Shown in pieces: positions 1-64,000 of a stretch of DNA of 64,000 bases. The position numbers and the translations under genes are program-made. Each line of letters starts with the position of its first letter. The first letter of the stretch is position 1. Where the stretch lies: NCBI GenBank assembly GCA_034189385.1, contig JAXHVD010000008.1, positions 32,001-96,000 of the forward strand. The letters run 5' to 3'. Source of the DNA: Thermodesulfobacteriota bacterium. Lineage in GTDB: Bacteria; Desulfobacterota; Desulfobacteria; Desulfobacterales; C00003060. The notes under the pieces were generated by a model, which had not been told where the DNA came from, ran no database searches, and saw only the letters and a list, made by a program, of their open reading frames with translations.

Positions 1-654
1 AATACTGGGATTGTAGTCCTCTGTATCCTCAGCAATAGAGCGGCTGTGGCTCTGCACATGGCAGGACGTACACTTGCTCATGGTCATGGATTGGCGATGG
101 CCGTCCCTGGTCTCTTTTCGATAGTCAAATTTAAACTGCCCCCCAGGGATAAAGGGGAGGGCAATCTGGGTGCTGCTTTTGGTTTCTGTATGGATGATAT
201 GGTATTCGCTACCCATATCGTAGTCGGTATGATGGGTGATGACGTGTGGGTCGCCGGGCGAATACACAGCGTTGAGGTTATCCATCGGGTCATGGTCCAG
301 CCAGTGTTGAAAACGGTCGTATTCAAAGCTTTGCCTGACCATGCGTCTGAAATCCGCATCCAGATGGTATTGCTGCTCTTCGTCATCTAGAAAGTGGCCA
401 CCAATTCCAAAGTAATCATCGCCTTTGTTTCCAGAGAGAGAAAACCCGATGGTCGGGTGGAGGCCTTCGTCCATGACCTCATACTCTCCCACCTTCCTGC
501 TGTCTAGATCGGACGTTGCCACGGCCTCAAAGCCCGCTTCAAATTCAATCTCTGCCTCAACGTCTTCTGTAGCCGCCCAGGTTGGTGTTTGACCCCATAC
601 CAGTAAAAGCGCAATAAAAAGGCTGAGGCCTATCCATTTAATGTTCTTTTTCAT
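1..654 (-). CDS. Outer-membrane beta-barrel partner of the decaheme cytochrome (GSU2204-like CxxCH-containing/MtrB-like protein); 3' end runs off the window
   Basis: Not in ORF track. Translated by hand from ATG at 654: MKKNIKWIGLSLFIALLLVWGQTPTWA (signal peptide)...KVGEYE...FQHWLDHDP...GHRQSMTMSKCTSCHV; open to position 1; directly downstream of the decaheme gene. Confidence 0.8.
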   Translation of the reverse strand, partial: MKKNIKWIGLSLFIALLLVWGQTPTWAATEDVEAEIEFEAGFEAVATSDLDSRKVGEYEVMDEGLHPTIGFSLSGNKGDDYFGIGGHFLDDEEQQYHLDADFRRMVRQSFEYDRFQHWLDHDPMDNLNAVYSPGDPHVITHHTDYDMGSEYHIIHTETKSSTQIALPFIPGGQFKFDYRKETRDGHRQSMTMSKCTSCHVQSHSRSIAEDTEDYNPSI

Positions 655-701
655 GAGTGATTTTTCCCCCTTTCTTCAATAGAAACACGTTGCTCCACCA
701 A

Positions 702-1745
702 TTACCTGGTCAAGGCCTTGCCTTTTCCTGGTACGGCCTGTGACGGCAAATCAGAACCGTGAATCCTCGAGTGACACTGGGTACACTTGGTCGTCCAAGC
801 CCTCTTGAAGGCCAAACGGTCCGAGAGGTCATGGGCCTGGGCATATTTGGCATTGTTGTCCGGATTCACCTGGTACGTGGTGTACGGAAAGCTTTCATTG
901 CCCTTATAAGGAAATTCGGCCACAGGTGTATCCAAGTCTTCGTCCCAGCCGACCTTGCCAGCATGGAAGTGAAACTCGTGGCACTGGAGGCAAAGGAAGG
1001 GTTCATTCTGCGAGAGGAGATTGTTCGCAATGGTCCCATGGGCCGAATGGCAGATGGTGCAGTCTTCCACCACTGGTGCGTGCTCAAAGACAAAGGGGCC
1101 CTGCTTGGAAGCATGACAGGTCAGGCACAGGTCGTTTAGCCTTTCATCTGTCTTGAGACTTCCCACGGCAGAGCCATGGGGATCATGACAGTCAGAACAG
1201 CCCATCTTTCCTTCCCTGATGGGATGATGGGAAGGATATTGGACTTTGGCCTGGATGTCCGGGTGACAGCTGTAGCAGCCTTCAGGCTCTGCCTTGGCCA
1301 GCAGATGCTTGCCTGCCGGCGGGTGGACCTTGTGGCATTCCACGCAACTCACATTATTCATGTGGTGCTCGCTGCCGCCCCAGTGATATCTGGTGTGACA
1401 GTCCAGACAAATCCTAGACTGTTCGGCCGCGGTGAGCTCACCAAATGCGATAATGTCAGAAGGTGCCTCTGATTCAACGTGCAAACTCCCGCCCCCGTGG
1501 CACGTTTCACAACCTGTGCCCAGGCCTGCTGTTTCAAAAGGGGCGATCCTGCCGTGAATGGTTTTGTCAAAGGCGTTGCAGACCTCGTCATGACAGTCGG
1601 CACAGGTCTCACTGCCCACGCTTGTGGCCCCCTGTATGACGGGCAGGCACACCGCTTTGGGTGGCAAGGCCTGCTTGGCACACTGCGTGCCGGCAAAGGC
1701 CACCAATGATAGTAACAATAGAAACCAAGGAAACTTTTTCTTCAT
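702..1745 (-). CDS. Decaheme c-type cytochrome, DmsE/MtrA (GSU2203-like) family
   Basis: 10 CxxCH motifs (CADCH, CETCH, CLDCH, CVECH, CYSCH, CSDCH, CLTCH, CTICH, CLQCH, CTQCH); GPFVFEHAPV and IHGSD motifs; signal peptide MKKKFPWFLLLLSLVAFAG; GGAGG RBS before ATG 1745. Confidence 0.93.
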   Translation of the reverse strand: MKKKFPWFLLLLSLVAFAGTQCAKQALPPKAVCLPVIQGATSVGSETCADCHDEVCNAFDKTIHGRIAPFETAGLGTGCETCHGGGSLHVESEAPSDIIAFGELTAAEQSRICLDCHTRYHWGGSEHHMNNVSCVECHKVHPPAGKHLLAKAEPEGCYSCHPDIQAKVQYPSHHPIREGKMGCSDCHDPHGSAVGSLKTDERLNDLCLTCHASKQGPFVFEHAPVVEDCTICHSAHGTIANNLLSQNEPFLCLQCHEFHFHAGKVGWDEDLDTPVAEFPYKGNESFPYTTYQVNPDNNAKYAQAHDLSDRLAFKRAWTTKCTQCHSRIHGSDLPSQAVPGKGKALTR

Positions 1746-1999
1746 GCCCTGTTCCTCCTGTGTGGTTTGGGGTCGCCTCTCCTGGCGACAAACCACTAAA
1801 ATAGCTTTCTTAGGTTATTCCTCTTTCAGGCGAATCGGCTCTTCAGTGAGAAAGCTGGCACTGTTGAACCAGAATAAGGCCTAAAGTCTCTTGCATCTGA
1901 CCCGGCCTTCTTCGCCTCCTCTATTACTTAATTGTCATGCGACACCTTTTCGCGCTGCGGATATCACCTCCTTTCTTCGAGCATTACAACCATCGATCT

Positions 2000-2401
2000 C
2001 TATGAATGCCTTTGTTTATCGTAAAGGGGACCTGTCCCTTCTCCCTGGCGAGAAGACCGTGTGCCGGCCCGTCCAGGCATAAGGAATTTAGGGTCGTCCA
2101 GCTGATGAGACGCAAAGGCTGAAAGCACCTCTTCTACATCTCCGGCTATCCCTGTGATGACAGAAATTCCTGAGCTTTCCAATATGACGCGTAGGGTGTG
2201 GCTGATGCCGCCACAGATCAAGGTCGTAACCCCTGCTCTCTTGAGCAAGGAGACACGTTCAGATGAGGAAGGGTTCTGGAAAGGTAGGTCGGTTCTCTCT
2301 ATATCAGAACCATCTCCAGTGCGGATGACCAAGGCCTGGAGACAAGAGTCAAAAACCGGCGCAACCCGAGATCGAAACACGGGTATGGCAAATATGGCCA
2401 C
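2000..2401 (-). CDS. NifB/NifX family (Orp-like) Fe-Mo cofactor-binding domain protein
   Basis: AIPVFRSRVAPVFD...LICGGIS...VEEVL...FLMPG pattern. Confidence 0.82.
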   Translation of the reverse strand: MAIFAIPVFRSRVAPVFDSCLQALVIRTGDGSDIERTDLPFQNPSSSERVSLLKRAGVTTLICGGISHTLRVILESSGISVITGIAGDVEEVLSAFASHQLDDPKFLMPGRAGTRSSRQGEGTGPLYDKQRHS

Positions 2402-2638
2402 GTGATGTAAGTGCCCTTCGTTTCTTCCCCTGGCTATGGGAAACGGTGTCTCGCAACCCCATCAAATACTCGAAGCGGCACGTACTCATGTCCCCCGAAC
2501 AGAGTTCCGTACCTTTAATCCATGGGGCGTGTGACATCCCTCCGTGCCGCTTCGAGTAGGGTTGCGAGACACCCTCCAGGGGGGGGTAGCATGCCCCAGA
2601 ATTCTCGTATCCCATACAAGACTATTCTATTGTCAAAT

Positions 2639-2655
2639 GGCAAGATATGTGCCAA
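2639..2655 (-). promoter_or_regulatory. sigma-54 (-24/-12) promoter facing the NifX-like/decaheme/beta-barrel genes
   Basis: Minus strand TTGGCACATATCTTGCC = GG-N10-GC consensus, divergent from a sigma-54 activator gene. Confidence 0.8.
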
Positions 2656-2926
2656 TATAAAAAAAACAGGACAAATATATATAACTAGTTGAAATACAAG
2701 AAAATTTTGTTGCCTAATGGCGCACTTCCAGGCGGGTTGAGCAGCGGGTAATGGGGCCAAAATGAACCAGAGTAGCGTTCGCCAGGGAACAATGTGAACC
2801 ATGACCTTGATTTTGGCCACAGACCGTCATCTCTTGATAAAGGGCAGGAGAATTCGGTCATGAAGGTCCCCCTGTTTGCCGGGGATTCTTGGTTTCTCAT
2901 ATGTCTTACGGGCCGCGGAGAATGGC

Positions 2927-4267
2927 ATGACACGACCTAAGATGTCCGGCGCTGAACATCATCAGATCATCCTGAACAGTATTGCAGATGGGGTTTTCAC
3001 TGTTGATACCAAATGGCGCGTTACTTCCTTTAATAAGGCGGCCGAGAAGATCACGGGTATTCCCAGCGAAGAGGCCATCGGCCAGTTATGCTATGAAGTC
3101 TTCAGGGCCAATGTCTGTGAGTCAGGCTGTGTGCTCCGGCACACCATGAAGTGCGGCAGACCCGTTCGCAATATGCCGGTCTTCATTGTGCGGGCAGACG
3201 AGCAACAAATCCCTATCAGTGTGACTACCAGCCTCTTGAAGGACAGCACAGGCCGCATTGTGGGCGGTGTGGAAACCTTCCGCGACCTGACGGTCATCCA
3301 CGAACTCAGAAAGGAGCTGCAAAAACAGCATTCTTTTGGGGATATTGTCAGTAAGAATGAAAAAATGCGCAGCCTGTTTTCCATTCTTCCTCATGTGGCC
3401 CAAAGTGACAGTACGGTGCTTGTTGAAGGGGCCAGCGGTACAGGGAAAGAGCTCTTTGCCAGGGCGATTCACAACAACAGCGCAAGAAAGACAGGCCCCT
3501 TTGTAGCGGTTAATTGTGGGGCCTTGCCCGATACCTTGATTGAATCTGAGCTCTTTGGCTATAAGGCAGGGGCCTTCACGGATGCCAAGAAGGACAAGCC
3601 GGGCCGATTTGCCTTGGCCCAAGGCGGTACCATCTTTCTGGACGAAATTGGAGATATCTCCCAGGCTGTGCAGGTGCGCCTGCTGCGTGTGTTGGAACAA
3701 AAAGTCTATGAGCCTTTGGGATCTACCAAGGAGGTTCATGCCAATGCGAGAGTGATTACGGCAACACATCAAAACATGCAAGAAATGGTTGCGCAGGGAG
3801 AATTTAGGAAGGATTTGCTTTACCGTATCAATGTGATCAAATTGTCTTTGCCTTCCCTTTCGGAACGAAGAGAGGACATTCCTCTTTTGGTGGACCATTT
3901 TGTGGGACGGTTCAACCACCTGACAGGACAAGAGGCCCTGGGCCTGACCCAGGAGGCCATGGCCGCACTCATGCTTCACGACTGGCCCGGAAATGTCCGC
4001 GAACTTGAAAATGCGATAGAACATGCCTTTGTGCTGCGTCAAGAGGCACTCATTCGCCTGCGAGACCTGCCGGGCCACCTCGTACCGGAAGATCGTGCAG
4101 CAATTGTTCCCAGCGGTTTGACCCTGAAGCAGATAGAAAAACGTGCCATTCAGGAGGCCCTGCAACGAAATGATTGGAAAAGAGTGGCAACAGCCCGGGA
4201 GCTGGGTATTGACAAGAACACCCTCCGCCGCAAGATAAAGCGTCTGGGCATCATGGAAGCCCCTTAG
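2927..4267 (+). CDS. PAS-domain sigma-54-dependent activator, OrpR-like
   Basis: PAS domain with C-X8-C-X3-C (CYEVFRANVCESGC); Walker A GASGTGKE; GAFTDA; FLDEIG; WPGNVREL; C-terminal Fis HTH; GGAG RBS before ATG 2927. Confidence 0.9.
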   Translation: MTRPKMSGAEHHQIILNSIADGVFTVDTKWRVTSFNKAAEKITGIPSEEAIGQLCYEVFRANVCESGCVLRHTMKCGRPVRNMPVFIVRADEQQIPISVTTSLLKDSTGRIVGGVETFRDLTVIHELRKELQKQHSFGDIVSKNEKMRSLFSILPHVAQSDSTVLVEGASGTGKELFARAIHNNSARKTGPFVAVNCGALPDTLIESELFGYKAGAFTDAKKDKPGRFALAQGGTIFLDEIGDISQAVQVRLLRVLEQKVYEPLGSTKEVHANARVITATHQNMQEMVAQGEFRKDLLYRINVIKLSLPSLSERREDIPLLVDHFVGRFNHLTGQEALGLTQEAMAALMLHDWPGNVRELENAIEHAFVLRQEALIRLRDLPGHLVPEDRAAIVPSGLTLKQIEKRAIQEALQRNDWKRVATARELGIDKNTLRRKIKRLGIMEAP

Positions 4268-4703
4268 AGCGTTTTGCAGGGATCTGGTTAAAGGGAGTAG
4301 CGTCTTCGAGGTTCATACCAAACAGATATCTGAAGTCCCTCATCCTTATCAACCCCTTGAAATAACAGTCACAAACATGCCGAGGTTTCCGGGGAAGGGC
4401 AATGCTCTGGTTTGGGCCTTTTCCATGCAACGGGAGCCTCGGGATAGGGAAATCCGCTTCTCTTCGGCCTCCAATGCCTTTAGTAGCTGTGCAAAGATGG
4501 TGGGTGGCAATGGCTGTAGGCCTTCGTTCCGCGAATTTCCCATCCCTCTGTTGCCTAATTAGGGGGGCTACAAGTCTTGACACACCTACTATTGGTGGAA
4601 ACGAGGGGTGCGCCTCTTTTCAAGCCGTGAGGCGCAAACTTGAGCAGATATCTTTGGAGCCCATGATGAAGACGGTGGGGATAGGGGCCCTGCAGCGGTC
4701 TTT

Positions 4704-5348
4704 TCAACTCTTGTCAGGTATGCAGCACATGATCTTGGTCCTGCCACCAGGCATGGTGATCTTGTCAACACGGCTGAAATACTGGAGCAGCAACGTCCGT
4801 TCGTGTCTGAGGATTTCCATGGTTTTTTTCAGTCCCATGGAGAGAAGGCGCACATAGAAAAGGATGCGTATGAGCCGTTGCCTGGGGAGATCATGCTCCA
4901 TGATCAGAAATGGCCTGCCCGGTTTGAGTACCCTCACGATTTCATGGAGGGACTGTTCTTGCGTTTTCCCTTTCAGTTCGTAAAAGGCATAGCAGCATGT
5001 CACTGCATCAAAGATACTCTCTTTAAAGGGGACATTGGCAGCATCCCCTTCAACGAGGCGCACGTTGGCAAGGTTCCGGATCTTGGGTTTGGCTTTTTTA
5101 AGCATGCCTGTTGAGAAATCCATTCCCACCACTAGACTGCTACTTCCCACCCTTTTTTGCAGGTGAGACAGGGTCGATCCTGTGCCGGTGCAAAGGTCCA
5201 GCACTTTGGCCCCTTTTTTTGTCCCTACCTGGCCAGCCAGGAGGGCCCTCAGGGTTTCTTGCCTGTCCGTGGAGTGAAGGGCCACAAAGCGATCGTAGAT
5301 TCGAGAAAAAGCATCGTAATACTTCTGTCTAAATGTCTTCACTTGCAA
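4704..5348 (-). CDS. Class I SAM-dependent methyltransferase (UbiE/MenG-like)
   Basis: VLDLCTGTG motif I, GMDFSTGML, GDAANVPF, RVLKPG. Confidence 0.85.
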   Translation of the reverse strand: MQVKTFRQKYYDAFSRIYDRFVALHSTDRQETLRALLAGQVGTKKGAKVLDLCTGTGSTLSHLQKRVGSSSLVVGMDFSTGMLKKAKPKIRNLANVRLVEGDAANVPFKESIFDAVTCCYAFYELKGKTQEQSLHEIVRVLKPGRPFLIMEHDLPRQRLIRILFYVRLLSMGLKKTMEILRHERTLLLQYFSRVDKITMPGGRTKIMCCIPDKS

Positions 5349-5498
5349 TCCCTGGTGCGGCCTTGCTGATCAGGAGAAAATACTCATCGGTACACTGACG
5401 CCCGCGCTCCATTCCTTTTGAGGCCAGTGGATGGGCACCAACGTGTCCATCCACGAATGGCCATCTTACAGCGTCTTCCCTATGGGGCAGTATGGAGG

Positions 5499-5894
5499 TC
5501 ACGTCCTCAACACCAGGTGTCGTCGGGCCTCGCCCTTCTCGTATTCCTCCCGGACCCGTTTTGCATTGCCTTTCATGACCTCCACGGCGTCGCTGACCTT
5601 CTGGGTTCTGATAACCACGCAGAGCAGCTTTTTGAGCAGCCTTGGCAAGTTCGGCCCATAGGTCCTGGCTACCAGAACATGGAGCCCTTCAAGGGCGGCT
5701 AGGGTTGCCTGTGCCTTCTTTGGGTCACCGTGTCTCAGCGCCTCATTGCCTTTGTACTTGGAGTTGGTCCTGCGCTCTAAGAACTGAGCTTTGCCCCCAG
5801 AAAAGCTGTAGACGTCAAAGTATTTCGCCTGGCCTGCATGATCATTGATCATGTGCTCGCCATCGTCGGTACTGAAGCCAATCAGTAATTCCAT
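5499..5894 (-). CDS. NifB/NifX family protein
   Basis: MELLIGFSTDDG...HAGQAKYFDVY...HGDPKKA...YGPNL; start moved to ATG 5894, just after the upstream stop. Confidence 0.75.
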   Translation of the reverse strand: MELLIGFSTDDGEHMINDHAGQAKYFDVYSFSGGKAQFLERRTNSKYKGNEALRHGDPKKAQATLAALEGLHVLVARTYGPNLPRLLKKLLCVVIRTQKVSDAVEVMKGNAKRVREEYEKGEARRHLVLRT

Positions 5895-5919
5895 CGCGTT
5901 TCCCAAACGTCTTTGCCAT

Positions 5920-7278
5920 CTATTTCCTGAGCTTCTGCAGGGCCTGTTCTGCCGCAATGGCAATGGGTTCCAGACTCGGTTCAGAGGAGCAATCTGGATG
6001 GCCCGCACATATAAAGGTTGTCAGGTCGGCAATCGTTTTCTCTCCTAGAATCAGGGCGCATACGGCATCGATCTCCTTTGCCGGCGCCTGACTGTCACTG
6101 ATGATCTGGCCGCCGATGAGCCTTTGCGTCTTTTTGTCAAAGACGAGCTTAAGCGTCCAAGGCTTGGCCCCGCTGATCATTCCGTGCTTGCTCCTGGAAT
6201 CGACTACGGCACTAACTGTCTCAAACCCTTCACTGTCCTGGGCTTGGACTTCTGTCAATCCCGTTGCCGCAATGGTCTTGTCGAAAAGCTTGACGGCAGT
6301 GCTCATCAATACACCGGGAAATGCGATATCATATCCGGCCAGCCTCTTGGCCACAAGGCGTCCCTGTATCACGGCCGGACCGCGGATCTGTCCTGCAACG
6401 GGTTTCTTTGTAATAAAATGGGTCTTCTCCACGCAGTCGCCTGCGGCGAGGACATCAGGGTTTGACGTCTCCAAGAACTGGTTTACCTTTATGCCGTATC
6501 GACCTATCTCCAAGCCCATGTCGTTTGCCAACTCCAGATTTGCCCTCGCCCCTACGCCCACTATGACCATATCTGCATCCAACAGTTGGCCTGCGGCGAG
6601 CTCTACACTTGAAACGCGTCCGTCTTGGCCCTTGATCTTGGTCACTTCCTCGCCCATTTTCATGGTAAGGCCTTTTTCAACGAGGTATTTCTCAATATTG
6701 AGCCCCATCTCCGTATCTAACATGAACGGCAACGGATGGGCCCGCCGGCCAACGACCGTCATCTCATCATAGTCTGGCATGGAGGCTGAAAGAAGGGTAG
6801 CTGTCTCCAGACTGATAAAACCCGCTCCTATGAATACCAGTCTCCTGGGTTTGCGCTCATCAATGAAGGCCCTTATTCTTTCTGCGTCCGGCACCTGCCT
6901 CAGTGTAAAGACCCCTTCCAGATCGTGGCCTTCAATCTGAGGCACCACCTGTGTGGCCCCGACCGCCAGCACCATCTTGTCATAAGGGACCTCACTTCCA
7001 TCCGACAATGCTATCATCTTCTTTTGGGCATCCACGTGTGTTGCCCGGGCCTTTATGAGATTGATGTTGGCATTGGAAAACATCTCGTCAGGATTGGTAA
7101 TGGAGTCTGCCGTGGCCAGACCGGCCACTACATGGGGCAGGGCTCACCTTACAATGAATCGTTCCTCCTCGCTAATGATGGTCACATCAACTTCCGGCAT
7201 GAGTTTCCTGCTGAGCATGGCAGCAGGCCCTCCCACGCCACCGCGGCCGACAATCACCAGTTTTTCACCCTTTTCCAT
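5920..7278 (-). CDS. Selenocysteine-containing FAD-dependent oxidoreductase (CoA-disulfide reductase/NADH oxidase family), Sec at codon 45
   Basis: ATG 7278 with AAGGAGG RBS encodes the FAD-binding start (LVIVGRGGVGGPAA); in-frame TGA at 7144-7146 in FIVR-U-ALPHVV, the position of the family's redox Cys (C-x-LP-Y); second Rossmann fold FIGAGFISLE; LAAGDC; SECIS-like hairpin follows. Confidence 0.88.
7107..7140 (-). promoter_or_regulatory. Bacterial SECIS-like stem-loop
   Basis: 3 nt after the UGA: CUGCC-CCAUGUA-GUGGCC-GGUCU-GGCCAC-GGCAG (lower stem CUGCC/GGCAG, upper stem GUGGCC/GGCCAC, G-led apical loop). Confidence 0.8.
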
Positions 7279-7348
7279 GATGGCCCTCCTTTCGATCGTC
7301 ACGGCTTCCACACCCCTAACATTATTGGTATATGCTCATAATAAGAGA

Positions 7349-7377
7349 CAAATACCTGTTCTCTGGCACAGTGTCAA
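7349..7377 (-). promoter_or_regulatory. Putative sigma-70 promoter of the selenoprotein operon
   Basis: TTGACA-17 bp-TATTTG about 70 bp upstream of ATG 7278. Confidence 0.45.
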
Positions 7378-7608
7378 GTCGTTTGTGGAGGAAAAATCGT
7401 CTAGGGCAGGGTGTAAGATGAACCTGGCAAGAAAAACTGGAAAGTCGTCATTCCTCGGTTTGCCTGTCTCCCGATGTTGATCTTGGCACCGGGGAATCCA
7501 GAAAAAGAAATGGATGACGGAAATGGTAAGGCCTAGCGTTGCAAGAGTCGAGGATGCGGCAGGTCCAAGGCGTCGGCGGTGAGGCTTGAGACTATCATGG
7601 CTTCCTAG

Positions 7609-7903
7609 TGTCGTGTCTCAGAAGTCCTTCTAAAAAGTAGAGTGCCGCCTTTAAGCCATTTTCCGGGCTCCGTGAGTATTTCCGGGAGGTCAGCTTCGTC
7701 GCGCTGAATCATGCACGAAGTGGCTCTTTTCAAGCCGTCAGGCGCCACCGTTAGCGCTATAACTCTCCGCCGCGGCGGATCAAAGAGTTTATGATTCCTA
7801 ACGCTTCACTCAGCTGACCTCTGATTCCGAAAATACTCAATGTCGAACGTAAAAGGCTTTCGGCTGCACAGTGACCAATGACACTTATTTCTGGTTCATG
7901 ACA
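7609..7903. mobile_element. MITE-like element (~295 bp)
   Basis: Imperfect terminal inverted repeats TGTCGTGTCTCAGAAGT / ATTTCTGGTTCATGACA flanked by CTAG and TTAG; no ORF. Confidence 0.5.
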
Positions 7904-7965
7904 TTAGCACCTCTTGCCATGTCGTTTATGAAACATGAGGGTAACGCCACCGTGGAGATGCCAGA

Positions 7966-9372
7966 CTAAAACTTGAATATCATGCGCAGTCCCACCATGT
8001 CCTCATTGGTAAGGGACCCTTTTCCTCCATAGTTGTCGTCCGATCCAGTCCTGATTCCGTCTCGGTTTCCGTGGAGATGGACATAGTTTAGCTGCCAGCG
8101 GACCATCGGGTTCCATGTCCAGCAGAGTCCCAGGGTATATTCATTGACTTTGTCTGCACCTCTTAGGATGCCAGTGTCAAATAGGTTCTCATCGGTCTCC
8201 GTGTAAGTATACCGAGCCAGAACTTCCCATGCCCCTGTTCCTTTGAGGTGAACGGGATCAAAATTCTCCTTAGGCTTTGGCTGTTTCCACCCGAAGTTAC
8301 TCACCCTTTTCTGCTCGCCAGTGAGGAAATAGCTAATCCATGTGCCCCAAGAGGTCACATCACCATCTTCATCGGCGCCGGCTGCTGTCTCTATATCATC
8401 CCACCGTGTCACAAGGTACTCTGAACTTAGGCTGAACGGCCCAGCGATGTAATGGATCTCAGCCCCCCAGCGATCTCTGCTTCCGATTTCAGCATTACTA
8501 TCCAGCCACGTCCAGTATTTGTCATCTCTTACAGCAGCCCCATATCCTTTGTTTTCAAATCTCTTGGTCGAAACTGATTGTCTGCCAGTCGTTGCCTCTA
8601 AACATAGATTGAGCCCCTGGAGGAGGGAGTCTTCCCGATGCTTGAAGGGGGTGTAAAACAACCGAGCAACGTAGTCCTTATGATCGTCACTATCTCCTTT
8701 GTGGTAATCAAGCTCCATTCCTGCCCCCGTAAATCCGCCTAAATTCCAGGTGAGGGTCTTATCAAGGACATCTCCCCAAAGCCACCAACCCCGGTCAAAA
8801 TAGGTGTACATGGGTGTACCTGACATCCGTTCAAGGAAGTGAACATTATTGTCTGTGGTCCACCATGCAGTGCTAAAGGGCGGCTTCATCTGACCTGCAC
8901 GGAGGTGGAGCCAGTCTCGGAATTTGTAGTCAGCCCAGAAATTGCGGGCGTAAGGAGAATCAGCGAATTCTGCCTGACATCGGAAATAAATGTACTTATA
9001 CCACATGCCCTGAAAATCGAAACGGGCACGACGAACGTCGAACTGCGTCGGATTGTGACTGTTTCCACCATAAAACTTTGTGTCAAGATGTAGGTTCCCT
9101 CGAATCTTCATCCAGAAATTCTCGTCTGGCGTAGAAAGAAAAAAATCGTTTTTCCAAAAGGCAACAGCCGGGATGGCCTTCCTTTTCTGGATGATTTCAC
9201 TGGCCGCTTCGGTTTCGCTAGAGGTTTGCTTGACCTGCTCAAGCTCATCCTCAAGGGTCTTAATCCTCCTTTCAAGGGCCTCTAGTTTTTCGTCACTGGT
9301 TTCTCCCATGGCCGGCAGATAGGAGGTGCAGACCACTACGAGGGAAAAAAAGAGCACGATCCATTTTCTCAT
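7966..9372 (-). CDS. OprO/OprP-family (phosphate/anion-selective-type) porin
   Basis: Signal peptide, N-terminal coiled coil, FDVRRARF, RAGQMKPPFS, GAWEVLARY, C-terminal Phe (MIFKF). Confidence 0.85.
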   Translation of the reverse strand: MRKWIVLFFSLVVVCTSYLPAMGETSDEKLEALERRIKTLEDELEQVKQTSSETEAASEIIQKRKAIPAVAFWKNDFFLSTPDENFWMKIRGNLHLDTKFYGGNSHNPTQFDVRRARFDFQGMWYKYIYFRCQAEFADSPYARNFWADYKFRDWLHLRAGQMKPPFSTAWWTTDNNVHFLERMSGTPMYTYFDRGWWLWGDVLDKTLTWNLGGFTGAGMELDYHKGDSDDHKDYVARLFYTPFKHREDSLLQGLNLCLEATTGRQSVSTKRFENKGYGAAVRDDKYWTWLDSNAEIGSRDRWGAEIHYIAGPFSLSSEYLVTRWDDIETAAGADEDGDVTSWGTWISYFLTGEQKRVSNFGWKQPKPKENFDPVHLKGTGAWEVLARYTYTETDENLFDTGILRGADKVNEYTLGLCWTWNPMVRWQLNYVHLHGNRDGIRTGSDDNYGGKGSLTNEDMVGLRMIFKF

Positions 9373-9588
9373 TTCTTGCCTCCCTTTTCGAGCTAGTGTT
9401 AAGTAAAGCATCCTGTTTGGTATACTTCTTTAAAAAATGAGATTTTAAAAAGCCCTTTTGCTCTCTCCGTGGGCCTTTGCGCGTGCGGGCCTGAAAAGAG
9501 ACGGGCGCACTTAGCGTATTCGGCTAAAACACTGCACAACGTGGCTCTGTTCACGCCGTGAGGCGCTACCTACATAGCTGAAAATGAA

Positions 9589-9666
9589 TGCTGGAGTATT
9601 GGAGAAGGGTCGTGAACTCCTGGGGGGCTTTTCCATGCTTCACTTCCGTCACCCCAATACTCCAGC
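9589..9666. repeat. Inverted repeat in the porin leader
   Basis: TGCTGGAGTATTGG (9589-9602) / CCAATACTCCAGCA (9653-9666). Confidence 0.6.
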
Positions 9667-9815
9667 AGAAAACCGAACCAGAGACCGTCTCTGGGCACTT
9701 TTCGAAAAGCCAGACGCTGCTCCATTTTTAGGGTGTGGGTTTTCTAGATGACCCTCTAACGGTGCGATCGTCCCTGGGTTCCGATTCCATATGGGCGAGT
9801 TGAGAAAGAAGAAAC

Positions 9816-9832
9816 GGCAATGACTATGCCAA
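9816..9832 (-). promoter_or_regulatory. sigma-54 promoter P1 (porin)
   Basis: TTGGCATAGTCATTGCC. Confidence 0.8.
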
Positions 9833-9925
9833 GTGGAAGGCCCTTTGAAAAAAACATAACCGACTGATAGTTATCGAGAATTGATTCTGAAGATGAGGCA
9901 CTGGCAAGACCTGGGAGGCCACAGC

Positions 9926-9951
9926 TGTCAGCATTTTTTACAGAGTGTAAA
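9926..9951. promoter_or_regulatory. Enhancer-like motif copy 1
   Basis: TGTCAGCATTTTTTACAGAGTGTAAA, 96 bp from the -24 GG of P1. Confidence 0.85.
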
Positions 9952-9966
9952 GGACGCAGGGGATTC

Positions 9967-10896
9967 TCATGGGATGATCCACAGGGCCTGGTCGGTAGTC
10001 TTTTGGACCAACCGCATAGCAATCCGCCCCGTGAAAAAGGCATCCCTTTCGCCGCGTCGGCCTACGACAACGGTGCTGTAGTCTCCGGTTTTGGCTTCTT
10101 CAATAATGGTGGTGGAGATGTCGTAACTCCTGAGTCTGGTCTTTGTCTCTATTTGGTCTTTTTTCAACCCCACGGCCTCGAACCTTTGATAGGCCTTTTC
10201 GTAAAAACGCTCCATCCGCCTCTTGTCCTGGCGTTCAAGGATTTTCTGCAGTGCAGGGTTCTTTTTTTGAAAATCAATGCTATAGTAATGGCTCAGACAA
10301 GGTTGGACGTGAAACAATGTAACCTTCAGGTCTGGATGGGTGCCTACCATGTCGATAAGGTGATCAACATCTCGCAGAGAGTTTTTAGAGCCATCAACGG
10401 CAAGCATGATCTTCATGGAAATGGTTTCTCCAGAGATGACCCACACGGGCGTTCTCAGCGCATGTTCGACTACCTTGGCAGCAGTGGTGCCAATGAAGAA
10501 ATCTCGACTCGGCGTGAGGCCCCTCCGTGCCAAGACAATAGCATCATAGCGCCCTTGTTCAGCCTTTTTGATGATGTCTATAGCCAGCCCGACTTGCATA
10601 GGTCGGGCGATGACTTCGATTCTGTGTTCAGGTATCCCCTCACGCAGCATGATGTCTTTCAGTGCCCCAGCAGTGCACGCCCCGATTTCGGCGTTCTCTT
10701 TCACCATGGCATTGATGTGGGCCTTCATATCAGGCTCTGTCTCTGCCGCGTCAGAAAATATTGCTGGCACTAGTGCCTGCAAATGAAAAAGGGTATAGGT
10801 TGTCTCCTTTTGAGCAGCACAAACCTTGGCAGCGTACCGGACGGCCTGCTTTGAATAGGTGCAGTCCCCCACGGCGACTAGGATCTTTCTCCCCAT
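9967..10896 (-). CDS. Universal stress protein, tandem USP domains
   Basis: KILVAVGD...YDAIVLARRG...GTTAAKVV and IMLAVDGS...VVVGRRG. Confidence 0.9.
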   Translation of the reverse strand: MGRKILVAVGDCTYSKQAVRYAAKVCAAQKETTYTLFHLQALVPAIFSDAAETEPDMKAHINAMVKENAEIGACTAGALKDIMLREGIPEHRIEVIARPMQVGLAIDIIKKAEQGRYDAIVLARRGLTPSRDFFIGTTAAKVVEHALRTPVWVISGETISMKIMLAVDGSKNSLRDVDHLIDMVGTHPDLKVTLFHVQPCLSHYYSIDFQKKNPALQKILERQDKRRMERFYEKAYQRFEAVGLKKDQIETKTRLRSYDISTTIIEEAKTGDYSTVVVGRRGERDAFFTGRIAMRLVQKTTDQALWIIP

Positions 10897-11075
10897 GAAA
10901 CCCCTCCCTTGCTGAAAGCCCATGACCCATTCATTGCCACATCCACCTCTTTACAAGGATACACTGTGCTGCTGTTCCTCGTCTGGATCCCCTGGCCCCC
11001 CGATCAGGGTCCATGGCAGGCGATGGGGGCAATGGGCTTTAGCCTTTTTTTCTTACCACTGCAATAGTCACATGT

Positions 11076-12350
11076 TCAGGCTTTGGTGGCTTCCAAGGCC
11101 TTTGAAATAGAGATGTAAAAGGTTGTCCCTCTTTTCGCGCCCGATTCAAGCCAGACCTTTCCTTTGTGGGCTTCGGCGATTTCCTTGACAATGGCTAACC
11201 CCAGCCCCGAGCCCTCTGTCTGCTCCGATGCCGGGAGTCTTTTAAACATCTTAAAGACAGCCTCCGCATCCTTCTTTTTAATAGCCGCACCGTTGTTGGT
11301 GAGCGAGAATATGTGATAAGACTGGTCTTGGTCATAGCCTATAGTGATCTTGGCAAGCTTGTCTCCAGCATGTTTTAAGGCGTTGTCAATCAGGTTTCTG
11401 AAGACCCGGGTGATGGCCATCTGGTCCGCCATGATCTCCGGAATGGTTTGAGGCTCTGACCACGCGATATTTCGCTCTTTTAAGACAGGTGCCACGTCAC
11501 TTCTGATATGGGCGAGAATCCTTTTGATGTTGGTCCGTCTTATTTCAAAGGGGAACCTGTTAGACCTTATGTATTCATTAATGTCCCTGGTGAATGTCTC
11601 AATCCGTTGGGCCGCCTGCCTGATCTGCTCGCAGTACTTCTTTCCATTTTCATCTAGGCGATCTTCATATTTGTTTGCCAGCAGTCTGGCAAATCCAGAG
11701 ATGCCTACTGCCGGGTTCTTCAAATCGTGGGCAATGGTGTAGGCAAAGAACTCCAGCGCCTCCTTTTTTTCTCGGATCTCTTCTGCCTTCTTCCACAAGT
11801 CGTGGTGCAGCTTGGCCACGTTGGTGGCAATGGCAATCTGGCTTCCTATGGCTACGAGCAAATCGATCTTTCTTTGGTTGAGGGAAACCAGGTGTTTTGC
11901 GGCCAGATTCATCACCCCCACGACCTTGTCTTTTACGATGAGGGGCACGCAGATGATCACCTTAAACCCCTTGCCGGCTAGGAATGCCGACCTCTCCCCG
12001 TTTTCCAGGTCCGACACCTTTTGGGCGACAAAGCTTTTGGTCCTGGCGGCTTTGCCGGAAAACCCTTTGCCTATTGGCATGTGGCGTAGTCCCTCCACCT
12101 GTTTTTTGGAGATTCCTTTATAGGCAACGAGTTCTAAGTTCTCGCCTGTGTCGTCCATGAGGTAGATCCTGACGGCATCTACGTGAAAATGCTCCCGGAC
12201 CTTCATGATGGCCCGGTCCAAGATTTCCGTAAGGCTAAGCGAGCTTGTCAGGTCACTGGCAATGTCGTGGACGACAGCAAGCTCCTTGTGCCTTGCTTTG
12301 AGCTTGCTTTGGCTAAATCGAACGGATATGTATTTCTTGTCAACTAACAT
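11076..12350 (-). CDS. GAF-domain sensor histidine kinase
   Basis: GAF domain; H-box IAHDLKNP; N-box NLIDNALK; GSGLGLAI. Confidence 0.92.
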   Translation of the reverse strand: MLVDKKYISVRFSQSKLKARHKELAVVHDIASDLTSSLSLTEILDRAIMKVREHFHVDAVRIYLMDDTGENLELVAYKGISKKQVEGLRHMPIGKGFSGKAARTKSFVAQKVSDLENGERSAFLAGKGFKVIICVPLIVKDKVVGVMNLAAKHLVSLNQRKIDLLVAIGSQIAIATNVAKLHHDLWKKAEEIREKKEALEFFAYTIAHDLKNPAVGISGFARLLANKYEDRLDENGKKYCEQIRQAAQRIETFTRDINEYIRSNRFPFEIRRTNIKRILAHIRSDVAPVLKERNIAWSEPQTIPEIMADQMAITRVFRNLIDNALKHAGDKLAKITIGYDQDQSYHIFSLTNNGAAIKKKDAEAVFKMFKRLPASEQTEGSGLGLAIVKEIAEAHKGKVWLESGAKRGTTFYISISKALEATKA

Positions 12351-12465
12351 CCTCTTTGTCCCGCAGAAGGCCTATGAAGGATCCCTCTGTTCCACATGAA
12401 GCTCGCGATAAAGCGTTTTGTCACATGTTGGCCAGATATTGAGCGGTTCGGCGAGAAAGGGCCTA

Positions 12466-13164
12466 CTATCTCGGAATCCTGATGCGTCGCCTCTCAACCT
12501 CTTCAAGCAAGTCCCTGACAGTGTATAGGACCACGTACCCCTTTTCCAAGGCTTCTACCAGGGCCTTGGCCTTGTCATCAGCCAAGATCCCGATACGTAT
12601 GTATACGTTTCGGCGACCCTGTTCAGCCAGTTCCCGGGTGGAGAGAATACTATCGATACGCCCACCATAGGAACGGATCAGATTACTGGCCTCCTGGATG
12701 GAGCCTGGGCGGTCTTCCAGGCTCAGGGCAATCTGAATGCCAGCGGTGTAGACGCCCATAATGTTGATCAGCACCTTGAAGATGTCCGTTTGGGTGATGA
12801 TGCCGATGAGGGCGCCTTGATCATTCATGACGGGAAGCGATGAGATTCTATTCTCCAGCATAAGGATGGCAGCGAATTCCACTGTCTCATTGGGCCTGAC
12901 ACAGATCGGGTCCTTGGTCATGATGCTCTTGACGCTCACCGTTGAAATGAGATAGTTGAGTTCATACATATCCAAGGAAGTTGCCTTTGATGGAGAGGCG
13001 TCCCTCAAATCCCTATCAGAGACGATCCCTGCGAGCTTGCCCTTCTTGTTTAAGACGGGCAGCGACCGGATGTTTCTTTCCTTCATGATGATGGAGGCCT
13101 TCATCATGGGGGTATCCTCGTTCACTGTGATGACATCGTTGGTCATCCAGCCTTTGACTAACAT
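12466..13164 (-). CDS. CBS-pair plus ACT domain protein (AcuB-like)
   Basis: MLVKGWMT, GIVSDRDL, SPSKATSLD, GIITQTDIF, ACT motif LEDRPGSI. Confidence 0.88.
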   Translation of the reverse strand: MLVKGWMTNDVITVNEDTPMMKASIIMKERNIRSLPVLNKKGKLAGIVSDRDLRDASPSKATSLDMYELNYLISTVSVKSIMTKDPICVRPNETVEFAAILMLENRISSLPVMNDQGALIGIITQTDIFKVLINIMGVYTAGIQIALSLEDRPGSIQEASNLIRSYGGRIDSILSTRELAEQGRRNVYIRIGILADDKAKALVEALEKGYVVLYTVRDLLEEVERRRIRIPR

Positions 13165-13182
13165 AGAGTCCCCCTTTTTCTT

Positions 13183-13653
13183 TTAGGTGTGGACATACTT
13201 CACCTGGGTCCTAAAGGGATTGACGGTCATTACCGGCACTGAGGCCCTTCTGACGACCAGGTCTGCAACGCTGCCCATCAGTGTCCGTTCCAGGCCCTTC
13301 CTGCCGTGTGTGCCCATGATGATGAGGTCAATATCCTCATCCTGGGCGTATTTCAAAATGTCTTCTCCGGGGTTCCCGATGAGGACCTTGGCCTCGTAAT
13401 CGGAAAAATCGCTCAGTTGTTTCTTGCAAAAAGCCTCCATCTCCTCCTCGGCTCCGCGGGCGATTTCAGCCACCGTATTCATGAGCGTATCCTTTGGAAC
13501 ACTCACTGTGGTGAGATAAGAGATGTCCCGTGCCACGAAGAGCAGATGAAGGCGCGCATTGAATTTCTTGGCCATGTCAAGGGCCTGTGGAAAAACCTTT
13601 TCAGAACACTCTGAAAAGTCTATGGGAAAGAGTATGTTCTTAAATGTCTGCAT
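13183..13653 (-). CDS. Universal stress protein
   Basis: NILFPIDFS; DLIIMGTHGRKGLERTLMGSVA. Confidence 0.92.
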   Translation of the reverse strand: MQTFKNILFPIDFSECSEKVFPQALDMAKKFNARLHLLFVARDISYLTTVSVPKDTLMNTVAEIARGAEEEMEAFCKKQLSDFSDYEAKVLIGNPGEDILKYAQDEDIDLIIMGTHGRKGLERTLMGSVADLVVRRASVPVMTVNPFRTQVKYVHT

Positions 13654-13806
13654 GGCACCCTCCTTTTTTTCTTTTGATTTACTCGTAAACGATCTCGTCA
13701 ATGATATGCTCTTAGCCGGTGCCCCGCCATTTCACCATGACCTCGTCTCCAGAGACAAGATCTGTCAAAGCTGCGGACCATCTGTGCCTACTCTTGGTGC
13801 AAGGGG

Positions 13807-14259
13807 CTATTTCGCACTCCTCGAATGAATGGTCATAACGGGAACACTCGACTTTTTTACGACATTTTCTGCCACACTTCCCATGAGCATGTGCTCCAAT
13901 CCTCTTTTGCCGTGGGTTCCCATAATGACGAGATCAATATCTTCCGATTCAATGGTTTTTAAAATTTCCGTGATCGGATCCCCGGACACCAGTTTTCTTT
14001 CAAGGTCAGAGTACCCCTTCAACTGTTCCTCGCAAATCTTATCCATGGCCTTCTCCGCCGCTTTTAAGGCCTCCCCTTGAAAGGCGTCCATAGAAGTGTG
14101 GGGAATGTAAGCCTTGCCCCATTTTCCTAGATCGTCAACTACATGAAGCAGGTATATTTCACTGTCGTAAGCTTCAGCTACCGAAAGCACATAAGGGGCG
14201 AGCTCTGCTCCACTTTCTGACAAATCGCACGGAAAGAGTATCTTCTTTATTTCTGTCAT
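13807..14259 (-). CDS. Universal stress protein
   Basis: KILFPCDLS; DLVIMGTHGKRGLEHMLMGSVAENVV. Confidence 0.92.
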   Translation of the reverse strand: MTEIKKILFPCDLSESGAELAPYVLSVAEAYDSEIYLLHVVDDLGKWGKAYIPHTSMDAFQGEALKAAEKAMDKICEEQLKGYSDLERKLVSGDPITEILKTIESEDIDLVIMGTHGKRGLEHMLMGSVAENVVKKSSVPVMTIHSRSAK

Positions 14260-14422
14260 TGCATCCACCTCCCGCGTTGCCTGCATGTCGCATCTTCGGC
14301 ATACAGTTTATGATTAAAACCGAGCCCTCGTTGCCTTTGGACTCCATCGCAATAGAGACTGAAACCCTCTTCTTTGACCTCTGCGGCCATGGCCGACCCC
14401 TCTCACCTCCTTCCCACCATAC

Positions 14423-14860
14423 TTATCCCCTGCCAGGGCTCTGTTCCGCCCCCTGTTGTGACGCTGAGGGGCCGGAGGGAGCCCGGCGGGGATACCATTT
14501 CTCTAACACCTCTGCCACCGTCGCCTTGAAGCCTTGAATGTTGTTGCCGCGCTTTTCCCAGAAACAGGCTGCCCTCTGCACTGCCGGGTGCTTCCGCCAC
14601 TCCACATGGAATGTATGGACGATGACTGGAAGAGGCCTATCCCTGGTCTCCAGCTCTTCTAGTATGGTCAGCCCGTTGACATAGGGAAGATCTAGGTCGA
14701 GGATCAGGAGATCTGGAAGATGATCATCGCCGGTCATCTTCATGACCTCTCGGCCGTCCTTTGCCACTTGGACCAGATAACCGGCCAACATCAACTCGCG
14801 GCGAAGAAACTCTCGGACGTGTCGGTTCCGGTCGGCTATTAAGATGCAGAATCGTTTCAT
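14423..14860 (-). CDS. Stand-alone response regulator receiver protein
   Basis: ILIADRN...PDLLILDLDLP...VIVHT; start ATG 14860 lies downstream of promoter P2. Confidence 0.82.
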   Translation of the reverse strand: MKRFCILIADRNRHVREFLRRELMLAGYLVQVAKDGREVMKMTGDDHLPDLLILDLDLPYVNGLTILEELETRDRPLPVIVHTFHVEWRKHPAVQRAACFWEKRGNNIQGFKATVAEVLEKWYPRRAPSGPSASQQGAEQSPGRG

Positions 14861-14895
14861 GGCTGTAAAAGACTCCTCATGTGAGAAGGTACAAA

Positions 14896-14912
14896 AGCAA
14901 CGGCTATGCCAA
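14896..14912 (-). promoter_or_regulatory. sigma-54 promoter P2 (receiver-usp-usp-CBS-HK-usp)
   Basis: TTGGCATAGCCGTTGCT. Confidence 0.85.
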
Positions 14913-15006
14913 GATCGACACCCCGCAGTTAGCCCCATAACCCATTGGAAATAAATAGAATTACTACAAAACCGGTGGGCTCCTCCCAGAGCCATGTGGA
15001 AATCTG

Positions 15007-15032
15007 TGTCAGCATTCTTTACAGAGTGTAAA
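15007..15032. promoter_or_regulatory. Enhancer-like motif copy 2
   Basis: TGTCAGCATTCTTTACAGAGTGTAAA, 97 bp from P2. Confidence 0.85.
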
Positions 15033-15174
15033 GGGCCCCTTGAACTCAACTCAAGGGGTGAGGCAACCCAGGGCTCCCTGCTGATGCTGAAGGGGGAAAG
15101 GCCGGCTTAAAAGCTGTTTTTCGGGACGGGCTCAGGTGACCTGTGGCGCTGTGGGGCCGCTGGCATCTCCCCTC

Positions 15175-17886
15175 TCAGGGCGTCTGCTTTTGCCAGCGTA
15201 ACCATTTACACCCCTCGGCCAGGAGAAAGATGGGGAGAGCGACCAAAACAATCAAGCCCCAGTCTCCCCAAGCCAGTGGCACCGTGTGGAGGGCCTTTTG
15301 GAAAAAGGGGACATAGACTGCACATACCTGCAGGCCTATGGTAACGGTCCAGGCGAGCAATACCCAGGGATTGGAGAAAAAGCCGATCACTGAGAGCGGC
15401 ACACGGAGGGCGCGGTAGTTGAATACATTCATCTTCTCCAACACGATGATGCCGGTAAAGGCTGCTGTTTGGGCCAACAGCACCCCGTTTGCCCGGCTGC
15501 AGGCAAGATAATGGTGAAACAACCACAGGGCGGCGCCGCCGATGTATCCGCCCAAGAGCAGTACCATGACGATGCCCCCTCGATCCAGAATCGGTTCTTG
15601 GACTGCCCGCGGTGGGCGCTCCATGATCCCTTTCTCAACACGTTCAAGGCCCAGGGCCACGGCCGTCATGCCGTCGGTGACCAGGTTCATCCACAGAATC
15701 TGCACCGGAAGCAGAATGAGTGGTCCGCCCAAGAGGATGTTGACAAAGATGGCCACCACCTCGCCCATGTTGGACGATAGGAGGTAGCGCACGAATTTCT
15801 GGATGTTGTCGTACTGGCGGCGTCCCTCCTCGACGGCACCGATGATCGAGGCAAAGTTGTCATCCGTAAGGATCATGTCTGATGCCCCTTTGGCCACATC
15901 GGTCCCACGTAGGCCCATGGCGATGCCGATGTCGGCCTTTTTCAGGGCTGGGGCGTCATTGACGCCGTCACCAGTCATGGCCACCACCTGGCCCATTTCC
16001 TTGAGGACACGCACGATGCGCAGTTTGTCCTCTGGCGTCGTGCGTGCAAAGAGCACGGCTTCTTTTAGGAGATGGCGTAGACCGGTGTCGTCCATATGTT
16101 GCAGTTCCCTGCCGCTTATAGCTCTTGTCGCGTGCAGGCCGATGGACCGGGCGATAGACCGGGCCGTGGCCGCGGCGTCGCCCGTAATCATGACAACACT
16201 TATGCCTGCGCTGCGGGCCAGTCGAATGGCCGCGGGGACCTCCACATGGGGCGGGTCGATGATGCCCACAATGCCCAGCAATGTGAGGTCTCGTTCTATG
16301 TGTTCTTCATCCAGGGCAATTCCTTCAGGCAGGCTGCGACGAGCCAGTGCCAGGGTGCGCAAGCCCTGCTCGGCCAGGGCCTCATAGGCGGCTATGGCGG
16401 CCCGTCGGTCCCCATCGGTCATCTCCCGTTCCCCAACCTTTTCAGAAATGCGCGAGCAGCGCTCCAGGATCACCTCTGGAGCGCCCTTGACATGAGCAAT
16501 GAGGGCCTCGGGGAGGTGTTCTATGATTGTCATGCGTTTGCGGCAGGCATTGAAAGAGAATTCGCTCACCGTGTGGGCCCCTTCCTCCGGGTGTAGCAAG
16601 GCCTTATAAGAAGCCACTACCAGGGCTGCCTCCGTTGGCTCACCGATTTCGTGCCAGCCCCCTTCATCCTTGACAATGCGCGCGTGATTGCAACGCAGCC
16701 CTGTTTGGAGCAGCGCCATGAGATCCGGCCTCTGACGACAGTCGATTTTCTGTCCCTTTTCCTCAAAATGGCCTTTTGGGTCGTAGCCGATGCCGTTGAC
16801 TGCCAGCTCTCCAGAGGGAAGCCAGATGCGCGTCACGGTCATCTCGTTTTGGGTCAGGGTGCCGGTCTTGTCCGTACAGATGACCGTAGCCGCCCCCAGC
16901 GTTTCTGCTGCCTGCAGACGCCGCAGTAAGGCACGCCGTCGCACCATGGCTCGCACGCCCAGGGCCAGCGTGATCGTCACCACTGCCGGCAGCCCCTCGG
17001 GCACCACGGCCACAGCCAACGAGACACCGGTCATGAACATTTCCACCAAGGGTTTGCCGAGGAGCCAGCCGCTGACCGCCACCACTACGGAAATGGCGAC
17101 TGAGAATATGCCCAACTGCTTTCCCAGCACAGCGAGCTTGCGTTGCAGGGGGGTGACTTCCCGTCCTACAGTCTGGGTCAACCGCGCAATGCGCCCGAAT
17201 TCAGTGGCCATACCCGTTGCTGTTACCACACCGCGGGCCCGGCCGTTGGTGACCGCCGTGCCCATCCAGACCAGGGACGAGCGCTCGGCAAGGGGAGAGT
17301 CTTTGCTCACTGGATGAACGCCCTTGCTGACCGATTCTGATTCGCCAGTCAGTGACGATTCATCCAGGCTGAGATCGAGGGCTTCGACCAGCCGAAGGTC
17401 GCCAGGAACACGGTCACCGATTTCTAAGACGACGATATCGCCAGGGACCAGTTCTTTGGCATCCACGGTTTGCTCGTGGCCATTACGCACGACCTTGCAG
17501 TGGGGAGACAGCATCCGCTGAAGGGCTTCGATGGCCCGCTCTGCCTTCCATTCCTGGACAAAGCCCAAAACGCCGTTCAGCAACACGATGACCATGATGG
17601 TGACGGCGTCGGCCATCTCGCCTACGGCCACAGAGAGGAGAGCTGCTGCCAGCAGAATAAAGATCAGCACATCCCAGAACTGACGGGCCAATACCGCATG
17701 CCAGGACGCCTTGCCCCTTGTTTCCAGGGTGTTGGGGCCATACTGCTCCAGGCGGTGTGCAGCCTCGTCGGTGCTCAAGCCATGGCGAAAATCGGCATGC
17801 AGCCGGCAGAGGACCGCTTCGGCATCCAGGCTATGCCAGGCTGGCGTCTCGATCTTCTCTGTGGGCGACCCTTCCTGTGTTTTCAC
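15175..17886 (-). CDS. Cation-transporting P-type ATPase (P2A, PacL/CtpF-like)
   Basis: TGES, PEGL, DKTGTLT, KGAPE, GDGVNDAP, QILWMNLVTDG; probable GTG start overlaps the upstream stop (GTGA). Confidence 0.93.
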   Translation of the reverse strand: MKTQEGSPTEKIETPAWHSLDAEAVLCRLHADFRHGLSTDEAAHRLEQYGPNTLETRGKASWHAVLARQFWDVLIFILLAAALLSVAVGEMADAVTIMVIVLLNGVLGFVQEWKAERAIEALQRMLSPHCKVVRNGHEQTVDAKELVPGDIVVLEIGDRVPGDLRLVEALDLSLDESSLTGESESVSKGVHPVSKDSPLAERSSLVWMGTAVTNGRARGVVTATGMATEFGRIARLTQTVGREVTPLQRKLAVLGKQLGIFSVAISVVVAVSGWLLGKPLVEMFMTGVSLAVAVVPEGLPAVVTITLALGVRAMVRRRALLRRLQAAETLGAATVICTDKTGTLTQNEMTVTRIWLPSGELAVNGIGYDPKGHFEEKGQKIDCRQRPDLMALLQTGLRCNHARIVKDEGGWHEIGEPTEAALVVASYKALLHPEEGAHTVSEFSFNACRKRMTIIEHLPEALIAHVKGAPEVILERCSRISEKVGEREMTDGDRRAAIAAYEALAEQGLRTLALARRSLPEGIALDEEHIERDLTLLGIVGIIDPPHVEVPAAIRLARSAGISVVMITGDAAATARSIARSIGLHATRAISGRELQHMDDTGLRHLLKEAVLFARTTPEDKLRIVRVLKEMGQVVAMTGDGVNDAPALKKADIGIAMGLRGTDVAKGASDMILTDDNFASIIGAVEEGRRQYDNIQKFVRYLLSSNMGEVVAIFVNILLGGPLILLPVQILWMNLVTDGMTAVALGLERVEKGIMERPPRAVQEPILDRGGIVMVLLLGGYIGGAALWLFHHYLACSRANGVLLAQTAAFTGIIVLEKMNVFNYRALRVPLSVIGFFSNPWVLLAWTVTIGLQVCAVYVPFFQKALHTVPLAWGDWGLIVLVALPIFLLAEGCKWLRWQKQTP

Positions 17887-18302
17887 GAGGACTCTTCCGA
17901 AAAGTCTAGCGGTACGACCAACACCGGGCAGCACGCCAGTGAAATGACGGTACTGGTGGTACTGCCGACTTGCATACGCTCCACCATCGAGCGCTTTCTT
18001 CGGCCCAAGACAATAGGGTCCACCGGATATTCTTTTACATAGGCGGCAATCGTCTCCTCGGGCAAGCCAGCACGTATTGCTACCGCCTCAACGGCAACCT
18101 GCTCAAGAAAAGCGGTTACCAGCCCCTTTAGGCGGACTCGGGCCTCTTCGATTGCCGACGTGCTTGCCCCTTTTGGGCAAACATGGAGCACATGCACAGC
18201 TTGTTTGTAGCAGGCCGCGCGGACGGCTACATAACGGGCCAGGGCCTCGGAACCTTCGTCAAGGTCCAGGCACAACAGCATGGGTTGTGTTTTAGCTGAC
18301 AT
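17883..18302 (-). CDS. Universal stress protein
   Basis: LLCLDLDEGS; IVLGRR...VGSTTSTVI...CPVLVVP. Confidence 0.85.
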   Translation of the reverse strand: MSAKTQPMLLCLDLDEGSEALARYVAVRAACYKQAVHVLHVCPKGASTSAIEEARVRLKGLVTAFLEQVAVEAVAIRAGLPEETIAAYVKEYPVDPIVLGRRKRSMVERMQVGSTTSTVISLACCPVLVVPLDFSEESS

Positions 18303-19536
18303 GGGGCATCTCTCCTACTGGGGTTGTGCCTTGTGGTGTTCTTAGGTCTTTGCCCCAAAGGCGCACAAGGAGGGTAAAGGCCAAGGGGACGGTAATGGCC
18401 GTGAATGACGCCGCCGATACGAGAGCGGTGAAGAGGTGCCCATTGATCAGGTGGGCATGGAAAAGCAACTGGGCGACAATGATTTCCGTGGTGAGACGGG
18501 CATCGAGGCCAATGCCGATGGCCCAGGCCTCCTTGGCCGTGAGCCGCTTCATGGGCACCATGAGCAAGACGCCACCAAGTTTGCCTATGGTCCCTGCAAG
18601 ATACAAGAGGACAGCCAGGGCAGGTTCTCTCAACAAACCTTCCAAGTCGGCATTGAGTCCGACCCAGAAAAAAAAGAGGGGTCCCAGAAAACCATAGCTT
18701 ACCGATTGTATGGTCTGCATGACCTCCTCGCCCACCATACCCATGTCATTGAATGCCGGACGCATCAACACCCCGGCAGTGATGGCCCCCACGACCATGC
18801 CGAGATTGCCCTGTTCCGATAGACCCCCAAAACCAAGGAGCAGAACCATGGAAAGCAGCATCAGGTTGCGGGGCCGGCGGGGCAGCCAGGCGGCAAGGAA
18901 AGCGACAAGCCAGCGGTAACCGAGCCAGGCAAGGAGGACGAATACCAGGGCTCCCACAAGGAGTCCGGCGATGTTTCCGCCCACATCACCTGCCTTTTCA
19001 CCGATCCAGACCGATACGAGGGCAACCAGAAAGACTTCGATGACATCATCCAGCACGCCGGCGCCGATGATAAACTCGCCCACACGGGTGCGGATGAGTT
19101 CAAATTCGTCCAGGATAGGAACGATGACCGCCTCAGCCGTGGGCATACGCGTCAGGCCGATAATAAAAGCGAGAAGCCATCCGTAACCCAGCAGGAGCAT
19201 GACCGCCATGCCCATGAGGAATGGTACCGTGGTGTTCAATACGGTGAGCCAGATGATGTCTCCACTCTGATCCCGCATCTCTTTCAAGTCGATCTGAAGC
19301 CCAATAAAAAAAAGGAGAAACAGCACGCCAAGATCAGCCAAAAACGAGAGAGGCCCGTGGAGAGCCGGGGAGAGCAGACGCTCCCCGAGGGGCACATAAC
19401 GCACCGCCATGGCCACGAACAAGGCGGCAAGAATGCCGGGGATGCGTCTCCGCTCCAGGACTCCGGCCAGCAGATAGGTGGAAGCGAAAAAAAAGGCCAA
19501 ATCCAATAGAAGTTGGCCAACGTGGATGTCAGTCAT
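18292..19536 (-). CDS. Cation:proton antiporter (CPA2/KefB-like)
   Basis: Many TM helices; GVLFLLFFIGL, GAGVLDD, PLFFFWVGL. Confidence 0.88.
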   Translation of the reverse strand: MTDIHVGQLLLDLAFFFASTYLLAGVLERRRIPGILAALFVAMAVRYVPLGERLLSPALHGPLSFLADLGVLFLLFFIGLQIDLKEMRDQSGDIIWLTVLNTTVPFLMGMAVMLLLGYGWLLAFIIGLTRMPTAEAVIVPILDEFELIRTRVGEFIIGAGVLDDVIEVFLVALVSVWIGEKAGDVGGNIAGLLVGALVFVLLAWLGYRWLVAFLAAWLPRRPRNLMLLSMVLLLGFGGLSEQGNLGMVVGAITAGVLMRPAFNDMGMVGEEVMQTIQSVSYGFLGPLFFFWVGLNADLEGLLREPALAVLLYLAGTIGKLGGVLLMVPMKRLTAKEAWAIGIGLDARLTTEIIVAQLLFHAHLINGHLFTALVSAASFTAITVPLAFTLLVRLWGKDLRTPQGTTPVGEMPHVS

Positions 19537-19802
19537 GAGATCTTCCTACAAGCTGCACTTCCGGACATAGGGTCTTCCCCGGTGCTTTTCTCCTTTGCCG
19601 CAGCCGGGGCGTTGCCTTCAAAAGACTTTTTTGCGAAACCGTCACGCTTGATGTTTTTTCACGGTACAGAAAAAGGGGAAGGTTAGAGAAAACCGTCCCC
19701 CCTTTTCGAGAGAGATCCTCGTCGAGGCACAGGGGTCCCCTTTCGCATTGGGCGCGGCACACCCAAGCAGTGCCCTTGAGGAGTGATACTCTCAGTACCG
19801 GG

Positions 19803-20252
19803 CTATTCAGCCTTAACGTGGATCTTCTTTGCTTCAGCCTCTTTGGTCTTGGGCAGACTGATCTTTAGCACGCCATCCTTATAGGTGGCCTTCACCTTAG
19901 TGGCATCCACCTCGGCAGGGAGTCGGATCAATCGGGAGAATGCCCCATAGCTCCGCTCTACTCGATGGAAATCTTCGCCCTTCTCTTCGTGTTCGTTCTT
20001 GCGTTCTCCCTTGAGCGTCAAGACATTGCCTTGCACGGATAGGTCGATCGCCTTGGGGTCGATGCCCGGAATTTCCGCCCTTACGATGACTTCTTTCCCG
20101 CTTTCAGAGACATCGACAGAGGGCGTCCACTGGCCCTCACCAACAAAGGCGCTAAATGGCCATCCCTCAAAGAACCGGTCAAAGAGCAGGTCCATCTCTC
20201 GTCTAAAGTTCGTCATGTCTCTTTGCGAACTCCATGGTGTGAGACTATTCAT
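19803..20252 (-). CDS. Hsp20/alpha-crystallin small heat-shock protein
   Basis: WTPSVDVSE, AEIPG, ERSYGAFSRLIRLP, ATYKDGVL. Confidence 0.95.
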   Translation of the reverse strand: MNSLTPWSSQRDMTNFRREMDLLFDRFFEGWPFSAFVGEGQWTPSVDVSESGKEVIVRAEIPGIDPKAIDLSVQGNVLTLKGERKNEHEEKGEDFHRVERSYGAFSRLIRLPAEVDATKVKATYKDGVLKISLPKTKEAEAKKIHVKAE

Positions 20253-20317
20253 CTTCTCTCTCCTTTCTCAATGGTGTCTTAGGGTACCCTGCTGTAAGAC
20301 AGCTATGAGAGAAGGAT

Positions 20318-20334
20318 GGCAAGGGGCGTGCCAA
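20318..20334 (-). promoter_or_regulatory. sigma-54 promoter P3 (hsp20-antiporter-usp-ATPase)
   Basis: TTGGCACGCCCCTTGCC. Confidence 0.85.
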
Positions 20335-20429
20335 CAGAGGCGACGGTGCTGGGTGTGGCTAACTTCCTTAGAACAATATCTATTATGGAGCCTGTCGGGA
20401 GTACTCACAGGGGGGTGAGGAAGGAATCA

Positions 20430-20455
20430 TGTCAGCATTTTTTACAGGGTGTAAA
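20430..20455. promoter_or_regulatory. Enhancer-like motif copy 3
   Basis: TGTCAGCATTTTTTACAGGGTGTAAA, 98 bp from P3. Confidence 0.85.
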
Positions 20456-20506
20456 ACGCTCTGCTTTACAGATGGGGGATTGTCGTCCAGCTAGGGGAGT
20501 GGACGC

Positions 20507-20815
20507 TCAGGGCACAGCGACCGTGAGAAAGGTCTTCTTGCGTTGTAGTTCTATCTGTTTGGCATTCTTGCCTGTGAATACCAAGTTCACGCCCTTGCCC
20601 TTTAGCGCATAGACGTTATTCTGAAAGGTATCCTGGCCGAAGGGATAGATATGCCTTAGCCCTGTGGTGTGGATAAAGACTTTTTCTGAGCCGTTGCATT
20701 TTTCTTTAAGAACGTTGAGGAGTTCACATGCTGAAGTGCCATCGAAATCACCTGCAAGTCTAAGCTCCAGATGGCCCTTCTTTCGACGAGGTGAGACTCT
20801 GAAATTTGTGGCCAT
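20507..20815 (-). CDS. Small STAS-like (anti-sigma-antagonist-like) protein
   Basis: MATNFRVS...LRLAGDFDGTSACELL...VFIHTTGL; GGAGG RBS before ATG 20815. Confidence 0.65.
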   Translation of the reverse strand: MATNFRVSPRRKKGHLELRLAGDFDGTSACELLNVLKEKCNGSEKVFIHTTGLRHIYPFGQDTFQNNVYALKGKGVNLVFTGKNAKQIELQRKKTFLTVAVP

Positions 20816-20967
20816 GACTACCCTCCTGTCTTTGGTTTGATCTACAAGGGGGGCGGCGCCGTCACAGACACTCATCGTGCCTGGCGGGACCTCTACAGGG
20901 AACATGGCCCGTCGCCCTTCGAAAGGCAGCCGGTAGTAAGTTCGGCGCAACGAGTCGGTTCTTCCCG

Positions 20968-21351
20968 CTATTTCGCTGTTGAAGTGGCCCTTGTTTCAGC
21001 ATCTTTGGCCATTTCTGTCTTGCGTCGTTTCTTCTTTCTGCCCTCTTTGTGCCATTTCAGCCTCAGGTCATTTTCCTTTTCCCATGCCCGGTTCTGTGTA
21101 CTGACCATCTCGTCCCTATACTTTTTGCCAATCTCCCAGCACTCCAGGCAATACATCCCCTTGTGTGAATCCACCCACGGTTCTTTGTGAAACCGCCTGT
21201 GTCCGCTGCACACCAGCCTGCCGCAAGCATCGCATTCCATAATGGGGGTAACGCCCTTATTGCTCTTGTTGTGTGTTGTGCAGTAACTGCAGAAGTCACA
21301 ACAATACTCCAGAGTGACAGTACCATCGGGGTTTTCATGCTCTCTAATCAT
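20968..21351 (-). CDS. Hypothetical Cys-rich (putative Zn-binding) protein
   Basis: CDFC, CDAC, CSGH, CLEC; GGAGG RBS; co-oriented in the operon. Confidence 0.55.
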   Translation of the reverse strand: MIREHENPDGTVTLEYCCDFCSYCTTHNKSNKGVTPIMECDACGRLVCSGHRRFHKEPWVDSHKGMYCLECWEIGKKYRDEMVSTQNRAWEKENDLRLKWHKEGRKKKRRKTEMAKDAETRATSTAK

Positions 21352-21488
21352 AAGCCCCTCCCCACAAAAATCGTGATGATTGGTTGGCCTTCGTCTTTCT
21401 GCCGCGATCCGGAAAACAGACCCAATTCCTTCATATTAAAGAATGATAATGGCACAGAGAGTCTTTGCCGGTAGCTGTTCATCTTGAT

Positions 21489-21914
21489 TCAAAGCCCATG
21501 ATCTCCAGCAACACCCTGGACGAACGGCTGCGCCTTTGGCACCATGTTCGAATTTCGCTCAGGTCCCAGGAGATATGCTATCTTCCGCTTCAATTTGCCC
21601 AGAAACATGCTCTTTATCACGTAGCCGTCGGCTTCAGATATCCTCGGGTCCTCTCTGTAGCTGTCATAAGCCGTAAATATGATGACCGGTAGTCCAGGAT
21701 ATTGGTCCTTGATCTCGTGCAAGACGGAAACGCCGTCGTGCCCGTCCAGACAGAAATCCAAAAGGATCAAGTCGGGTGGCCAAAACCTCAAATAACCACG
21801 GACTGACTCCGCATCGTGTGCGGTTTGAACTCTATATCCCTCAGCGATCAGTTCCTCAGAAAGGAATGCTCGAATGCAGGCCTGATCATCCACAATGAGT
21901 ATTCTTGCCATCAT
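21489..21914 (-). CDS. Stand-alone response regulator receiver protein
   Basis: RILIVDD, PDLILLD, PVIIFTAY, YVIKS. Confidence 0.88.
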   Translation of the reverse strand: MMARILIVDDQACIRAFLSEELIAEGYRVQTAHDAESVRGYLRFWPPDLILLDFCLDGHDGVSVLHEIKDQYPGLPVIIFTAYDSYREDPRISEADGYVIKSMFLGKLKRKIAYLLGPERNSNMVPKAQPFVQGVAGDHGL

Positions 21915-22093
21915 GCCCTTCCTATCGTGGTAGTGCGAAACTGTTTGGATGAAGAATGGGACTCGGATTGCTGAAAGGGTTTGTCCTCCTTGCAAACCAT
22001 CTCGATCTGGCATTCAGGAAAGAGCCTCTTGAGCCATCCCCCTAGGGCCTCATTCGGTGTTGCCCCGCTGGTAAGTATCACAGTCCTGTCCAT
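21911..22093 (-). CDS. Small hypothetical protein (60 aa)
   Basis: First ORF after P4; stop overlaps the receiver start (ATGA); LKRLFPECQIEMV. Confidence 0.5.
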   Translation of the reverse strand: MDRTVILTSGATPNEALGGWLKRLFPECQIEMVCKEDKPFQQSESHSSSKQFRTTTIGRA

Positions 22094-22276
22094 GGTCTGC
22101 TTCTCGCCTTTTGCGGCTTGTGCATTTGTTCGGTGTGTGTTGTTTGCCCCGAAGCTTCTTCAGCGGATTTGGCCCAACTTGAGGCTTATTGGGACAAGGA
22201 TCCAGGCTATCTCCGAGGTCAATAGAATAGGGGCTCCTATGACGCCTGAATGCAAGCCAACTATGTAAAGAAAAAC

Positions 22277-22293
22277 AGCAAGGACTGTGCCAA
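22277..22293 (-). promoter_or_regulatory. sigma-54 promoter P4
   Basis: TTGGCACAGTCCTTGCT. Confidence 0.85.
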
Positions 22294-22389
22294 CCCTCCA
22301 ATATGGGGCGTTGGTAGGCCAAGAAGCTGAAAATAGGAATAATTCTGTGAGGTGGGCCGATTCTTTCACCTCGTGTTTTGACGAGAGGC

Positions 22390-22415
22390 TGTCAGCATTC
22401 TTTACACATTGTAAA
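22390..22415. promoter_or_regulatory. Enhancer-like motif copy 4
   Basis: TGTCAGCATTCTTTACACATTGTAAA, 99 bp from P4. Confidence 0.85.
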
Positions 22416-22444
22416 GGGTGGTTTTACGGTAACAAGGATGGGGA

Positions 22445-24067
22445 TTACAGGCGATTTTGTCCAACGGCCTGGGCAGTTTGTCTGGGCACCAGAAGATTGT
22501 CCTGGGAGAGTATCTCCTGTAACGCCCCTTCCAAAGACCCTTCCGTATCAATACGGATGTGAACATCATCAGGCACCTCGTCCAAGGGCTCAAAGAGGGC
22601 TTTCATCTTGTCAAAGTGGTGAAGCCGGGCGTCAGATACGGAAGCTGTCTTTTCCCTTTGAATAAGGCGTTCTTTGAGAACGGCTTCCGAAGAGATGCAC
22701 TCTACAAACATCACGTTAGCGTCGGCATCATTTGCCAGCCGAAGCACTTCGCGACGCTGGTGAAGGCTGGCGTATGTTGCATCCAGAATCACAGAGCGAC
22801 CGTTTTCAAGCTCTTCCTGGGCCAGGAGGAGGAGCTTGCCATATGTGAGCGAAGTGGCCTCTTTTGAGTAGAGCCCTGCTTCAAAAGGAAGATCCCTCTG
22901 CTCTTGGGGGTGCAGACCGAAGAGTGCCTTGCGAACCCTATCTGATGAAAAGGCATTGATATCCAGAGACTTGCCCAGGTCTTTGGCAATGGTACTCTTG
23001 CCCGAAGCTGGCATGCCGCAAATGACCCACAGGGTAGGGCGGGTAAACTGGACGGCATATTGATAGGCAAGGTCCGTGTATCGTCTGGTGTCCTTAAGGA
23101 GTCGGCCTCTTTCCTTCTTGGTGATATCCTTTTGCTGGAGGCGGAGACAATTTACCTTTATGCGCACAGAGGCCCTATAGCACTTATAGAAATCAAGGAG
23201 CGCAAACACGTCATGGTCTTGTGTGTCGCTAACGTACGCCTGGAGCAGGTCCTGGGCACTCCGTGGGTGGCCCTCGTAATCCAGGTCCATGGCCAGGAAG
23301 GCCAGGTCGGACGTGATATCTCCGTATCTAAATCGCTCATTGAATTCGATGCAGTCAACGATCTGAATGCCGTCTTCGAAATAGATATGCCCGGATCTCA
23401 AGTCGCCATGGCAATCACGGATCTTTTCCTTTTCCATGCGACGCTCGAAGAGCTCCTTCCGTCTTCTCAAAAAGGATCGCGTGGCAGCGCGCACAATCTG
23501 AAACAGGCGCTCATCTATGATGGTTCCCGAAAACGGTTCCGTTTGTCTGAAGTTTTCTTCGCAATTGGCCCGAACTGTTTTCCATGACCCAAAAGCGGTG
23601 ATGTCGCCCCCAGTGAGGGCTTGATCATAGAACCGGACAAGCGTGCGGGCCAGGGCCCGCAGTTTCCCCTTGTCGATCTTTCCTGCCTCCAACAGACGAA
23701 TCATGGAAGACTCCTGGAGGAGCTGGCGCATCTTCACGCAATACTCCACGGGGCGGCCGGGCCCTGCCATGAAATAGCGTCCGTCTTTTTGGGTGATGGG
23801 AACAACGCCAAGGTATACGTTTTGGGTGAGACGCCGATTGAGTGCCACCTCCTGGTGGCAAAAATATCTCCTCTTTTCGAGCGTGGTGTAGTCCAGAAAT
23901 TCCAGATCAATGGCCTTCTTTATCTTGTAGACAAAAGGCCCTGTCAAAAAGACCTTGGAAATATGCGTGTCACGTTGCTGAAGAAGCGTTACGGGGTGAG
24001 GATAAAAATCAGCCCGTTCCATGGCCTGAAAGATGTCCTTTTGTCTCGCCGTAGCCGCGCTTGTCAT
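22445..24067 (-). CDS. Aminoglycoside-phosphotransferase-like plus AAA_33 P-loop kinase fusion (Rv2004c-like)
   Basis: THISKVFL, YKIKK, RDCHGDL, DCIEFN, DLAFLAMDL; C-terminal GMPASGKST, SDRVRK, ILDAT, SDA. Confidence 0.9.
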   Translation of the reverse strand: MTSAATARQKDIFQAMERADFYPHPVTLLQQRDTHISKVFLTGPFVYKIKKAIDLEFLDYTTLEKRRYFCHQEVALNRRLTQNVYLGVVPITQKDGRYFMAGPGRPVEYCVKMRQLLQESSMIRLLEAGKIDKGKLRALARTLVRFYDQALTGGDITAFGSWKTVRANCEENFRQTEPFSGTIIDERLFQIVRAATRSFLRRRKELFERRMEKEKIRDCHGDLRSGHIYFEDGIQIVDCIEFNERFRYGDITSDLAFLAMDLDYEGHPRSAQDLLQAYVSDTQDHDVFALLDFYKCYRASVRIKVNCLRLQQKDITKKERGRLLKDTRRYTDLAYQYAVQFTRPTLWVICGMPASGKSTIAKDLGKSLDINAFSSDRVRKALFGLHPQEQRDLPFEAGLYSKEATSLTYGKLLLLAQEELENGRSVILDATYASLHQRREVLRLANDADANVMFVECISSEAVLKERLIQREKTASVSDARLHHFDKMKALFEPLDEVPDDVHIRIDTEGSLEGALQEILSQDNLLVPRQTAQAVGQNRL

Positions 24068-24224
24068 CGGTTCTCAGCAAGGACCCTTAAATGGTGTCTC
24101 CTTGTTTCCACGATACCGCCACCGGTTGTTGAGCCCACCCTGCCTCTTTCATCGTCGTAGGCAAGGGTAACAAGACTGACAGGGACGGGGGAAGCATCCC
24201 TGTGGCCATGGCAAGGCGCTTTTC

Positions 24225-24707
24225 CTATCCTGGAAGGGCTGTGATGAGGGTGGGTGTTCTAACCATTTCATAGACTTGCCTCTTGGCGATTTTGTATCTT
24301 TCAAAATAGCGTTGTGCAATGGAAAACATCACATTATATCCTAACCTGGGGTCATTGCGGCAGAGCTCAAACAACGGGACGGACTCTATGGCCATGACCT
24401 CGGAGTTCTCCAAGCACACAGCCGTTATGGGGTACTCTGGCGCCCTTAGCAAGGAGGCGGCTCCAAAAAGCTTGCCAGGATCACATGTCTCATAGGAAAT
24501 ACCTACCACATCTCCTGGACCGATATCTCGCAGGCTCACTAGGCCCTTGCTTACAAAAAAGACGTGAGTGGCCCTGTCGCCCCGATCATATACGTGTGTG
24601 TGCCGTCTATGAACCCTTTTCTCGGCACTTTTTGCCAGTTCTGATAATTGGTTATCTGAGAACGAATCAAACACTTGGCACTCTCTAAGATCGATGCCCT
24701 CTATCAT
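24225..24707 (-). CDS. Cyclic-nucleotide-binding domain protein (no HTH)
   Basis: YDRGDRA, FFVSKGLV, GKLFGAASLL, TAVC. Confidence 0.8.
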   Translation of the reverse strand: MIEGIDLRECQVFDSFSDNQLSELAKSAEKRVHRRHTHVYDRGDRATHVFFVSKGLVSLRDIGPGDVVGISYETCDPGKLFGAASLLRAPEYPITAVCLENSEVMAIESVPLFELCRNDPRLGYNVMFSIAQRYFERYKIAKRQVYEMVRTPTLITALPG

Positions 24708-24904
24708 CCTATTCCTCCCTTCGAACATGACCATTGACCAAACCCTTTCTTACTCGGCTCTGTGAGCTTTTTGATCCGCCAGGGCACGATCCTTCAGCGC
24801 CGCCCGGTGGTCCCGAAAAGCTGACGATAGCCACTCAAAGGGGGTGTCGTGAGGTCTCGGTATCTCATATGCCACTTGTGCCCACATGGGTTACCCCTGC
24901 AAAG

Positions 24905-24921
24905 AGCAATGGGTATGCCAA
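24905..24921 (-). promoter_or_regulatory. sigma-54 promoter P5
   Basis: TTGGCATACCCATTGCT. Confidence 0.85.
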
Positions 24922-25015
24922 GCAAAGAGATCCCTGGTCATCAGTCTAAGATTTTGAAAAGGCGTCACTTTCTAAAGAGTTGGCGGGTTAGGTGACCGAG
25001 AGATGGGGGAAGGAC

Positions 25016-25041
25016 TGTTTGAATTTTTTACAAATTGTAAA
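25016..25041. promoter_or_regulatory. Enhancer-like motif copy 5
   Basis: TGTTTGAATTTTTTACAAATTGTAAA, 97 bp from P5. Confidence 0.8.
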
Positions 25042-25200
25042 AGCGTCTGGCCGGAGAGTATGACAAGGTGAACAGCCAGACCCATTTCTGCCTTGGGGAA
25101 TCTGCTGTCTCCATCGGAGACTTCTGGGAGCGCTCAGGTGATAAATCTGGGGGGCAAGGATGGGAAGGGTTTAAGGTGCCTGGACAGGACTCCGTCCTTC

Positions 25201-25494
25201 TTACGAGTCCTGAGGGGCGAACTCGTGATGCCCTCGGAGGCAAGATATGTACTGCTGGGCAAGTTCGATCTCCATGACATGTTCACGAACTTTGTCAATA
25301 GCATCGGATCTATTCACAACACCTGCAGCAAAGGTTTCTTGAACCTGCACCAGCCTGTCCTCAAGCTGCTCGATGCGGCTTCGGAGCTGAGTCACGGCAT
25401 TTTGAGGACATAGTGCCATTAAGTAGTCGGACGGCTGAATCATGGCGGACTTCTGGTGGGTATCGCAACGCATCTTGTAAAGTCTGTTTTGCAT
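25201..25494 (-). CDS. Hypothetical helical/coiled-coil protein
   Basis: Only plausible ORF downstream of P6; GAAGG before ATG 25494; amphipathic LRSRIEQLEDRL. Confidence 0.4.
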   Translation of the reverse strand: MQNRLYKMRCDTHQKSAMIQPSDYLMALCPQNAVTQLRSRIEQLEDRLVQVQETFAAGVVNRSDAIDKVREHVMEIELAQQYISCLRGHHEFAPQDS

Positions 25495-25794
25495 GAAAGC
25501 ACCTTCTATGCCGCTTTGGTTTGGAAGGCCCTGATCGGGGCCCTTTGTCCACGAAAAGTTGCTCTGCTGCCCCCGCCAAGTGCCGTGTGACAACCCTCTA
25601 ATCACCTTTAAAAATGGTCAGGCCTTGTTGCTCCCTTAGGTGTTTCTGTTAAAGACAGAACATACACACAGAAGCAAGGTAAGGTCTGGATGCATCGTGT
25701 GTGTTGTATTAGAGCCATTGGTCCTAATCACGGACACGGCAGGGGCAGCAGCATATCGTGTTTTTCTCCCCTTATCATAATACAATCTACAACA

Positions 25795-25811
25795 AGCACA
25801 GAGCATGCCAA
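25795..25811 (-). promoter_or_regulatory. sigma-54 promoter P6
   Basis: TTGGCATGCTCTGTGCT; IHF-like ATAACTCCTTGAAAG lies between it and the motif. Confidence 0.7.
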
Positions 25812-25905
25812 CGACGCCACATGAGATCTTCTCCCATAACTCCTTGAAAGCACATGAGTGTTCTCGGGCAAAAACGGGGCTGGATGCTCGCGCGGCCAAA
25901 GGTTC

Positions 25906-25931
25906 TGTCAGGTTTTTTTACAGCCTGTAAA
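25906..25931. promoter_or_regulatory. Enhancer-like motif copy 6 (between divergent sigma-54 promoters)
   Basis: TGTCAGGTTTTTTTACAGCCTGTAAA, 97 bp from P6 and ~110 bp from the + strand promoter. Confidence 0.82.
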
Positions 25932-26038
25932 AAGGGCAACGTACGGGTCTCGTGAATCGCCACAGGGCGTTGTTGTTACAGCGGGAAGATGTGTCCTTTT
26001 ATCAAACAATTAGGCCTGGTTCGCAGCCATGTGTTGCC

Positions 26039-26055
26039 TTGGCACATCTCTTGCG
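26039..26055 (+). promoter_or_regulatory. sigma-54 promoter P6' (cNMP-binding gene)
   Basis: TTGGCACATCTCTTGCG. Confidence 0.8.
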
Positions 26056-26138
26056 GAAAATAATAATATACCATGCTTGTCGCTGCGGAGGCCACAGGCC
26101 AGGACAACAATCGCAGTTCCAATGGAAGGAGAAAGGTT

Positions 26139-26648
26139 ATGGAAATAGCAGAAGTATTAAAAGATGCGAGTCTATTTGCACCTCTATCCAGGGACCAACG
26201 GGACAGGATTGTTGCTCTTGGCAAAATGAAGAACTTCAAGGGATGCGACGTAGTCTTCAAACAAGGACAACCGGCCGATATCTTTTACGTGTTGTTGCAC
26301 GGGTGCCTTCGCCTTACTGTGGAGCACCCGGACGAGCTTGATCTCCTGGCCGAGACCATAGATCACAGGGGCGCCATTTTCGGGATGGCGGCATTGACAA
26401 AGAACGCCAGGTACAACGTGACGGCCACATGCAAAGACAGCGCGGCTGCCTTTGCTGTAGAAGCAAAAGGGCTGAGAGAAATCATAAGACAGGAGCCGAG
26501 TAACGGCCTTGAATCCATGGCTGAGCTGGCTCAGCTTTATTCAAACCGCCTGAACAACGCTCGCGCCACGGTGAACACCATGTGCAGGATCTTCGCGTCA
26601 CAAAGCCATAAGACCGAACTGTCTCACGCTTACTGGGAAGGGGAGTGA
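26139..26648 (+). CDS. Cyclic-nucleotide-binding domain protein (no HTH)
   Basis: VFKQGQPADIFYVLLHG, GAIFGMAAL, YNVTATC. Confidence 0.82.
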   Translation: MEIAEVLKDASLFAPLSRDQRDRIVALGKMKNFKGCDVVFKQGQPADIFYVLLHGCLRLTVEHPDELDLLAETIDHRGAIFGMAALTKNARYNVTATCKDSAAAFAVEAKGLREIIRQEPSNGLESMAELAQLYSNRLNNARATVNTMCRIFASQSHKTELSHAYWEGE

Positions 26649-26713
26649 ACCCGGAAAGCGCGTGCATTGCCCGTAGCTCCCTTGCAGGGATCCTCAATCG
26701 CGGGGCCTCCTAC

Positions 26714-28081
26714 TTACTTGAAGTGGAGACGCTTTTCTTTTTCCATGACGTCAATGATTTCATAGAAAATATTGGGAAATTTTCGAGAAATCCTTTCCCA
26801 AGACACGGTCTGGGGGGTCTCGAAGAGCTCATCGCTGGCCTGGTCCGCTGTCTGCGCCATGGTATGCAACAGACCGGAGGCCAGGTAAGGCTCGAAGGCC
26901 TTATGACTTCCCAGCAACGCGCTGAATCGTTCCACGATCCGATAAGGTGATATGAGAAGATCGCCGGCAGAAAGAATGGCGTTTTTGAAAACCTTCTGAA
27001 CCGTGGCCTCTTCAAGGTTCGTGTCATATTCGAGTCCGGAAAAAGCGGCATTGTCCGCATACATCTTAATCAGGCTGCTGGCTACATTGAGGTACGTTAC
27101 TGTAAGATCTCGGATGAAATGATCGGAGATCTCCAATCCCTCTTCAATAACAAGGGCACTCAACAGGGTGGTGACGATGTCAGTTGCCATCTTGTAGAGG
27201 CCCTTTTTCTTGTCCTCTTCTGACAGCGGTTGGTGCTTGTGATCAAAGGGCCCGCGGGAGATCTCCACTTGGGCAATGTTGGTGGCCTTGCGATAGACCT
27301 CGATGAGTGTGAAGATTTCCACACCCCAGTTCGTGGCGAAGTGCATTCGTTTGAGTAAATTGGCTTGAAAAACGACCTCCCCTGAAAGCTGGTAATGGAA
27401 GTTCAAGAGAAAATCTACCAAGCGTAAGACCTTTTCTTGTTTGGTGTCCGTGAATTTACGTTTCAGGGTGATGAGCAAAGGGTCCAGCAAGAGCCTCTTG
27501 ACGCGTCCATACATCCTGCGTTCCTGAAGGCGGGCGTAAAAGGCTTTGGAAAATTGATAGTTCAGGACCTGAACCGGGTAGAAAAGCCGGTCCAGTTGCT
27601 CCCGTCGGAACGTGCGGATGTCGGCGTCAATAAGGCCCACACTCTCGGCACCTAAGGCCATGGCGATGCCAAAGGAAAGGAACATGTTCCGACCCTTTCC
27701 GGGAACATCAAGGCGAAATCCTGCTTGAGACAGGTTCCTGTAGATCGAAGAGAATCCGGGCCCATCATTGTGCTGGATAAAACAGTTTTTAACACCATAG
27801 TGATCAACGAGTCTCATCAGTTCATAGACATCCTCTTCCTTAGCCTGATCTAGGCCGAGAATGATGCGGGAAAGGTAAGAGGCGGTGCGCAGCTGTTTGA
27901 GCATGTTTTCGAAAGTAGCCCGATTTTCGGGATTCGTGTACTCTGATGCCAAAAGGGGAATGATGAGCACAGCCTTCTTCCACTTGGAATGGTCCCTGAG
28001 TTCTGACTTCAGGTCGGGACGGGATCTGGCCAAGAGGTGGAATGTGGCAATCTGTGTATGCTTTTGAGCAAAATTGGACAC
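26714..28081 (-). CDS. Glucosyl-3-phosphoglycerate synthase-like GT-A glycosyltransferase
   Basis: GKGRNM, IDADIRTF, KAFYAR, YGRVKRL, YQLSGE, NWGVEI, DHKHQPLS; GTG start with AGGAGG. Confidence 0.75.
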   Translation of the reverse strand: MSNFAQKHTQIATFHLLARSRPDLKSELRDHSKWKKAVLIIPLLASEYTNPENRATFENMLKQLRTASYLSRIILGLDQAKEEDVYELMRLVDHYGVKNCFIQHNDGPGFSSIYRNLSQAGFRLDVPGKGRNMFLSFGIAMALGAESVGLIDADIRTFRREQLDRLFYPVQVLNYQFSKAFYARLQERRMYGRVKRLLLDPLLITLKRKFTDTKQEKVLRLVDFLLNFHYQLSGEVVFQANLLKRMHFATNWGVEIFTLIEVYRKATNIAQVEISRGPFDHKHQPLSEEDKKKGLYKMATDIVTTLLSALVIEEGLEISDHFIRDLTVTYLNVASSLIKMYADNAAFSGLEYDTNLEEATVQKVFKNAILSAGDLLISPYRIVERFSALLGSHKAFEPYLASGLLHTMAQTADQASDELFETPQTVSWERISRKFPNIFYEIIDVMEKEKRLHFK

Positions 28082-28246
28082 TTCTATCCCTCCTTTTCAA
28101 TCATGACAGAGCAACAAAGGAAGCGCCTTGACAGGCTCACAAGCAACGAACAAAGGTCTTTTTCGGCAGCACAGTGCAAAAGGGGCCTCTCTTTTGCGTC
28201 GTGGTTTGTCATGAAGCAAAGTGAGGATAAGAAGAGACACTTTTTC

Positions 28247-29176
28247 TCAGGGAACCAACCACGCAGCACTGTCAGAGATCTTGTTGAGAATATGCCTGGA
28301 GACGCTTCCCATGAAAAAGGCATTGCTTGTACCGGTTCTTCCAACGACAATGGTACCGTATTTTCCTTTCTTGGCTTGCGTCACGATGGCCTTGGCCACG
28401 TCCATGGTGGGTTTGGTTACGCTGATTTCGATCTGTGTCTCACTCAGACCAACTTCTTTAAATTTATCCAAGGCTTGGGCATAGAAACGGTCGATGCACC
28501 GTTTCTCGCCTCTTGCCATTACTTCGCCGGCAGCCCCTTCTTTATCGTCAAAATCAATGGCACAGTAGTCCCTGAACTTTGGTTTCACATGAACTAAGGT
28601 GGCCTTTGCTTCTTCGTTCCCCCCTACCATGAAGCAAAGGTGATCCACAGCCCGAAGTGAGGCCTCAGAGCCATCCACGGCGAGCAGAAGCTTCATGGAG
28701 GTCACATCTCCATCTACTATCCATAGGGGAATCACCCGGGAGTGCTCCACTAATTTCGTGGTGATGCTTCCCATTAAAGTCTCCTGTATTCTGGAGAGCC
28801 CTCTTCTGCCTACAACAATGGCATCAAAAAGACCCTTCTGGGCGCCGTCCAGGATGTCTTTACAAATCCCCATTATCTTTATTTGGGTGGAAGTCTCAAT
28901 GCGCTCCTCTTTGATTCCCATTCTGACCATTCTGGCCTTGTGCTTTTCCAGAACTCTTTGGGCAAGTTCAGTGTTCTTCTGGATGATCTTTTTCAGTTCG
29001 GCCCTGGCCTTGAGATCGGTTTCAGCCTCATCCAAGAGATACTGGGACAGGGTGGGTTGTACATGAAAAAGGGTGTACGTCAGATCTGAGACAACGGTTG
29101 CCATTCTGACGGCATATGTCACTGCGTTGGTTGAATGGATGGATCCGTCCACTGCCAGCAAGATTTTCTTGTCCAT
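28247..29176 (-). CDS. Universal stress protein, tandem USP domains
   Basis: KILLAVDGS, VGRRGLS...MGSIT; LLLAVDGS, MGSVSRHI; paralog of 9967-10896. Confidence 0.92.
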   Translation of the reverse strand: MDKKILLAVDGSIHSTNAVTYAVRMATVVSDLTYTLFHVQPTLSQYLLDEAETDLKARAELKKIIQKNTELAQRVLEKHKARMVRMGIKEERIETSTQIKIMGICKDILDGAQKGLFDAIVVGRRGLSRIQETLMGSITTKLVEHSRVIPLWIVDGDVTSMKLLLAVDGSEASLRAVDHLCFMVGGNEEAKATLVHVKPKFRDYCAIDFDDKEGAAGEVMARGEKRCIDRFYAQALDKFKEVGLSETQIEISVTKPTMDVAKAIVTQAKKGKYGTIVVGRTGTSNAFFMGSVSRHILNKISDSAAWLVP

Positions 29177-29361
29177 AGCACACACTCCTTTGCCTTGATG
29201 GCCCCTATGGTGGATGTGACCCTCAGTCAGACCGACCGGCCATACCCTTCCACGTGCGTTGTCACATCCCTGGATAAGCCAAGCCACCAATTCCATGGGG
29301 CTCTTTGGCCCTCTTTTCACTTACCAAATAGCCGCGACAAGATCGGCTGCTACACTCAAAC

Positions 29362-29378
29362 AGCAACGGCTGTGCCAG
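29362..29378 (-). promoter_or_regulatory. sigma-54 promoter P7 (usp-glycosyltransferase)
   Basis: CTGGCACAGCCGTTGCT. Confidence 0.85.
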
Positions 29379-29477
29379 AAGAAGATGGAGGAGCGAAAAA
29401 ACAACTAATAGTCTGAAATGAGGCGCCCTTGACAAGACCGGGGGGAGCCTCTTGATGGAAGAAAAAGCACGGGCCCC

Positions 29478-29503
29478 TGTCTCAAATTTTTACATGCTGT
29501 AAA
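29478..29503. promoter_or_regulatory. Enhancer-like motif copy 7
   Basis: TGTCTCAAATTTTTACATGCTGTAAA, 102 bp from P7. Confidence 0.8.
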
Positions 29504-29542
29504 AGGCTGGGCGAAAAGGCTCCCCAGGTGCACGGCAAAACC

Positions 29543-30976
29543 TCAGGTCGAATCGCCTTTCACAGAGGCCTCGATCTGGATGCGATACTTCTCCATTTTG
29601 GATAGAAGGGTGGGCCGGGAAATGCCGAGGAGCTCTGCTGCCTGGCTGCGGTTGCCCCCCGTGTACTTGAGACCTTCTGCGATGAGCATGCCAGCAAAAC
29701 GGTCCATGAGGGTGTTAAACACGTCCTTACCCGTGCCGGCGATCAGGGCATTGCGGATCCATGTGCGTAGTGCGTCAACAGCCGTGTCATCTGGCCCGAC
29801 TGAGACACGCTCGCTCCCCATGACTTTAGAGATGTCCTCCCGACTGATGGGGCCGCCAGGGCTGAAAATCAAGGCCTTTTGCATGGTGTTGGCCAGTTCG
29901 CGGACATTTCCCGGCCAGGGGTGACTGCTGAGCAAGGCGCTGGCAGGTTTGTTTATGCCAGGATTGCCCACGCCCATTTCTGCTGCAAATCGGGCCAGGA
30001 AGTAATCAGCCAGCAGGGGGATGTCGTCTACACGGTCCCGCAAGGGCGGAAGCCACAGGGTCACCACCTTGAGCCGATAGTAGAGATCTTCTCGAAACCG
30101 ACCTTCCCGCAAAGCCGCTTCCAGATCTCGATTGGTGGCAGCAATGATCCGCACGTCCACGGGGATGGGTTCCCTTCCGCCAAGGCGTTCAATACTCTTT
30201 TCCTGCAACAAACGCAGAATCTTGGCCTGGATGCTGAAAGGCATGTCCCCGATTTCATCCAGAAGGATCGTTCCTCGGTCCGCCTGCTGGATCTTTCCTA
30301 CCCGCCGACTTACAGCGCCGGTGAAGGCCCCTTTCTCATATCCAAAGAGCTCGCTTTCCAGAAGGGTTTCAGGGATGGCCACGCAGTTGATGACGAGAAA
30401 GGGTCTATGGGCCCGAAGACCGTGCTGATAGATGGCCCGGGACACCAGTTCCTTGCCCGTACCGGACTCGCCGCGAATGAGCACAGTGGCCTCAGTGGGG
30501 GCCACCCTGCCGATGGCCTTGTAGACATCCTGCATGGCCTTGCTTCGACCGATAAGGGCATCTTCCGTCGTCGTCTCAGGGGCCACATCCATCTTGACCC
30601 GTGATCGCATGAAGCGGCCGGCTTCAAGGGCCTGTTTGATGACGGCCAGCATGTCAGGGATTTCAAAGGGCTTTAAGACGTAGTCATAGGCCCCAAGCTT
30701 GGTGGCTTCAATAGCAGTCTCTGTAGTGCCAAAGGCGGTCATGATAATGACTGGCAGCTTTGGCTCTATGTCGCGCATGGCCTGGAAGGCCTCCAAACCA
30801 CCCATGCCAGGCATACGCACATCCATGATCACCAGGTCAGGCACAGACTCTTCTACCAGGGCCACGCCCTCCTCGCCGGTGGACGCGGCTTGGACACCGT
30901 GGCCCTCTTCCACTAAGAGCTTGCCAAAGCTTTGCCGCAACTGGACGTCGTCGTCAACGATGAGGATCTTAGCCAA
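29543..30976 (-). CDS. NtrC-family sigma-54-dependent response regulator
   Basis: Receiver (ILIVDDD, DVRMP), GESGTGKE, GAFTGA, WPGNVREL, HTH GNRSQAAELLGISRPTL. Confidence 0.95.
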   Translation of the reverse strand: MAKILIVDDDVQLRQSFGKLLVEEGHGVQAASTGEEGVALVEESVPDLVIMDVRMPGMGGLEAFQAMRDIEPKLPVIIMTAFGTTETAIEATKLGAYDYVLKPFEIPDMLAVIKQALEAGRFMRSRVKMDVAPETTTEDALIGRSKAMQDVYKAIGRVAPTEATVLIRGESGTGKELVSRAIYQHGLRAHRPFLVINCVAIPETLLESELFGYEKGAFTGAVSRRVGKIQQADRGTILLDEIGDMPFSIQAKILRLLQEKSIERLGGREPIPVDVRIIAATNRDLEAALREGRFREDLYYRLKVVTLWLPPLRDRVDDIPLLADYFLARFAAEMGVGNPGINKPASALLSSHPWPGNVRELANTMQKALIFSPGGPISREDISKVMGSERVSVGPDDTAVDALRTWIRNALIAGTGKDVFNTLMDRFAGMLIAEGLKYTGGNRSQAAELLGISRPTLLSKMEKYRIQIEASVKGDST

Positions 30977-30980
30977 TGTG

Positions 30981-32444
30981 TTACTCCTTGTACGGAAGGG
31001 TGATCTTAAAAGTAGCCCCCTTCCCTTCTTGTGACTTGAGGTTCAACCAACCTCCGTGTTCTTCCACAATGCGGGCTGCGATGCTCAGGCCCAAACCTGT
31101 GCCCTCTTCTTTTACACTAAAAAAGGGTTCAAATAACCTGCCCTGAATCGCTTCTGGAATCCCTGGCCCGTTGTCAGTCACGGCGATGATCGCTACATGT
31201 CCCAGTCGTTCTACTACTTCATCTTGCTCGGAGATCACGATCTTTCCCCCTTTGCCCATGGCTTCGCAAGCGTTGATCAGAAGGTTCACCAGGACCTCTT
31301 TCAACTGCTCCGGATCGACCGAGATTTCAGCAAGGCGCTGTTGACGATCAAGTTTGACCTCGGCGTCGTAGGATTGAAGGCGGTGCTTTAAGAGCTGGAG
31401 GGTCATGTCCACCACGTCTGAAGGGCTGACCTTTTGCATCTTCAGTTTGGGCGGTCGAGAAAACTCCAGAAAGTTCTGAACAATGTTGTCAATATGACGG
31501 ATCTCTTCAGAGATGACGCCCAGGTCCTCTTTCTGCGTACCAGTGGTATCCAGTGTCCTTTCCAACGAAAAGAGCCTCATCTTCACAGAAGTCAAGGGAT
31601 TTCTGATGCTGTGAGCCACCCCTGCCGCCAACTTTCCCACCAGGGCCAACCTTCCCGACTGCAAGAGGTGTTCCTGGCTCCGTTCAAGCTCCGTCTTGGT
31701 GTGACCCATATCTTCCCGCAGGCTGTGGACTTGATGGCTGATGGCCTTCACTTCATTGCCGGGGGCCACGTAGCCTTTCGTATCATGGGCATCTGCGGCC
31801 AACCTGCGAAGGGGGTTTAGAATCTGGGTCACAAGCACAAAGGCCAACAAGGCGCCAAGGAGCATGGCCGTCCAGAGGGCCATGGCGGCGATGACCCGAA
31901 GACGCTTTGCCTGGCCATGACTCCTGTCCTGTGCAAGCCTGATTCTCTCCTTATGGATGTCCTTATGCCCCTGGCACAGTTCCAGGATTCTGAAAAAGTG
32001 CCCTCGGACCTTCTCATGGAGTATGGTCCCCACTTGCCGCTCTCCGGCCTTATAGAGGGCAATGACACGGTCCTTATCTTCTATGTACTGGCCATACTCA
32101 GACTCGATTTGGCCAATAATTTGCCTGTCCTGTTCCGTTTGAGCAAGGGCCTTGACCTCTTTCAGCCTCTCCTTAAAGGCTTGTCGATACTCGCCCAGTT
32201 TCTCGAGCCAGTCCGGATCGCCGTCCAAAAAGTAGTAGGAGACAAATCCCTTCTGGTTCACCAGGGCGCTTTCCAAACCCTCTGCGGTCTCAAGGGCTGC
32301 TACATCTCTTTCCACCAGTCGGCTGACAAGGCCGTCCATCTGGTAGGTATACCACATCATGACAGAGCCGCCTGCCAAGGTGATGGCTACCAGAACAGCC
32401 AATATCAAAAAGAGACGGGCCCGCAGACTAATGCGCTTCCACAT
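30981..32444 (-). CDS. Membrane sensor histidine kinase with four-helix-bundle periplasmic domain
   Basis: Two TM helices around a helical sensor; AHSIRNPL; NLLINACEA; DNGPG; GTGLGL. Confidence 0.93.
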   Translation of the reverse strand: MWKRISLRARLFLILAVLVAITLAGGSVMMWYTYQMDGLVSRLVERDVAALETAEGLESALVNQKGFVSYYFLDGDPDWLEKLGEYRQAFKERLKEVKALAQTEQDRQIIGQIESEYGQYIEDKDRVIALYKAGERQVGTILHEKVRGHFFRILELCQGHKDIHKERIRLAQDRSHGQAKRLRVIAAMALWTAMLLGALLAFVLVTQILNPLRRLAADAHDTKGYVAPGNEVKAISHQVHSLREDMGHTKTELERSQEHLLQSGRLALVGKLAAGVAHSIRNPLTSVKMRLFSLERTLDTTGTQKEDLGVISEEIRHIDNIVQNFLEFSRPPKLKMQKVSPSDVVDMTLQLLKHRLQSYDAEVKLDRQQRLAEISVDPEQLKEVLVNLLINACEAMGKGGKIVISEQDEVVERLGHVAIIAVTDNGPGIPEAIQGRLFEPFFSVKEEGTGLGLSIAARIVEEHGGWLNLKSQEGKGATFKITLPYKE

Positions 32445-32620
32445 GTGGGCATTCCACGGCCCAAGGGGCAACAAAAACCCTCAGGCCCTTTTGAAGTGTT
32501 CGTCTCCCACCCAGGAGAGATACCATGGGGCACCTTATCTTAACCTATAGGAAAATACTACCCAGCAGTCTTCACCATATGACGTTTTGGGAAGCCCACA
32601 AGCCCTTCTCCTGCCCAGTG

Positions 32621-34942
32621 CTACCCTGTGACTAGAGTCTCCCTGGAAGTAAGGAGGTGATGATGGGTCTTTATCTCTGTTATTTCGATAACGCGCTCTA
32701 CTGTTTGGGTAGCGGCTTGTGTTGGTTCTACGCCGGTCTCTGACACGCCACGGATCCTTTCAACAGAATAGTCCCCCCTTTTCTCTGCCCACTTTCTAGC
32801 CTCAGCCCCGGCAATATGGACTGAGAAGCTCTGATGACCCCTTTCAGGTGTTTCACCGATGATGTGAACCACGACCTTGAACTCCGAAGAAGCGCGTCCT
32901 TTGAAAAGAGCTTCGCCCACGGCATTACCTGCCTCCCCCCGCCCATTCTTTACTGCAATGGTTTCCTCGGCCACGGTATAGCCAGCCTCTTTGAGCTCCT
33001 TCCTCAGAGCCGCCAAGTATGGTTTCAGAAGGGTCTCGGCCATGACAGCTTTGGCGTTGAGGCCGTCGGAAATAACGATCAGAACATCAGGCCCCTTTTC
33101 GGCCCACGTCTTACTCAGTCTATCTAACGTGGCAACGGCAGCCTTGCTGAGGTCCCTGCCTGTATCTGGACGGGCGAAGTAGTCTTTCCGGTCCTCGGCC
33201 ATGGTTTCGATGACCACAGCCTTGCCGAGGGCCTTTACGAATTCCGGAGTGAACTCTGCCCAGAAAGATGCCTGGACGTCCCGGCAAAAAGAGGCGATTT
33301 CCTCGTGTAACGCAGGCTCCAAGTCCCAGAGGTTCTTCCCGTGACCCCTGGCGATGGGCACTCCTCTTGCCTGAACCCGATGAATGGCGGCCTCGCCTTC
33401 TGCATAGATCTCAGCCCTTGGGCGCTCATCTCCTTTGGCCATCCTATAGCGATAGTAGACCCAGACAGGATCCCCGAAGTGCTCCGTGTAATTGTCCTCA
33501 TAGTCAACGATCTCGATCCGCTTGAAAAAGCCCCACATCTCATCTCCCACCTTATAACCGAACTTGTGCCGCAAACGCACGTGGTCCTGATAGGACGTGG
33601 TGATATAGTGCAGCGCGGGATCGAACCTCGTGGGAAGGGCCTTTACGTAGGCCGGGTTGGCCGGCATGATTTGGTCCATACACCAGTCCAGGTCGGTGGG
33701 GCTTGCAAGCATGTTAAGCCTTGAGGAGACATCAACTCCCATGGTGAGGCCGTGGAGTTTACCCATGAAGATGTCTTCCAGACAGCACCTCACAAGCTGC
33801 TGTGGGGTGTTGAAGACTTCAGGCCCCAGGGATCCGCCAGCGTCATTGGCATGGGACCATACTTCTTTTTCTGGGGCGACTCTGGCCATCTCCTTTTTCA
33901 AGGCCCTTGAAAACCCATACTTGCGCGCTTCATGGATCACCATGTCAAAACCATTTCCTGCGCCGTGAATGAAGTCATCGCCCTGACCGGTTTCGTGGTA
34001 AAGTCCAAATATGCCGGTCCGCATTTTTGCATATCTCATCATCTTTTTAATAGAAATACCAAGGGCCTCGTTGGCATCGTCACATCCGGCCAGCCTTTGA
34101 AACCAGATGCCCCCCTTAATTTCCGGGTATGTTCTCTCAACCTCGGCCTGGGCATCTATGTGGGCCAGGGCACACCAGGGGATCACGTCTTGGAGTCCAA
34201 AGGTGACGATCACATCCTGGATGGCCCGTGTCATGGTGGCCACATTTTCGACAGTGCCATCCACAGGGTTTGCGCCGGCAACGAGATCTCCGGTGGCGTA
34301 ACTCCAGGCGTCGAAGATCTGCCACTGAATGTCCTCAAGGTGATCCTGTGGCGAATTGGGCTGGATGCGGGCGCTGAGGTAACCCTTGCCCCCGACGTTA
34401 CTTCCGGGCAATGGGTTGAAGACGGTCCGTCCCACAAGGGACAGTTCGGAATTGGTCATGAGTTTGGTGACGCAGCCAATGGCGTCACTGGTGAGGCCCC
34501 ACATGATACTTTTGATGTCCCCTTCTGGCCTGGTGAGAAGGAACGTCTTCAACTCACCCATGGTCCAGTCTTTGACTCCATGGTACTGGGCCTTGTCCGT
34601 GGTTTCTTCGATCAATTCTTGCAGCTCGTCTTCAAACAATGGATGCTCGTGAATATCCTTGATCCTGGTATGGGCAAGGAGCATCCGCGCATGGACTCGC
34701 GTGATGGGATCATCTGCAGCCACACGAATGGCCTCGTCGCCTTCCCTATAGGGATTGGCGGCGCCGATGACCTGCCGGTAAAGGGTACGATGGAATCTTC
34801 CCTTGATCCGCTTCACATATGCGAACACATCTTCGCCGGGCCTAACATCTTTTATAGTTACTGCAGCGGCGTGGGTGCCCAACGAAAGGCATCCCCAAAG
34901 CACGACGCCTGCCACAAGGCAGGTGCGAATCCACCTCAGCAC
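32621..34942 (-). CDS. eutB: Fused ethanolamine ammonia-lyase large+small subunit (EutB-EutC) with predicted signal peptide
   Basis: ARIQPNSPQD, GDLVAGANP, ALAHIDAQ, YHETGQG, EARKYG, LEDIFMGKLHG; EutC-like DYFARPDTGRDL, VISDGLNA, HIIGETP; N-terminus MLRWIRTCLVAGVVLWGCLSLGTHAAA. Confidence 0.82.
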   Translation of the reverse strand: MLRWIRTCLVAGVVLWGCLSLGTHAAAVTIKDVRPGEDVFAYVKRIKGRFHRTLYRQVIGAANPYREGDEAIRVAADDPITRVHARMLLAHTRIKDIHEHPLFEDELQELIEETTDKAQYHGVKDWTMGELKTFLLTRPEGDIKSIMWGLTSDAIGCVTKLMTNSELSLVGRTVFNPLPGSNVGGKGYLSARIQPNSPQDHLEDIQWQIFDAWSYATGDLVAGANPVDGTVENVATMTRAIQDVIVTFGLQDVIPWCALAHIDAQAEVERTYPEIKGGIWFQRLAGCDDANEALGISIKKMMRYAKMRTGIFGLYHETGQGDDFIHGAGNGFDMVIHEARKYGFSRALKKEMARVAPEKEVWSHANDAGGSLGPEVFNTPQQLVRCCLEDIFMGKLHGLTMGVDVSSRLNMLASPTDLDWCMDQIMPANPAYVKALPTRFDPALHYITTSYQDHVRLRHKFGYKVGDEMWGFFKRIEIVDYEDNYTEHFGDPVWVYYRYRMAKGDERPRAEIYAEGEAAIHRVQARGVPIARGHGKNLWDLEPALHEEIASFCRDVQASFWAEFTPEFVKALGKAVVIETMAEDRKDYFARPDTGRDLSKAAVATLDRLSKTWAEKGPDVLIVISDGLNAKAVMAETLLKPYLAALRKELKEAGYTVAEETIAVKNGRGEAGNAVGEALFKGRASSEFKVVVHIIGETPERGHQSFSVHIAGAEARKWAEKRGDYSVERIRGVSETGVEPTQAATQTVERVIEITEIKTHHHLLTSRETLVTG

Positions 34943-35531
34943 AATCCCCTCCTCCTAAAAGGCACTCTGTGTATTTCTCCTCACGACTATGGCTCTGATG
35001 AGTAAAGGGACCACGACATCCCATCCCGGACGTGATCGTCCATCGGGCTTGTTGCCCAGCCTCCTTTTTGCTCGTCGTCGGGCCTTGTCCAGCAGGCAGT
35101 AAGCAGGCTCAAGAACTGCAACTGCCAGTCTTTTCAGACCACCCTTGCCCATGCCTCACAGCGGCGCAGACATGTCTCAGGCATTTTTTCTGCTCACAAG
35201 ATTGCCAGGCCAAGTGAAGTGTCGACCTGGGCCAACCCTTGGGAGGATCGCTATTTGCCATGGGGTTGAGACGAATAAAGGGTTGGAAGGATCGGTCAAG
35301 TCAAAGAGAGCCCTTTGGACATTTTCCAGATCTCTCTGTCTAACACGGATGGCCCAGAATTGTCAAGAGGGCCTTCGGCCTTGACACTGGTGGACCTTTC
35401 GACTATACTCACTTCGCCAAACATTGCGTCTTTACTACTTTTTTTCGTGGATCGGCACAATATTGCTTTGCCTGTCACGGGGGCTGTCGCCTTGACGGAC
35501 AATGAGCAAAGATAATGGGAGGGAAAGATTG

Positions 35532-37472
35532 ATGGAAGTGTCAGAAGAAGAAAAACAGGCATCCCGGAGCGAAACTACGGTGGCCCTGTTGGACGAGGCG
35601 CGGGTGTTTCGTCCCCTGCCCCAACTGGTGGTTGAGGCAAACGTTAATCCGAATGATTATGAAGAGGCTGTAAAGAAAGGAAGGAGCGATCTGGAGGGGT
35701 TCTGGGAGGAAGCGGCCGAGGACCTTCATTGGTTTAAGCGTTGGAGCAAGGTCCTGGACCGCTCCAATTCCCCTTTTTACAACTGGTTCGTCGATGCCAA
35801 GACCAACATCGCCTACAATGCCTTGGATCGTCACATGAGCACGCCGCGAAAAAACAAGGTGGCCATCATTCACGAGAAGGAGAATGGCGAACGTGAGCGG
35901 ATGACTTACTATGACCTTTATCGTGCCGCCAATCAGTTCGCCAATGTGCTAACGTCGTTAGGCATCAAGATGGGAGACCGGGTGGCCATCTATCTTCCGA
36001 ACATTCCAGAGATCGCCATCGCCATGCTCGGCTGTGCGAAAGTCGGAGCCATTCACAGCGTGGTCTATGGCGGGTTCAGCGCCATGGCCCTTCGGGAGCG
36101 CATTAACCATGCAGAGGCCAGACTGGTCGTTACGGTAGACGGTTTTCAGCGAAACGGCAAAGTCATCAAGCTAAAAGAAGTAGTCGACGACGCCATGGCG
36201 GCTTGCCCCACCGTGGAAAGCGTGGTGGTCGTTCAAAGGGCTGGCGTTGATATAGACATGTCTGATGGCCGCTATCTGTGGTTCCATGACCTTATGGCAG
36301 GGGAATCCCCGGAATTCCAAACCGCAGAAATGGATGCCAATGCCCCCCTTTTCATCCTCTACACGTCGGGGACCACGGGCAAGCCCAAGGGGGTCGTTCA
36401 TTGCCATGGCGGTTACATGGTAGGGATCAACCGAACCTTGAAATGGGTCTTCGACATCAAGGAGACGGATATCTTCTGGTGTGCTGCCGACCCAGGATGG
36501 GTTACCGGGCACAGCTATATCGTGTACGGTCCCCTGTGTGCGGGCACCACCACCGTCATGTATGAGGGGCACCCGCTTTACCCGGGCCCTGACCGCATGT
36601 GGCAGATCATTGATAAATACGGCATCAACATCCTGTACACCGCACCCACGACCATACGGATGCTCATGCGATTTGGTTCTCAGCACCCCAAGAGACATGA
36701 TCTTTCCACGCTTCGCATTCTGGGCACTGTGGGAGAGCCGATCAATCCGGAGGCCTGGATCTGGTACCACGACAACGTGGGCAAGGGAAACTGCCCCGTG
36801 ATGGACACGTGGTGGCAGACGGAAACGGGGATGTTCATGGTGACCCCCACGCCCTGCAACGTCTTAAAGCCGGGTTCGGCCTTCAAGCCCTTCCCAGGAG
36901 TCCATGTGGATATTGTTGACGCTGAAGGCGAGCCTGTAGCGCCGGGCAAGGGGGGATATGTGGTCGTGAAAGAGCCATGGCCCGCCATGTTGAAGACCCT
37001 GTACAAAGACCCTGAGAAATTCCAGGAGGTTTACTTTATGAGATTCCCTGGAATCTACCTAGCCGGCGATATCGCCACCCGCGATGACCAGGGTTACTTC
37101 AGGTTTCAGGGCCGCTCTGACGATGTGCTGAACATTGCCGGACATCGCGTGGGCACGGCTGAGGTGGAAAGCGCATTGGTAAGCCACAAATATGTGGCCG
37201 AGGCCGCGTGCATCGGAGTGCCTGATAAGGTGAAAGGTGAAGTGGCCAAGGTCTTTGTCACCTTGAAACAGGGGGTGGACGAAGACGAAACCACCCTGGT
37301 CAATGACTTGAAAGCCCACGTTCGAAAAGAGCTTGGCCCCATTGTGATTATCAAAGAAATCACCTTCCAAGACAAGCTCCCTAAGACCAGGAGCGGGAAA
37401 ATCATGCGCCGGGTCCTCAAAGCGAGGGAACTGGGGCTCAAGGAAGGGGACCTTTCCACCCTCGATGATTAG
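35532..37472 (+). CDS. acs: Acetate--CoA ligase (AMP-forming acetyl-CoA synthetase)
   Basis: YTSGTTGKPKG, GEPINPEAW, DTWWQTETG, GRSDD, LPKTRSGKIMRR. Confidence 0.95.
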   Translation: MEVSEEEKQASRSETTVALLDEARVFRPLPQLVVEANVNPNDYEEAVKKGRSDLEGFWEEAAEDLHWFKRWSKVLDRSNSPFYNWFVDAKTNIAYNALDRHMSTPRKNKVAIIHEKENGERERMTYYDLYRAANQFANVLTSLGIKMGDRVAIYLPNIPEIAIAMLGCAKVGAIHSVVYGGFSAMALRERINHAEARLVVTVDGFQRNGKVIKLKEVVDDAMAACPTVESVVVVQRAGVDIDMSDGRYLWFHDLMAGESPEFQTAEMDANAPLFILYTSGTTGKPKGVVHCHGGYMVGINRTLKWVFDIKETDIFWCAADPGWVTGHSYIVYGPLCAGTTTVMYEGHPLYPGPDRMWQIIDKYGINILYTAPTTIRMLMRFGSQHPKRHDLSTLRILGTVGEPINPEAWIWYHDNVGKGNCPVMDTWWQTETGMFMVTPTPCNVLKPGSAFKPFPGVHVDIVDAEGEPVAPGKGGYVVVKEPWPAMLKTLYKDPEKFQEVYFMRFPGIYLAGDIATRDDQGYFRFQGRSDDVLNIAGHRVGTAEVESALVSHKYVAEAACIGVPDKVKGEVAKVFVTLKQGVDEDETTLVNDLKAHVRKELGPIVIIKEITFQDKLPKTRSGKIMRRVLKARELGLKEGDLSTLDD

Positions 37473-38332
37473 CCCCTTTGAAGGTCCAGAACCTCAGCGC
37501 CCATATCATCGAGATCAATAACCATGAGCTGGTGTCTCAGGAGGGGCCTCTTTTTTAGGAGGATTCTTGTTGCCTCTGAACACTCCAAGGCCGCCAACAG
37601 GGTCGTGATCTGAGGCAGACAACCGAGAGAAGACTCTGCCCCTTGAGTGGGCAAGGACAGTGGATCGCCATAAATGACTTGAAGCCCTGGGTCAGAAGGA
37701 AAGATGGTGGTCACGTGACCGGAGAGGCCGGCAACGGCAGCTGACACCAGGGGACAGCCAGCCTGTTTTGTCGCCCCCTCTAGGACAAAGCGGTCCTTGA
37801 GACCGCCCAGGCAATCAATGGCCACGTCTGCATCGCCCAAGATCGATAAGGTGTTGTCCTCGTTAAGATAGCACTGGTGGACGTGGACCACGACAGAGGA
37901 ATTGACAGCCCCTACCCGTGTTGCTGCCTCCTGGACCTTTGGCTTGCCGAGCGCCTGTTCCTGGCTCAGAAATTGCCGGTTGAGATTGCTCTCGTCAAAG
38001 ATGTCGCCATCAACGAGTAGCAAGGTGCCTACACCCAAGCGGGCCAGAACCTCTACGACCGTGCCCCCAAGTCCACCCATGCCCACGACGCAGACAGAGG
38101 ACCGCAGGAGGGCCACCTGTTCTTCCAAGGAATAGACCCTCACATTTCTGGCGTATCTTTCCGGCACTACCCCGGCCTCCAAGGCAGCGATCTGCCCATC
38201 TCGTCCAGAGAGCCCCCGTCCTTGGCAGAGCTTCTTGAGGTCTTTCATGCCAATGGATCGGTAGGGGGTGCCATCTGGGTGGGTGGCAGGGGTGGAAACC
38301 TGCCAAATGGCTTGGCCCAGTGCCGCCCTCAC
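37469..38332 (-). CDS. ThiF/MoeB/HesA family adenylyltransferase
   Basis: PERYARN, VVGMGGLGG, VDGDIFDESNLNRQ, IDCL; start uncertain. Confidence 0.88.
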   Translation of the reverse strand: MRAALGQAIWQVSTPATHPDGTPYRSIGMKDLKKLCQGRGLSGRDGQIAALEAGVVPERYARNVRVYSLEEQVALLRSSVCVVGMGGLGGTVVEVLARLGVGTLLLVDGDIFDESNLNRQFLSQEQALGKPKVQEAATRVGAVNSSVVVHVHQCYLNEDNTLSILGDADVAIDCLGGLKDRFVLEGATKQAGCPLVSAAVAGLSGHVTTIFPSDPGLQVIYGDPLSLPTQGAESSLGCLPQITTLLAALECSEATRILLKKRPLLRHQLMVIDLDDMGAEVLDLQRG

Positions 38333-38337
38333 AGGGG

Positions 38338-38571
38338 TTACCCTCCGCCTACAGGGGGGAAAACGCCCACCCGTTCGCCGCCCCAAAGGACGGAAGAGAT
38401 GTCGGCCCTGATGCCATCTATGAAGATGAGTTTCACGTCGTCCAGGGGGATTCCCAACCGCTTTATGAGGGCTTCCACGCTTTCGCCCGACGTGATGGGG
38501 AAACGTTCTGCCTCTTGGGGTAGATAGGCCTTTAGCGAGGCAAAGAGTTTCAGTTCAATATGGGCAACCAC
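38338..38571 (-). CDS. moaD: MoaD/ThiS sulfur-carrier protein
   Basis: Beta-grasp pattern LKLFASL...VGVFPPVGGG with free C-terminal Gly-Gly. Confidence 0.88.
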   Translation of the reverse strand: MVAHIELKLFASLKAYLPQEAERFPITSGESVEALIKRLGIPLDDVKLIFIDGIRADISSVLWGGERVGVFPPVGGG

Positions 38572-38663
38572 GGAAACGGCCTCCAGCCAGTATCATGTCC
38601 TGAAAAGGCTCAGGGAGCCCGAAAAATGGCTTCACGGCCACCGGGCGCTTTCCAAAGACACGA

Positions 38664-38957
38664 CTAGTTCTTGTTCTTTTTTCCCCCCACCATGCCCAGA
38701 AGGAGCCTGTAGGGGCCGGGACTCCCCGGGGGTACCAGGGCCACGCGATCGCCATCTGTGAGCACCGTGTCCACGGGCCTGACCAGTCCGTTGACAAAGA
38801 CCGCCTCCACATCCCCGGGCAAAAGGTCCATCTGGGCGAGGAGGTCTTCCACTGTGGTTCCTTCAGCAACGTCAAGGGGGGCATTGATACATGGAAGCTC
38901 TCGGGCCTTGAGCTTCTTCTGTAGAAAGGAGAATGCGTTGAACAGAATGGTTGTCAT
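38664..38957 (-). CDS. MoaD/ThiS-like protein with non-canonical C-terminus
   Basis: EAVFVNG...DGDRVALVPPGSPGPYR; ends MVGGKKNKN. Confidence 0.8.
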   Translation of the reverse strand: MTTILFNAFSFLQKKLKARELPCINAPLDVAEGTTVEDLLAQMDLLPGDVEAVFVNGLVRPVDTVLTDGDRVALVPPGSPGPYRLLLGMVGGKKNKN

Positions 38958-39010
38958 CACTTCTGCCTTCTACAATGATGAAAACTTGGGCTCCCAAGAG
39001 GCGATGGAAT

Positions 39011-39047
39011 AAAAAGAGCCCTGTGTGATCCGTTACAGGACTCTTTA
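39011..39047 (-). terminator. Rho-independent terminator downstream of aor
   Basis: Minus strand AGAGTCCTGT...ACAGGGCTCT followed by TTTT. Confidence 0.6.
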
Positions 39048-39124
39048 TGGCAGTCATTCACCTGAAAAGCGGCTCACCACTTACGCTCGTGCCCATCAAT
39101 CCAAGCGTGAGTCGTGGATGGGCA

Positions 39125-40855
39125 CTAGCTGAATTGGACCACCTGTTGCAAGTCGTCGTCTGTGAAATCCCATGTCGTGTTGTGGGGGGGTAAAGGCTCT
39201 TTGAAGAAATCAGGGAGCCTGTCGTGGGCCTTGGTAAAACCAGCCCTGTTGTTGAACTCCCGCTCGTTTTTGAGTATGGAAATGCCCAGATTCACCACAT
39301 CGTCCGGTGTAAGCGACAGTCCGTACTGGGCGTTTAACAGGTCCACGATGGTCTGGACCCCGTCTTCCGTGTCCAGCACGGCAAAGGCCACGAAGAGACA
39401 AAGCCCAGTGCTGTCTATGGCAGCGGTGGCGACTTGCAGGTTTTTCGACACGTCCAGATTACCTTCCTTCTTGAGTGGGTCTATGTCGCCGCCAACCTTC
39501 AAGATATTGGGAGCCACGGCATAGCCTGCAGTGTGGTCGGCCCCCATGGCGGAGGTGCAGTAGGTTACGCCTACCCCCTTGACCGACCTGGGGTCATAGG
39601 CTGGAAGCGATTGGCCCTTTACCACGGGAATGCGATCTACGCCAAAGGCCCTTCCGGTGAAGGCAGCGCCATTTCCGATGATCTTTCCAATGGGATCACC
39701 AGAGGCGACCTTTCCAACCAGATCAATGGCTGCCTTGCCGTCTCCCCAGGGGATCAAGCCACCCTCCATGGCCACGGCCAAGGTGCAGCCTGTCTCAATG
39801 GTATCAAGGCCCATGTCATCGCACAGGGCGTCGAGTCTGGCCACATCATCCAATTCCTTGATCGTTGTGTTGGCGCCCAGGGCCCAGATCGTTTCATATT
39901 CAAAGCCCGAGGTCAGGACCTTCCCGTCACTGTCGCAGTACACGTTGGAGCATTGTATGACGCATCCTGGGTGACAACCCTCCTTGGTCTTCCCTCCCCG
40001 GGCTTCTATCAATTGGGCCATATGCTCCCCGCTGATGGCCTGGGCGTGTTCAAAACGACCTGACCTAAAATTCTTGGTGGGAAGGGCGCCGGCCTCATTG
40101 ATGAGGTTCACCAGGACGGCCGTCCCATAGGCCGGCAGGGCTTGGCTCGTGACGGGATGGGATCGCAGGATCTCTGCCCATCGCTTGTTGGCCTTTTTGA
40201 AGGCATCGGCATCGGCAAGGGGGATCCTGCCGGCGCCGGTGTCATCGATAACAATGGCCTTGAGCCTTTTGGACCCCATGACAGCGCCTAAACCGCCCCT
40301 GCCTGCTGCACGGCCGGGCCGGCCGTTGGGGTCGGCAAAATGGATGGATGCTGCTGTCAGGCGTTGTTCCCCTGCAGGGCCAATACTGATGACACCTTGA
40401 CGTTTGCCATATTTTTTCCACAATCGCTTCATGGTTTCCCCATTGCCAAGGCCTACATATTCGTCGGCAGGCAGTATTTCAACACCCTCCTTGCTGATTA
40501 CAAGGAGGGAGAAACCAGCCTCTTCTGGCTTATCCTCCAGAATGATGGCCTTAATGCCGAGTTTTGCCAGTTTTTGAGAAGCAAGCCCGCCGGAGTTGCT
40601 CTCCTTGATGCCCCCGGTCAGGGGGGACTTGGCCCCCACCGAGATCCGCCCTGAATTGGCTGCGGCCGTCCCGGAGAGCAGCCCCGGGGCAATAATCAGT
40701 TTGTTTTCTTTACTTAGGGGGTGACAGGTAGGTGGGACTTCATCTAATATCATTTTCGAAGTTAGGCCCCTGCCACCGAGGCCGGCCAGCTCTTCCCTTG
40801 GCTCTTCAAAGGTGAAGGTCTTCTCCCGCGTATTTATTCTCAGCAATCTGGACAT
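39125..40855 (-). CDS. aor: Aldehyde:ferredoxin oxidoreductase (tungstopterin family)
   Basis: KSPLTGGIKESNSGG, AAGRGGLGAVMGSK, CHPGCVIQC, EYET, CDDMGLDTI, DSTGLCLF. Confidence 0.95.
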   Translation of the reverse strand: MSRLLRINTREKTFTFEEPREELAGLGGRGLTSKMILDEVPPTCHPLSKENKLIIAPGLLSGTAAANSGRISVGAKSPLTGGIKESNSGGLASQKLAKLGIKAIILEDKPEEAGFSLLVISKEGVEILPADEYVGLGNGETMKRLWKKYGKRQGVISIGPAGEQRLTAASIHFADPNGRPGRAAGRGGLGAVMGSKRLKAIVIDDTGAGRIPLADADAFKKANKRWAEILRSHPVTSQALPAYGTAVLVNLINEAGALPTKNFRSGRFEHAQAISGEHMAQLIEARGGKTKEGCHPGCVIQCSNVYCDSDGKVLTSGFEYETIWALGANTTIKELDDVARLDALCDDMGLDTIETGCTLAVAMEGGLIPWGDGKAAIDLVGKVASGDPIGKIIGNGAAFTGRAFGVDRIPVVKGQSLPAYDPRSVKGVGVTYCTSAMGADHTAGYAVAPNILKVGGDIDPLKKEGNLDVSKNLQVATAAIDSTGLCLFVAFAVLDTEDGVQTIVDLLNAQYGLSLTPDDVVNLGISILKNEREFNNRAGFTKAHDRLPDFFKEPLPPHNTTWDFTDDDLQQVVQFS

Positions 40856-41169
40856 GGTCTTCTCCCGTTGGTTTGCGTGATTAAGAAGGCGTCCTCAAGC
40901 TTTATTTGGCAGAAAAAACAGAGAGTAACCTATCAGGAAAGGCGCATTCTGTCAAACGGGAACGGTGTGGCGGGGAGCCGTTTGACTTGGGTCGTGGTTA
41001 TTGCTATTTTGCGAGGTCAACCATGCCTTGGTCGGGCTTTGAGTCCGCAGTGCCGCGGCATGAAACAGTTTCCCATGGGCGGTTCGGCTGTGTAGGGCCC
41101 ATACCCTTGCAGTCCAGATGCATCTGTGCCATGGCAAGGGGCAAAGAGGTGACAGGAGGTTGGGCCGTG

Positions 41170-41778
41170 ATGTTTCATTTTTTCAACAAGGGGGGCATCG
41201 TCATGTATCCTCTCCTTGCCTGTTCTCTCCTTTCCCTTACAGTGATCGTGGAAAGGACGCTTTTCTGGATAGGCAAGGGGAGGGCGACGGACAATCGCTT
41301 GGTCGCTACCGTATTAGAACTGGCGCGCAGACGAGAATACGAGGAGATCAAGAAGAAGACCCGCGGGACTGCCGATTATGTGGTCAAGATCCTTGTCTGC
41401 GGCTTGGTGCATCGGCAATACTCCCTTGCCAAGGCCATGGAGATGGCTGCTACGGAAGAGATCAAACGGATGAAGCAATACCTGTCCGTGCTCGATACCA
41501 TGATTACTGCGGCTCCCCTTTTGGGCATCTTAGGTACGGTCATCGGCATTATCCATTCCTTTGACATGCTTGGGCAGGCTGGGATTCAAGATCCACAGGC
41601 GGTGACTGGAGGAATCGCCCAGGCCCTATTGACAACGGCTGCCGGCCTGTTGATAGCCATCTTCACCCTTTTCCCGTACAACTATTTCATGTCTAAGGTG
41701 GAAGAAGCAGCCCTTCGCATCGAAAAGCATACGACCTCTTTAGAAATTGTACACAAGGGGAATCATCAAGAAAAATGA
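41170..41778 (+). CDS. exbB: ExbB/TolQ/MotA proton-channel protein
   Basis: GGIVMYPL, APLLGILGTVIGII, GIAQALLTTAAGL. Confidence 0.9.
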   Translation: MFHFFNKGGIVMYPLLACSLLSLTVIVERTLFWIGKGRATDNRLVATVLELARRREYEEIKKKTRGTADYVVKILVCGLVHRQYSLAKAMEMAATEEIKRMKQYLSVLDTMITAAPLLGILGTVIGIIHSFDMLGQAGIQDPQAVTGGIAQALLTTAAGLLIAIFTLFPYNYFMSKVEEAALRIEKHTTSLEIVHKGNHQEK

Positions 41779-42185
41779 AGCTTCAGGTGAAACGAAAAGG
41801 CGCCAGGATTGAATTGATTGCCCTCATAGATATCATTTTTCTGCTCCTGGTGTTCTTCACATACTCCATGCTTTCCATGGTCGTTTATCGCGGCATTCCC
41901 GTGGACTTGCCTGCTGCCGAGACCACAGAAGCTGAAAAGGGTGAGGTGGTCAACATCACGATTGACGAGGCTGGACATGTTTTTGTGGACAAGGAGTGGA
42001 CACCCGGTGATGATCTTTTGTCTCGTCTGAAAAGGGAACAGCAAGCCTTTCCGGAGACAAGGGCGATCATTTCGGGCCACCGAGAATCTCCATACAGGGC
42101 CTTTGTAGATGTCCTTGACAAGGTCAGGCTTGCTGGCTTTCAGGCCGTGTCCATGGAAGCAAGGCCGAGGGAAAGGGGCGAGTAA
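41775..42185 (+). CDS. exbD: ExbD/TolR protein
   Basis: LIDIIFLLLVFF, VDLP; ATGA overlap with exbB. Confidence 0.9.
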   Translation: MKLQVKRKGARIELIALIDIIFLLLVFFTYSMLSMVVYRGIPVDLPAAETTEAEKGEVVNITIDEAGHVFVDKEWTPGDDLLSRLKREQQAFPETRAIISGHRESPYRAFVDVLDKVRLAGFQAVSMEARPRERGE

Positions 42186-42223
42186 AGAATCCCTGGACCA
42201 GGGACGTAGGGGTTACATCTCAA

Positions 42224-42419
42224 CGGGCTGTTGCCCAAATCTCTTTTCCCTTGTTCTGAGACGTTTTTTGACAAATCTAAGGCTTGCTCCAGGCGCTTTC
42301 AAAACTCGCCCTTCGGGCCCAAGCAGTTGAAATCGCTTGTCTTGCGCATCGCCAAGATTTGTCGGCAAAAAACGCCCCAACGAACCGGTCAAAGAGATTG
42401 CGGTTTGGGCAACATCCCG
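42224..42419. mobile_element. MITE (196 bp) with target-site duplication
   Basis: TIRs CGGGCTGTTGCCCAAA / TTTGGGCAACATCCCG (one mismatch); TCAA direct repeat on both sides. Confidence 0.75.
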
Positions 42420-42430
42420 TCAATAGAAGA

Positions 42431-43240
42431 ATGAAAAGAGATCTTATCCTCTCGGCCATCATTGCTGCCGGCGTTCACGTGCTGATCTTGATCGCTGTCA
42501 CACCCAAAGGCGGTCTTGTGCATGGGGACACCCATCAGTCGATCCTTTTGTCTATCATACGCCCACCAGAGGTCGTGGCCCCCACCCCTGCTGCGAAGAG
42601 CCCTTCTGGACCTGTGTCAAGACCCCACCTGCCTCCGAAGCAGACGCCTGTGCCAGAGAACGACCCCCTCCCGAAAAAGAAGCTGTCTACCAAAAAACGG
42701 CTGGCCGTCAAGCCGCCTTTCAAAGAGGGTAGGGTTAGGTCAAAGAAGGCTGAAGATGTGAGAAAAGAGGATGTCGTGACACCTGAACCTGTAGAGCATC
42801 TTGCTGAGAAGAACGTCGGGTCCGGCGCTCACGCCATCTTCCCTTCGTCGGACTACAGGGCGCCTGGTCAGGGGAACAAGGGCTATGATGCGTTGCAGAA
42901 AGGGAGGATTGCACCGGCCAAGGGGGCAGGAGGGGGGCTTATCACCTATGCCAATCCCATGTATAAGGCGGGGACCAGCCCAATCTATCCAAGGGTGGCC
43001 CAAAGAAGGGGATACGAGGGCAGGGTGCTCCTTGAGGTCGAGATCCTGGAAACTGGCGAGGTGAAGGAAGTGAGGATTGTGTCATCATCGGATTTTGGGG
43101 TGTTAGACAAGGAGGCCGTGAGATGGGTCAAGACCAACCCTTTCGTGCACGGCCCCAACAGGGAGAAGCGGACCTACCTAGTGCCAGTGATATTCAATTT
43201 AGACGAGGAAAAGGCCCTGGCAAGGGCAAAGGGGAAATAG
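42431..43240 (+). CDS. tonB: TonB energy transducer
   Basis: N-terminal TM with S...H motif (SAIIAAGVH), Pro/Lys-rich spacer, YPRVAQRRGYEGRV, SSDFGVLDKEA. Confidence 0.88.
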   Translation: MKRDLILSAIIAAGVHVLILIAVTPKGGLVHGDTHQSILLSIIRPPEVVAPTPAAKSPSGPVSRPHLPPKQTPVPENDPLPKKKLSTKKRLAVKPPFKEGRVRSKKAEDVRKEDVVTPEPVEHLAEKNVGSGAHAIFPSSDYRAPGQGNKGYDALQKGRIAPAKGAGGGLITYANPMYKAGTSPIYPRVAQRRGYEGRVLLEVEILETGEVKEVRIVSSSDFGVLDKEAVRWVKTNPFVHGPNREKRTYLVPVIFNLDEEKALARAKGK

Positions 43241-43318
43241 CCCGCCTATAGGCCTATCTCCAGTTTTGTTTGAGTGCCCTTGCCTTGGTCAAAAGACGCG
43301 CCCATGCCCCTTTGCTGA

Positions 43319-43963
43319 TCAAGCCAACAAGGAGAGGGCGAAAATGGCCGTGTTGCCCAAGACATGAATGGTAATGGGGACCATGAGATTGTCTGTCATC
43401 TCGTAGGCCAGGGCAAAGACAATGCCGCCCACGATCTGAGTCAAGGGGACCCCGGACTGGATGGCATGAGCCAGAACGAATATGAGGGTGCTCCCCACAA
43501 GGGCCACAACCATTCCCCATCGCCTCAAGAAACCGTAGACAATGCCTCTAAAGAAGATCTCTTCCGCAACCGGGGCCACCAACCCTCCTATTGCGAAGAA
43601 CAGAAGGGTGTCGGCGACGCCAGAAGGCACATGGGTTTTTATAAGGTCCAAAGGGTTTCGGCCGGCCACATAGAGGACACCAAAACCTAAAAGAGCGACT
43701 AGTCCAAAAGCTGCCGACCAGACTAATCCATTCCACAGACCAGGAGCGAGATTTTCTCGATCCAGCCCGATGGATGAGACCCCGCTGCCCCAGATCGAAA
43801 CAATGAGGACAAAAAGGAATATTTCCGCTACCCGTGCCGTTCCAAGAATGGGCATGGGGAGATATGGCGTTTCAGAAGACGCCATACTGATGGCCACTTC
43901 AGTGATCAGCGCGGCAGAAATGCAAAGGAACAGGATTTTTGTTTCGATGGTTTTGGCCGCCAT
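43319..43963 (-). CDS. CPBP (Abi/CAAX) intramembrane glutamic endopeptidase
   Basis: APVAEEIFFRG, FVLAH, HVLGN. Confidence 0.9.
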   Translation of the reverse strand: MAAKTIETKILFLCISAALITEVAISMASSETPYLPMPILGTARVAEIFLFVLIVSIWGSGVSSIGLDRENLAPGLWNGLVWSAAFGLVALLGFGVLYVAGRNPLDLIKTHVPSGVADTLLFFAIGGLVAPVAEEIFFRGIVYGFLRRWGMVVALVGSTLIFVLAHAIQSGVPLTQIVGGIVFALAYEMTDNLMVPITIHVLGNTAIFALSLLA

Positions 43964-44112
43964 GGGACACTGTCGTACCTTATTCGAATAGGGGACACAT
44001 CCCCTCTGAGGCAAAGACCTTGACGAAGACAGGGTCACACATGGAATCGGCCCAGATAGGGATCCCAATGCCGAAGATGGAAAGCCAGGCAGGATTGTTT
44101 AGCGCTACGCCA

Positions 44113-44532
44113 CTATTCCCCACAGCAAGTGTTTGTCTGTGGGGTCCATGTTTTATTCAATAGATTCTTAACGACCCTAGCAAGGGTTTTCAGTGTAAAG
44201 GGTTTGGGTAGGACGTGGTCAAATACACCATTTTTAAGAAGCCAGGGGGTCCCTGAGATGGCTATAATGGGTGTGCGGGGCCTGTCAGATCCACGGATAT
44301 GTCGCGCCACCTCATAGCCATCCATATCGGGCATGAGGATGTCCGTGATGACCAAATCAAAGGCTTCATCACCGAACAGGCGAAGTCCCTCCTGTCCCCT
44401 TGAGGCAGTCTTTGCTTCGTAACCGAACCTTGTGAGCCCCAGTTGAAGGACGTCGGCTACAGAATCCTCGTCGTCAATGACCAATACCTGATGCATGCGT
44501 CGAGACTCCCGAGTGTTTGGCGGTTCTGACAT
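44113..44532 (-). CDS. Stand-alone response regulator receiver protein
   Basis: VLVIDDE, DLVITDILMP, IAISG, LPKPF; start at 44532 or 44496. Confidence 0.88.
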   Translation of the reverse strand: MSEPPNTRESRRMHQVLVIDDEDSVADVLQLGLTRFGYEAKTASRGQEGLRLFGDEAFDLVITDILMPDMDGYEVARHIRGSDRPRTPIIAISGTPWLLKNGVFDHVLPKPFTLKTLARVVKNLLNKTWTPQTNTCCGE

Positions 44533-44570
44533 GCTCTTGAACTCAAAAGAGCCACCTTTACGCAAGCCTA

Positions 44571-44599
44571 TTTATATCATTGCCAAAATAGACTGTCAA
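44571..44599 (-). promoter_or_regulatory. Putative sigma-70 promoter
   Basis: TTGACA-17 bp-TATAAA. Confidence 0.6.
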
Positions 44600-45069
44600 C
44601 TAAATATTGTGCACAAATTTACGCTTAAATACTATATATTGGGTTTTCACCTGAAGCGGAAGAAAAGGTGTGGGATTACCGAGCAACATGGGCCCCCTCT
44701 ACCCAGCCTTGAGTAGAATGGCTTTTAGACTATTTGAAGGGGGGTGTCAAAGAAGATGAGAGTGAATTATTCCGGCCTTGTGAATAATGTATCAGCCATT
44801 TATAACATTCTAATATAGAAACAAAAAAGAGGGATGAGTGGAGGAGCTATTTGAGAATAACGGATTCCGACTGGTCTCTTCTTTTGTGTAATATTACAAC
44901 TGGTTTTTCCCTGTTGGCAACCTGCTGGCCAATCAGGATTTTCCCTGAAACTGCCATTTTCTTTTATTTTCAGAAAAAATCTCGACCCCCTCAAATCCCC
45001 CGACACAGCTCGTTCCTTTTCGTGCAGCAGCCCCTTGCGCCTTAACTGTGGGCCTTCTTTTCCTATTGC

Positions 45070-45945
45070 CTACCGTCCGCTCCATCTCAACTTGGCCTTT
45101 AACATATCGTAGTAGCTCTGGCCGGCTGTTCTGATCACGTGAATGGTGTGTGGGGCCTTGTCTATGACGATCGTGTCCTCGTGCGTGATGCTCAGTCCCA
45201 CTTGGCCGTCAAATGAGACAAAGAGGTTTGAATCTCTGTCTTCGATCTTTATCTTTATGGTCACTGTGTCTGGCAAAATGAGCGGGCGATTGATCAAGGT
45301 AAAGGGACAAATGGGGGTGAGAATAATCGTCTTCAGGGAAGGATGGATAATGGGGCCGCCTGCTGAAAGGGAGTACGCTGTGGAGCCTGTTGGCGTAGCC
45401 ACAACCAGACCGTCTGCCTTGAAGGTGGTTAAATAGTCGTCGTCCACATAGGTGAGGATATGGGCAATCCGCGCAAGTGCCTCTTTGTTTACCACCACGT
45501 CGTTCAGCACGGTTTGGCATGCCACTTGCTCGCCATAGCGGAAGACCTTTGCATCCAACAGGATCCTTTCTTCGGTACTGAAGTGGTCATTGACCACCGT
45601 TTCCATCACAGGGAAGAGACGGTCTACCGGCGTCTCTGTGAGAAACCCAAAGGCCCCGAGATTGATCCCGAGAACGGGAATACCCGTGTCCTGCACCCAC
45701 CGGATGGCGCTCAGGAAGGTTCCATCACCACCTAGAATCACCACGCAAGAAAGATCTGCGTCTGCCTTTGAAATATTCTCTACTAAACCGTGGCGTGAGG
45801 TGATCGGTGCAGGGATGTTCTTCCGGCAAAGGACCTCAATACCTTTTGCCTTCAGCCAGCCTTCTAGTTCGGAAGCCTTCTCAAGGGCCTTTTCTTGATC
45901 CTTGACGACGATGCCTATCCTTTTCATGGATCCCCAATCCGTCAT
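45070..45945 (-). CDS. nadK: NAD kinase
   Basis: GGDGT, GINLGAFGFL, LND, DGLVVATPTGSTAYSLSAGGP. Confidence 0.96.
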   Translation of the reverse strand: MTDWGSMKRIGIVVKDQEKALEKASELEGWLKAKGIEVLCRKNIPAPITSRHGLVENISKADADLSCVVILGGDGTFLSAIRWVQDTGIPVLGINLGAFGFLTETPVDRLFPVMETVVNDHFSTEERILLDAKVFRYGEQVACQTVLNDVVVNKEALARIAHILTYVDDDYLTTFKADGLVVATPTGSTAYSLSAGGPIIHPSLKTIILTPICPFTLINRPLILPDTVTIKIKIEDRDSNLFVSFDGQVGLSITHEDTIVIDKAPHTIHVIRTAGQSYYDMLKAKLRWSGR

Positions 45946-45965
45946 GAAGGTCCCAGATTATCTAG

Positions 45966-46153
45966 TTTCTATCCATAAATGGCCCTTTTCTCCGACTCAG
46001 GCGGATCACTCCGCTGGATCACTCGTGCAATCCGTTGCCGGGGGGCTCCTCTCAATATCTTGATTTGATTGACTTTACGAATCCGCCTACGGCGGACTAA
46101 ATCGAACACGGACACCACCGCCCCCTCCCTTGCCGGGCACTCGCGGTGGGCCA
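45966..46153 (-). mobile_element. MITE copy A (degenerate, inverted relative to 56372-56559)
   Basis: Reverse-complement similarity along its length (CCGCCTACGGCGGACT, AGGCGGATCA, GGCCCTTTTCTCCG); CTAG at the left end. Confidence 0.7.
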
Positions 46154-46262
46154 CTGTCTATCTCATAACAGGCCCGGCCTGTGGGGTCAAACCAAAGGTT
46201 GCGGCTCAAGGGGTTGTCGTGGGAGCAGAAATCCTTTTTCCCATATCGGCAAAGGGGTGAAG

Positions 46263-47252
46263 CTATTCCCATTGTACAAAGGCGCTTGCCCAGGTCAGAC
46301 CCCCTCCGAAGGCAGTGAGTATGACCTTGTTGCCCGATTGTATCTTCCCGGAACGCACGGCCTGGTCCAGGGCCAGCGGTACCGTCGCCGCCGAGCTGTT
46401 TCCGTACAGGTCCACATTGACGAATACTTTCTCTTTGGGGATCTTCAGCCGCTCGGTAAAGGCATGGAGAATCCTCAAGTTGGCTTGATGGGGAATGATG
46501 ACGTCGATCTCTGATACGCTGCACATGTTATGTGCAGCGGCTTCTTCAATGGCTTCGGCAAATCGTTTTACCGCCACCTTGAAGGTCCTGTTGGCATGGG
46601 TGAGTCTAAGAAGATGATCGCCCTTTTCTGCGCTGTCGGGGGTAATGGGGGTCGTGGAGGAACCTCCGCCGGGCAGGAGCAGACTCTCTCCAGCCGTTCC
46701 ATCGGAGTGGATGTGGGTCGACATAAGGGCTGCCCCTTGTTGGGATCTGCTCAAGACTGCAGCCCCGGCCGCATCCGCCCAAAGGATACAACTGGTGCGG
46801 TCTTTCCAGTTCGTGGACCGACTTAGGAGTTCTGCCCCCACGACCAGGGCGGTCTTATATTGACCGCTTTTCATGTATTGCTCAGCGATGGAGAGCCCGA
46901 AGAGAAACCCTGAACAGGCCGCCGTCACGTCGAAACTCACGGCATTCCTAGCGCCCAGCTTGCCTTGGAGCCAGTTTGAGGCAGCTGGACAGCAGGTGTC
47001 CGGCGTGATAGTGGCCATGATAATCAGGTCAAGCTCTTCGGGGGTCATGCCGGCCGCTGCCAGGGCTTTCGTTGAGGCCTCTTCCGCCAGGTCCGACGTA
47101 TTCTTGTCAGGGTCTGCAATGCGACGCTCTCTAATGCCAGTCCGTTGTACAATCCATTCGTCAGTGGTATCTACCATCTTTTCCAAATCATGATTGGTCA
47201 AGATTCTTTCCGGCACACAGGAGCCGGTGCCAACGATCCGAATAGAGGTCAT
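46263..47252 (-). CDS. fabH: 3-oxoacyl-ACP synthase III
   Basis: RTGIRERR, AACSGF, PHQANLRI, YGNSSAA, FGGGLTW. Confidence 0.95.
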   Translation of the reverse strand: MTSIRIVGTGSCVPERILTNHDLEKMVDTTDEWIVQRTGIRERRIADPDKNTSDLAEEASTKALAAAGMTPEELDLIIMATITPDTCCPAASNWLQGKLGARNAVSFDVTAACSGFLFGLSIAEQYMKSGQYKTALVVGAELLSRSTNWKDRTSCILWADAAGAAVLSRSQQGAALMSTHIHSDGTAGESLLLPGGGSSTTPITPDSAEKGDHLLRLTHANRTFKVAVKRFAEAIEEAAAHNMCSVSEIDVIIPHQANLRILHAFTERLKIPKEKVFVNVDLYGNSSAATVPLALDQAVRSGKIQSGNKVILTAFGGGLTWASAFVQWE

Positions 47253-47484
47253 AGCCGATCGTTCTCCTCGTAAGAAGTCTTCTTTATATCTCTTTGTCCT
47301 TGACCAGAGAGTGTATATTATTTATATGCCTGTATGTCAAACGGTTACGGGCCCTTGTTCCAAGGAAACCTTGGCCAAGCCCCCAGGACAGCAGGGCTGG
47401 AGTCTGAGGCAGATAGACGACATGGCTGATGGTCCCAGGGAGAAAAGGCACTGATGGGTAGACAAGAGTGGAAATCTTGACGCA

Positions 47485-48984
47485 ATGAAGAGAGAGCAGT
47501 GGAGAAGCCAACTCGGGTTCCTTCTTGCAGCTGTTGGCTCTGCCATCGGCCTGGGGAACATATGGCGATTTAGCTACATGGCCTATGACAATGGTGGTGG
47601 GGCCTTTCTTATTCCCTATGTAGTTGCCCTCTTGACCGCTGGCATCCCTTTACTCATCCTTGAGTTTGGAATAGGGCACGAGACAATAGGGTCAGCCCCT
47701 CTTGCCTTCGCGAAGCTCAGGAGGAACTGGGAGTGGCTGGGATGGTGGGCTGTGACGCTTGTCATGTTCGGAATAGTCCTTTACTACATTGTCGTGATAG
47801 CGTGGTGTCTCAACTTCTTTTTTCTCTCTTTCAATCTTGGCTGGGGCAATGATCCTAACGCCTATTTTTTTGGCAGTTTTCTTTCAGTGAGCCAGTCGCC
47901 ATCTGAGATTGGCGCCATTAGGCCCTCCATATTCGCTGCCCTTGCGGCCATCTGGTTCTTAAACTGGATCATCGTCTACAGGGGCATACGAAAAGGCATA
48001 GAGCTTGCGAATAAGATATTCATGCCCCTCTTGTTTCTTCTCACAGCTGTCCTTGTCTTTTGGTCCCTGACACTGGACGGGGCCACAGAAGGTCTGAGGG
48101 CCTATCTAACCCCGGATTTTTCCAAATTGGCCAGCCCAAAGGTCTGGATTGATGCCTATAGTCAAATCTTTTTTACTCTCAGCCTTGGCTTTGGTATTAT
48201 GATAGCCTATGCAAGCTATCTGCCGAGGCATGCAAACATCTCAAGAAACGCCGTACTGACGGGCCTGATCAATAGCGGATACTCCCTTTTCGCTGGGGTG
48301 GCAGTATTTGCCGTACTGGGGTTCATGGCCACCTCTCAGGGAAAGCCACTATCTGAGATTGTTTCTCAGAGCATAGGCCTTGCCTTTGTGGCCTATCCTC
48401 AGGCGGTGAGCCTTATTCCCGGCGGGAATTTTTTTGGCGCCATCTTCTTCTTCTGCTTGGTGGTGGCTGGACTGTCTTCATCCATCTCCATCATTGAGGC
48501 CTTTACTTCAGCAATGGTAGACAAGTTCGGTCTGAGAAGAGAGCTCCTTGTAACTGGCGTGTGCATACTGGGGTTCCTGGGCTCTATCGTCTTTACCACC
48601 CAGGCAGGGCTCCTTTGGTTGGACATAGTGGACCATTTTCTTACCCATTACGGGCTGGTAGTGGTGGGCATCCTAGAGTGTATTCTCGTTGGATGGCTAT
48701 TTAGGTTGGAGGTTCTGAGAAAGTATATTAGCAACATCTCTTCCCTCAAACTGGGCCCCTGGTGGGACAGGCTCATAAAGTACTTCGTGCCCCTGGTCCT
48801 CGGGATGGTCCTTATTGTAGATCTGTTTCATGAGTTGAGTAAACCCTATGGTGGATACTCCTGGACATCCCTTTTTTTCATAGGCATTGACTGGGTGTTG
48901 CTCACACTCATTGCTGGCTTCATCATTGCTTCAAGGCCATGGAGGACAGAACAGCACAGGGCATGTGGAAGATCTGAGCAATAG
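47485..48984 (+). CDS. Sodium-dependent transporter, NSS/SNF family
   Basis: GSAIGLGNIWRF, NGGGAFLIPY, QIFFTLSLGFG, GLAFVAYP. Confidence 0.95.
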   Translation: MKREQWRSQLGFLLAAVGSAIGLGNIWRFSYMAYDNGGGAFLIPYVVALLTAGIPLLILEFGIGHETIGSAPLAFAKLRRNWEWLGWWAVTLVMFGIVLYYIVVIAWCLNFFFLSFNLGWGNDPNAYFFGSFLSVSQSPSEIGAIRPSIFAALAAIWFLNWIIVYRGIRKGIELANKIFMPLLFLLTAVLVFWSLTLDGATEGLRAYLTPDFSKLASPKVWIDAYSQIFFTLSLGFGIMIAYASYLPRHANISRNAVLTGLINSGYSLFAGVAVFAVLGFMATSQGKPLSEIVSQSIGLAFVAYPQAVSLIPGGNFFGAIFFFCLVVAGLSSSISIIEAFTSAMVDKFGLRRELLVTGVCILGFLGSIVFTTQAGLLWLDIVDHFLTHYGLVVVGILECILVGWLFRLEVLRKYISNISSLKLGPWWDRLIKYFVPLVLGMVLIVDLFHELSKPYGGYSWTSLFFIGIDWVLLTLIAGFIIASRPWRTEQHRACGRSEQ

Positions 48985-49060
48985 GCGTAGTTTTTCACGG
49001 AGTGAGAAGAATAGACCTTGGCTGCTTCGTATTTTCTTAAGAGACTCCTGGGAAACAACA

Positions 49061-50398
49061 CTAGCTTAAGGCAGCTGCCCGCAGGTCCCTTAAGCGGGCA
49101 CTTGGTCTTGCTGGATAGCAGGCTGGGTCTTTTAGGGCTTTGTATTTTTTGTCAAGGGCGTGAAAGCTTTCTTTGAAGCGTTTCCTAATGTCTTCTAACG
49201 ACGGGTGGGGCCTCAGGAGTCTTCCTTGCTCCATGACGGGCTCGAGCAAGGGGCGTCCATGTTCAACGGTCTCATCTGCGGTGCCAATCACATCTTCTAT
49301 ATAGGATCCTTGGCCGTCGACCTTTCTGAAGACCTGCTTTTCACCGGGCAGATTTGCCTTTCCTGTACTAAACTTCATGATGGGTGTCTCAGCGTATTGG
49401 ACAAGTTTGTAGACCATGTCTAAATAAGGGGCATCGGCAGAGACCCCCATCTTGGTACCAACGCCAAAGGCGTCTATCTTGGCCCCTTCCTTTATGACCC
49501 TTGCGATCTCGTATTCGTCAAAACTGCCACTTGCAAATATCTCTGTCCCCTCAAGACCTGCTTTGTCCAGGATCTCTCTCACCTCCAGACTCAGCCTAAT
49601 CATGTCACCGCTGTCCAGTCGCACCCCTAAAAGTCTTTCGCCCCTCGTGGCCATCTCCTGCCCCACCATGGCTGCATTCTTGGCCCCTTCTATGGTATCA
49701 TAGGTATCGACGAGGAGAATACTCTTTCGTGGAAAAGATTTTACAAAAGCCCTGAATGCTTCAATCTCTTTGCCAAAGGAACTGACATAGGAATGGGCCA
49801 TGGTTCCTGCAATAGGGATGTGATACAGTTTCCCGGCCAGCACATTGCTTGTGGCCACAAATCCCGCAATATAACTGCTCCGAGCCACCTTGAGCCCTGC
49901 ATCTGCTCCATGGGTCCTTCGAAGGGAGAAGTCCACGAGCCCATGACCTTTTGCTGCATGGACACAGCGGGCCGCTTTGGTGGCGATCATAGACTGAATC
50001 TGAATGGTATTGATGACCAGTGTTTCCAACAACTGGGCCTCTATGACGGGGGCTGTCACCTCGAGAATCGGTTCGTCGGCAAAGAAGATCTCACCCTCAG
50101 CCATGGCCCGTATTTTTCCTGTAAACCGCAGGGCCCTGAGGTAGTGCAGAAAGTCTCGCGAAAAGACCCCGGTGCCCTCCAGATAAGCGATGTCGCCTGC
50201 TGAAAACTGAAAGTTGGCTATATATTCGAGGATGTCCTCCAGACCTGCGGCTACAAAGTAGGCCCGATGGCGTGGATACTTTCTGATGAAGAGCGAAAAC
50301 GTGGCAGGCTCAGCCATACGATTTTCAAAATAGCTGGCCGCCATGGTCAGTTCATATAGATCCGTGAGGAGTTCCAACCTTTCAACAAGGCCTGTCAT
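49061..50398 (-). CDS. pncB: Nicotinate phosphoribosyltransferase
   Basis: TDLYELTM, DFSLRR, GTMAHS, LVDTYDT, VRLDSGD, FGVGT. Confidence 0.95.
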   Translation of the reverse strand: MTGLVERLELLTDLYELTMAASYFENRMAEPATFSLFIRKYPRHRAYFVAAGLEDILEYIANFQFSAGDIAYLEGTGVFSRDFLHYLRALRFTGKIRAMAEGEIFFADEPILEVTAPVIEAQLLETLVINTIQIQSMIATKAARCVHAAKGHGLVDFSLRRTHGADAGLKVARSSYIAGFVATSNVLAGKLYHIPIAGTMAHSYVSSFGKEIEAFRAFVKSFPRKSILLVDTYDTIEGAKNAAMVGQEMATRGERLLGVRLDSGDMIRLSLEVREILDKAGLEGTEIFASGSFDEYEIARVIKEGAKIDAFGVGTKMGVSADAPYLDMVYKLVQYAETPIMKFSTGKANLPGEKQVFRKVDGQGSYIEDVIGTADETVEHGRPLLEPVMEQGRLLRPHPSLEDIRKRFKESFHALDKKYKALKDPACYPARPSARLRDLRAAALS

Positions 50399-50913
50399 AG
50401 GATCTTGGCTCCATATATCCGATCCATACGTTTGAGGGCATATTCATGGAACTCGGGGTCGAAATCGGCCACGCCGTTTCTTGACAAGGTGACATTGTAA
50501 TCCCGATTGGCCAGCTCGCCTACCGTGTCCATGATACAGATACTTGTACAAACCCCCACAAGCTCCACGTCCTGAATCTGGTGGGCCTTCAAGACATCAC
50601 CCAGCTCAGTTTCGAAAAAGCCGCTGTAACGTCTCTTTTGGATCACTACCTCTCCTTCCTGTGGGGCAAGGGACGGCAACACCTCGTGGCCCCACGACCC
50701 GGCCACAGCATGCTTGGGGAATTTTTCAAACTCCTTGTCGTCTTCTGCATGGCAATCCTGCAAGTAGATAACCATATCTCCAGCCTTGCGGTATTGTTCA
50801 ATGCGGCCCTTGACAAAGGGAACAATACCTCGGGCCGATTCAAAGTATAATGCACCCTTTTCGTCTGCAAAGTCATTGAGCATATCTGACACAATCAAGG
50901 CCCTGTGAGACAT
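50395..50913 (-). CDS. pncA: Nicotinamidase/isochorismatase family cysteine hydrolase
   Basis: DMLNDF, D-x-H, FPKHA, KRRYSGF, GVCTSIC; ATGA overlap with pncB. Confidence 0.85.
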   Translation of the reverse strand: MSHRALIVSDMLNDFADEKGALYFESARGIVPFVKGRIEQYRKAGDMVIYLQDCHAEDDKEFEKFPKHAVAGSWGHEVLPSLAPQEGEVVIQKRRYSGFFETELGDVLKAHQIQDVELVGVCTSICIMDTVGELANRDYNVTLSRNGVADFDPEFHEYALKRMDRIYGAKIL

Positions 50914-51161
50914 GTCGCCCTCCTACTTCTTGGGGTTTTCCAAATCAACGGCCAGTGCCTATCTTACCTGAAGTGTTTCCTCCGTGCAACCTTATGATGG
51001 CATGGCAAAGGGCTTCATTTGACCCATATGAGTGGGCCCATCCTGAGCTGTTGGAGTTCCCGATGGCCCTCTCCCCACCAATTCCGTTGACAAGATAGGA
51101 CGGTTCCTCTATTCAATCTCTCAGGGTCCATTCCCCCTTTGGGCCTGAGGGAAGGAAGAAC

Positions 51162-51968
51162 GTGTCTGCTTTACTAGAAGTCAACCGCTTGTGTAAGGAA
51201 TTCGGTGGATTGTCCGCCATATCTGATCTGAGCTTCACCGTGGATGCAGGATTGGTCAAGGCAGTCATCGGGCCAAATGGGGCTGGAAAGACCACCCTTT
51301 TTGGGATGATTACTGGCATCCTGGATGTCACAAGGGGCCAGATCCGTTTCAAGGGACAACCTATCACGGACCTGAAACCCTACCAAGTAGCAGCCCTGGG
51401 CATATCGAGTACCTTCCAGACAGTGGAACTCTTTGGTGAGATGACAGTACATGAAAATGTCATGGTGGGACGCCATGTGAGGACCAACTCAGAGCTTTTT
51501 GCCGCAGGTTTTCGCCTGAAAAGGATGCGCCAAGAGGAAAAGGAGATAAGAGAGACTGCCCTTGAATACCTGGAGTTCGCAGGACTTCTCGAGAGAAGAG
51601 ATATGAAGGCCAAGAGCCTCTCCTTGGGTGAGCAGAAACTCTTGGAGATTGCAAGGGCCCTGGCCACTGAGCCTCAACTCCTTCTCTTGGACGAGCCGGC
51701 CGGGGGCCTCAATGACCGAGAGACAGAACATTTGTCGGAGCGGATCTCCGCCATTCGTGGTCGGGGCCTCACTGTCTTACTGGTGGAGCACGACATGAAT
51801 CTAGTTATGAACATATCTGATGAGATCGTGGTCATCAACTATGGCGAGAAGATTGCAGAAGGCCCCCCTGGTGCCATTAAGGACAATCAGGATGTCATTG
51901 ACGCCTATTTGGGAGAAGCCATCGACTATTCGGACCTGAGGCGGCAGAGGGAATCAACGTTGGCCTAG
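51162..51968 (+). CDS. livG: Branched-chain amino acid-type ABC transporter ATP-binding protein
   Basis: GPNGAGKTT, TFQ, LLLLDEPAGGL, VEHDM, VIDAYLG. Confidence 0.88.
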   Translation: MSALLEVNRLCKEFGGLSAISDLSFTVDAGLVKAVIGPNGAGKTTLFGMITGILDVTRGQIRFKGQPITDLKPYQVAALGISSTFQTVELFGEMTVHENVMVGRHVRTNSELFAAGFRLKRMRQEEKEIRETALEYLEFAGLLERRDMKAKSLSLGEQKLLEIARALATEPQLLLLDEPAGGLNDRETEHLSERISAIRGRGLTVLLVEHDMNLVMNISDEIVVINYGEKIAEGPPGAIKDNQDVIDAYLGEAIDYSDLRRQRESTLA

Positions 51969-52323
51969 TCTGTCTTCAGGTCTTCTTTTCTGCCCATGGC
52001 GTCTGAACCCGGATGTCACCCTCCACGCCACTTGTCTATGCCATCTTGTTCCATGAGCACCATGCGTTTGTCCGCGTTTTTTCGAAGATGATCAATGGCT
52101 GCTCACTTGTTGATGAGAATCACATCCTTTTGAGTGGGCTCCACACCAGGTCCCTGCAGGCGTACAGTCGAGGTTACGGCACCATTGGTGTGGAAAGTGC
52201 TGAAATCCTATTCAGAAGGACCTACGGTGGGGATGGAATCACATCCTGGCAGGGAGGAAGAATGTGGCATATGAGCGCCAAGAGTGCAACACAGGGAGTA
52301 GTACGAATGAACAGGCGGGGCTG

Positions 52324-53808
52324 CTACCAGTCGTAGAGGACTTCCCAGTGGTTGTGAAAAGAGGGATCGTCATGGATGTAGGAATAAGAAAGGGTTCGGC
52401 CTGTGCCTGGGCCTTTGCTCGTGTCTTCACACCAGAATCTTAAGTATATAGCCGGAATGGGCCTTTGTCCCTTGGAGCCATCTTCCAGCCCTTCATGGCC
52501 TTTGACCCACACCTCTTTTTCTTCAATGATCTTCCACGTCGTTTCATATTGTTTGCTCCTTACCACTTCTCCCACGCGAGGTAGATCCAGTTTTTCGCGA
52601 AGATCCTTGAACCGGTACGTGGAGTGTGCGCTGTAGTCCAAGACCCTTTCTCCAAAGACCATGATCCCTATGGCCCCCAAGGGGGCGGTGAGAAGGATAG
52701 AAAGCACGGCCACTGCCAGGATGACTTCTCCAGATGCCACACCTGCTGCTAGGGGAACGGCGCCGATGGCGGCCTGAACGGTGGCCTTTGGGACATAGGC
52801 CACGACACAAAAAAGCCTTTCTCGCCAATCAAGATCTGTTCCCAGAAGGGATAGATAGGTGCCCAGGCTCCTGAAGACAAGCCCTACAAGGATGACCATG
52901 GTGCCTGCAAGTCCTGCCTGCCAGGCCACGTGAATATTGACCTGGGCGCCAACGAGCACGAAGAGGAGCAATTCTGCAAAGACCCACAGCTTTTTAAGCT
53001 TTTGAGAAATGATGTGGGCAATGGGCTCGGACTTTTCCAATATGATGAAGCCGATGGCCATGACACCCAGAAGGCTGGCAATGGGGACCCATTTCTCACA
53101 CTGTGACTCGATCCATGTAAGTAAAATAGCCGTTCCAAGAACCAGAAGTGTCCGTTTTGGGGGGCGCCAGTCGTATTTTCGGAAAAGCCAATGGAGAAAC
53201 AATCCGGGAATGAGCCCGGCCGCAATCCCGAGAACGATAGACACAGGGATCTCACCAAGCTTGGCCCAGACATGGACCTCCCCTCCGCCGTGCATGCCCA
53301 GAAAGATAGTAAAGAGCACAATGACAAACACGTCATCGACTGAGGAGGCCCCCAAAACCAGGGTGGGTATCCCTTTTCTGGCACCTCTTCCCCGGTCCAT
53401 GAAATCGATCATGAGAGGCACCACCACAGCAGGAGACACGGCCGCCAGAATGGCCCCCAGAAGGGCGGCCTCCAGAAGGCTTATGTTCAGCCACCTTGGT
53501 GCCACCAACATGACGCCTGTGATTTCAAGCAATGCAGGAATGGCACTCATAAGGAGCGCTGCTCGGCCCACCCGGTTGAGGGTATCGCGACGGAGCTCGA
53601 ATCCCGCTCGAAGGAGAATTACAATCAGGGCGATCTTACGGAAGTCTCCCGAAACCTTCATGGTTTCCGGTCCCATGAGATCCCACACGTAGGGTCCACA
53701 AAGGATCCCCACGAGGAGCATACCCACCAGTCCGGGGAGGTTCAACCGCCGGAAAAGATAATCTGATCCCAGCCCTAAGATAATGATGAGTGCTAGGCTT
53801 GCTGCCAC
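52324..53808 (-). CDS. Cation:proton antiporter with extra soluble C-terminal domain
   Basis: ILLRAG, AVSPAVVVP, SSVDDVF, PKATVQAAIG; ~105-aa hydrophilic tail ending HWEVLYDW. Confidence 0.88.
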   Translation of the reverse strand: MAASLALIIILGLGSDYLFRRLNLPGLVGMLLVGILCGPYVWDLMGPETMKVSGDFRKIALIVILLRAGFELRRDTLNRVGRAALLMSAIPALLEITGVMLVAPRWLNISLLEAALLGAILAAVSPAVVVPLMIDFMDRGRGARKGIPTLVLGASSVDDVFVIVLFTIFLGMHGGGEVHVWAKLGEIPVSIVLGIAAGLIPGLFLHWLFRKYDWRPPKRTLLVLGTAILLTWIESQCEKWVPIASLLGVMAIGFIILEKSEPIAHIISQKLKKLWVFAELLLFVLVGAQVNIHVAWQAGLAGTMVILVGLVFRSLGTYLSLLGTDLDWRERLFCVVAYVPKATVQAAIGAVPLAAGVASGEVILAVAVLSILLTAPLGAIGIMVFGERVLDYSAHSTYRFKDLREKLDLPRVGEVVRSKQYETTWKIIEEKEVWVKGHEGLEDGSKGQRPIPAIYLRFWCEDTSKGPGTGRTLSYSYIHDDPSFHNHWEVLYDW

Positions 53809-53825
53809 GACATTTTCCTCAAGCA

Positions 53826-53962
53826 GAAAAACAAAGCCCCGTCCCCTATGACTCAGAGCGAGGCTTCAGATAAGCCCAAATAGAGAAACCCCAGGCGGGC
53901 TTTTCTATCAGCCCGTCCCTGTCATGTCAAGGTGGTGCCCGGAGGCCCACCGTCGTTCATGA
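53826..53962 (-). promoter_or_regulatory. Candidate structured leader RNA/attenuator of the antiporter
   Basis: Two nested hairpins followed by a terminator-like stem and U-rich tract just before the RBS. Confidence 0.45.
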
Positions 53963-54234
53963 GGCTCAAACCAGACACATGGTTTACCAGCCCGATTTGA
54001 GGCAAGCTGTTGGGCATCGCGTCACTGAATGTCCAGAGTTGTCATATGCGCCACGCTGAGAGCTTGAACCGAATAAGCGAGCGCATTCTCCACAGGAGAG
54101 CTACTGCAGCCCCTGTGGCTTGCCACGGGGAGGGTTCAATGACCGGACTTTCTTTTCCCGAGACTCGGAACGCTTGCCCCATGGGCCAGAAAAGTAGGCC
54201 GACAAAGACCCGGGGGATTCGAAATCTATATTCC

Positions 54235-54263
54235 TTGACATTTCAAGCTAATAGCGGTACATA
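54235..54263 (+). promoter_or_regulatory. Putative sigma-70 promoter
   Basis: TTGACA-17 bp-TACATA. Confidence 0.5.
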
Positions 54264-54504
54264 AGTTCGAGTTGGAGGCTTTTGGGGCTCTGTTTCTCCG
54301 GCTTTTCTTTTCTCCTTTTCCTGATTTTCTACGGAAGCTAGAATGGTCCTGAGCGGAGCCGAGGGGGCCAGAGAACCGGCACTTGAAACCTGGATCCTTA
54401 GACTTGCAAGACCGGTTGCTCGAATCAGTTGCTTGTCCGCAAATGGACGTTGTCAAAGACATGGCAGGTACCTGAACGTATCTCAACAATAGGAGGATGA
54501 GAAA

Positions 54505-55305
54505 ATGGGCATTGGCAAGGAAGTGCGTAAAGAGCGCATCATGCAACGGGAAACCGGCAAGACCGTCATCGTTCCAATGGACCACGGTGTCACAGTGGGG
54601 CCCATCCAGGGGCTCATGGATCTTCCCAAGACCGTGGATATGGTGGCCAAGGGCGGAGCTAACGCCGTAGTGGAACATTCGGGCATGGTGGGCCAGGGCC
54701 ATCGCCGTTATGGCCGGGACATAGGCCTCATCGTTCACCTTTCGGGAAGCACAACCCTCTCTCCGGACCCGAACCGAAAAGTACTGGTCTGTTCCGTAGA
54801 GCGTGCAGTCCGCTTGGGAGCCGATGCTGTGAGTATTCACGTCAACATCGGCGCGGAAAACGAGGGTGAAATGTTAGAAGCCTTCGGCGAGGTTGCCGAA
54901 AGTGCCGATTACTGGGGCATGCCGCTCCTTGCCATGGTCTATCCCCGGGGCCCCAAAGTGGAAAATGAAAAGGCTGTTGAGAATGTGAAGATCGCGGCTC
55001 GCGTGGGCGCAGAGCTTGGAGCGGACATCGTCAAGGTCCCCTATACGGGATCTCCTGAATCTTTCAAGAAAGTGGTCCGGGGATGTCCCATTCCTGTGGT
55101 CATCGCTGGGGGATCTAAACTCTCCGACGAGGAGACGTTAAAGATGGTAGAGGGTGCCATGAAAGCAGGAGCCGCTGGACTGTCAATGGGCCGCAATGCT
55201 TTCCAGCACCGCCGACCGGTCCGCTTGGTGTCTGCGGCTTGTGCCATTGTGCACCAGGGAAAGACTGCTAGACAGGCCATGAACATACTCAAGGGCAAAG
55301 TGTAA
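54505..55305 (+). CDS. 2-amino-3,7-dideoxy-D-threo-hept-6-ulosonate synthase (DhnA-type class I aldolase)
   Basis: [42 protein letters not shown]; adjacent to DHQ synthase II. Confidence 0.9.
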
Positions 55306-55339
55306 GGCTCGCGCCTTGTTGAGAGTAAAGGAGTGCATC

Positions 55340-56338
55340 ATGACGAGGCTGTTTTGGGTCAATGCTAGGCCCTACAATAAGAAAGTCGTCACCACGGCCT
55401 TGGAAAGCGGCGCTGATGCCGTGATTGTCCCCAAGGGCCGGTCCAAGAAGGTCCGCGAGCTTGGTCTCATCAAGACGGTCTCCGTGGACGGCGACCTGAA
55501 ACTTGGCGAGGACGTGGTGGAGATGACCATTTCATCTGAAAAGGACGAGGCCAAAGCCCTCAAGGTCCCGGCCGACAGGCTGCTGCTCATCAAGACCAGC
55601 GACTGGAAGGTGATTCCCCTTGAGAACCTTATTGCCAAGAGAGGAAAAGGCCTGCTGGCATTGGTGCGCAGTGCCCAGGAGGCCAAGATTGCATTGAAGA
55701 TCATGGAGCGCGGGGTCGATGGGGTGGTTCTGGCCTCAACAGATTTTTCGGAGATTAAGCGCACCGCTGCTGTTCTCCGTGAGCAGGCAGAGCGCCTCCG
55801 CCTGGTGAAGGCCACCATCAGGTCTGTTCGACCCCTGGGAATGGGAGACCGGGTCTGCGTTGATACCATTACTAACATGGAGCCGGGCCAGGGCATGCTC
55901 GTCGGAAATTCCAGTTCGGGTATGTTTCTGGTCCACGCGGAAAACGTGGAGACACCTTATTGTGCCACGCGCCCTTTCCGCGTAAACGCCGGTGCGGTTC
56001 ATGCTTACGTTCGCGTACCCGATGGAAAGACAGCTTACCTGGCCGATATCAGCATAGGGGACCCGGTCTCGATCATCGACTACAAGGGCCGGAGCGAGAT
56101 CGGTTTCGTAGGGCGGGCAAAGGTGGAGAAGCGGCCCATGATGCTCGTGGAGGCGACCTACAAGGGCAAGGCCTTGTCACTGGTCATGCAGAATGCGGAA
56201 ACCATCCGTCTCACCAAGGCCGGAGGTGAGCCCGTCTCCATTACCCATCTGAAACCCGGCGACCGCGTGCTCTCCTACCTGGAAGAAGCGGGCAGGCATT
56301 TCGGGGTAAAGATTGACGAGACTATAGTAGAGAAGTAA
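55340..56338 (+). CDS. 3-dehydroquinate synthase II (archaeal type)
   Basis: DWKVIPLENLIA, GDRVCVDT, GMLVG, RPFRVNAGAVHAY, QNAETIRL, GRHFG. Confidence 0.94.
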   Translation: MTRLFWVNARPYNKKVVTTALESGADAVIVPKGRSKKVRELGLIKTVSVDGDLKLGEDVVEMTISSEKDEAKALKVPADRLLLIKTSDWKVIPLENLIAKRGKGLLALVRSAQEAKIALKIMERGVDGVVLASTDFSEIKRTAAVLREQAERLRLVKATIRSVRPLGMGDRVCVDTITNMEPGQGMLVGNSSSGMFLVHAENVETPYCATRPFRVNAGAVHAYVRVPDGKTAYLADISIGDPVSIIDYKGRSEIGFVGRAKVEKRPMMLVEATYKGKALSLVMQNAETIRLTKAGGEPVSITHLKPGDRVLSYLEEAGRHFGVKIDETIVEK

Positions 56339-56371
56339 CGACCTCCCCTACAGATACTTCAAAGTAGCTAG

Positions 56372-56559
56372 TGCCCATCCATGAATGCCCAAAAAAAGGG
56401 TGGGCACTGGCGTCAGTTCCCAATTCAGTCCGCCGTAGGCGGATTCGCAAGTTCACGAAAATCAAGCGATTGCGCGGAGGTCCGCCGAGGCGGATCGCAC
56501 AAGTAATCTTGCAGATTGATCCGCCTGAGGCGGAGAAAAGGGCCATTGATGGATGGACA
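56372..56559 (+). mobile_element. MITE copy B (188 bp)
   Basis: TIRs TGCCCATCCATGAATGCCC / GGGCCATTGATGGATGGACA; CTAG on both sides (56368-56371, 56560-56563). Confidence 0.78.
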
Positions 56560-56739
56560 CTAGCGAAGAGAGTCTCTTTGATCGTCTATAGGCATCCAGC
56601 CAATAGCCCCCGCCCCCTTTTTTTCTTGGGAGGGAGGTCTTCGGCTTGGCTCAGGATAAACCCTTCGACGTCGCTCAGGGTAAAGTGCAGAGCCCGGGGA
56701 CTTCAGGTGTTATTCCTCTTCGTGCCCACCCTTCCCATA

Positions 56740-59700
56740 TTATGGAACGGGGGATTTAGGATAATGATATCCCATGTCCACCACTCCCACATCATCTGCT
56801 TTGTCCGTTCTGGTGGTCCGCTTCTGTAGGTCCGGTTTTGGGGCAGTGTCATTTCCCGTATCCACGCAGGGGCTGTCAGCCGGCTGTCCGGAAGCCTGTT
56901 GAGCTAGATAATAGTCCCCGTTTTTTTCTGTGGGAACGGAGACAAATAGAGGATCCATGGAGATATCCTTATCACCTGGGGCGCAGCCTACATAGTCATT
57001 CTTATTATTCCACACGTTGTTGAAGTTGTTGATCACCCAGGCTCCTGATGACGGAAACACGTTTGTTCCCGTGAAATTGACGATACCCCCCCTTTTGTTG
57101 TTGGTAATGATATTGTTCTCTACGGAAGCTGTGAACATGGCGTGGAAAGGGTAGCCTAATATCAAGCCGCCCCCTTTCTCTTTTTTGGCGGCTTGATGGT
57201 TGTTGGAATCAATCGTGTTGTTCCAGATGATCACTTTACTCAAGTTGAAGGAAGTAATGCTGATGCCCCCCTGGTTATTGCTGAAAATCAGATTGTTCTC
57301 GATGACAATATCGTCTCCAGCAAATCTCTTCACCGTGGAAACAGGACTAATCGTAATGCCGAAATGGTTTTCGTATATGTGGTTTCCCTTTATCTGAGGC
57401 GAGGCGACTGCCCGGACCCCGATGCCGATTCTGTTTCCATAGATGTAATTGCCTTCAATGCACGGGGCGGCAAGCCCTCTGGAGCCCACACCGACGACGC
57501 GGTTATTGTAGATGTGGTTATTGTAGATGCGGGCCTTGCTGCCTTTTCCATTTCCGATGCCTATCATGTTGTCGTAAATTTGATTTTTGTATATCTTCGT
57601 CTTTCCGGTGAGTGTCCCCGGTCCGTGCACTCCCACACCATTGTGTAGATTTCCGGTAATCTTGTTGTTGACAATAGCCGGAGAGGAATCCCATATGTTG
57701 ATACCATGGCCCCTCAACCCCTTGCCGCCGCCCGTAATGACGAACCCTTCAATCCTGCCTGCCCTGTCACCCAGGTCACGGATCGTGATGGCATTACCGT
57801 CGCCTTTTTTGCTACCGCCGTCTATGACAGGCCATCCAATACCTATCAAGTTGACATTCTTGTCAATGATGATATCACCGGTATAAATACGGTTCCGCAC
57901 GACGATGTCGTCGCCTGGACTGGCGGCCTTTACGGCTGATTGAATAGTGGGATACTGTCCGGGGACATGTCGTTTCCTGTCTGCTTCATAGTGCAAAGTG
58001 CTAATGTAGACCTCATCGGGCTTGCTGTCGATTTTTCCGTCATTGACCACTAGCTGGGCCACGTAGCAGCCCAGTGCGTCTACCATGAATGTGGCGTTGA
58101 CGGCGTTATGATCAGACAGCGTTGCCTCGCTACCCCATGGCCTGAAGACTAGTTTCCACTGGTGACTCAGGGCATCTCCATTTGGATCCCTGCTGTCCCC
58201 TCCAGAGAGCCTGACCGTATCACCCAGACGAACGTTGGAGATATCCTCTCCAGCATGGGCTGCGGGAGGTCGGTTCGAAAGTGCGCTGACGGTGACCCTC
58301 TCAGGGGTACTGGCCTTGCCCCATCGGTCTTTTACTATGAGTTCGGCTGTATAGTCACCAGGCATATCAGTCTTGAATCGGCACCTTGCCCTGTCGGTGG
58401 AAGAGAGTTCGGCTTTGCTTTGGCTTGGTTTGGAAAGGAGTCTCCAATGATACGACGTTTCGTCTCCGTTCGGATCAATGCTGGCACTGCCATCCAAGGT
58501 CATTTCCTGTCCCACATATACCTGTGGTGAAGGACCAATACTGGCTTTCGGGGGATCATTGGATGGCCGATTTTCAGCCACCGTATAAGGTCCTCCGTAG
58601 GCCCCCATATCATTGACAGATGAACCTAGTGAAGGGCCGAAGTGGACATCTAGGAAGGCTTCGTCCGGGTCTCCTCCATCAATGGCCGGGGATCGCGGCA
58701 AGAGATGATAATCGTGATGGGCAGGATCTACATACAATGGATCGGCTATAATGTCCTTGAGCTTCCCATAGCTTTCTTCATCCTCATAGCCACCGTATTG
58801 GCGCCTAATGCACCATAGGTAGCGGGGATTGCAGCCTCCTGTCGCGTTATTGGCAAAGAGCAGGTTGTGGGAATACCCCTTGCCTGCGGCTCTAATGCCT
58901 GCATCGCCATTGTGTGTAATGATGTTGTTTTTAATAGTGGGGACTGCAGAAGGGCTCTCTGACACAATACCCGCACGGCCATTGGCCACAATGGTGTTGT
59001 TGACGATTTCCAGGGGCGTTGGGAGGCACCTTATTCCGACCCCCTCATTTTCGTAAATCACGTTGTTGTAAATGGTCGCTGAAGCCGCTTCGGCTTCAAT
59101 TGCCGCCCTCTTGTTCTTGCTTAGGGTGTTGTTTCTCACATCCAACTGAGAAGTTACCTTCCCCACAGTGGAAATCCCGATCCTATTGCCCCTGATAACA
59201 TTTCCTTTGATCCTAAGGCAGGATCCATTTTTTGCGTAGATGCCTATCTGCTGATCATTAGATATGAGATTGTCAATGACAACGGCTGCGCTGCCGTCGC
59301 AGTATACCCCTGCTGGTGCGTTAGCCACAATCCTATTGTTGACAATGGTCGGAGACGTTGATTTGCAGTATATCCCCCCGCCGATGATCGTACCCTCCTT
59401 TTCTATCCGCCCCCCCTTGGTGATGGTGAATCCATCCAAAGTGGCCTTGTTGGCCCCTGAGACGACCCAGCCGTCCTTTTCCCCTCCGTCTATGGTGGTT
59501 ACATGGGAAGAGACATCTCTTTGCGAGAGATCCTCGTTCCAGCCCCCTTCCAAGATGACACCTTCCTTTAAGGTGACGTTTTCATAGTAGGTTCCCTGGC
59601 ACACCCTTATTCTGTCCCCCTCCTTGGCGGCTTCTATGGCGCCCTGGATAGTGGTGTAGTCCTTCGGGACATGGATCGTTCGGGCCATAGCCTTTGGCAT

Positions 59701-59784
59701 CAGTACAAGGGCGACCACCACTACGAAAAAAAAACGAACCATCATCAATACTGAAGGGCCATGCCCATTTTTCACTTCAGCCAT
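56740..59784 (-). CDS. Secreted right-handed beta-helix (pectin-lyase-fold/NosD-like) protein with two PKD-like domains
   Basis: Signal peptide; two modules opening HVPKDYTTIQGAI and HVPGQYPTIQSAV; Asn ladders; LDGSASIDPNGD and LSGGDSRDPNGD; start uncertain. Confidence 0.82.
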   Translation of the reverse strand: MAEVKNGHGPSVLMMVRFFFVVVVALVLMPKAMARTIHVPKDYTTIQGAIEAAKEGDRIRVCQGTYYENVTLKEGVILEGGWNEDLSQRDVSSHVTTIDGGEKDGWVVSGANKATLDGFTITKGGRIEKEGTIIGGGIYCKSTSPTIVNNRIVANAPAGVYCDGSAAVVIDNLISNDQQIGIYAKNGSCLRIKGNVIRGNRIGISTVGKVTSQLDVRNNTLSKNKRAAIEAEAASATIYNNVIYENEGVGIRCLPTPLEIVNNTIVANGRAGIVSESPSAVPTIKNNIITHNGDAGIRAAGKGYSHNLLFANNATGGCNPRYLWCIRRQYGGYEDEESYGKLKDIIADPLYVDPAHHDYHLLPRSPAIDGGDPDEAFLDVHFGPSLGSSVNDMGAYGGPYTVAENRPSNDPPKASIGPSPQVYVGQEMTLDGSASIDPNGDETSYHWRLLSKPSQSKAELSSTDRARCRFKTDMPGDYTAELIVKDRWGKASTPERVTVSALSNRPPAAHAGEDISNVRLGDTVRLSGGDSRDPNGDALSHQWKLVFRPWGSEATLSDHNAVNATFMVDALGCYVAQLVVNDGKIDSKPDEVYISTLHYEADRKRHVPGQYPTIQSAVKAASPGDDIVVRNRIYTGDIIIDKNVNLIGIGWPVIDGGSKKGDGNAITIRDLGDRAGRIEGFVITGGGKGLRGHGINIWDSSPAIVNNKITGNLHNGVGVHGPGTLTGKTKIYKNQIYDNMIGIGNGKGSKARIYNNHIYNNRVVGVGSRGLAAPCIEGNYIYGNRIGIGVRAVASPQIKGNHIYENHFGITISPVSTVKRFAGDDIVIENNLIFSNNQGGISITSFNLSKVIIWNNTIDSNNHQAAKKEKGGGLILGYPFHAMFTASVENNIITNNKRGGIVNFTGTNVFPSSGAWVINNFNNVWNNKNDYVGCAPGDKDISMDPLFVSVPTEKNGDYYLAQQASGQPADSPCVDTGNDTAPKPDLQKRTTRTDKADDVGVVDMGYHYPKSPVP

Positions 59785-60167
59785 TGCAGTTAACCTCCAA
59801 GATGTATCCATTGGGAGGAACAGAAGATGGGCCTTTCCCTTTGCGGGTTATGGGAAGCATACCTCAGAAGGCACTATTGACGATTGATTAGTAGTGACTA
59901 GTGCAGAAAAAGCAAAATTGTTTGGCTCGTATGATGTCGAATATTCAATCCACTTATTAGTAACTCATATCAGCGGGCGCAGGGGCGACTAGGAGAGTGG
60001 TGCTTGGTCTTTGAATCCGGCTTGGACCGCCTATAGGCCAAAAGCGAAGGCCCATTCCTCTCTGCGGTGCCCGGAGGGCACCGTGTCCATGAAGACGAAG
60101 AGCACCACAGGGGACCGAGAGACCTGTCTTTTCATCGTGGTGCAGCCTACTAGTGATCGTTCGCGAC

Positions 60168-61406
60168 TTAAGGAGTAAAGAAAAACTGAAATCCTTCTAT
60201 CTTTGTTACGTGGGGGTAGGTTTCGGAATCTGTCTCAAAACACTTGCATCCCTTTTCAAATGTCAGACGCCTTTCTTTAAAGAGAATGCAACTGCGCAAC
60301 GTGGCACCACCATCATAGTCAAAACGGCCCATTCCCGTCACCATAAGGCCGGGGACATGAATGGGTTCTGCATTTGCACGATCAAAAGTATTCTCTACAC
60401 AGAACTTGAGCGTTCGGCCGTCTTGCCCAGCCTCCAGTCCTGTAATTCTAAGATACCCGAGACGGGGGTCCCTCTTAACACTATGCTGGTCAATGGTATT
60501 CTGATCAATGACGATTACATCTGGAAGATTGTCCATGGAAAACTGCTGGGTTGTTTCTGGCAGGCTGCTGGCCGTTTCCACAGGCTGTGAAAGTTCTGCC
60601 GGGGTTACGAAGAATTGTAAACCTTCTATTTTGGTGACGTGTGGGTAAACTTGGGGTTCGGTCCTGAAAACGTTCGGACCCTCCTTGATCTCCACCCGTC
60701 TTTCTTTGAGCAAAACGCAGTTGTGCAATGCCGCCCCGTCGTCATAGTCGACACGGGCCATACCACAGAGCATGATTTCACCAACGTGTATGGGTTGCCC
60801 GTTCGGTCGGCAGAAGGTGTTCTCGATGTTAAACTCAACTGTCTTACCGTCTTCAGCAACCTTCAGGCCTTTAATCTTTACATATCCGAGACGGGGATCC
60901 CTTTTGACGCCATGTTGCTCAATGGTGCTGCGGTCAATCATGATGACGTCGGGAAGACTACCGACCATAAACTGCTGGCTCGTATCTCCCGCAGTCCGTG
61001 TCCCCGTTGGTTCTGTCTTCGCTGCTGATGGTCCTTTTGGTCCTTCCCTTTTCTTTTCCGGTGAACCCATCTTTCCTTTTGGTTTTGGTCCAGCGGCCAA
61101 TTCTCTCTCCACGGCCTCTGCGCCCATTTCTTTCCTTGCTTCTTCTTCCGGTGTTTCCTTACACTCTGCTTCTTCGACAGCTGCCACTTCTTGGCTTGGT
61201 TTTGCCACTGTCGTTGTCGGCTCTGCTGACGGTGCCTTGTCTGTTTTGGGCGCAGCGGGACCTGGCTGCACGTCACTACTGCTTGTATCTGAGACATCCA
61301 CGCTAGGGCCCACCGCTCCTTTGTTCGCCCCACATCCGGACGTGCAGCCAAGTAGAATTGATGCCAAGAACAAAATGGGGATTACTGCCAAGGTTCCTTT
61401 TTTCAT
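60168..61406 (-). CDS. Hypothetical lipoprotein with a duplicated ~126-aa domain
   Basis: MKKGTLAVIPILFLASILLGC lipobox; low-complexity linker; two homologous C-terminal domains. Confidence 0.75.
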   Translation of the reverse strand: MKKGTLAVIPILFLASILLGCTSGCGANKGAVGPSVDVSDTSSSDVQPGPAAPKTDKAPSAEPTTTVAKPSQEVAAVEEAECKETPEEEARKEMGAEAVERELAAGPKPKGKMGSPEKKREGPKGPSAAKTEPTGTRTAGDTSQQFMVGSLPDVIMIDRSTIEQHGVKRDPRLGYVKIKGLKVAEDGKTVEFNIENTFCRPNGQPIHVGEIMLCGMARVDYDDGAALHNCVLLKERRVEIKEGPNVFRTEPQVYPHVTKIEGLQFFVTPAELSQPVETASSLPETTQQFSMDNLPDVIVIDQNTIDQHSVKRDPRLGYLRITGLEAGQDGRTLKFCVENTFDRANAEPIHVPGLMVTGMGRFDYDGGATLRSCILFKERRLTFEKGCKCFETDSETYPHVTKIEGFQFFFTP

Positions 61407-61942
61407 TTTAATTCGCATCCTTTCCATTTGATTTAGCGAAAGCATATCCGGATCTCGCAGCTGCCGCCCGTGAACCGGCAACATGACCTCGAGCATAGCA
61501 AGCACACAGTCTGGAGCGAGAGGTGGCAGCCAAACGTGAACTCCTCGAGTGTGGTCCAGGTACTTGCCGTTTAAAGTACCCTATGGAGATCTCTTCGAAG
61601 GGAATCTGCGGTCTTGGCTCCCTGGGGATCAACAAAGCCGAAGAACGGAACTTTTGGAAGAGGCTTCGTTAGCCGTGGAACCGCGAACGGCGGCTTCCTA
61701 CTTTTCTTCCCAACGGGCTCCCATAGCGCAAATGCCCGAAAAAGTCAAGGTAAAACGTGCATCTCCAGTCTTGCCTGTGAGCCTGCGGAGGGAGTGGGCC
61801 CGGAGCCCTCTCTGACCGATATAGCCTTGACAGATATGAGTTGATTAACGGCTTGTTTTTTGACTAAAATAGTGAGATTGGAACTGACGGCCTGGGGACA
61901 GGTCCGTCGCCGCCGTCACCTGAAGACGTTTCATAAGGGGGG

Positions 61943-63547
61943 ATGAAAGGGATGCTCAAGACTGCTTTTTCCGTGCTCCTGGTGAGCCTGGTGTTCTCCG
62001 TGGCAGGTCTGGACGCTTTTGTCTGGTCTGCGGAGAAGCAGAGGCTTGGCGCCAAAGTGAATGCGCCCTCTTTGAATGTGCTTGCCGACAAGCGCCTCCA
62101 AGACCCACTTGTGACGATTACTGACGAGTTCAGTCGCCTCACTGGATTTCCGATTTCTCTTAGCCTCCTTTCAGTCCTGAAAGTGGATGCCCTGGTGAAA
62201 AAGAAAGAGACTGAGTCTGATGTAGTCCTTTGGTTGCCCGCACCTTCCGGCAGCAAGACCTCATTGGACCTTCTTCAGGACACAAAGACAGTGGCCTGGG
62301 AATATCCTTCCATGGAGCCAGTGAAGGCCGCCGTGTTGACGATGCACCCCGAGGCGATCAGGTTTGTCCGTTTTGCCGGTGGTCCCGTTGGACATCGTCT
62401 GTGGTCTGAATCCAGTATGGGATTCACCATTACCCCCGATACGTCCGCGAAAGCTTATGAGTGGGTGGCCGAACACCGCGTCAAGCACACCTATCCCTTA
62501 ACGGCCATGCGCATGCTCGCCGAGTGTGGGGGGATACGTGACGGAATCTGCATCGATATTGGATGTGGGTTAGGCCATTTGGAGGTTGAGCTTGCCAAAC
62601 GATCCAACTTCACCATCAAGGGCCTGGACATAGATCCAGAAGCAAAACCCTTGTTTGAAAAGAGGATTCACGAGGCAGGCTTACAGGATCGTGTTTCCTT
62701 TATCCTGGGCGATGGTCAGGACATGCCCTTTCCTGACAACTATGCCGACGTGATTGTCAGCCGCGGAACATTGATCTTTATCACCGACATCGCAAAATGC
62801 CTCCGCGAGGTGGATCGCGTGCTGAAGCCCTCAGGGGTGGCTTTTCTCGGGGGACGATATACCTACACGCCTGAGCCCTGCAAAATCTCAACAGCGACGC
62901 TCAGGGGAATCGTCTACAAGTCAGGCGTTGCCGGGGCCCAGGTCATCGACGACCTGGGCCAGTGGGTCAAAATCATCGGCCCTGAAGCGCCAAGAGCGGC
63001 CCAGCAGTTTCAGGGGGGGCCCCGCATGCTTGCCAACCGATTCATCGCCGACTTCGGCATCACGAAAGGCAGAGCACTTTTGATCTGCCAACGTGACACC
63101 ACGATGCAGCAGGCAGTCCAGCAAGGATTCGTGGACATGACTGACCTGGAGATCACCGCATTGTATGCTTCTGAAGAAATGGTGGCCCAAGCCGAGAAAA
63201 GGATCCGCCAAGGGAAACTTGCCTCGCGCATCCGATGCAGGGCAGGCGGCCTCAGAGCCTTGCCGTTCAAGGATGCCTCTTTTGACCTGGTGGCCGGCGT
63301 GGGGCCCGTACTGCTCCTTGAAGAGGACCGGGAGAAGGCCATGGGTGAGATTTATCGCGTCTTGCGTCTCGGTGGCGCAGGTCTGGTGGGCGGAAAATTC
63401 CTTTACATGGCTGATGATCGCAAGGTCTCTACAGAGTCGCTGCGCCGAAACGCCGCTAGTACAGGGATCGCATCGATCCGGGTCTACGATGACGTGGGGC
63501 AGTGGGTGGAGATTCGCAAGGGGATCAGAGACGAAGACGGTCCTTAG
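61943..63547 (+). CDS. Tandem class I SAM methyltransferase domain protein with signal-like N-terminus
   Basis: IDIGCGLG, GLDID, MPFPDNYADVIVSRG, RVLKPSG; second degenerate domain LPFKDASFDLV, EIYRVLRLGG. Confidence 0.8.
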   Translation: MKGMLKTAFSVLLVSLVFSVAGLDAFVWSAEKQRLGAKVNAPSLNVLADKRLQDPLVTITDEFSRLTGFPISLSLLSVLKVDALVKKKETESDVVLWLPAPSGSKTSLDLLQDTKTVAWEYPSMEPVKAAVLTMHPEAIRFVRFAGGPVGHRLWSESSMGFTITPDTSAKAYEWVAEHRVKHTYPLTAMRMLAECGGIRDGICIDIGCGLGHLEVELAKRSNFTIKGLDIDPEAKPLFEKRIHEAGLQDRVSFILGDGQDMPFPDNYADVIVSRGTLIFITDIAKCLREVDRVLKPSGVAFLGGRYTYTPEPCKISTATLRGIVYKSGVAGAQVIDDLGQWVKIIGPEAPRAAQQFQGGPRMLANRFIADFGITKGRALLICQRDTTMQQAVQQGFVDMTDLEITALYASEEMVAQAEKRIRQGKLASRIRCRAGGLRALPFKDASFDLVAGVGPVLLLEEDREKAMGEIYRVLRLGGAGLVGGKFLYMADDRKVSTESLRRNAASTGIASIRVYDDVGQWVEIRKGIRDEDGP

Positions 63548-63626
63548 ACAAGGGGGGGCGTTAGAGGTATCTTAGCACTCACGCGAGCTGCGGCCCGTTG
63601 CTGAACAGGGAAGTGCCCATCGAATC

Positions 63627-63998
63627 ATGCTTTACAAGAATCTTGCAGATCTGGTCCTGACACTGCATTTTGCTTTTGTTCTATTTGCGATGCTCGGTGC
63701 ATTGCTGGTACTCATATGGCAGCGGTTGGCCTGGATCCATATCCCCCTTGCCCTGTGGGCAGTTATAGTGGAAATCACCGGCTGGATGTGCCCTCTCACG
63801 CCGCTCGAACATTGGCTCCGCCTGAAAGGGGGCATCCCTGTGGAGCAACTCGGGTTCGTGGAGCAGTATCTCTATCCTCTCCTTTATCCCACACCTCTCA
63901 CACGCGGATTTCAGGTGATTCTAGGTGCCGTGGTGTTGGGAGTGAACCTGTTGATTTACGGCTGGATACTCAGGAGGAGACGTAGCAGGAAGGGTTAG
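63627..63998 (+). CDS. DUF2784 family membrane protein
   Basis: LADLVLTLHFAFVLF, WMCPLTPLE, GFVEQY, LLYP. Confidence 0.88.
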   Translation: MLYKNLADLVLTLHFAFVLFAMLGALLVLIWQRLAWIHIPLALWAVIVEITGWMCPLTPLEHWLRLKGGIPVEQLGFVEQYLYPLLYPTPLTRGFQVILGAVVLGVNLLIYGWILRRRRSRKG

Positions 63999-64000
63999 AC

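Follow-up and report, generated by a model that had tools for sequence, protein, structure and literature searches.

At classical NtrC-regulated units such as glnAp2, the activator site lies about 100-150 bp upstream, the DNA is bent and the promoter has the form GG-N10-GC. In Mycobacterium tuberculosis, the DosR dormancy regulon combines numerous Usp proteins with a chaperone of the HSP20 type, a CBS protein, GAF kinases and a P-type ATPase for cations. In Desulfovibrio vulgaris Hildenborough, the site TGTAAAAAAAGCTGACA of the regulator DVU0110 lies upstream of a TSUP permease operon (Kazakov 2015, PMC4641369). Binding by DVU0110 and by DVUA0057 was recorded by DAP-chip (PMC4641369; Rajeev 2011, PMC3333781), and DVUA0057 shares the DVU0132 site with DVU0110 (PMC4641369). 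In Myxococcus xanthus, the NtrC-like protein NmpR drives sigma-54 promoters when the electron acceptor, oxygen, is low (PMC11841059). Finally, the DASS-type sulfate-transporter clusters of Desulfobacteraceae group DASS transporters, Cache kinases, and receiver and CBS proteins (Sci Adv 2025, PMC11887813).

The locus analysed here lies in a 64-kb stretch of DNA from a bacterium of the sulfate-reducer type, referred to as the window, and resembles the DVU0110 system in site, domains and targets. The sequence TGTAAAAAATGCTGACA, found here, is identical to TGTAAAAAAAGCTGACA at 16 of 17 bases; both systems have a two-component NtrC-type protein with a GAFTGA motif, sigma-54 promoters and a TSUP (TauE/SafE) permease operon as core target. 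The initial annotation had not assigned the motif to a named regulator, but its TGT-N11-ACA half is the published DVU0110/DVUA0057 site (PMC4641369). The enhancer core was thus already described for a Desulfovibrio regulator, and the regulon of the window is a well-founded further case of a known kind. The differences concern extent and architecture. Two target operons are listed for DVU0110, whereas 11 enhancers and 12 promoters were found here; the Usp/HSP20/ATPase/porin island, sat and a 6S-like RNA are not among the targets listed in that source. Furthermore, an extra distal half-site makes the element here a 26-bp tripartite one, with strict spacing (114-120 bp) and an IHF-like core at a fixed position.

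The TGT-N11-ACA box is shared with DVUA0057 and the PrsR-type PEP-CTERM-box regulators (TIGR02915), which have sites of the form TGTCGG-N5-nTTACA themselves. Against TIGR02915, the regulator here reaches 425.6 bits (cut-off 502.6) in a match limited to residues 4-383, and no PEP-CTERM target was found in the regulon. A PrsK assignment of the kinase was rejected (97 bits against 300), as were NtrC, AtoC and ZraR equivalog assignments of the regulator, all scores being under the cut-offs. The upstream site, bend and GG-N10-GC promoter recall glnAp2, but the targets are not the same. The gene set of the window also resembles that of DosR, a general analogy only, as DosR is a NarL-type regulator, sigma-70 dependent, from an unrelated organism. 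NmpR likewise has Usp, CBS-domain and P-type ATPase genes among its targets, but its site is GCGCA-N5-TGCGC, sensing goes through a haem kinase phosphorelay and a cbb3 oxidase is a target (PMC11841059); the NmpR regulon is a functional analogue with a different site family. DASS cluster operons stand behind a 26-bp-type enhancer at five loci of relatives, whereas the island of the window holds no DASS gene; Cache kinase or WalR-type control has been proposed for these clusters, and the section describing them names no sigma-54 activator or enhancer (PMC11887813).

Results

Architecture of the enhancer-linked promoters

When up to one mismatch was permitted, TTTACA-N3-TGTAAA was found seven times in the window, each time as an exact copy (starts 9937, 15018, 20441, 22401, 25027, 25917 and 29489). 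These matches coincide with the seven 26-bp motifs reported previously, from 9926 to 29478. The shuffle expectation was 0.04, and none of 100 shuffles contained seven copies. In the 26-bp element, the 15-bp palindrome overlaps the TGT-N11-ACA box, the two centres being one helical turn apart, which gives three half-sites (TTTACA, TGTAAA and TGACA). The enhancers are always oriented toward a gene.

On the minus strand, TGGCA[CT]-N5-[TG]TGC comes after every copy, the TGG having its T at 9831, 14911, 20333, 22292, 24920, 25810 and 29377 (Table 1). The previously given enhancer-to-GG distances of 96, 97, 98, 99, 97, 97 and 102 bp were reproduced from these coordinates; the palindrome centre is 114-120 bp from the TGG. 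TGGCAY-N5-KTGC occurs 12 times in the window (0.78 expected), and eight of the 12 are enhancer-linked. The AT-rich, IHF-like sequence noticed earlier proved to be a WATCAA-N4-TTR-like core with 0-3 mismatches; in each of these eight promoters it begins 38-41 bp upstream of the TGG, counted to its T. Enhancer, IHF-like sequence and sigma-54 promoter were thus found in the proposed order, and every transcription unit from 7966 to 29377 stands behind such a promoter. The genome has rpoN; no IHF equivalog reached the cut-off in it, the best of its 15 HU/IHF-family matches scoring 89 bits against 120.

Table 1. Coordinates of the enhancers, promoters and transcription units of the window, with the adjacent regulatory genes
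Feature	Position	Strand	Remarks
Porin_O_P family outer-membrane porin, anion-selective type	7966..9411	-	2.5e-33
Sigma-54 -24/-12 promoter 1	9817..9831	-	TGGCATAGTCATTGC; then leader of ~400 nt, then porin gene
IHF-like core, unit 1	9857..9869	-	1 mismatch to WATCAA-N4-TTR
Enhancer (UAS) 1, 26 bp	9926..9951	-	reads TTTACA-N3-TGTAAAAAATGCTGACA on minus strand; 46.4 bits
Six-gene operon	9967..14862	-	single-domain receiver, Usp, Usp, CBS pair, GAF histidine kinase, tandem Usp
Sigma-54 promoter 2	14897..14911	-	TGGCATAGCCGTTGC; IHF-like core 14938-14950
Enhancer 2	15007..15032	-	47.1 bits
Four-gene unit	15175..20252	-	HSP20, Na+/H+ exchanger, Usp, type-II (Ca/cation) P-type ATPase
Sigma-54 promoter 3	20319..20333	-	TGGCACGCCCCTTGC; IHF-like core 20360-20372, 3 mismatches
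Enhancer 3	20430..20455	-	41.5 bits
Three-gene unit	20507..22013	-	single-domain receiver, two proteins without family match
Sigma-54 promoter 4	22278..22292	-	TGGCACAGTCCTTGC; IHF-like core 22320-22332
Enhancer 4	22390..22415	-	45.5 bits
Two-gene unit	22445..24734	-	cNMP-binding-domain protein, APH-like + AAA_33 kinase-fold protein
Sigma-54 promoter 5	24906..24920	-	TGGCATACCCATTGC; IHF-like core 24947-24959
Enhancer 5	25016..25041	-	39.1 bits
Second, divergent 6S-like RNA	25566..25748	-	48 nt downstream of promoter 6
Sigma-54 promoter 6	25796..25810	-	TGGCATGCTCTGTGC; 115 bp from palindrome centre; IHF-like core 25837-25849
Enhancer 6	25906..25931	-	palindrome centre 25924, shared by two divergent promoters
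IHF-like core, plus-strand promoter	26000-26012		perfect, TATCAAACAATTA; upstream of 26040..26054
Divergent sigma-54 promoter	26040..26054	+	TGGCACATCTCTTGC; 117 bp from palindrome centre
cNMP-binding-domain protein gene	26073..26648	+	likely start ATG 26140, after GGAGAAAGG
Two-gene unit	26714..29320	-	tandem Usp; glycosyltransferase weakly like glucosyl-3-phosphoglycerate synthase (NF040724: 208 bits, cut-off 700)
Sigma-54 promoter 7	29363..29377	-	TGGCACAGCCGTTGC; IHF-like core 29406-29418
Enhancer 7	29478..29503	-	34.7 bits; begins 40 bp past regulator gene stop
NtrC-family response regulator, predicted activator	29543..30976	-	receiver (Asp52), AAA+ domain with GESGTGKE and GAFTGA, HTH_8
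Sensor histidine kinase, predicted cognate	30981..32474	-	periplasmic 4HB_MCP/CHASE3-like module, HisKA, HATPase_c

Enhancer 6 departs from the others. The promoter at 25810 is followed not by a protein gene but by a 6S-like RNA, which matches Rfam RF00013 with 53.6 bits (gathering score 46.4) over the full model, 1-187; the canonical 6S RNA of the genome is at C8:98918-99102. A plus-strand promoter on the other side of the same palindrome, overlooked in the initial annotation, is the eighth enhancer-linked promoter; the third half-site is absent on this side.

Sites in the rest of the genome

Four further enhancer/promoter pairs are located outside the window, on four contigs (C1, C3, C34 and C43). 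They precede sat, the operon of a TSUP permease, an operon for an aldolase and desulfoferrodoxin, and a second Usp operon. Contig C43 is 84-90% identical to the operon of the window, and it may belong to a co-binned relative rather than represent a paralog. The genome therefore has 11 enhancers and 12 promoters, seven and eight of them in the window. Because of the eighth promoter and the four off-contig pairs, the regulon is not complete in the window, contrary to what had been proposed.

When the 4.13 Mb were scanned with a weight matrix, each of the 11 sites scored at least 34.7 bits and the best other position 15.1 bits, a separation that is partly circular since the matrix was built from these same sites. 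As an independent control, the exact composite pattern of enhancer plus promoter was tested reversed, and gave no match in 41 genomes and none in 401. In addition, nine of the 10 exact palindromes of the genome have a promoter at the fixed distance.

Conservation in relatives

In 51 fetched loci, 60 matrix matches were found, and a TGGC-N8-TGC promoter accompanies 56 of these. Among 62 non-redundant sites, to which this genome contributes 10, the offset was 120-128 bp with a mode of 124, and the spacer sequence was not conserved except for the IHF-like core. Rare variant sites lie about 10 and 21 bp closer, that is, by whole helical turns. Units like those of the window follow the same enhancer elsewhere: orthologous porin units (G006, G018), the receiver-Usp-Usp-CBS order (the relatives G006, G001 and G003, and contig C43 of this genome), a unit of exchanger and ATPase (G006) and a cNMP-binding gene (G006, G003, G018).

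Orthologs of the regulator (at least 61% identity; paralogs at most 48%) were detected in 18 of 40 relatives, and 16 of these 18 have the exact composite (all except G026 and G030). Three relatives (G007, G019 and G032) have one site each and no ortholog. G001 has nine sites and no full ortholog; in this assembly, a C-terminal fragment of the regulator starts at a 100-N gap and is followed by an enhancer. In a phylum sample of 400 genomes, the composite was present in 40 of the 67 that have an ortholog and in 6 of the 333 that do not; such cross-tabulations overstate the association because kin are not independent. The pattern requires a perfect palindrome, and this strictness may account for the 27 holders that lack the exact composite. 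The six genomes with a composite and no detected ortholog are 62-93% complete.

The adjacency seen in the window is also kept. The enhancer starts about 10-200 bp past the stop codon of the regulator gene in at least 14 sampled genomes from six other families, as it does in the window and in G006, G018 and G012. A kinase of the same size is directly upstream of the regulator in seven of eight distant orthologous loci.

The predicted activator

No protein of the 8-32.5 kb island other than the adjacent regulator has a DNA-binding domain. In the regulator, this domain carries GNRS.AAKLLG[IL]SRPTL.SK..KY and an E[TA]SV tail, which are common to the orthologs and are not found in the paralogs of the genome. 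In this genome, the operon of kinase and regulator itself lacks an enhancer. As co-occurrence and conserved adjacency hold across many families, the adjacent response regulator, with its kinase, is the best activator candidate, a well-supported assignment that agrees with the earlier proposal. The 26-bp elements are quite probably upstream activating sequences of the sigma-54 promoters, bound by the phosphorylated form of this regulator. Of the initial reading of one activator and one sigma-54 regulon, the layout and the adjacent regulator thus stood; its completeness and the unassigned motif did not, and one unit, behind 25810, is a 6S-like RNA.

In the proposed mechanism, the kinase would phosphorylate the regulator, which would bind the three half-sites and form oligomers on them. 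The spacer between enhancer and promoter would be bent by a protein of the IHF/HU type, and ATP hydrolysis would open the sigma-54 closed complex. About 25 genes of the window would be switched on, encoding eight Usp domains, HSP20, CBS, cNMP-binding and receiver proteins, the GAF kinase, the cation P-type ATPase, the Na+/H+ exchanger, the anion porin, the glycosyltransferase and the 6S-like RNA, together with sat, the TSUP permease operon and the aldolase/desulfoferrodoxin operon elsewhere. The enhancers thus probably allow a neighbouring two-component activator to induce a group of genes for stress survival, along with genes for sulfate handling elsewhere in the genome.

Candidate signals

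The targets that recur in relatives are transporters of the TSUP and DASS types, sat, anion porins and proteins of the Usp and CBS kinds. For this reason we tentatively suggest that the signal is a shortage either of sulfate, which serves as electron acceptor, or of energy. Among 64 units outside this genome, eight contain TSUP, six DASS, three sat and two PBP_like_2, and single units contain DsrE, a DsrC-like protein and an FNT channel. Moreover, dsrA is present in 61 of the 67 ortholog holders of the phylum sample against 143 of the 333 others.

By the same mechanism, the regulon could respond to ionic, osmotic or envelope stress, or to general starvation, which we regard as somewhat unlikely. 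The exchanger, the cation ATPase, HSP20, the porin and the GpgS-like glycosyltransferase (compatible-solute type) in the window would suit such a signal, as would a kinase whose periplasmic 4HB/CHASE3-like sensor has no known ligand, and the regulon of this genome includes no DASS transporter. However, the targets that recur across genera relate to sulfur oxyanions, this genome also has sat and TSUP among its targets, and holders of the regulator are enriched for dsrA.

Alternative readings of the enhancers

Another sigma-54 activator of the genome could bind the enhancers, as there are 31 Sigma54_activat matches, a PAS-type activator is encoded in the window (2876-4267), one enhancer-driven unit of G018 contains a PAS activator, and the composite occurs in six genomes in which no ortholog was detected. 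This is improbable given the co-occurrence and the adjacency kept in many families. Furthermore, the PAS activator of the window adjoins a sigma-54 promoter of its own (2640-2654) and a Nitro_FeMo-Co gene, which together we take to be an OrpR-like module, and no copy of the 26-bp enhancer was found in it.

It is equally doubtful that two proteins share the element, the regulator on the TGT-N11-ACA box and a second factor, repressor or co-activator, on the overlapping palindrome. The DVU0110 sites, as published, are 17-mers without the extra half-site, the site of a distant homolog (G260) is the exact 17-mer with no upstream TTTACA, and at the divergent plus-strand promoter the palindrome serves with no third half-site. 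On the other hand, the island encodes no second DNA-binding protein, palindrome and box are kept together in nearly all of the 60 sites, and the half-sites (TGTAAA, TGTAAA and TGTCAG) are mutually similar, as expected for a single protein.

Short, palindromic, intergenic repeats might suggest a dispersed element without regulatory function, such as a REP or MITE, but this is ruled out for practical purposes by the constant orientation toward a gene, by the orthologous positions upstream of orthologous genes across families, and by the conservation of only three fixed-position blocks (enhancer, IHF-like core and -24/-12 promoter) and not of the DNA between them.

Enhancers and promoters in the window

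The palindrome TTTACA-N3-TGTAAA is present in seven exact copies in the 64-kb window, against 0.04 expected from shuffles, and the pattern search returned exactly the seven enhancer positions that the initial annotation had claimed from the sequence. When read on the minus strand, each palindrome runs on as TTTACA-N3-TGTAAA[AG]AAT.C.GACA, and downstream of every copy lies TGGCA[CT]-N5-[TG]TGC, a -24/-12 promoter (GG-N10-GC) of the TGGCAC-N5-TTGC type. The enhancer-GG distances claimed for these promoters were reproduced from the promoter coordinates. In the window, the pattern TGGCAY-N5-KTGC matched 12 times (0.78 expected), and eight of these matches are linked to an enhancer. AT-rich, IHF-like sequence had also been noticed between enhancer and promoter; a core resembling WATCAA-N4-TTR, which we take to be the IHF consensus, was found at all eight enhancer-linked promoters, starting 38-41 bp upstream of TGG. 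The enhancer is a dyad-symmetric site and lies within the range of about 80-150 bp from the promoter that is usual for sigma-54 activator sites, the IHF-like core being the predicted bend site. The initial observation proved exact, and a regulon of this layout follows the textbook mechanism. Three sigma-54-like promoter matches without enhancer were also recorded, one of which falls within a CBS gene.

Coordinates of the features (window positions unless a contig of the source genome is named)
Feature	Position	Strand	Remark
Promoter, enhancer 1	T of TGG 9831	-	96 bp from enhancer to GG
Promoter, enhancer 2	T of TGG 14911	-	97 bp
Promoter, enhancer 3	T of TGG 20333	-	98 bp
Promoter, enhancer 4	T of TGG 22292	-	99 bp
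Promoter, enhancer 5	T of TGG 24920	-	97 bp
Promoter, enhancer 6	25796-25810 (T of TGG 25810)	-	97 bp; 115 bp from palindrome centre
Promoter, enhancer 7	T of TGG 29377	-	102 bp
Enhancer 6	25906-25931	-	palindrome centre 25924
IHF-like TATCAAACAATTA	26000-26012		perfect match
Divergent promoter TGGCACATCTCTTGC	26040-26054	+	117 bp from palindrome centre
Divergent promoter and cNMP-binding gene	26040-26648	+	
6S RNA model match	25566-25748	-	starts 48 nt past promoter
ORFs called across 6S-like RNA	25636-25899; possibly 25201-25605		
Porin leader	9412-9816	-	
Regulator	29543-30976	-	NtrC family
Kinase	30981-32474	-	
EutB-EutC ORF	32621-34942	-	773 aa
PAS sigma-54 activator	2876-4267	+	
Promoter divergent from PAS activator	2640-2654	-	
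Nitro_FeMo-Co-domain gene	2000-2401	-	
Second Nitro_FeMo-Co gene	5499-6008		
Promoter match without enhancer	12728-12742	-	within CBS gene
Promoter match without enhancer	1676-1690	+	
Promoter match without enhancer	45515-45529	+	
sat leader	C1, about 150750-151170	-	
Second receiver-Usp-Usp-CBS-GAF-kinase operon	C43:1-6096 (locus L086)		
Paired palindromes	C6:5077-5150		
rpoN (PF04552)	C21:25524-26000		207.9 bits

The genes behind the enhancers form an island with the following units: an anion-type porin; receiver-Usp-Usp-CBS-GAF kinase-tandem Usp; HSP20-Na+/H+ exchanger-Usp-type II P-type ATPase; a receiver with two unknown proteins; a cNMP-binding protein with an APH/AAA_33 protein; a 6S-like RNA and a divergent cNMP-binding gene on the minus and plus sides of enhancer 6, respectively; and tandem Usp with a GpgS-like glycosyltransferase. 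Upstream of all of them lie a kinase with a 4HB_MCP/CHASE3-like sensor and the NtrC-type regulator.

A divergent promoter and a 6S-like RNA at enhancer 6

The seven minus-strand promoters initially proposed all stood, and an eighth one had been overlooked on the plus strand at enhancer 6. This sigma-54 promoter lies at nearly the same distance from the palindrome centre as its minus-strand counterpart (117 and 115 bp), is separated from the enhancer by a perfect IHF-like site and is followed by a gene for a cNMP-binding domain. The third half-site of the 26-bp motif is absent on this side. In three relatives (G006, G003, G018), a cNMP-binding gene stands behind the enhancer as well.

On the minus strand, enhancer 6 precedes no protein gene: the unit gave a full-length match to the Rfam 6S RNA model (RF00013, model positions 1-187), scoring 53.6 bits where the gathering score is 46.4. 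The canonical 6S RNA of the source genome is found at a separate locus, on contig C8, with 97.4 bits. By its sequence, the unit is a second, divergent 6S-like RNA and a candidate for binding to RNA polymerase. An ORF at 25636-25899, and perhaps another at 25201-25605, had been called across this RNA; such calls are probably spurious.

When RF00013 was run over 41 relatives and the weak second copies were inspected in six genomes, enhancer and sigma-54 promoter preceded the copy in three (the source genome G000, G011 and G003); neither was found ahead of those in G016, G008 and G009. Titles and abstracts among the literature matches listed mentioned no sigma-54-dependent 6S RNA. Such an RNA would be an unusual link from an enhancer-binding protein to sigma-factor competition.

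The regulon outside the window

In the source assembly (4.13 Mb, 64 contigs, 90% complete), the palindrome occurs in 10 exact copies and seven with one mismatch, and a promoter was present at the usual offset for 9/10 and 2/7 of them, i.e. for 11 palindromes. A weight matrix built on these 11 sites scored its members at 34.7 bits or more and every other genome position at 15.1 or less, a separation that is partly circular because the matrix was derived from the same sites.

The regulon had been called complete within the window, which does not hold, as four further enhancer/promoter sites were found elsewhere in the genome. The first (C1) precedes the sulfate adenylyltransferase gene sat; the second (C34), a TauE/SafE (TSUP) permease, then a 228-aa protein, an unknown protein and a PpnN-like gene; the third, a DeoC-family aldolase, an Mrp/NUBPL ATPase, a desulfoferrodoxin and a radical-SAM protein. 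The fourth, on the 6-kb contig C43, precedes a second receiver-Usp-Usp-CBS-GAF-kinase operon. This contig carries the end of a P-type ATPase, the enhancer, a receiver, two Usp, CBS and GAF kinase genes with 84-90% DNA identity to the window operon, and may derive from a paralogous locus or from a related population whose contig was binned together with the source genome.

Long leaders were observed between the sigma-54 promoter and the start codon of the porin (roughly 400 nt) and of sat (about 430 nt), and leaders of 270-530 nt were seen in relatives; for the porin leader, Rfam gave no match at gathering scores. On C6, two TTTACA-N3-TGTAA[AG] palindromes are spaced by 30 bp, with a further TTTTACA about 30 bp on and no sigma-54 promoter at the usual distance; they may reflect another use of the same half-site.

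Geometry of the composite site

Among 51 fetched loci, 60 matrix sites of at least 20 bits were found, 56 of them with a promoter. For 62 non-redundant sites, 10 of which come from the source genome itself, the offset from matrix start to TGG was 120-128 bp: 124 bp at 26 sites, 123 at 12, 122 at nine, 125 at five and other values at 10. Only three blocks are conserved, namely the enhancer, aA...t...t.tTTtCA.....tT and the promoter. Two outliers were observed, with offsets of 114 (locus L133 of G204, site 887, minus strand) and 103 (locus L131 of G245, site 6216, plus strand), which are about one and two helical turns shorter than the usual 124 or so. Since the outliers are closer by about whole turns, the spacing argues for strict face-of-helix phasing.

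The adjacent regulator as candidate activator

The regulator is an AAA+/GAFTGA activator with a DNA-binding HTH; it contains Asp52, GESGTGKE and EKGAFTGA (PF00158, 4.6e-71; HTH_8, 8.7e-12), and rpoN is encoded in the genome. Neither regulator nor kinase reached the cut-off of any NCBIfam equivalog. The identities NtrC (472.7 against 714 bits), AtoC (470.7 against 558.6) and ZraR (381.8 against 760) were rejected for the regulator, as was that of the PrsR/PEP-CTERM-box regulator (TIGR02915, 425.6 against 502.6), the kinase scoring 97.1 against 300 for PrsK. The source genome is unusually rich both in sigma-54 activator domains (31) and in HU/IHF-family members (15 matches to the himA model, none above the equivalog cut-off). 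Just upstream of the kinase gene, a single ORF joins EutB and EutC domains, the fused large and small subunits of ethanolamine ammonia-lyase.

That one activator, the adjacent regulator, serves all enhancers is a prediction well supported by comparative genomics. Among the listed sequencing runs that contain the locus, six are of DNA and none is of RNA. A homology search of contigs retained 80 loci, among which six are close relatives (64-73% identity), the remainder being at paralog level (52% or less). Orthologs (at least 61% identity; next tier 48% or less) were found in 18 of 40 relatives. The composite in its exact form, the palindrome with TGGY-N8-TGC after 98-118 bp, was present in 21/41 genomes, including 16 of the 18 ortholog holders, and its reversed control in none.

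In an evenly drawn phylum sample of 400 other genomes, 67 carry a regulator ortholog and 46 the composite (31/255 genera, the source genome counted; reversed control, 0). By manual cross-tabulation, in which kin are not independent, the composite occurs in 40/67 ortholog holders versus 6/333 others. Furthermore, an enhancer starts some 10-200 bp past the regulator stop codon in 14 genomes of six other families (G436, G412, G090, G204, G407, G333, G122, G353, G084, G431, G210, G401, G029, G405), and the same adjacency is seen in the source genome, G006, G018 and G012. In seven of eight distant loci, the gene immediately upstream of the regulator encodes a kinase of 487-542 aa (33/43 ORFs run against Pfam). 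The DNA-binding helix and C-terminal tail are common to the orthologs and missing in the paralogs of the source genome.

A relative with nine sites and no detected full ortholog (G001) appeared to be a counter-example. Its assembly is a scaffold joined by 100-N runs, and the last 47 residues of the regulator (77% identical) directly follow such a run and precede an enhancer; in view of this gap, the case was rejected as a counter-example. The PAS activator of the window was rejected as enhancer binder, as it has its own sigma-54 promoter and no enhancer copy. It diverges from a promoter and a Nitro_FeMo-Co-domain gene, a module that we take to resemble the OrpR/orp layout of Desulfovibrio vulgaris; another Nitro_FeMo-Co gene is found further on.

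Relation to a published motif

The motif had initially been described as not assigned to a named regulator. Kazakov et al. (2015; PMC4641369) report the site TGTAAAAAAAGCTGACA for DVU0110 in four Desulfovibrio genomes, upstream of DVU0132-0133, which encodes a TSUP family permease, and state that DVUA0057 has this motif in common with DVU0110; the DVU0110 site has its basis in DAP-chip data (Rajeev et al. 2011; PMC3333781). The consensus in the source genome, TGTAAAAAATGCTGACA, agrees with TGTAAAAAAAGCTGACA at 16/17 bases, so the motif is in fact assigned, at least for its 17-bp half, and is not itself new. The other sites of DVUA0057 are of the TGTCGG-N5-TTACA type.

The TSUP permease operon is the core target of DVU0110 and also a target here, with its 228-aa partner on C34; eight more TSUP units stand behind the enhancer in relatives. 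Regulator homologs (58-59% identity) adjoin the exact 17-mer in G260 and lie about 1.9 kb from it in G245. By site and TSUP target, the regulon would be of the DVU0110 type, with protein kinship to DVU0110 as a candidate relation. In our literature search, DVU0132/DVU0133 were found only in Kazakov et al. (2015). New for the family is how large the regulon is in this genus and what it contains (about 12 promoters, with sat and a dormancy-like Usp/HSP20 island); new as well are the enhancer shared by divergent promoters, the rigid phasing and a 6S-like RNA under predicted sigma-54 control.

Possible function of the regulon

Outside the source genome, 64 enhancer-driven units were examined (ORFs called by a rough script; 115/155 and 33/43 ORFs run against Pfam). 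Usp was encoded in 13 units, CBS in nine, TauE/TSUP in eight, DASS (Na_sulph_symp), often with Cache kinases and receivers, in six, sat and cNMP-binding proteins in three each, and Porin_O_P and PBP_like_2 in two each. Single cases comprised DsrE, a DsrC-like protein with an FNT channel, acetyl-CoA synthetase, acyl-CoA synthetase-GNAT and a PpsA-like protein. In the phylum sample, dsrA is present in 61/67 regulator holders versus 143/333 others.

Taken with the published context, these target families and the dsrA enrichment lead us to favour, tentatively, limitation of sulfate or energy as the signal. The main alternative, an ionic or osmotic trigger, is only slightly less likely. On a broader version of the sulfate reading, which we consider rather unlikely, sulfate-reducing Desulfobacterota would respond to sulfate (electron-acceptor) limitation through this kinase-regulator pair as their missing master switch. 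Acting through one enhancer and sigma-54, the pair would increase both the uptake of sulfate (TSUP, DASS, anion porin) and its activation (sat). Within this genus, it would further launch a dormancy-like programme with Usp proteins, HSP20 and ion pumps, and within this lineage it would produce a second 6S-like RNA, by which transcription with sigma-70 is damped and sigma-54 thereby favoured.

In many families, a single conserved enhancer, together with sigma-54, is thus placed before the genes for sat, the TSUP and DASS transporters and anion porins, and before an extensive Usp/HSP20 island. The predictions are specific (a 26-bp site, start-site positions, a two-gene sensor system) and directly testable in cultivable relatives.

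According to a review, sulfate reducers regulate their high-affinity uptake of sulfate, the relevant passages naming no regulator (PMC5840216). A study of 2025 described DASS clusters that contain many two-component systems and CBS proteins, in passages that include no sigma-54 layer and propose Cache kinases and WalR-type regulators (PMC11887813). Our search found no paper joining a sigma-54 enhancer-binding-protein regulon with universal stress proteins. A functional analogue is NmpR of Myxococcus, an NtrC-like protein which, when oxygen is limiting, is reported to control genes for Usp and CBS proteins and for a P-type ATPase (PMC11841059); its site, GCGCA-N5-TGCGC, differs from the motif described here.
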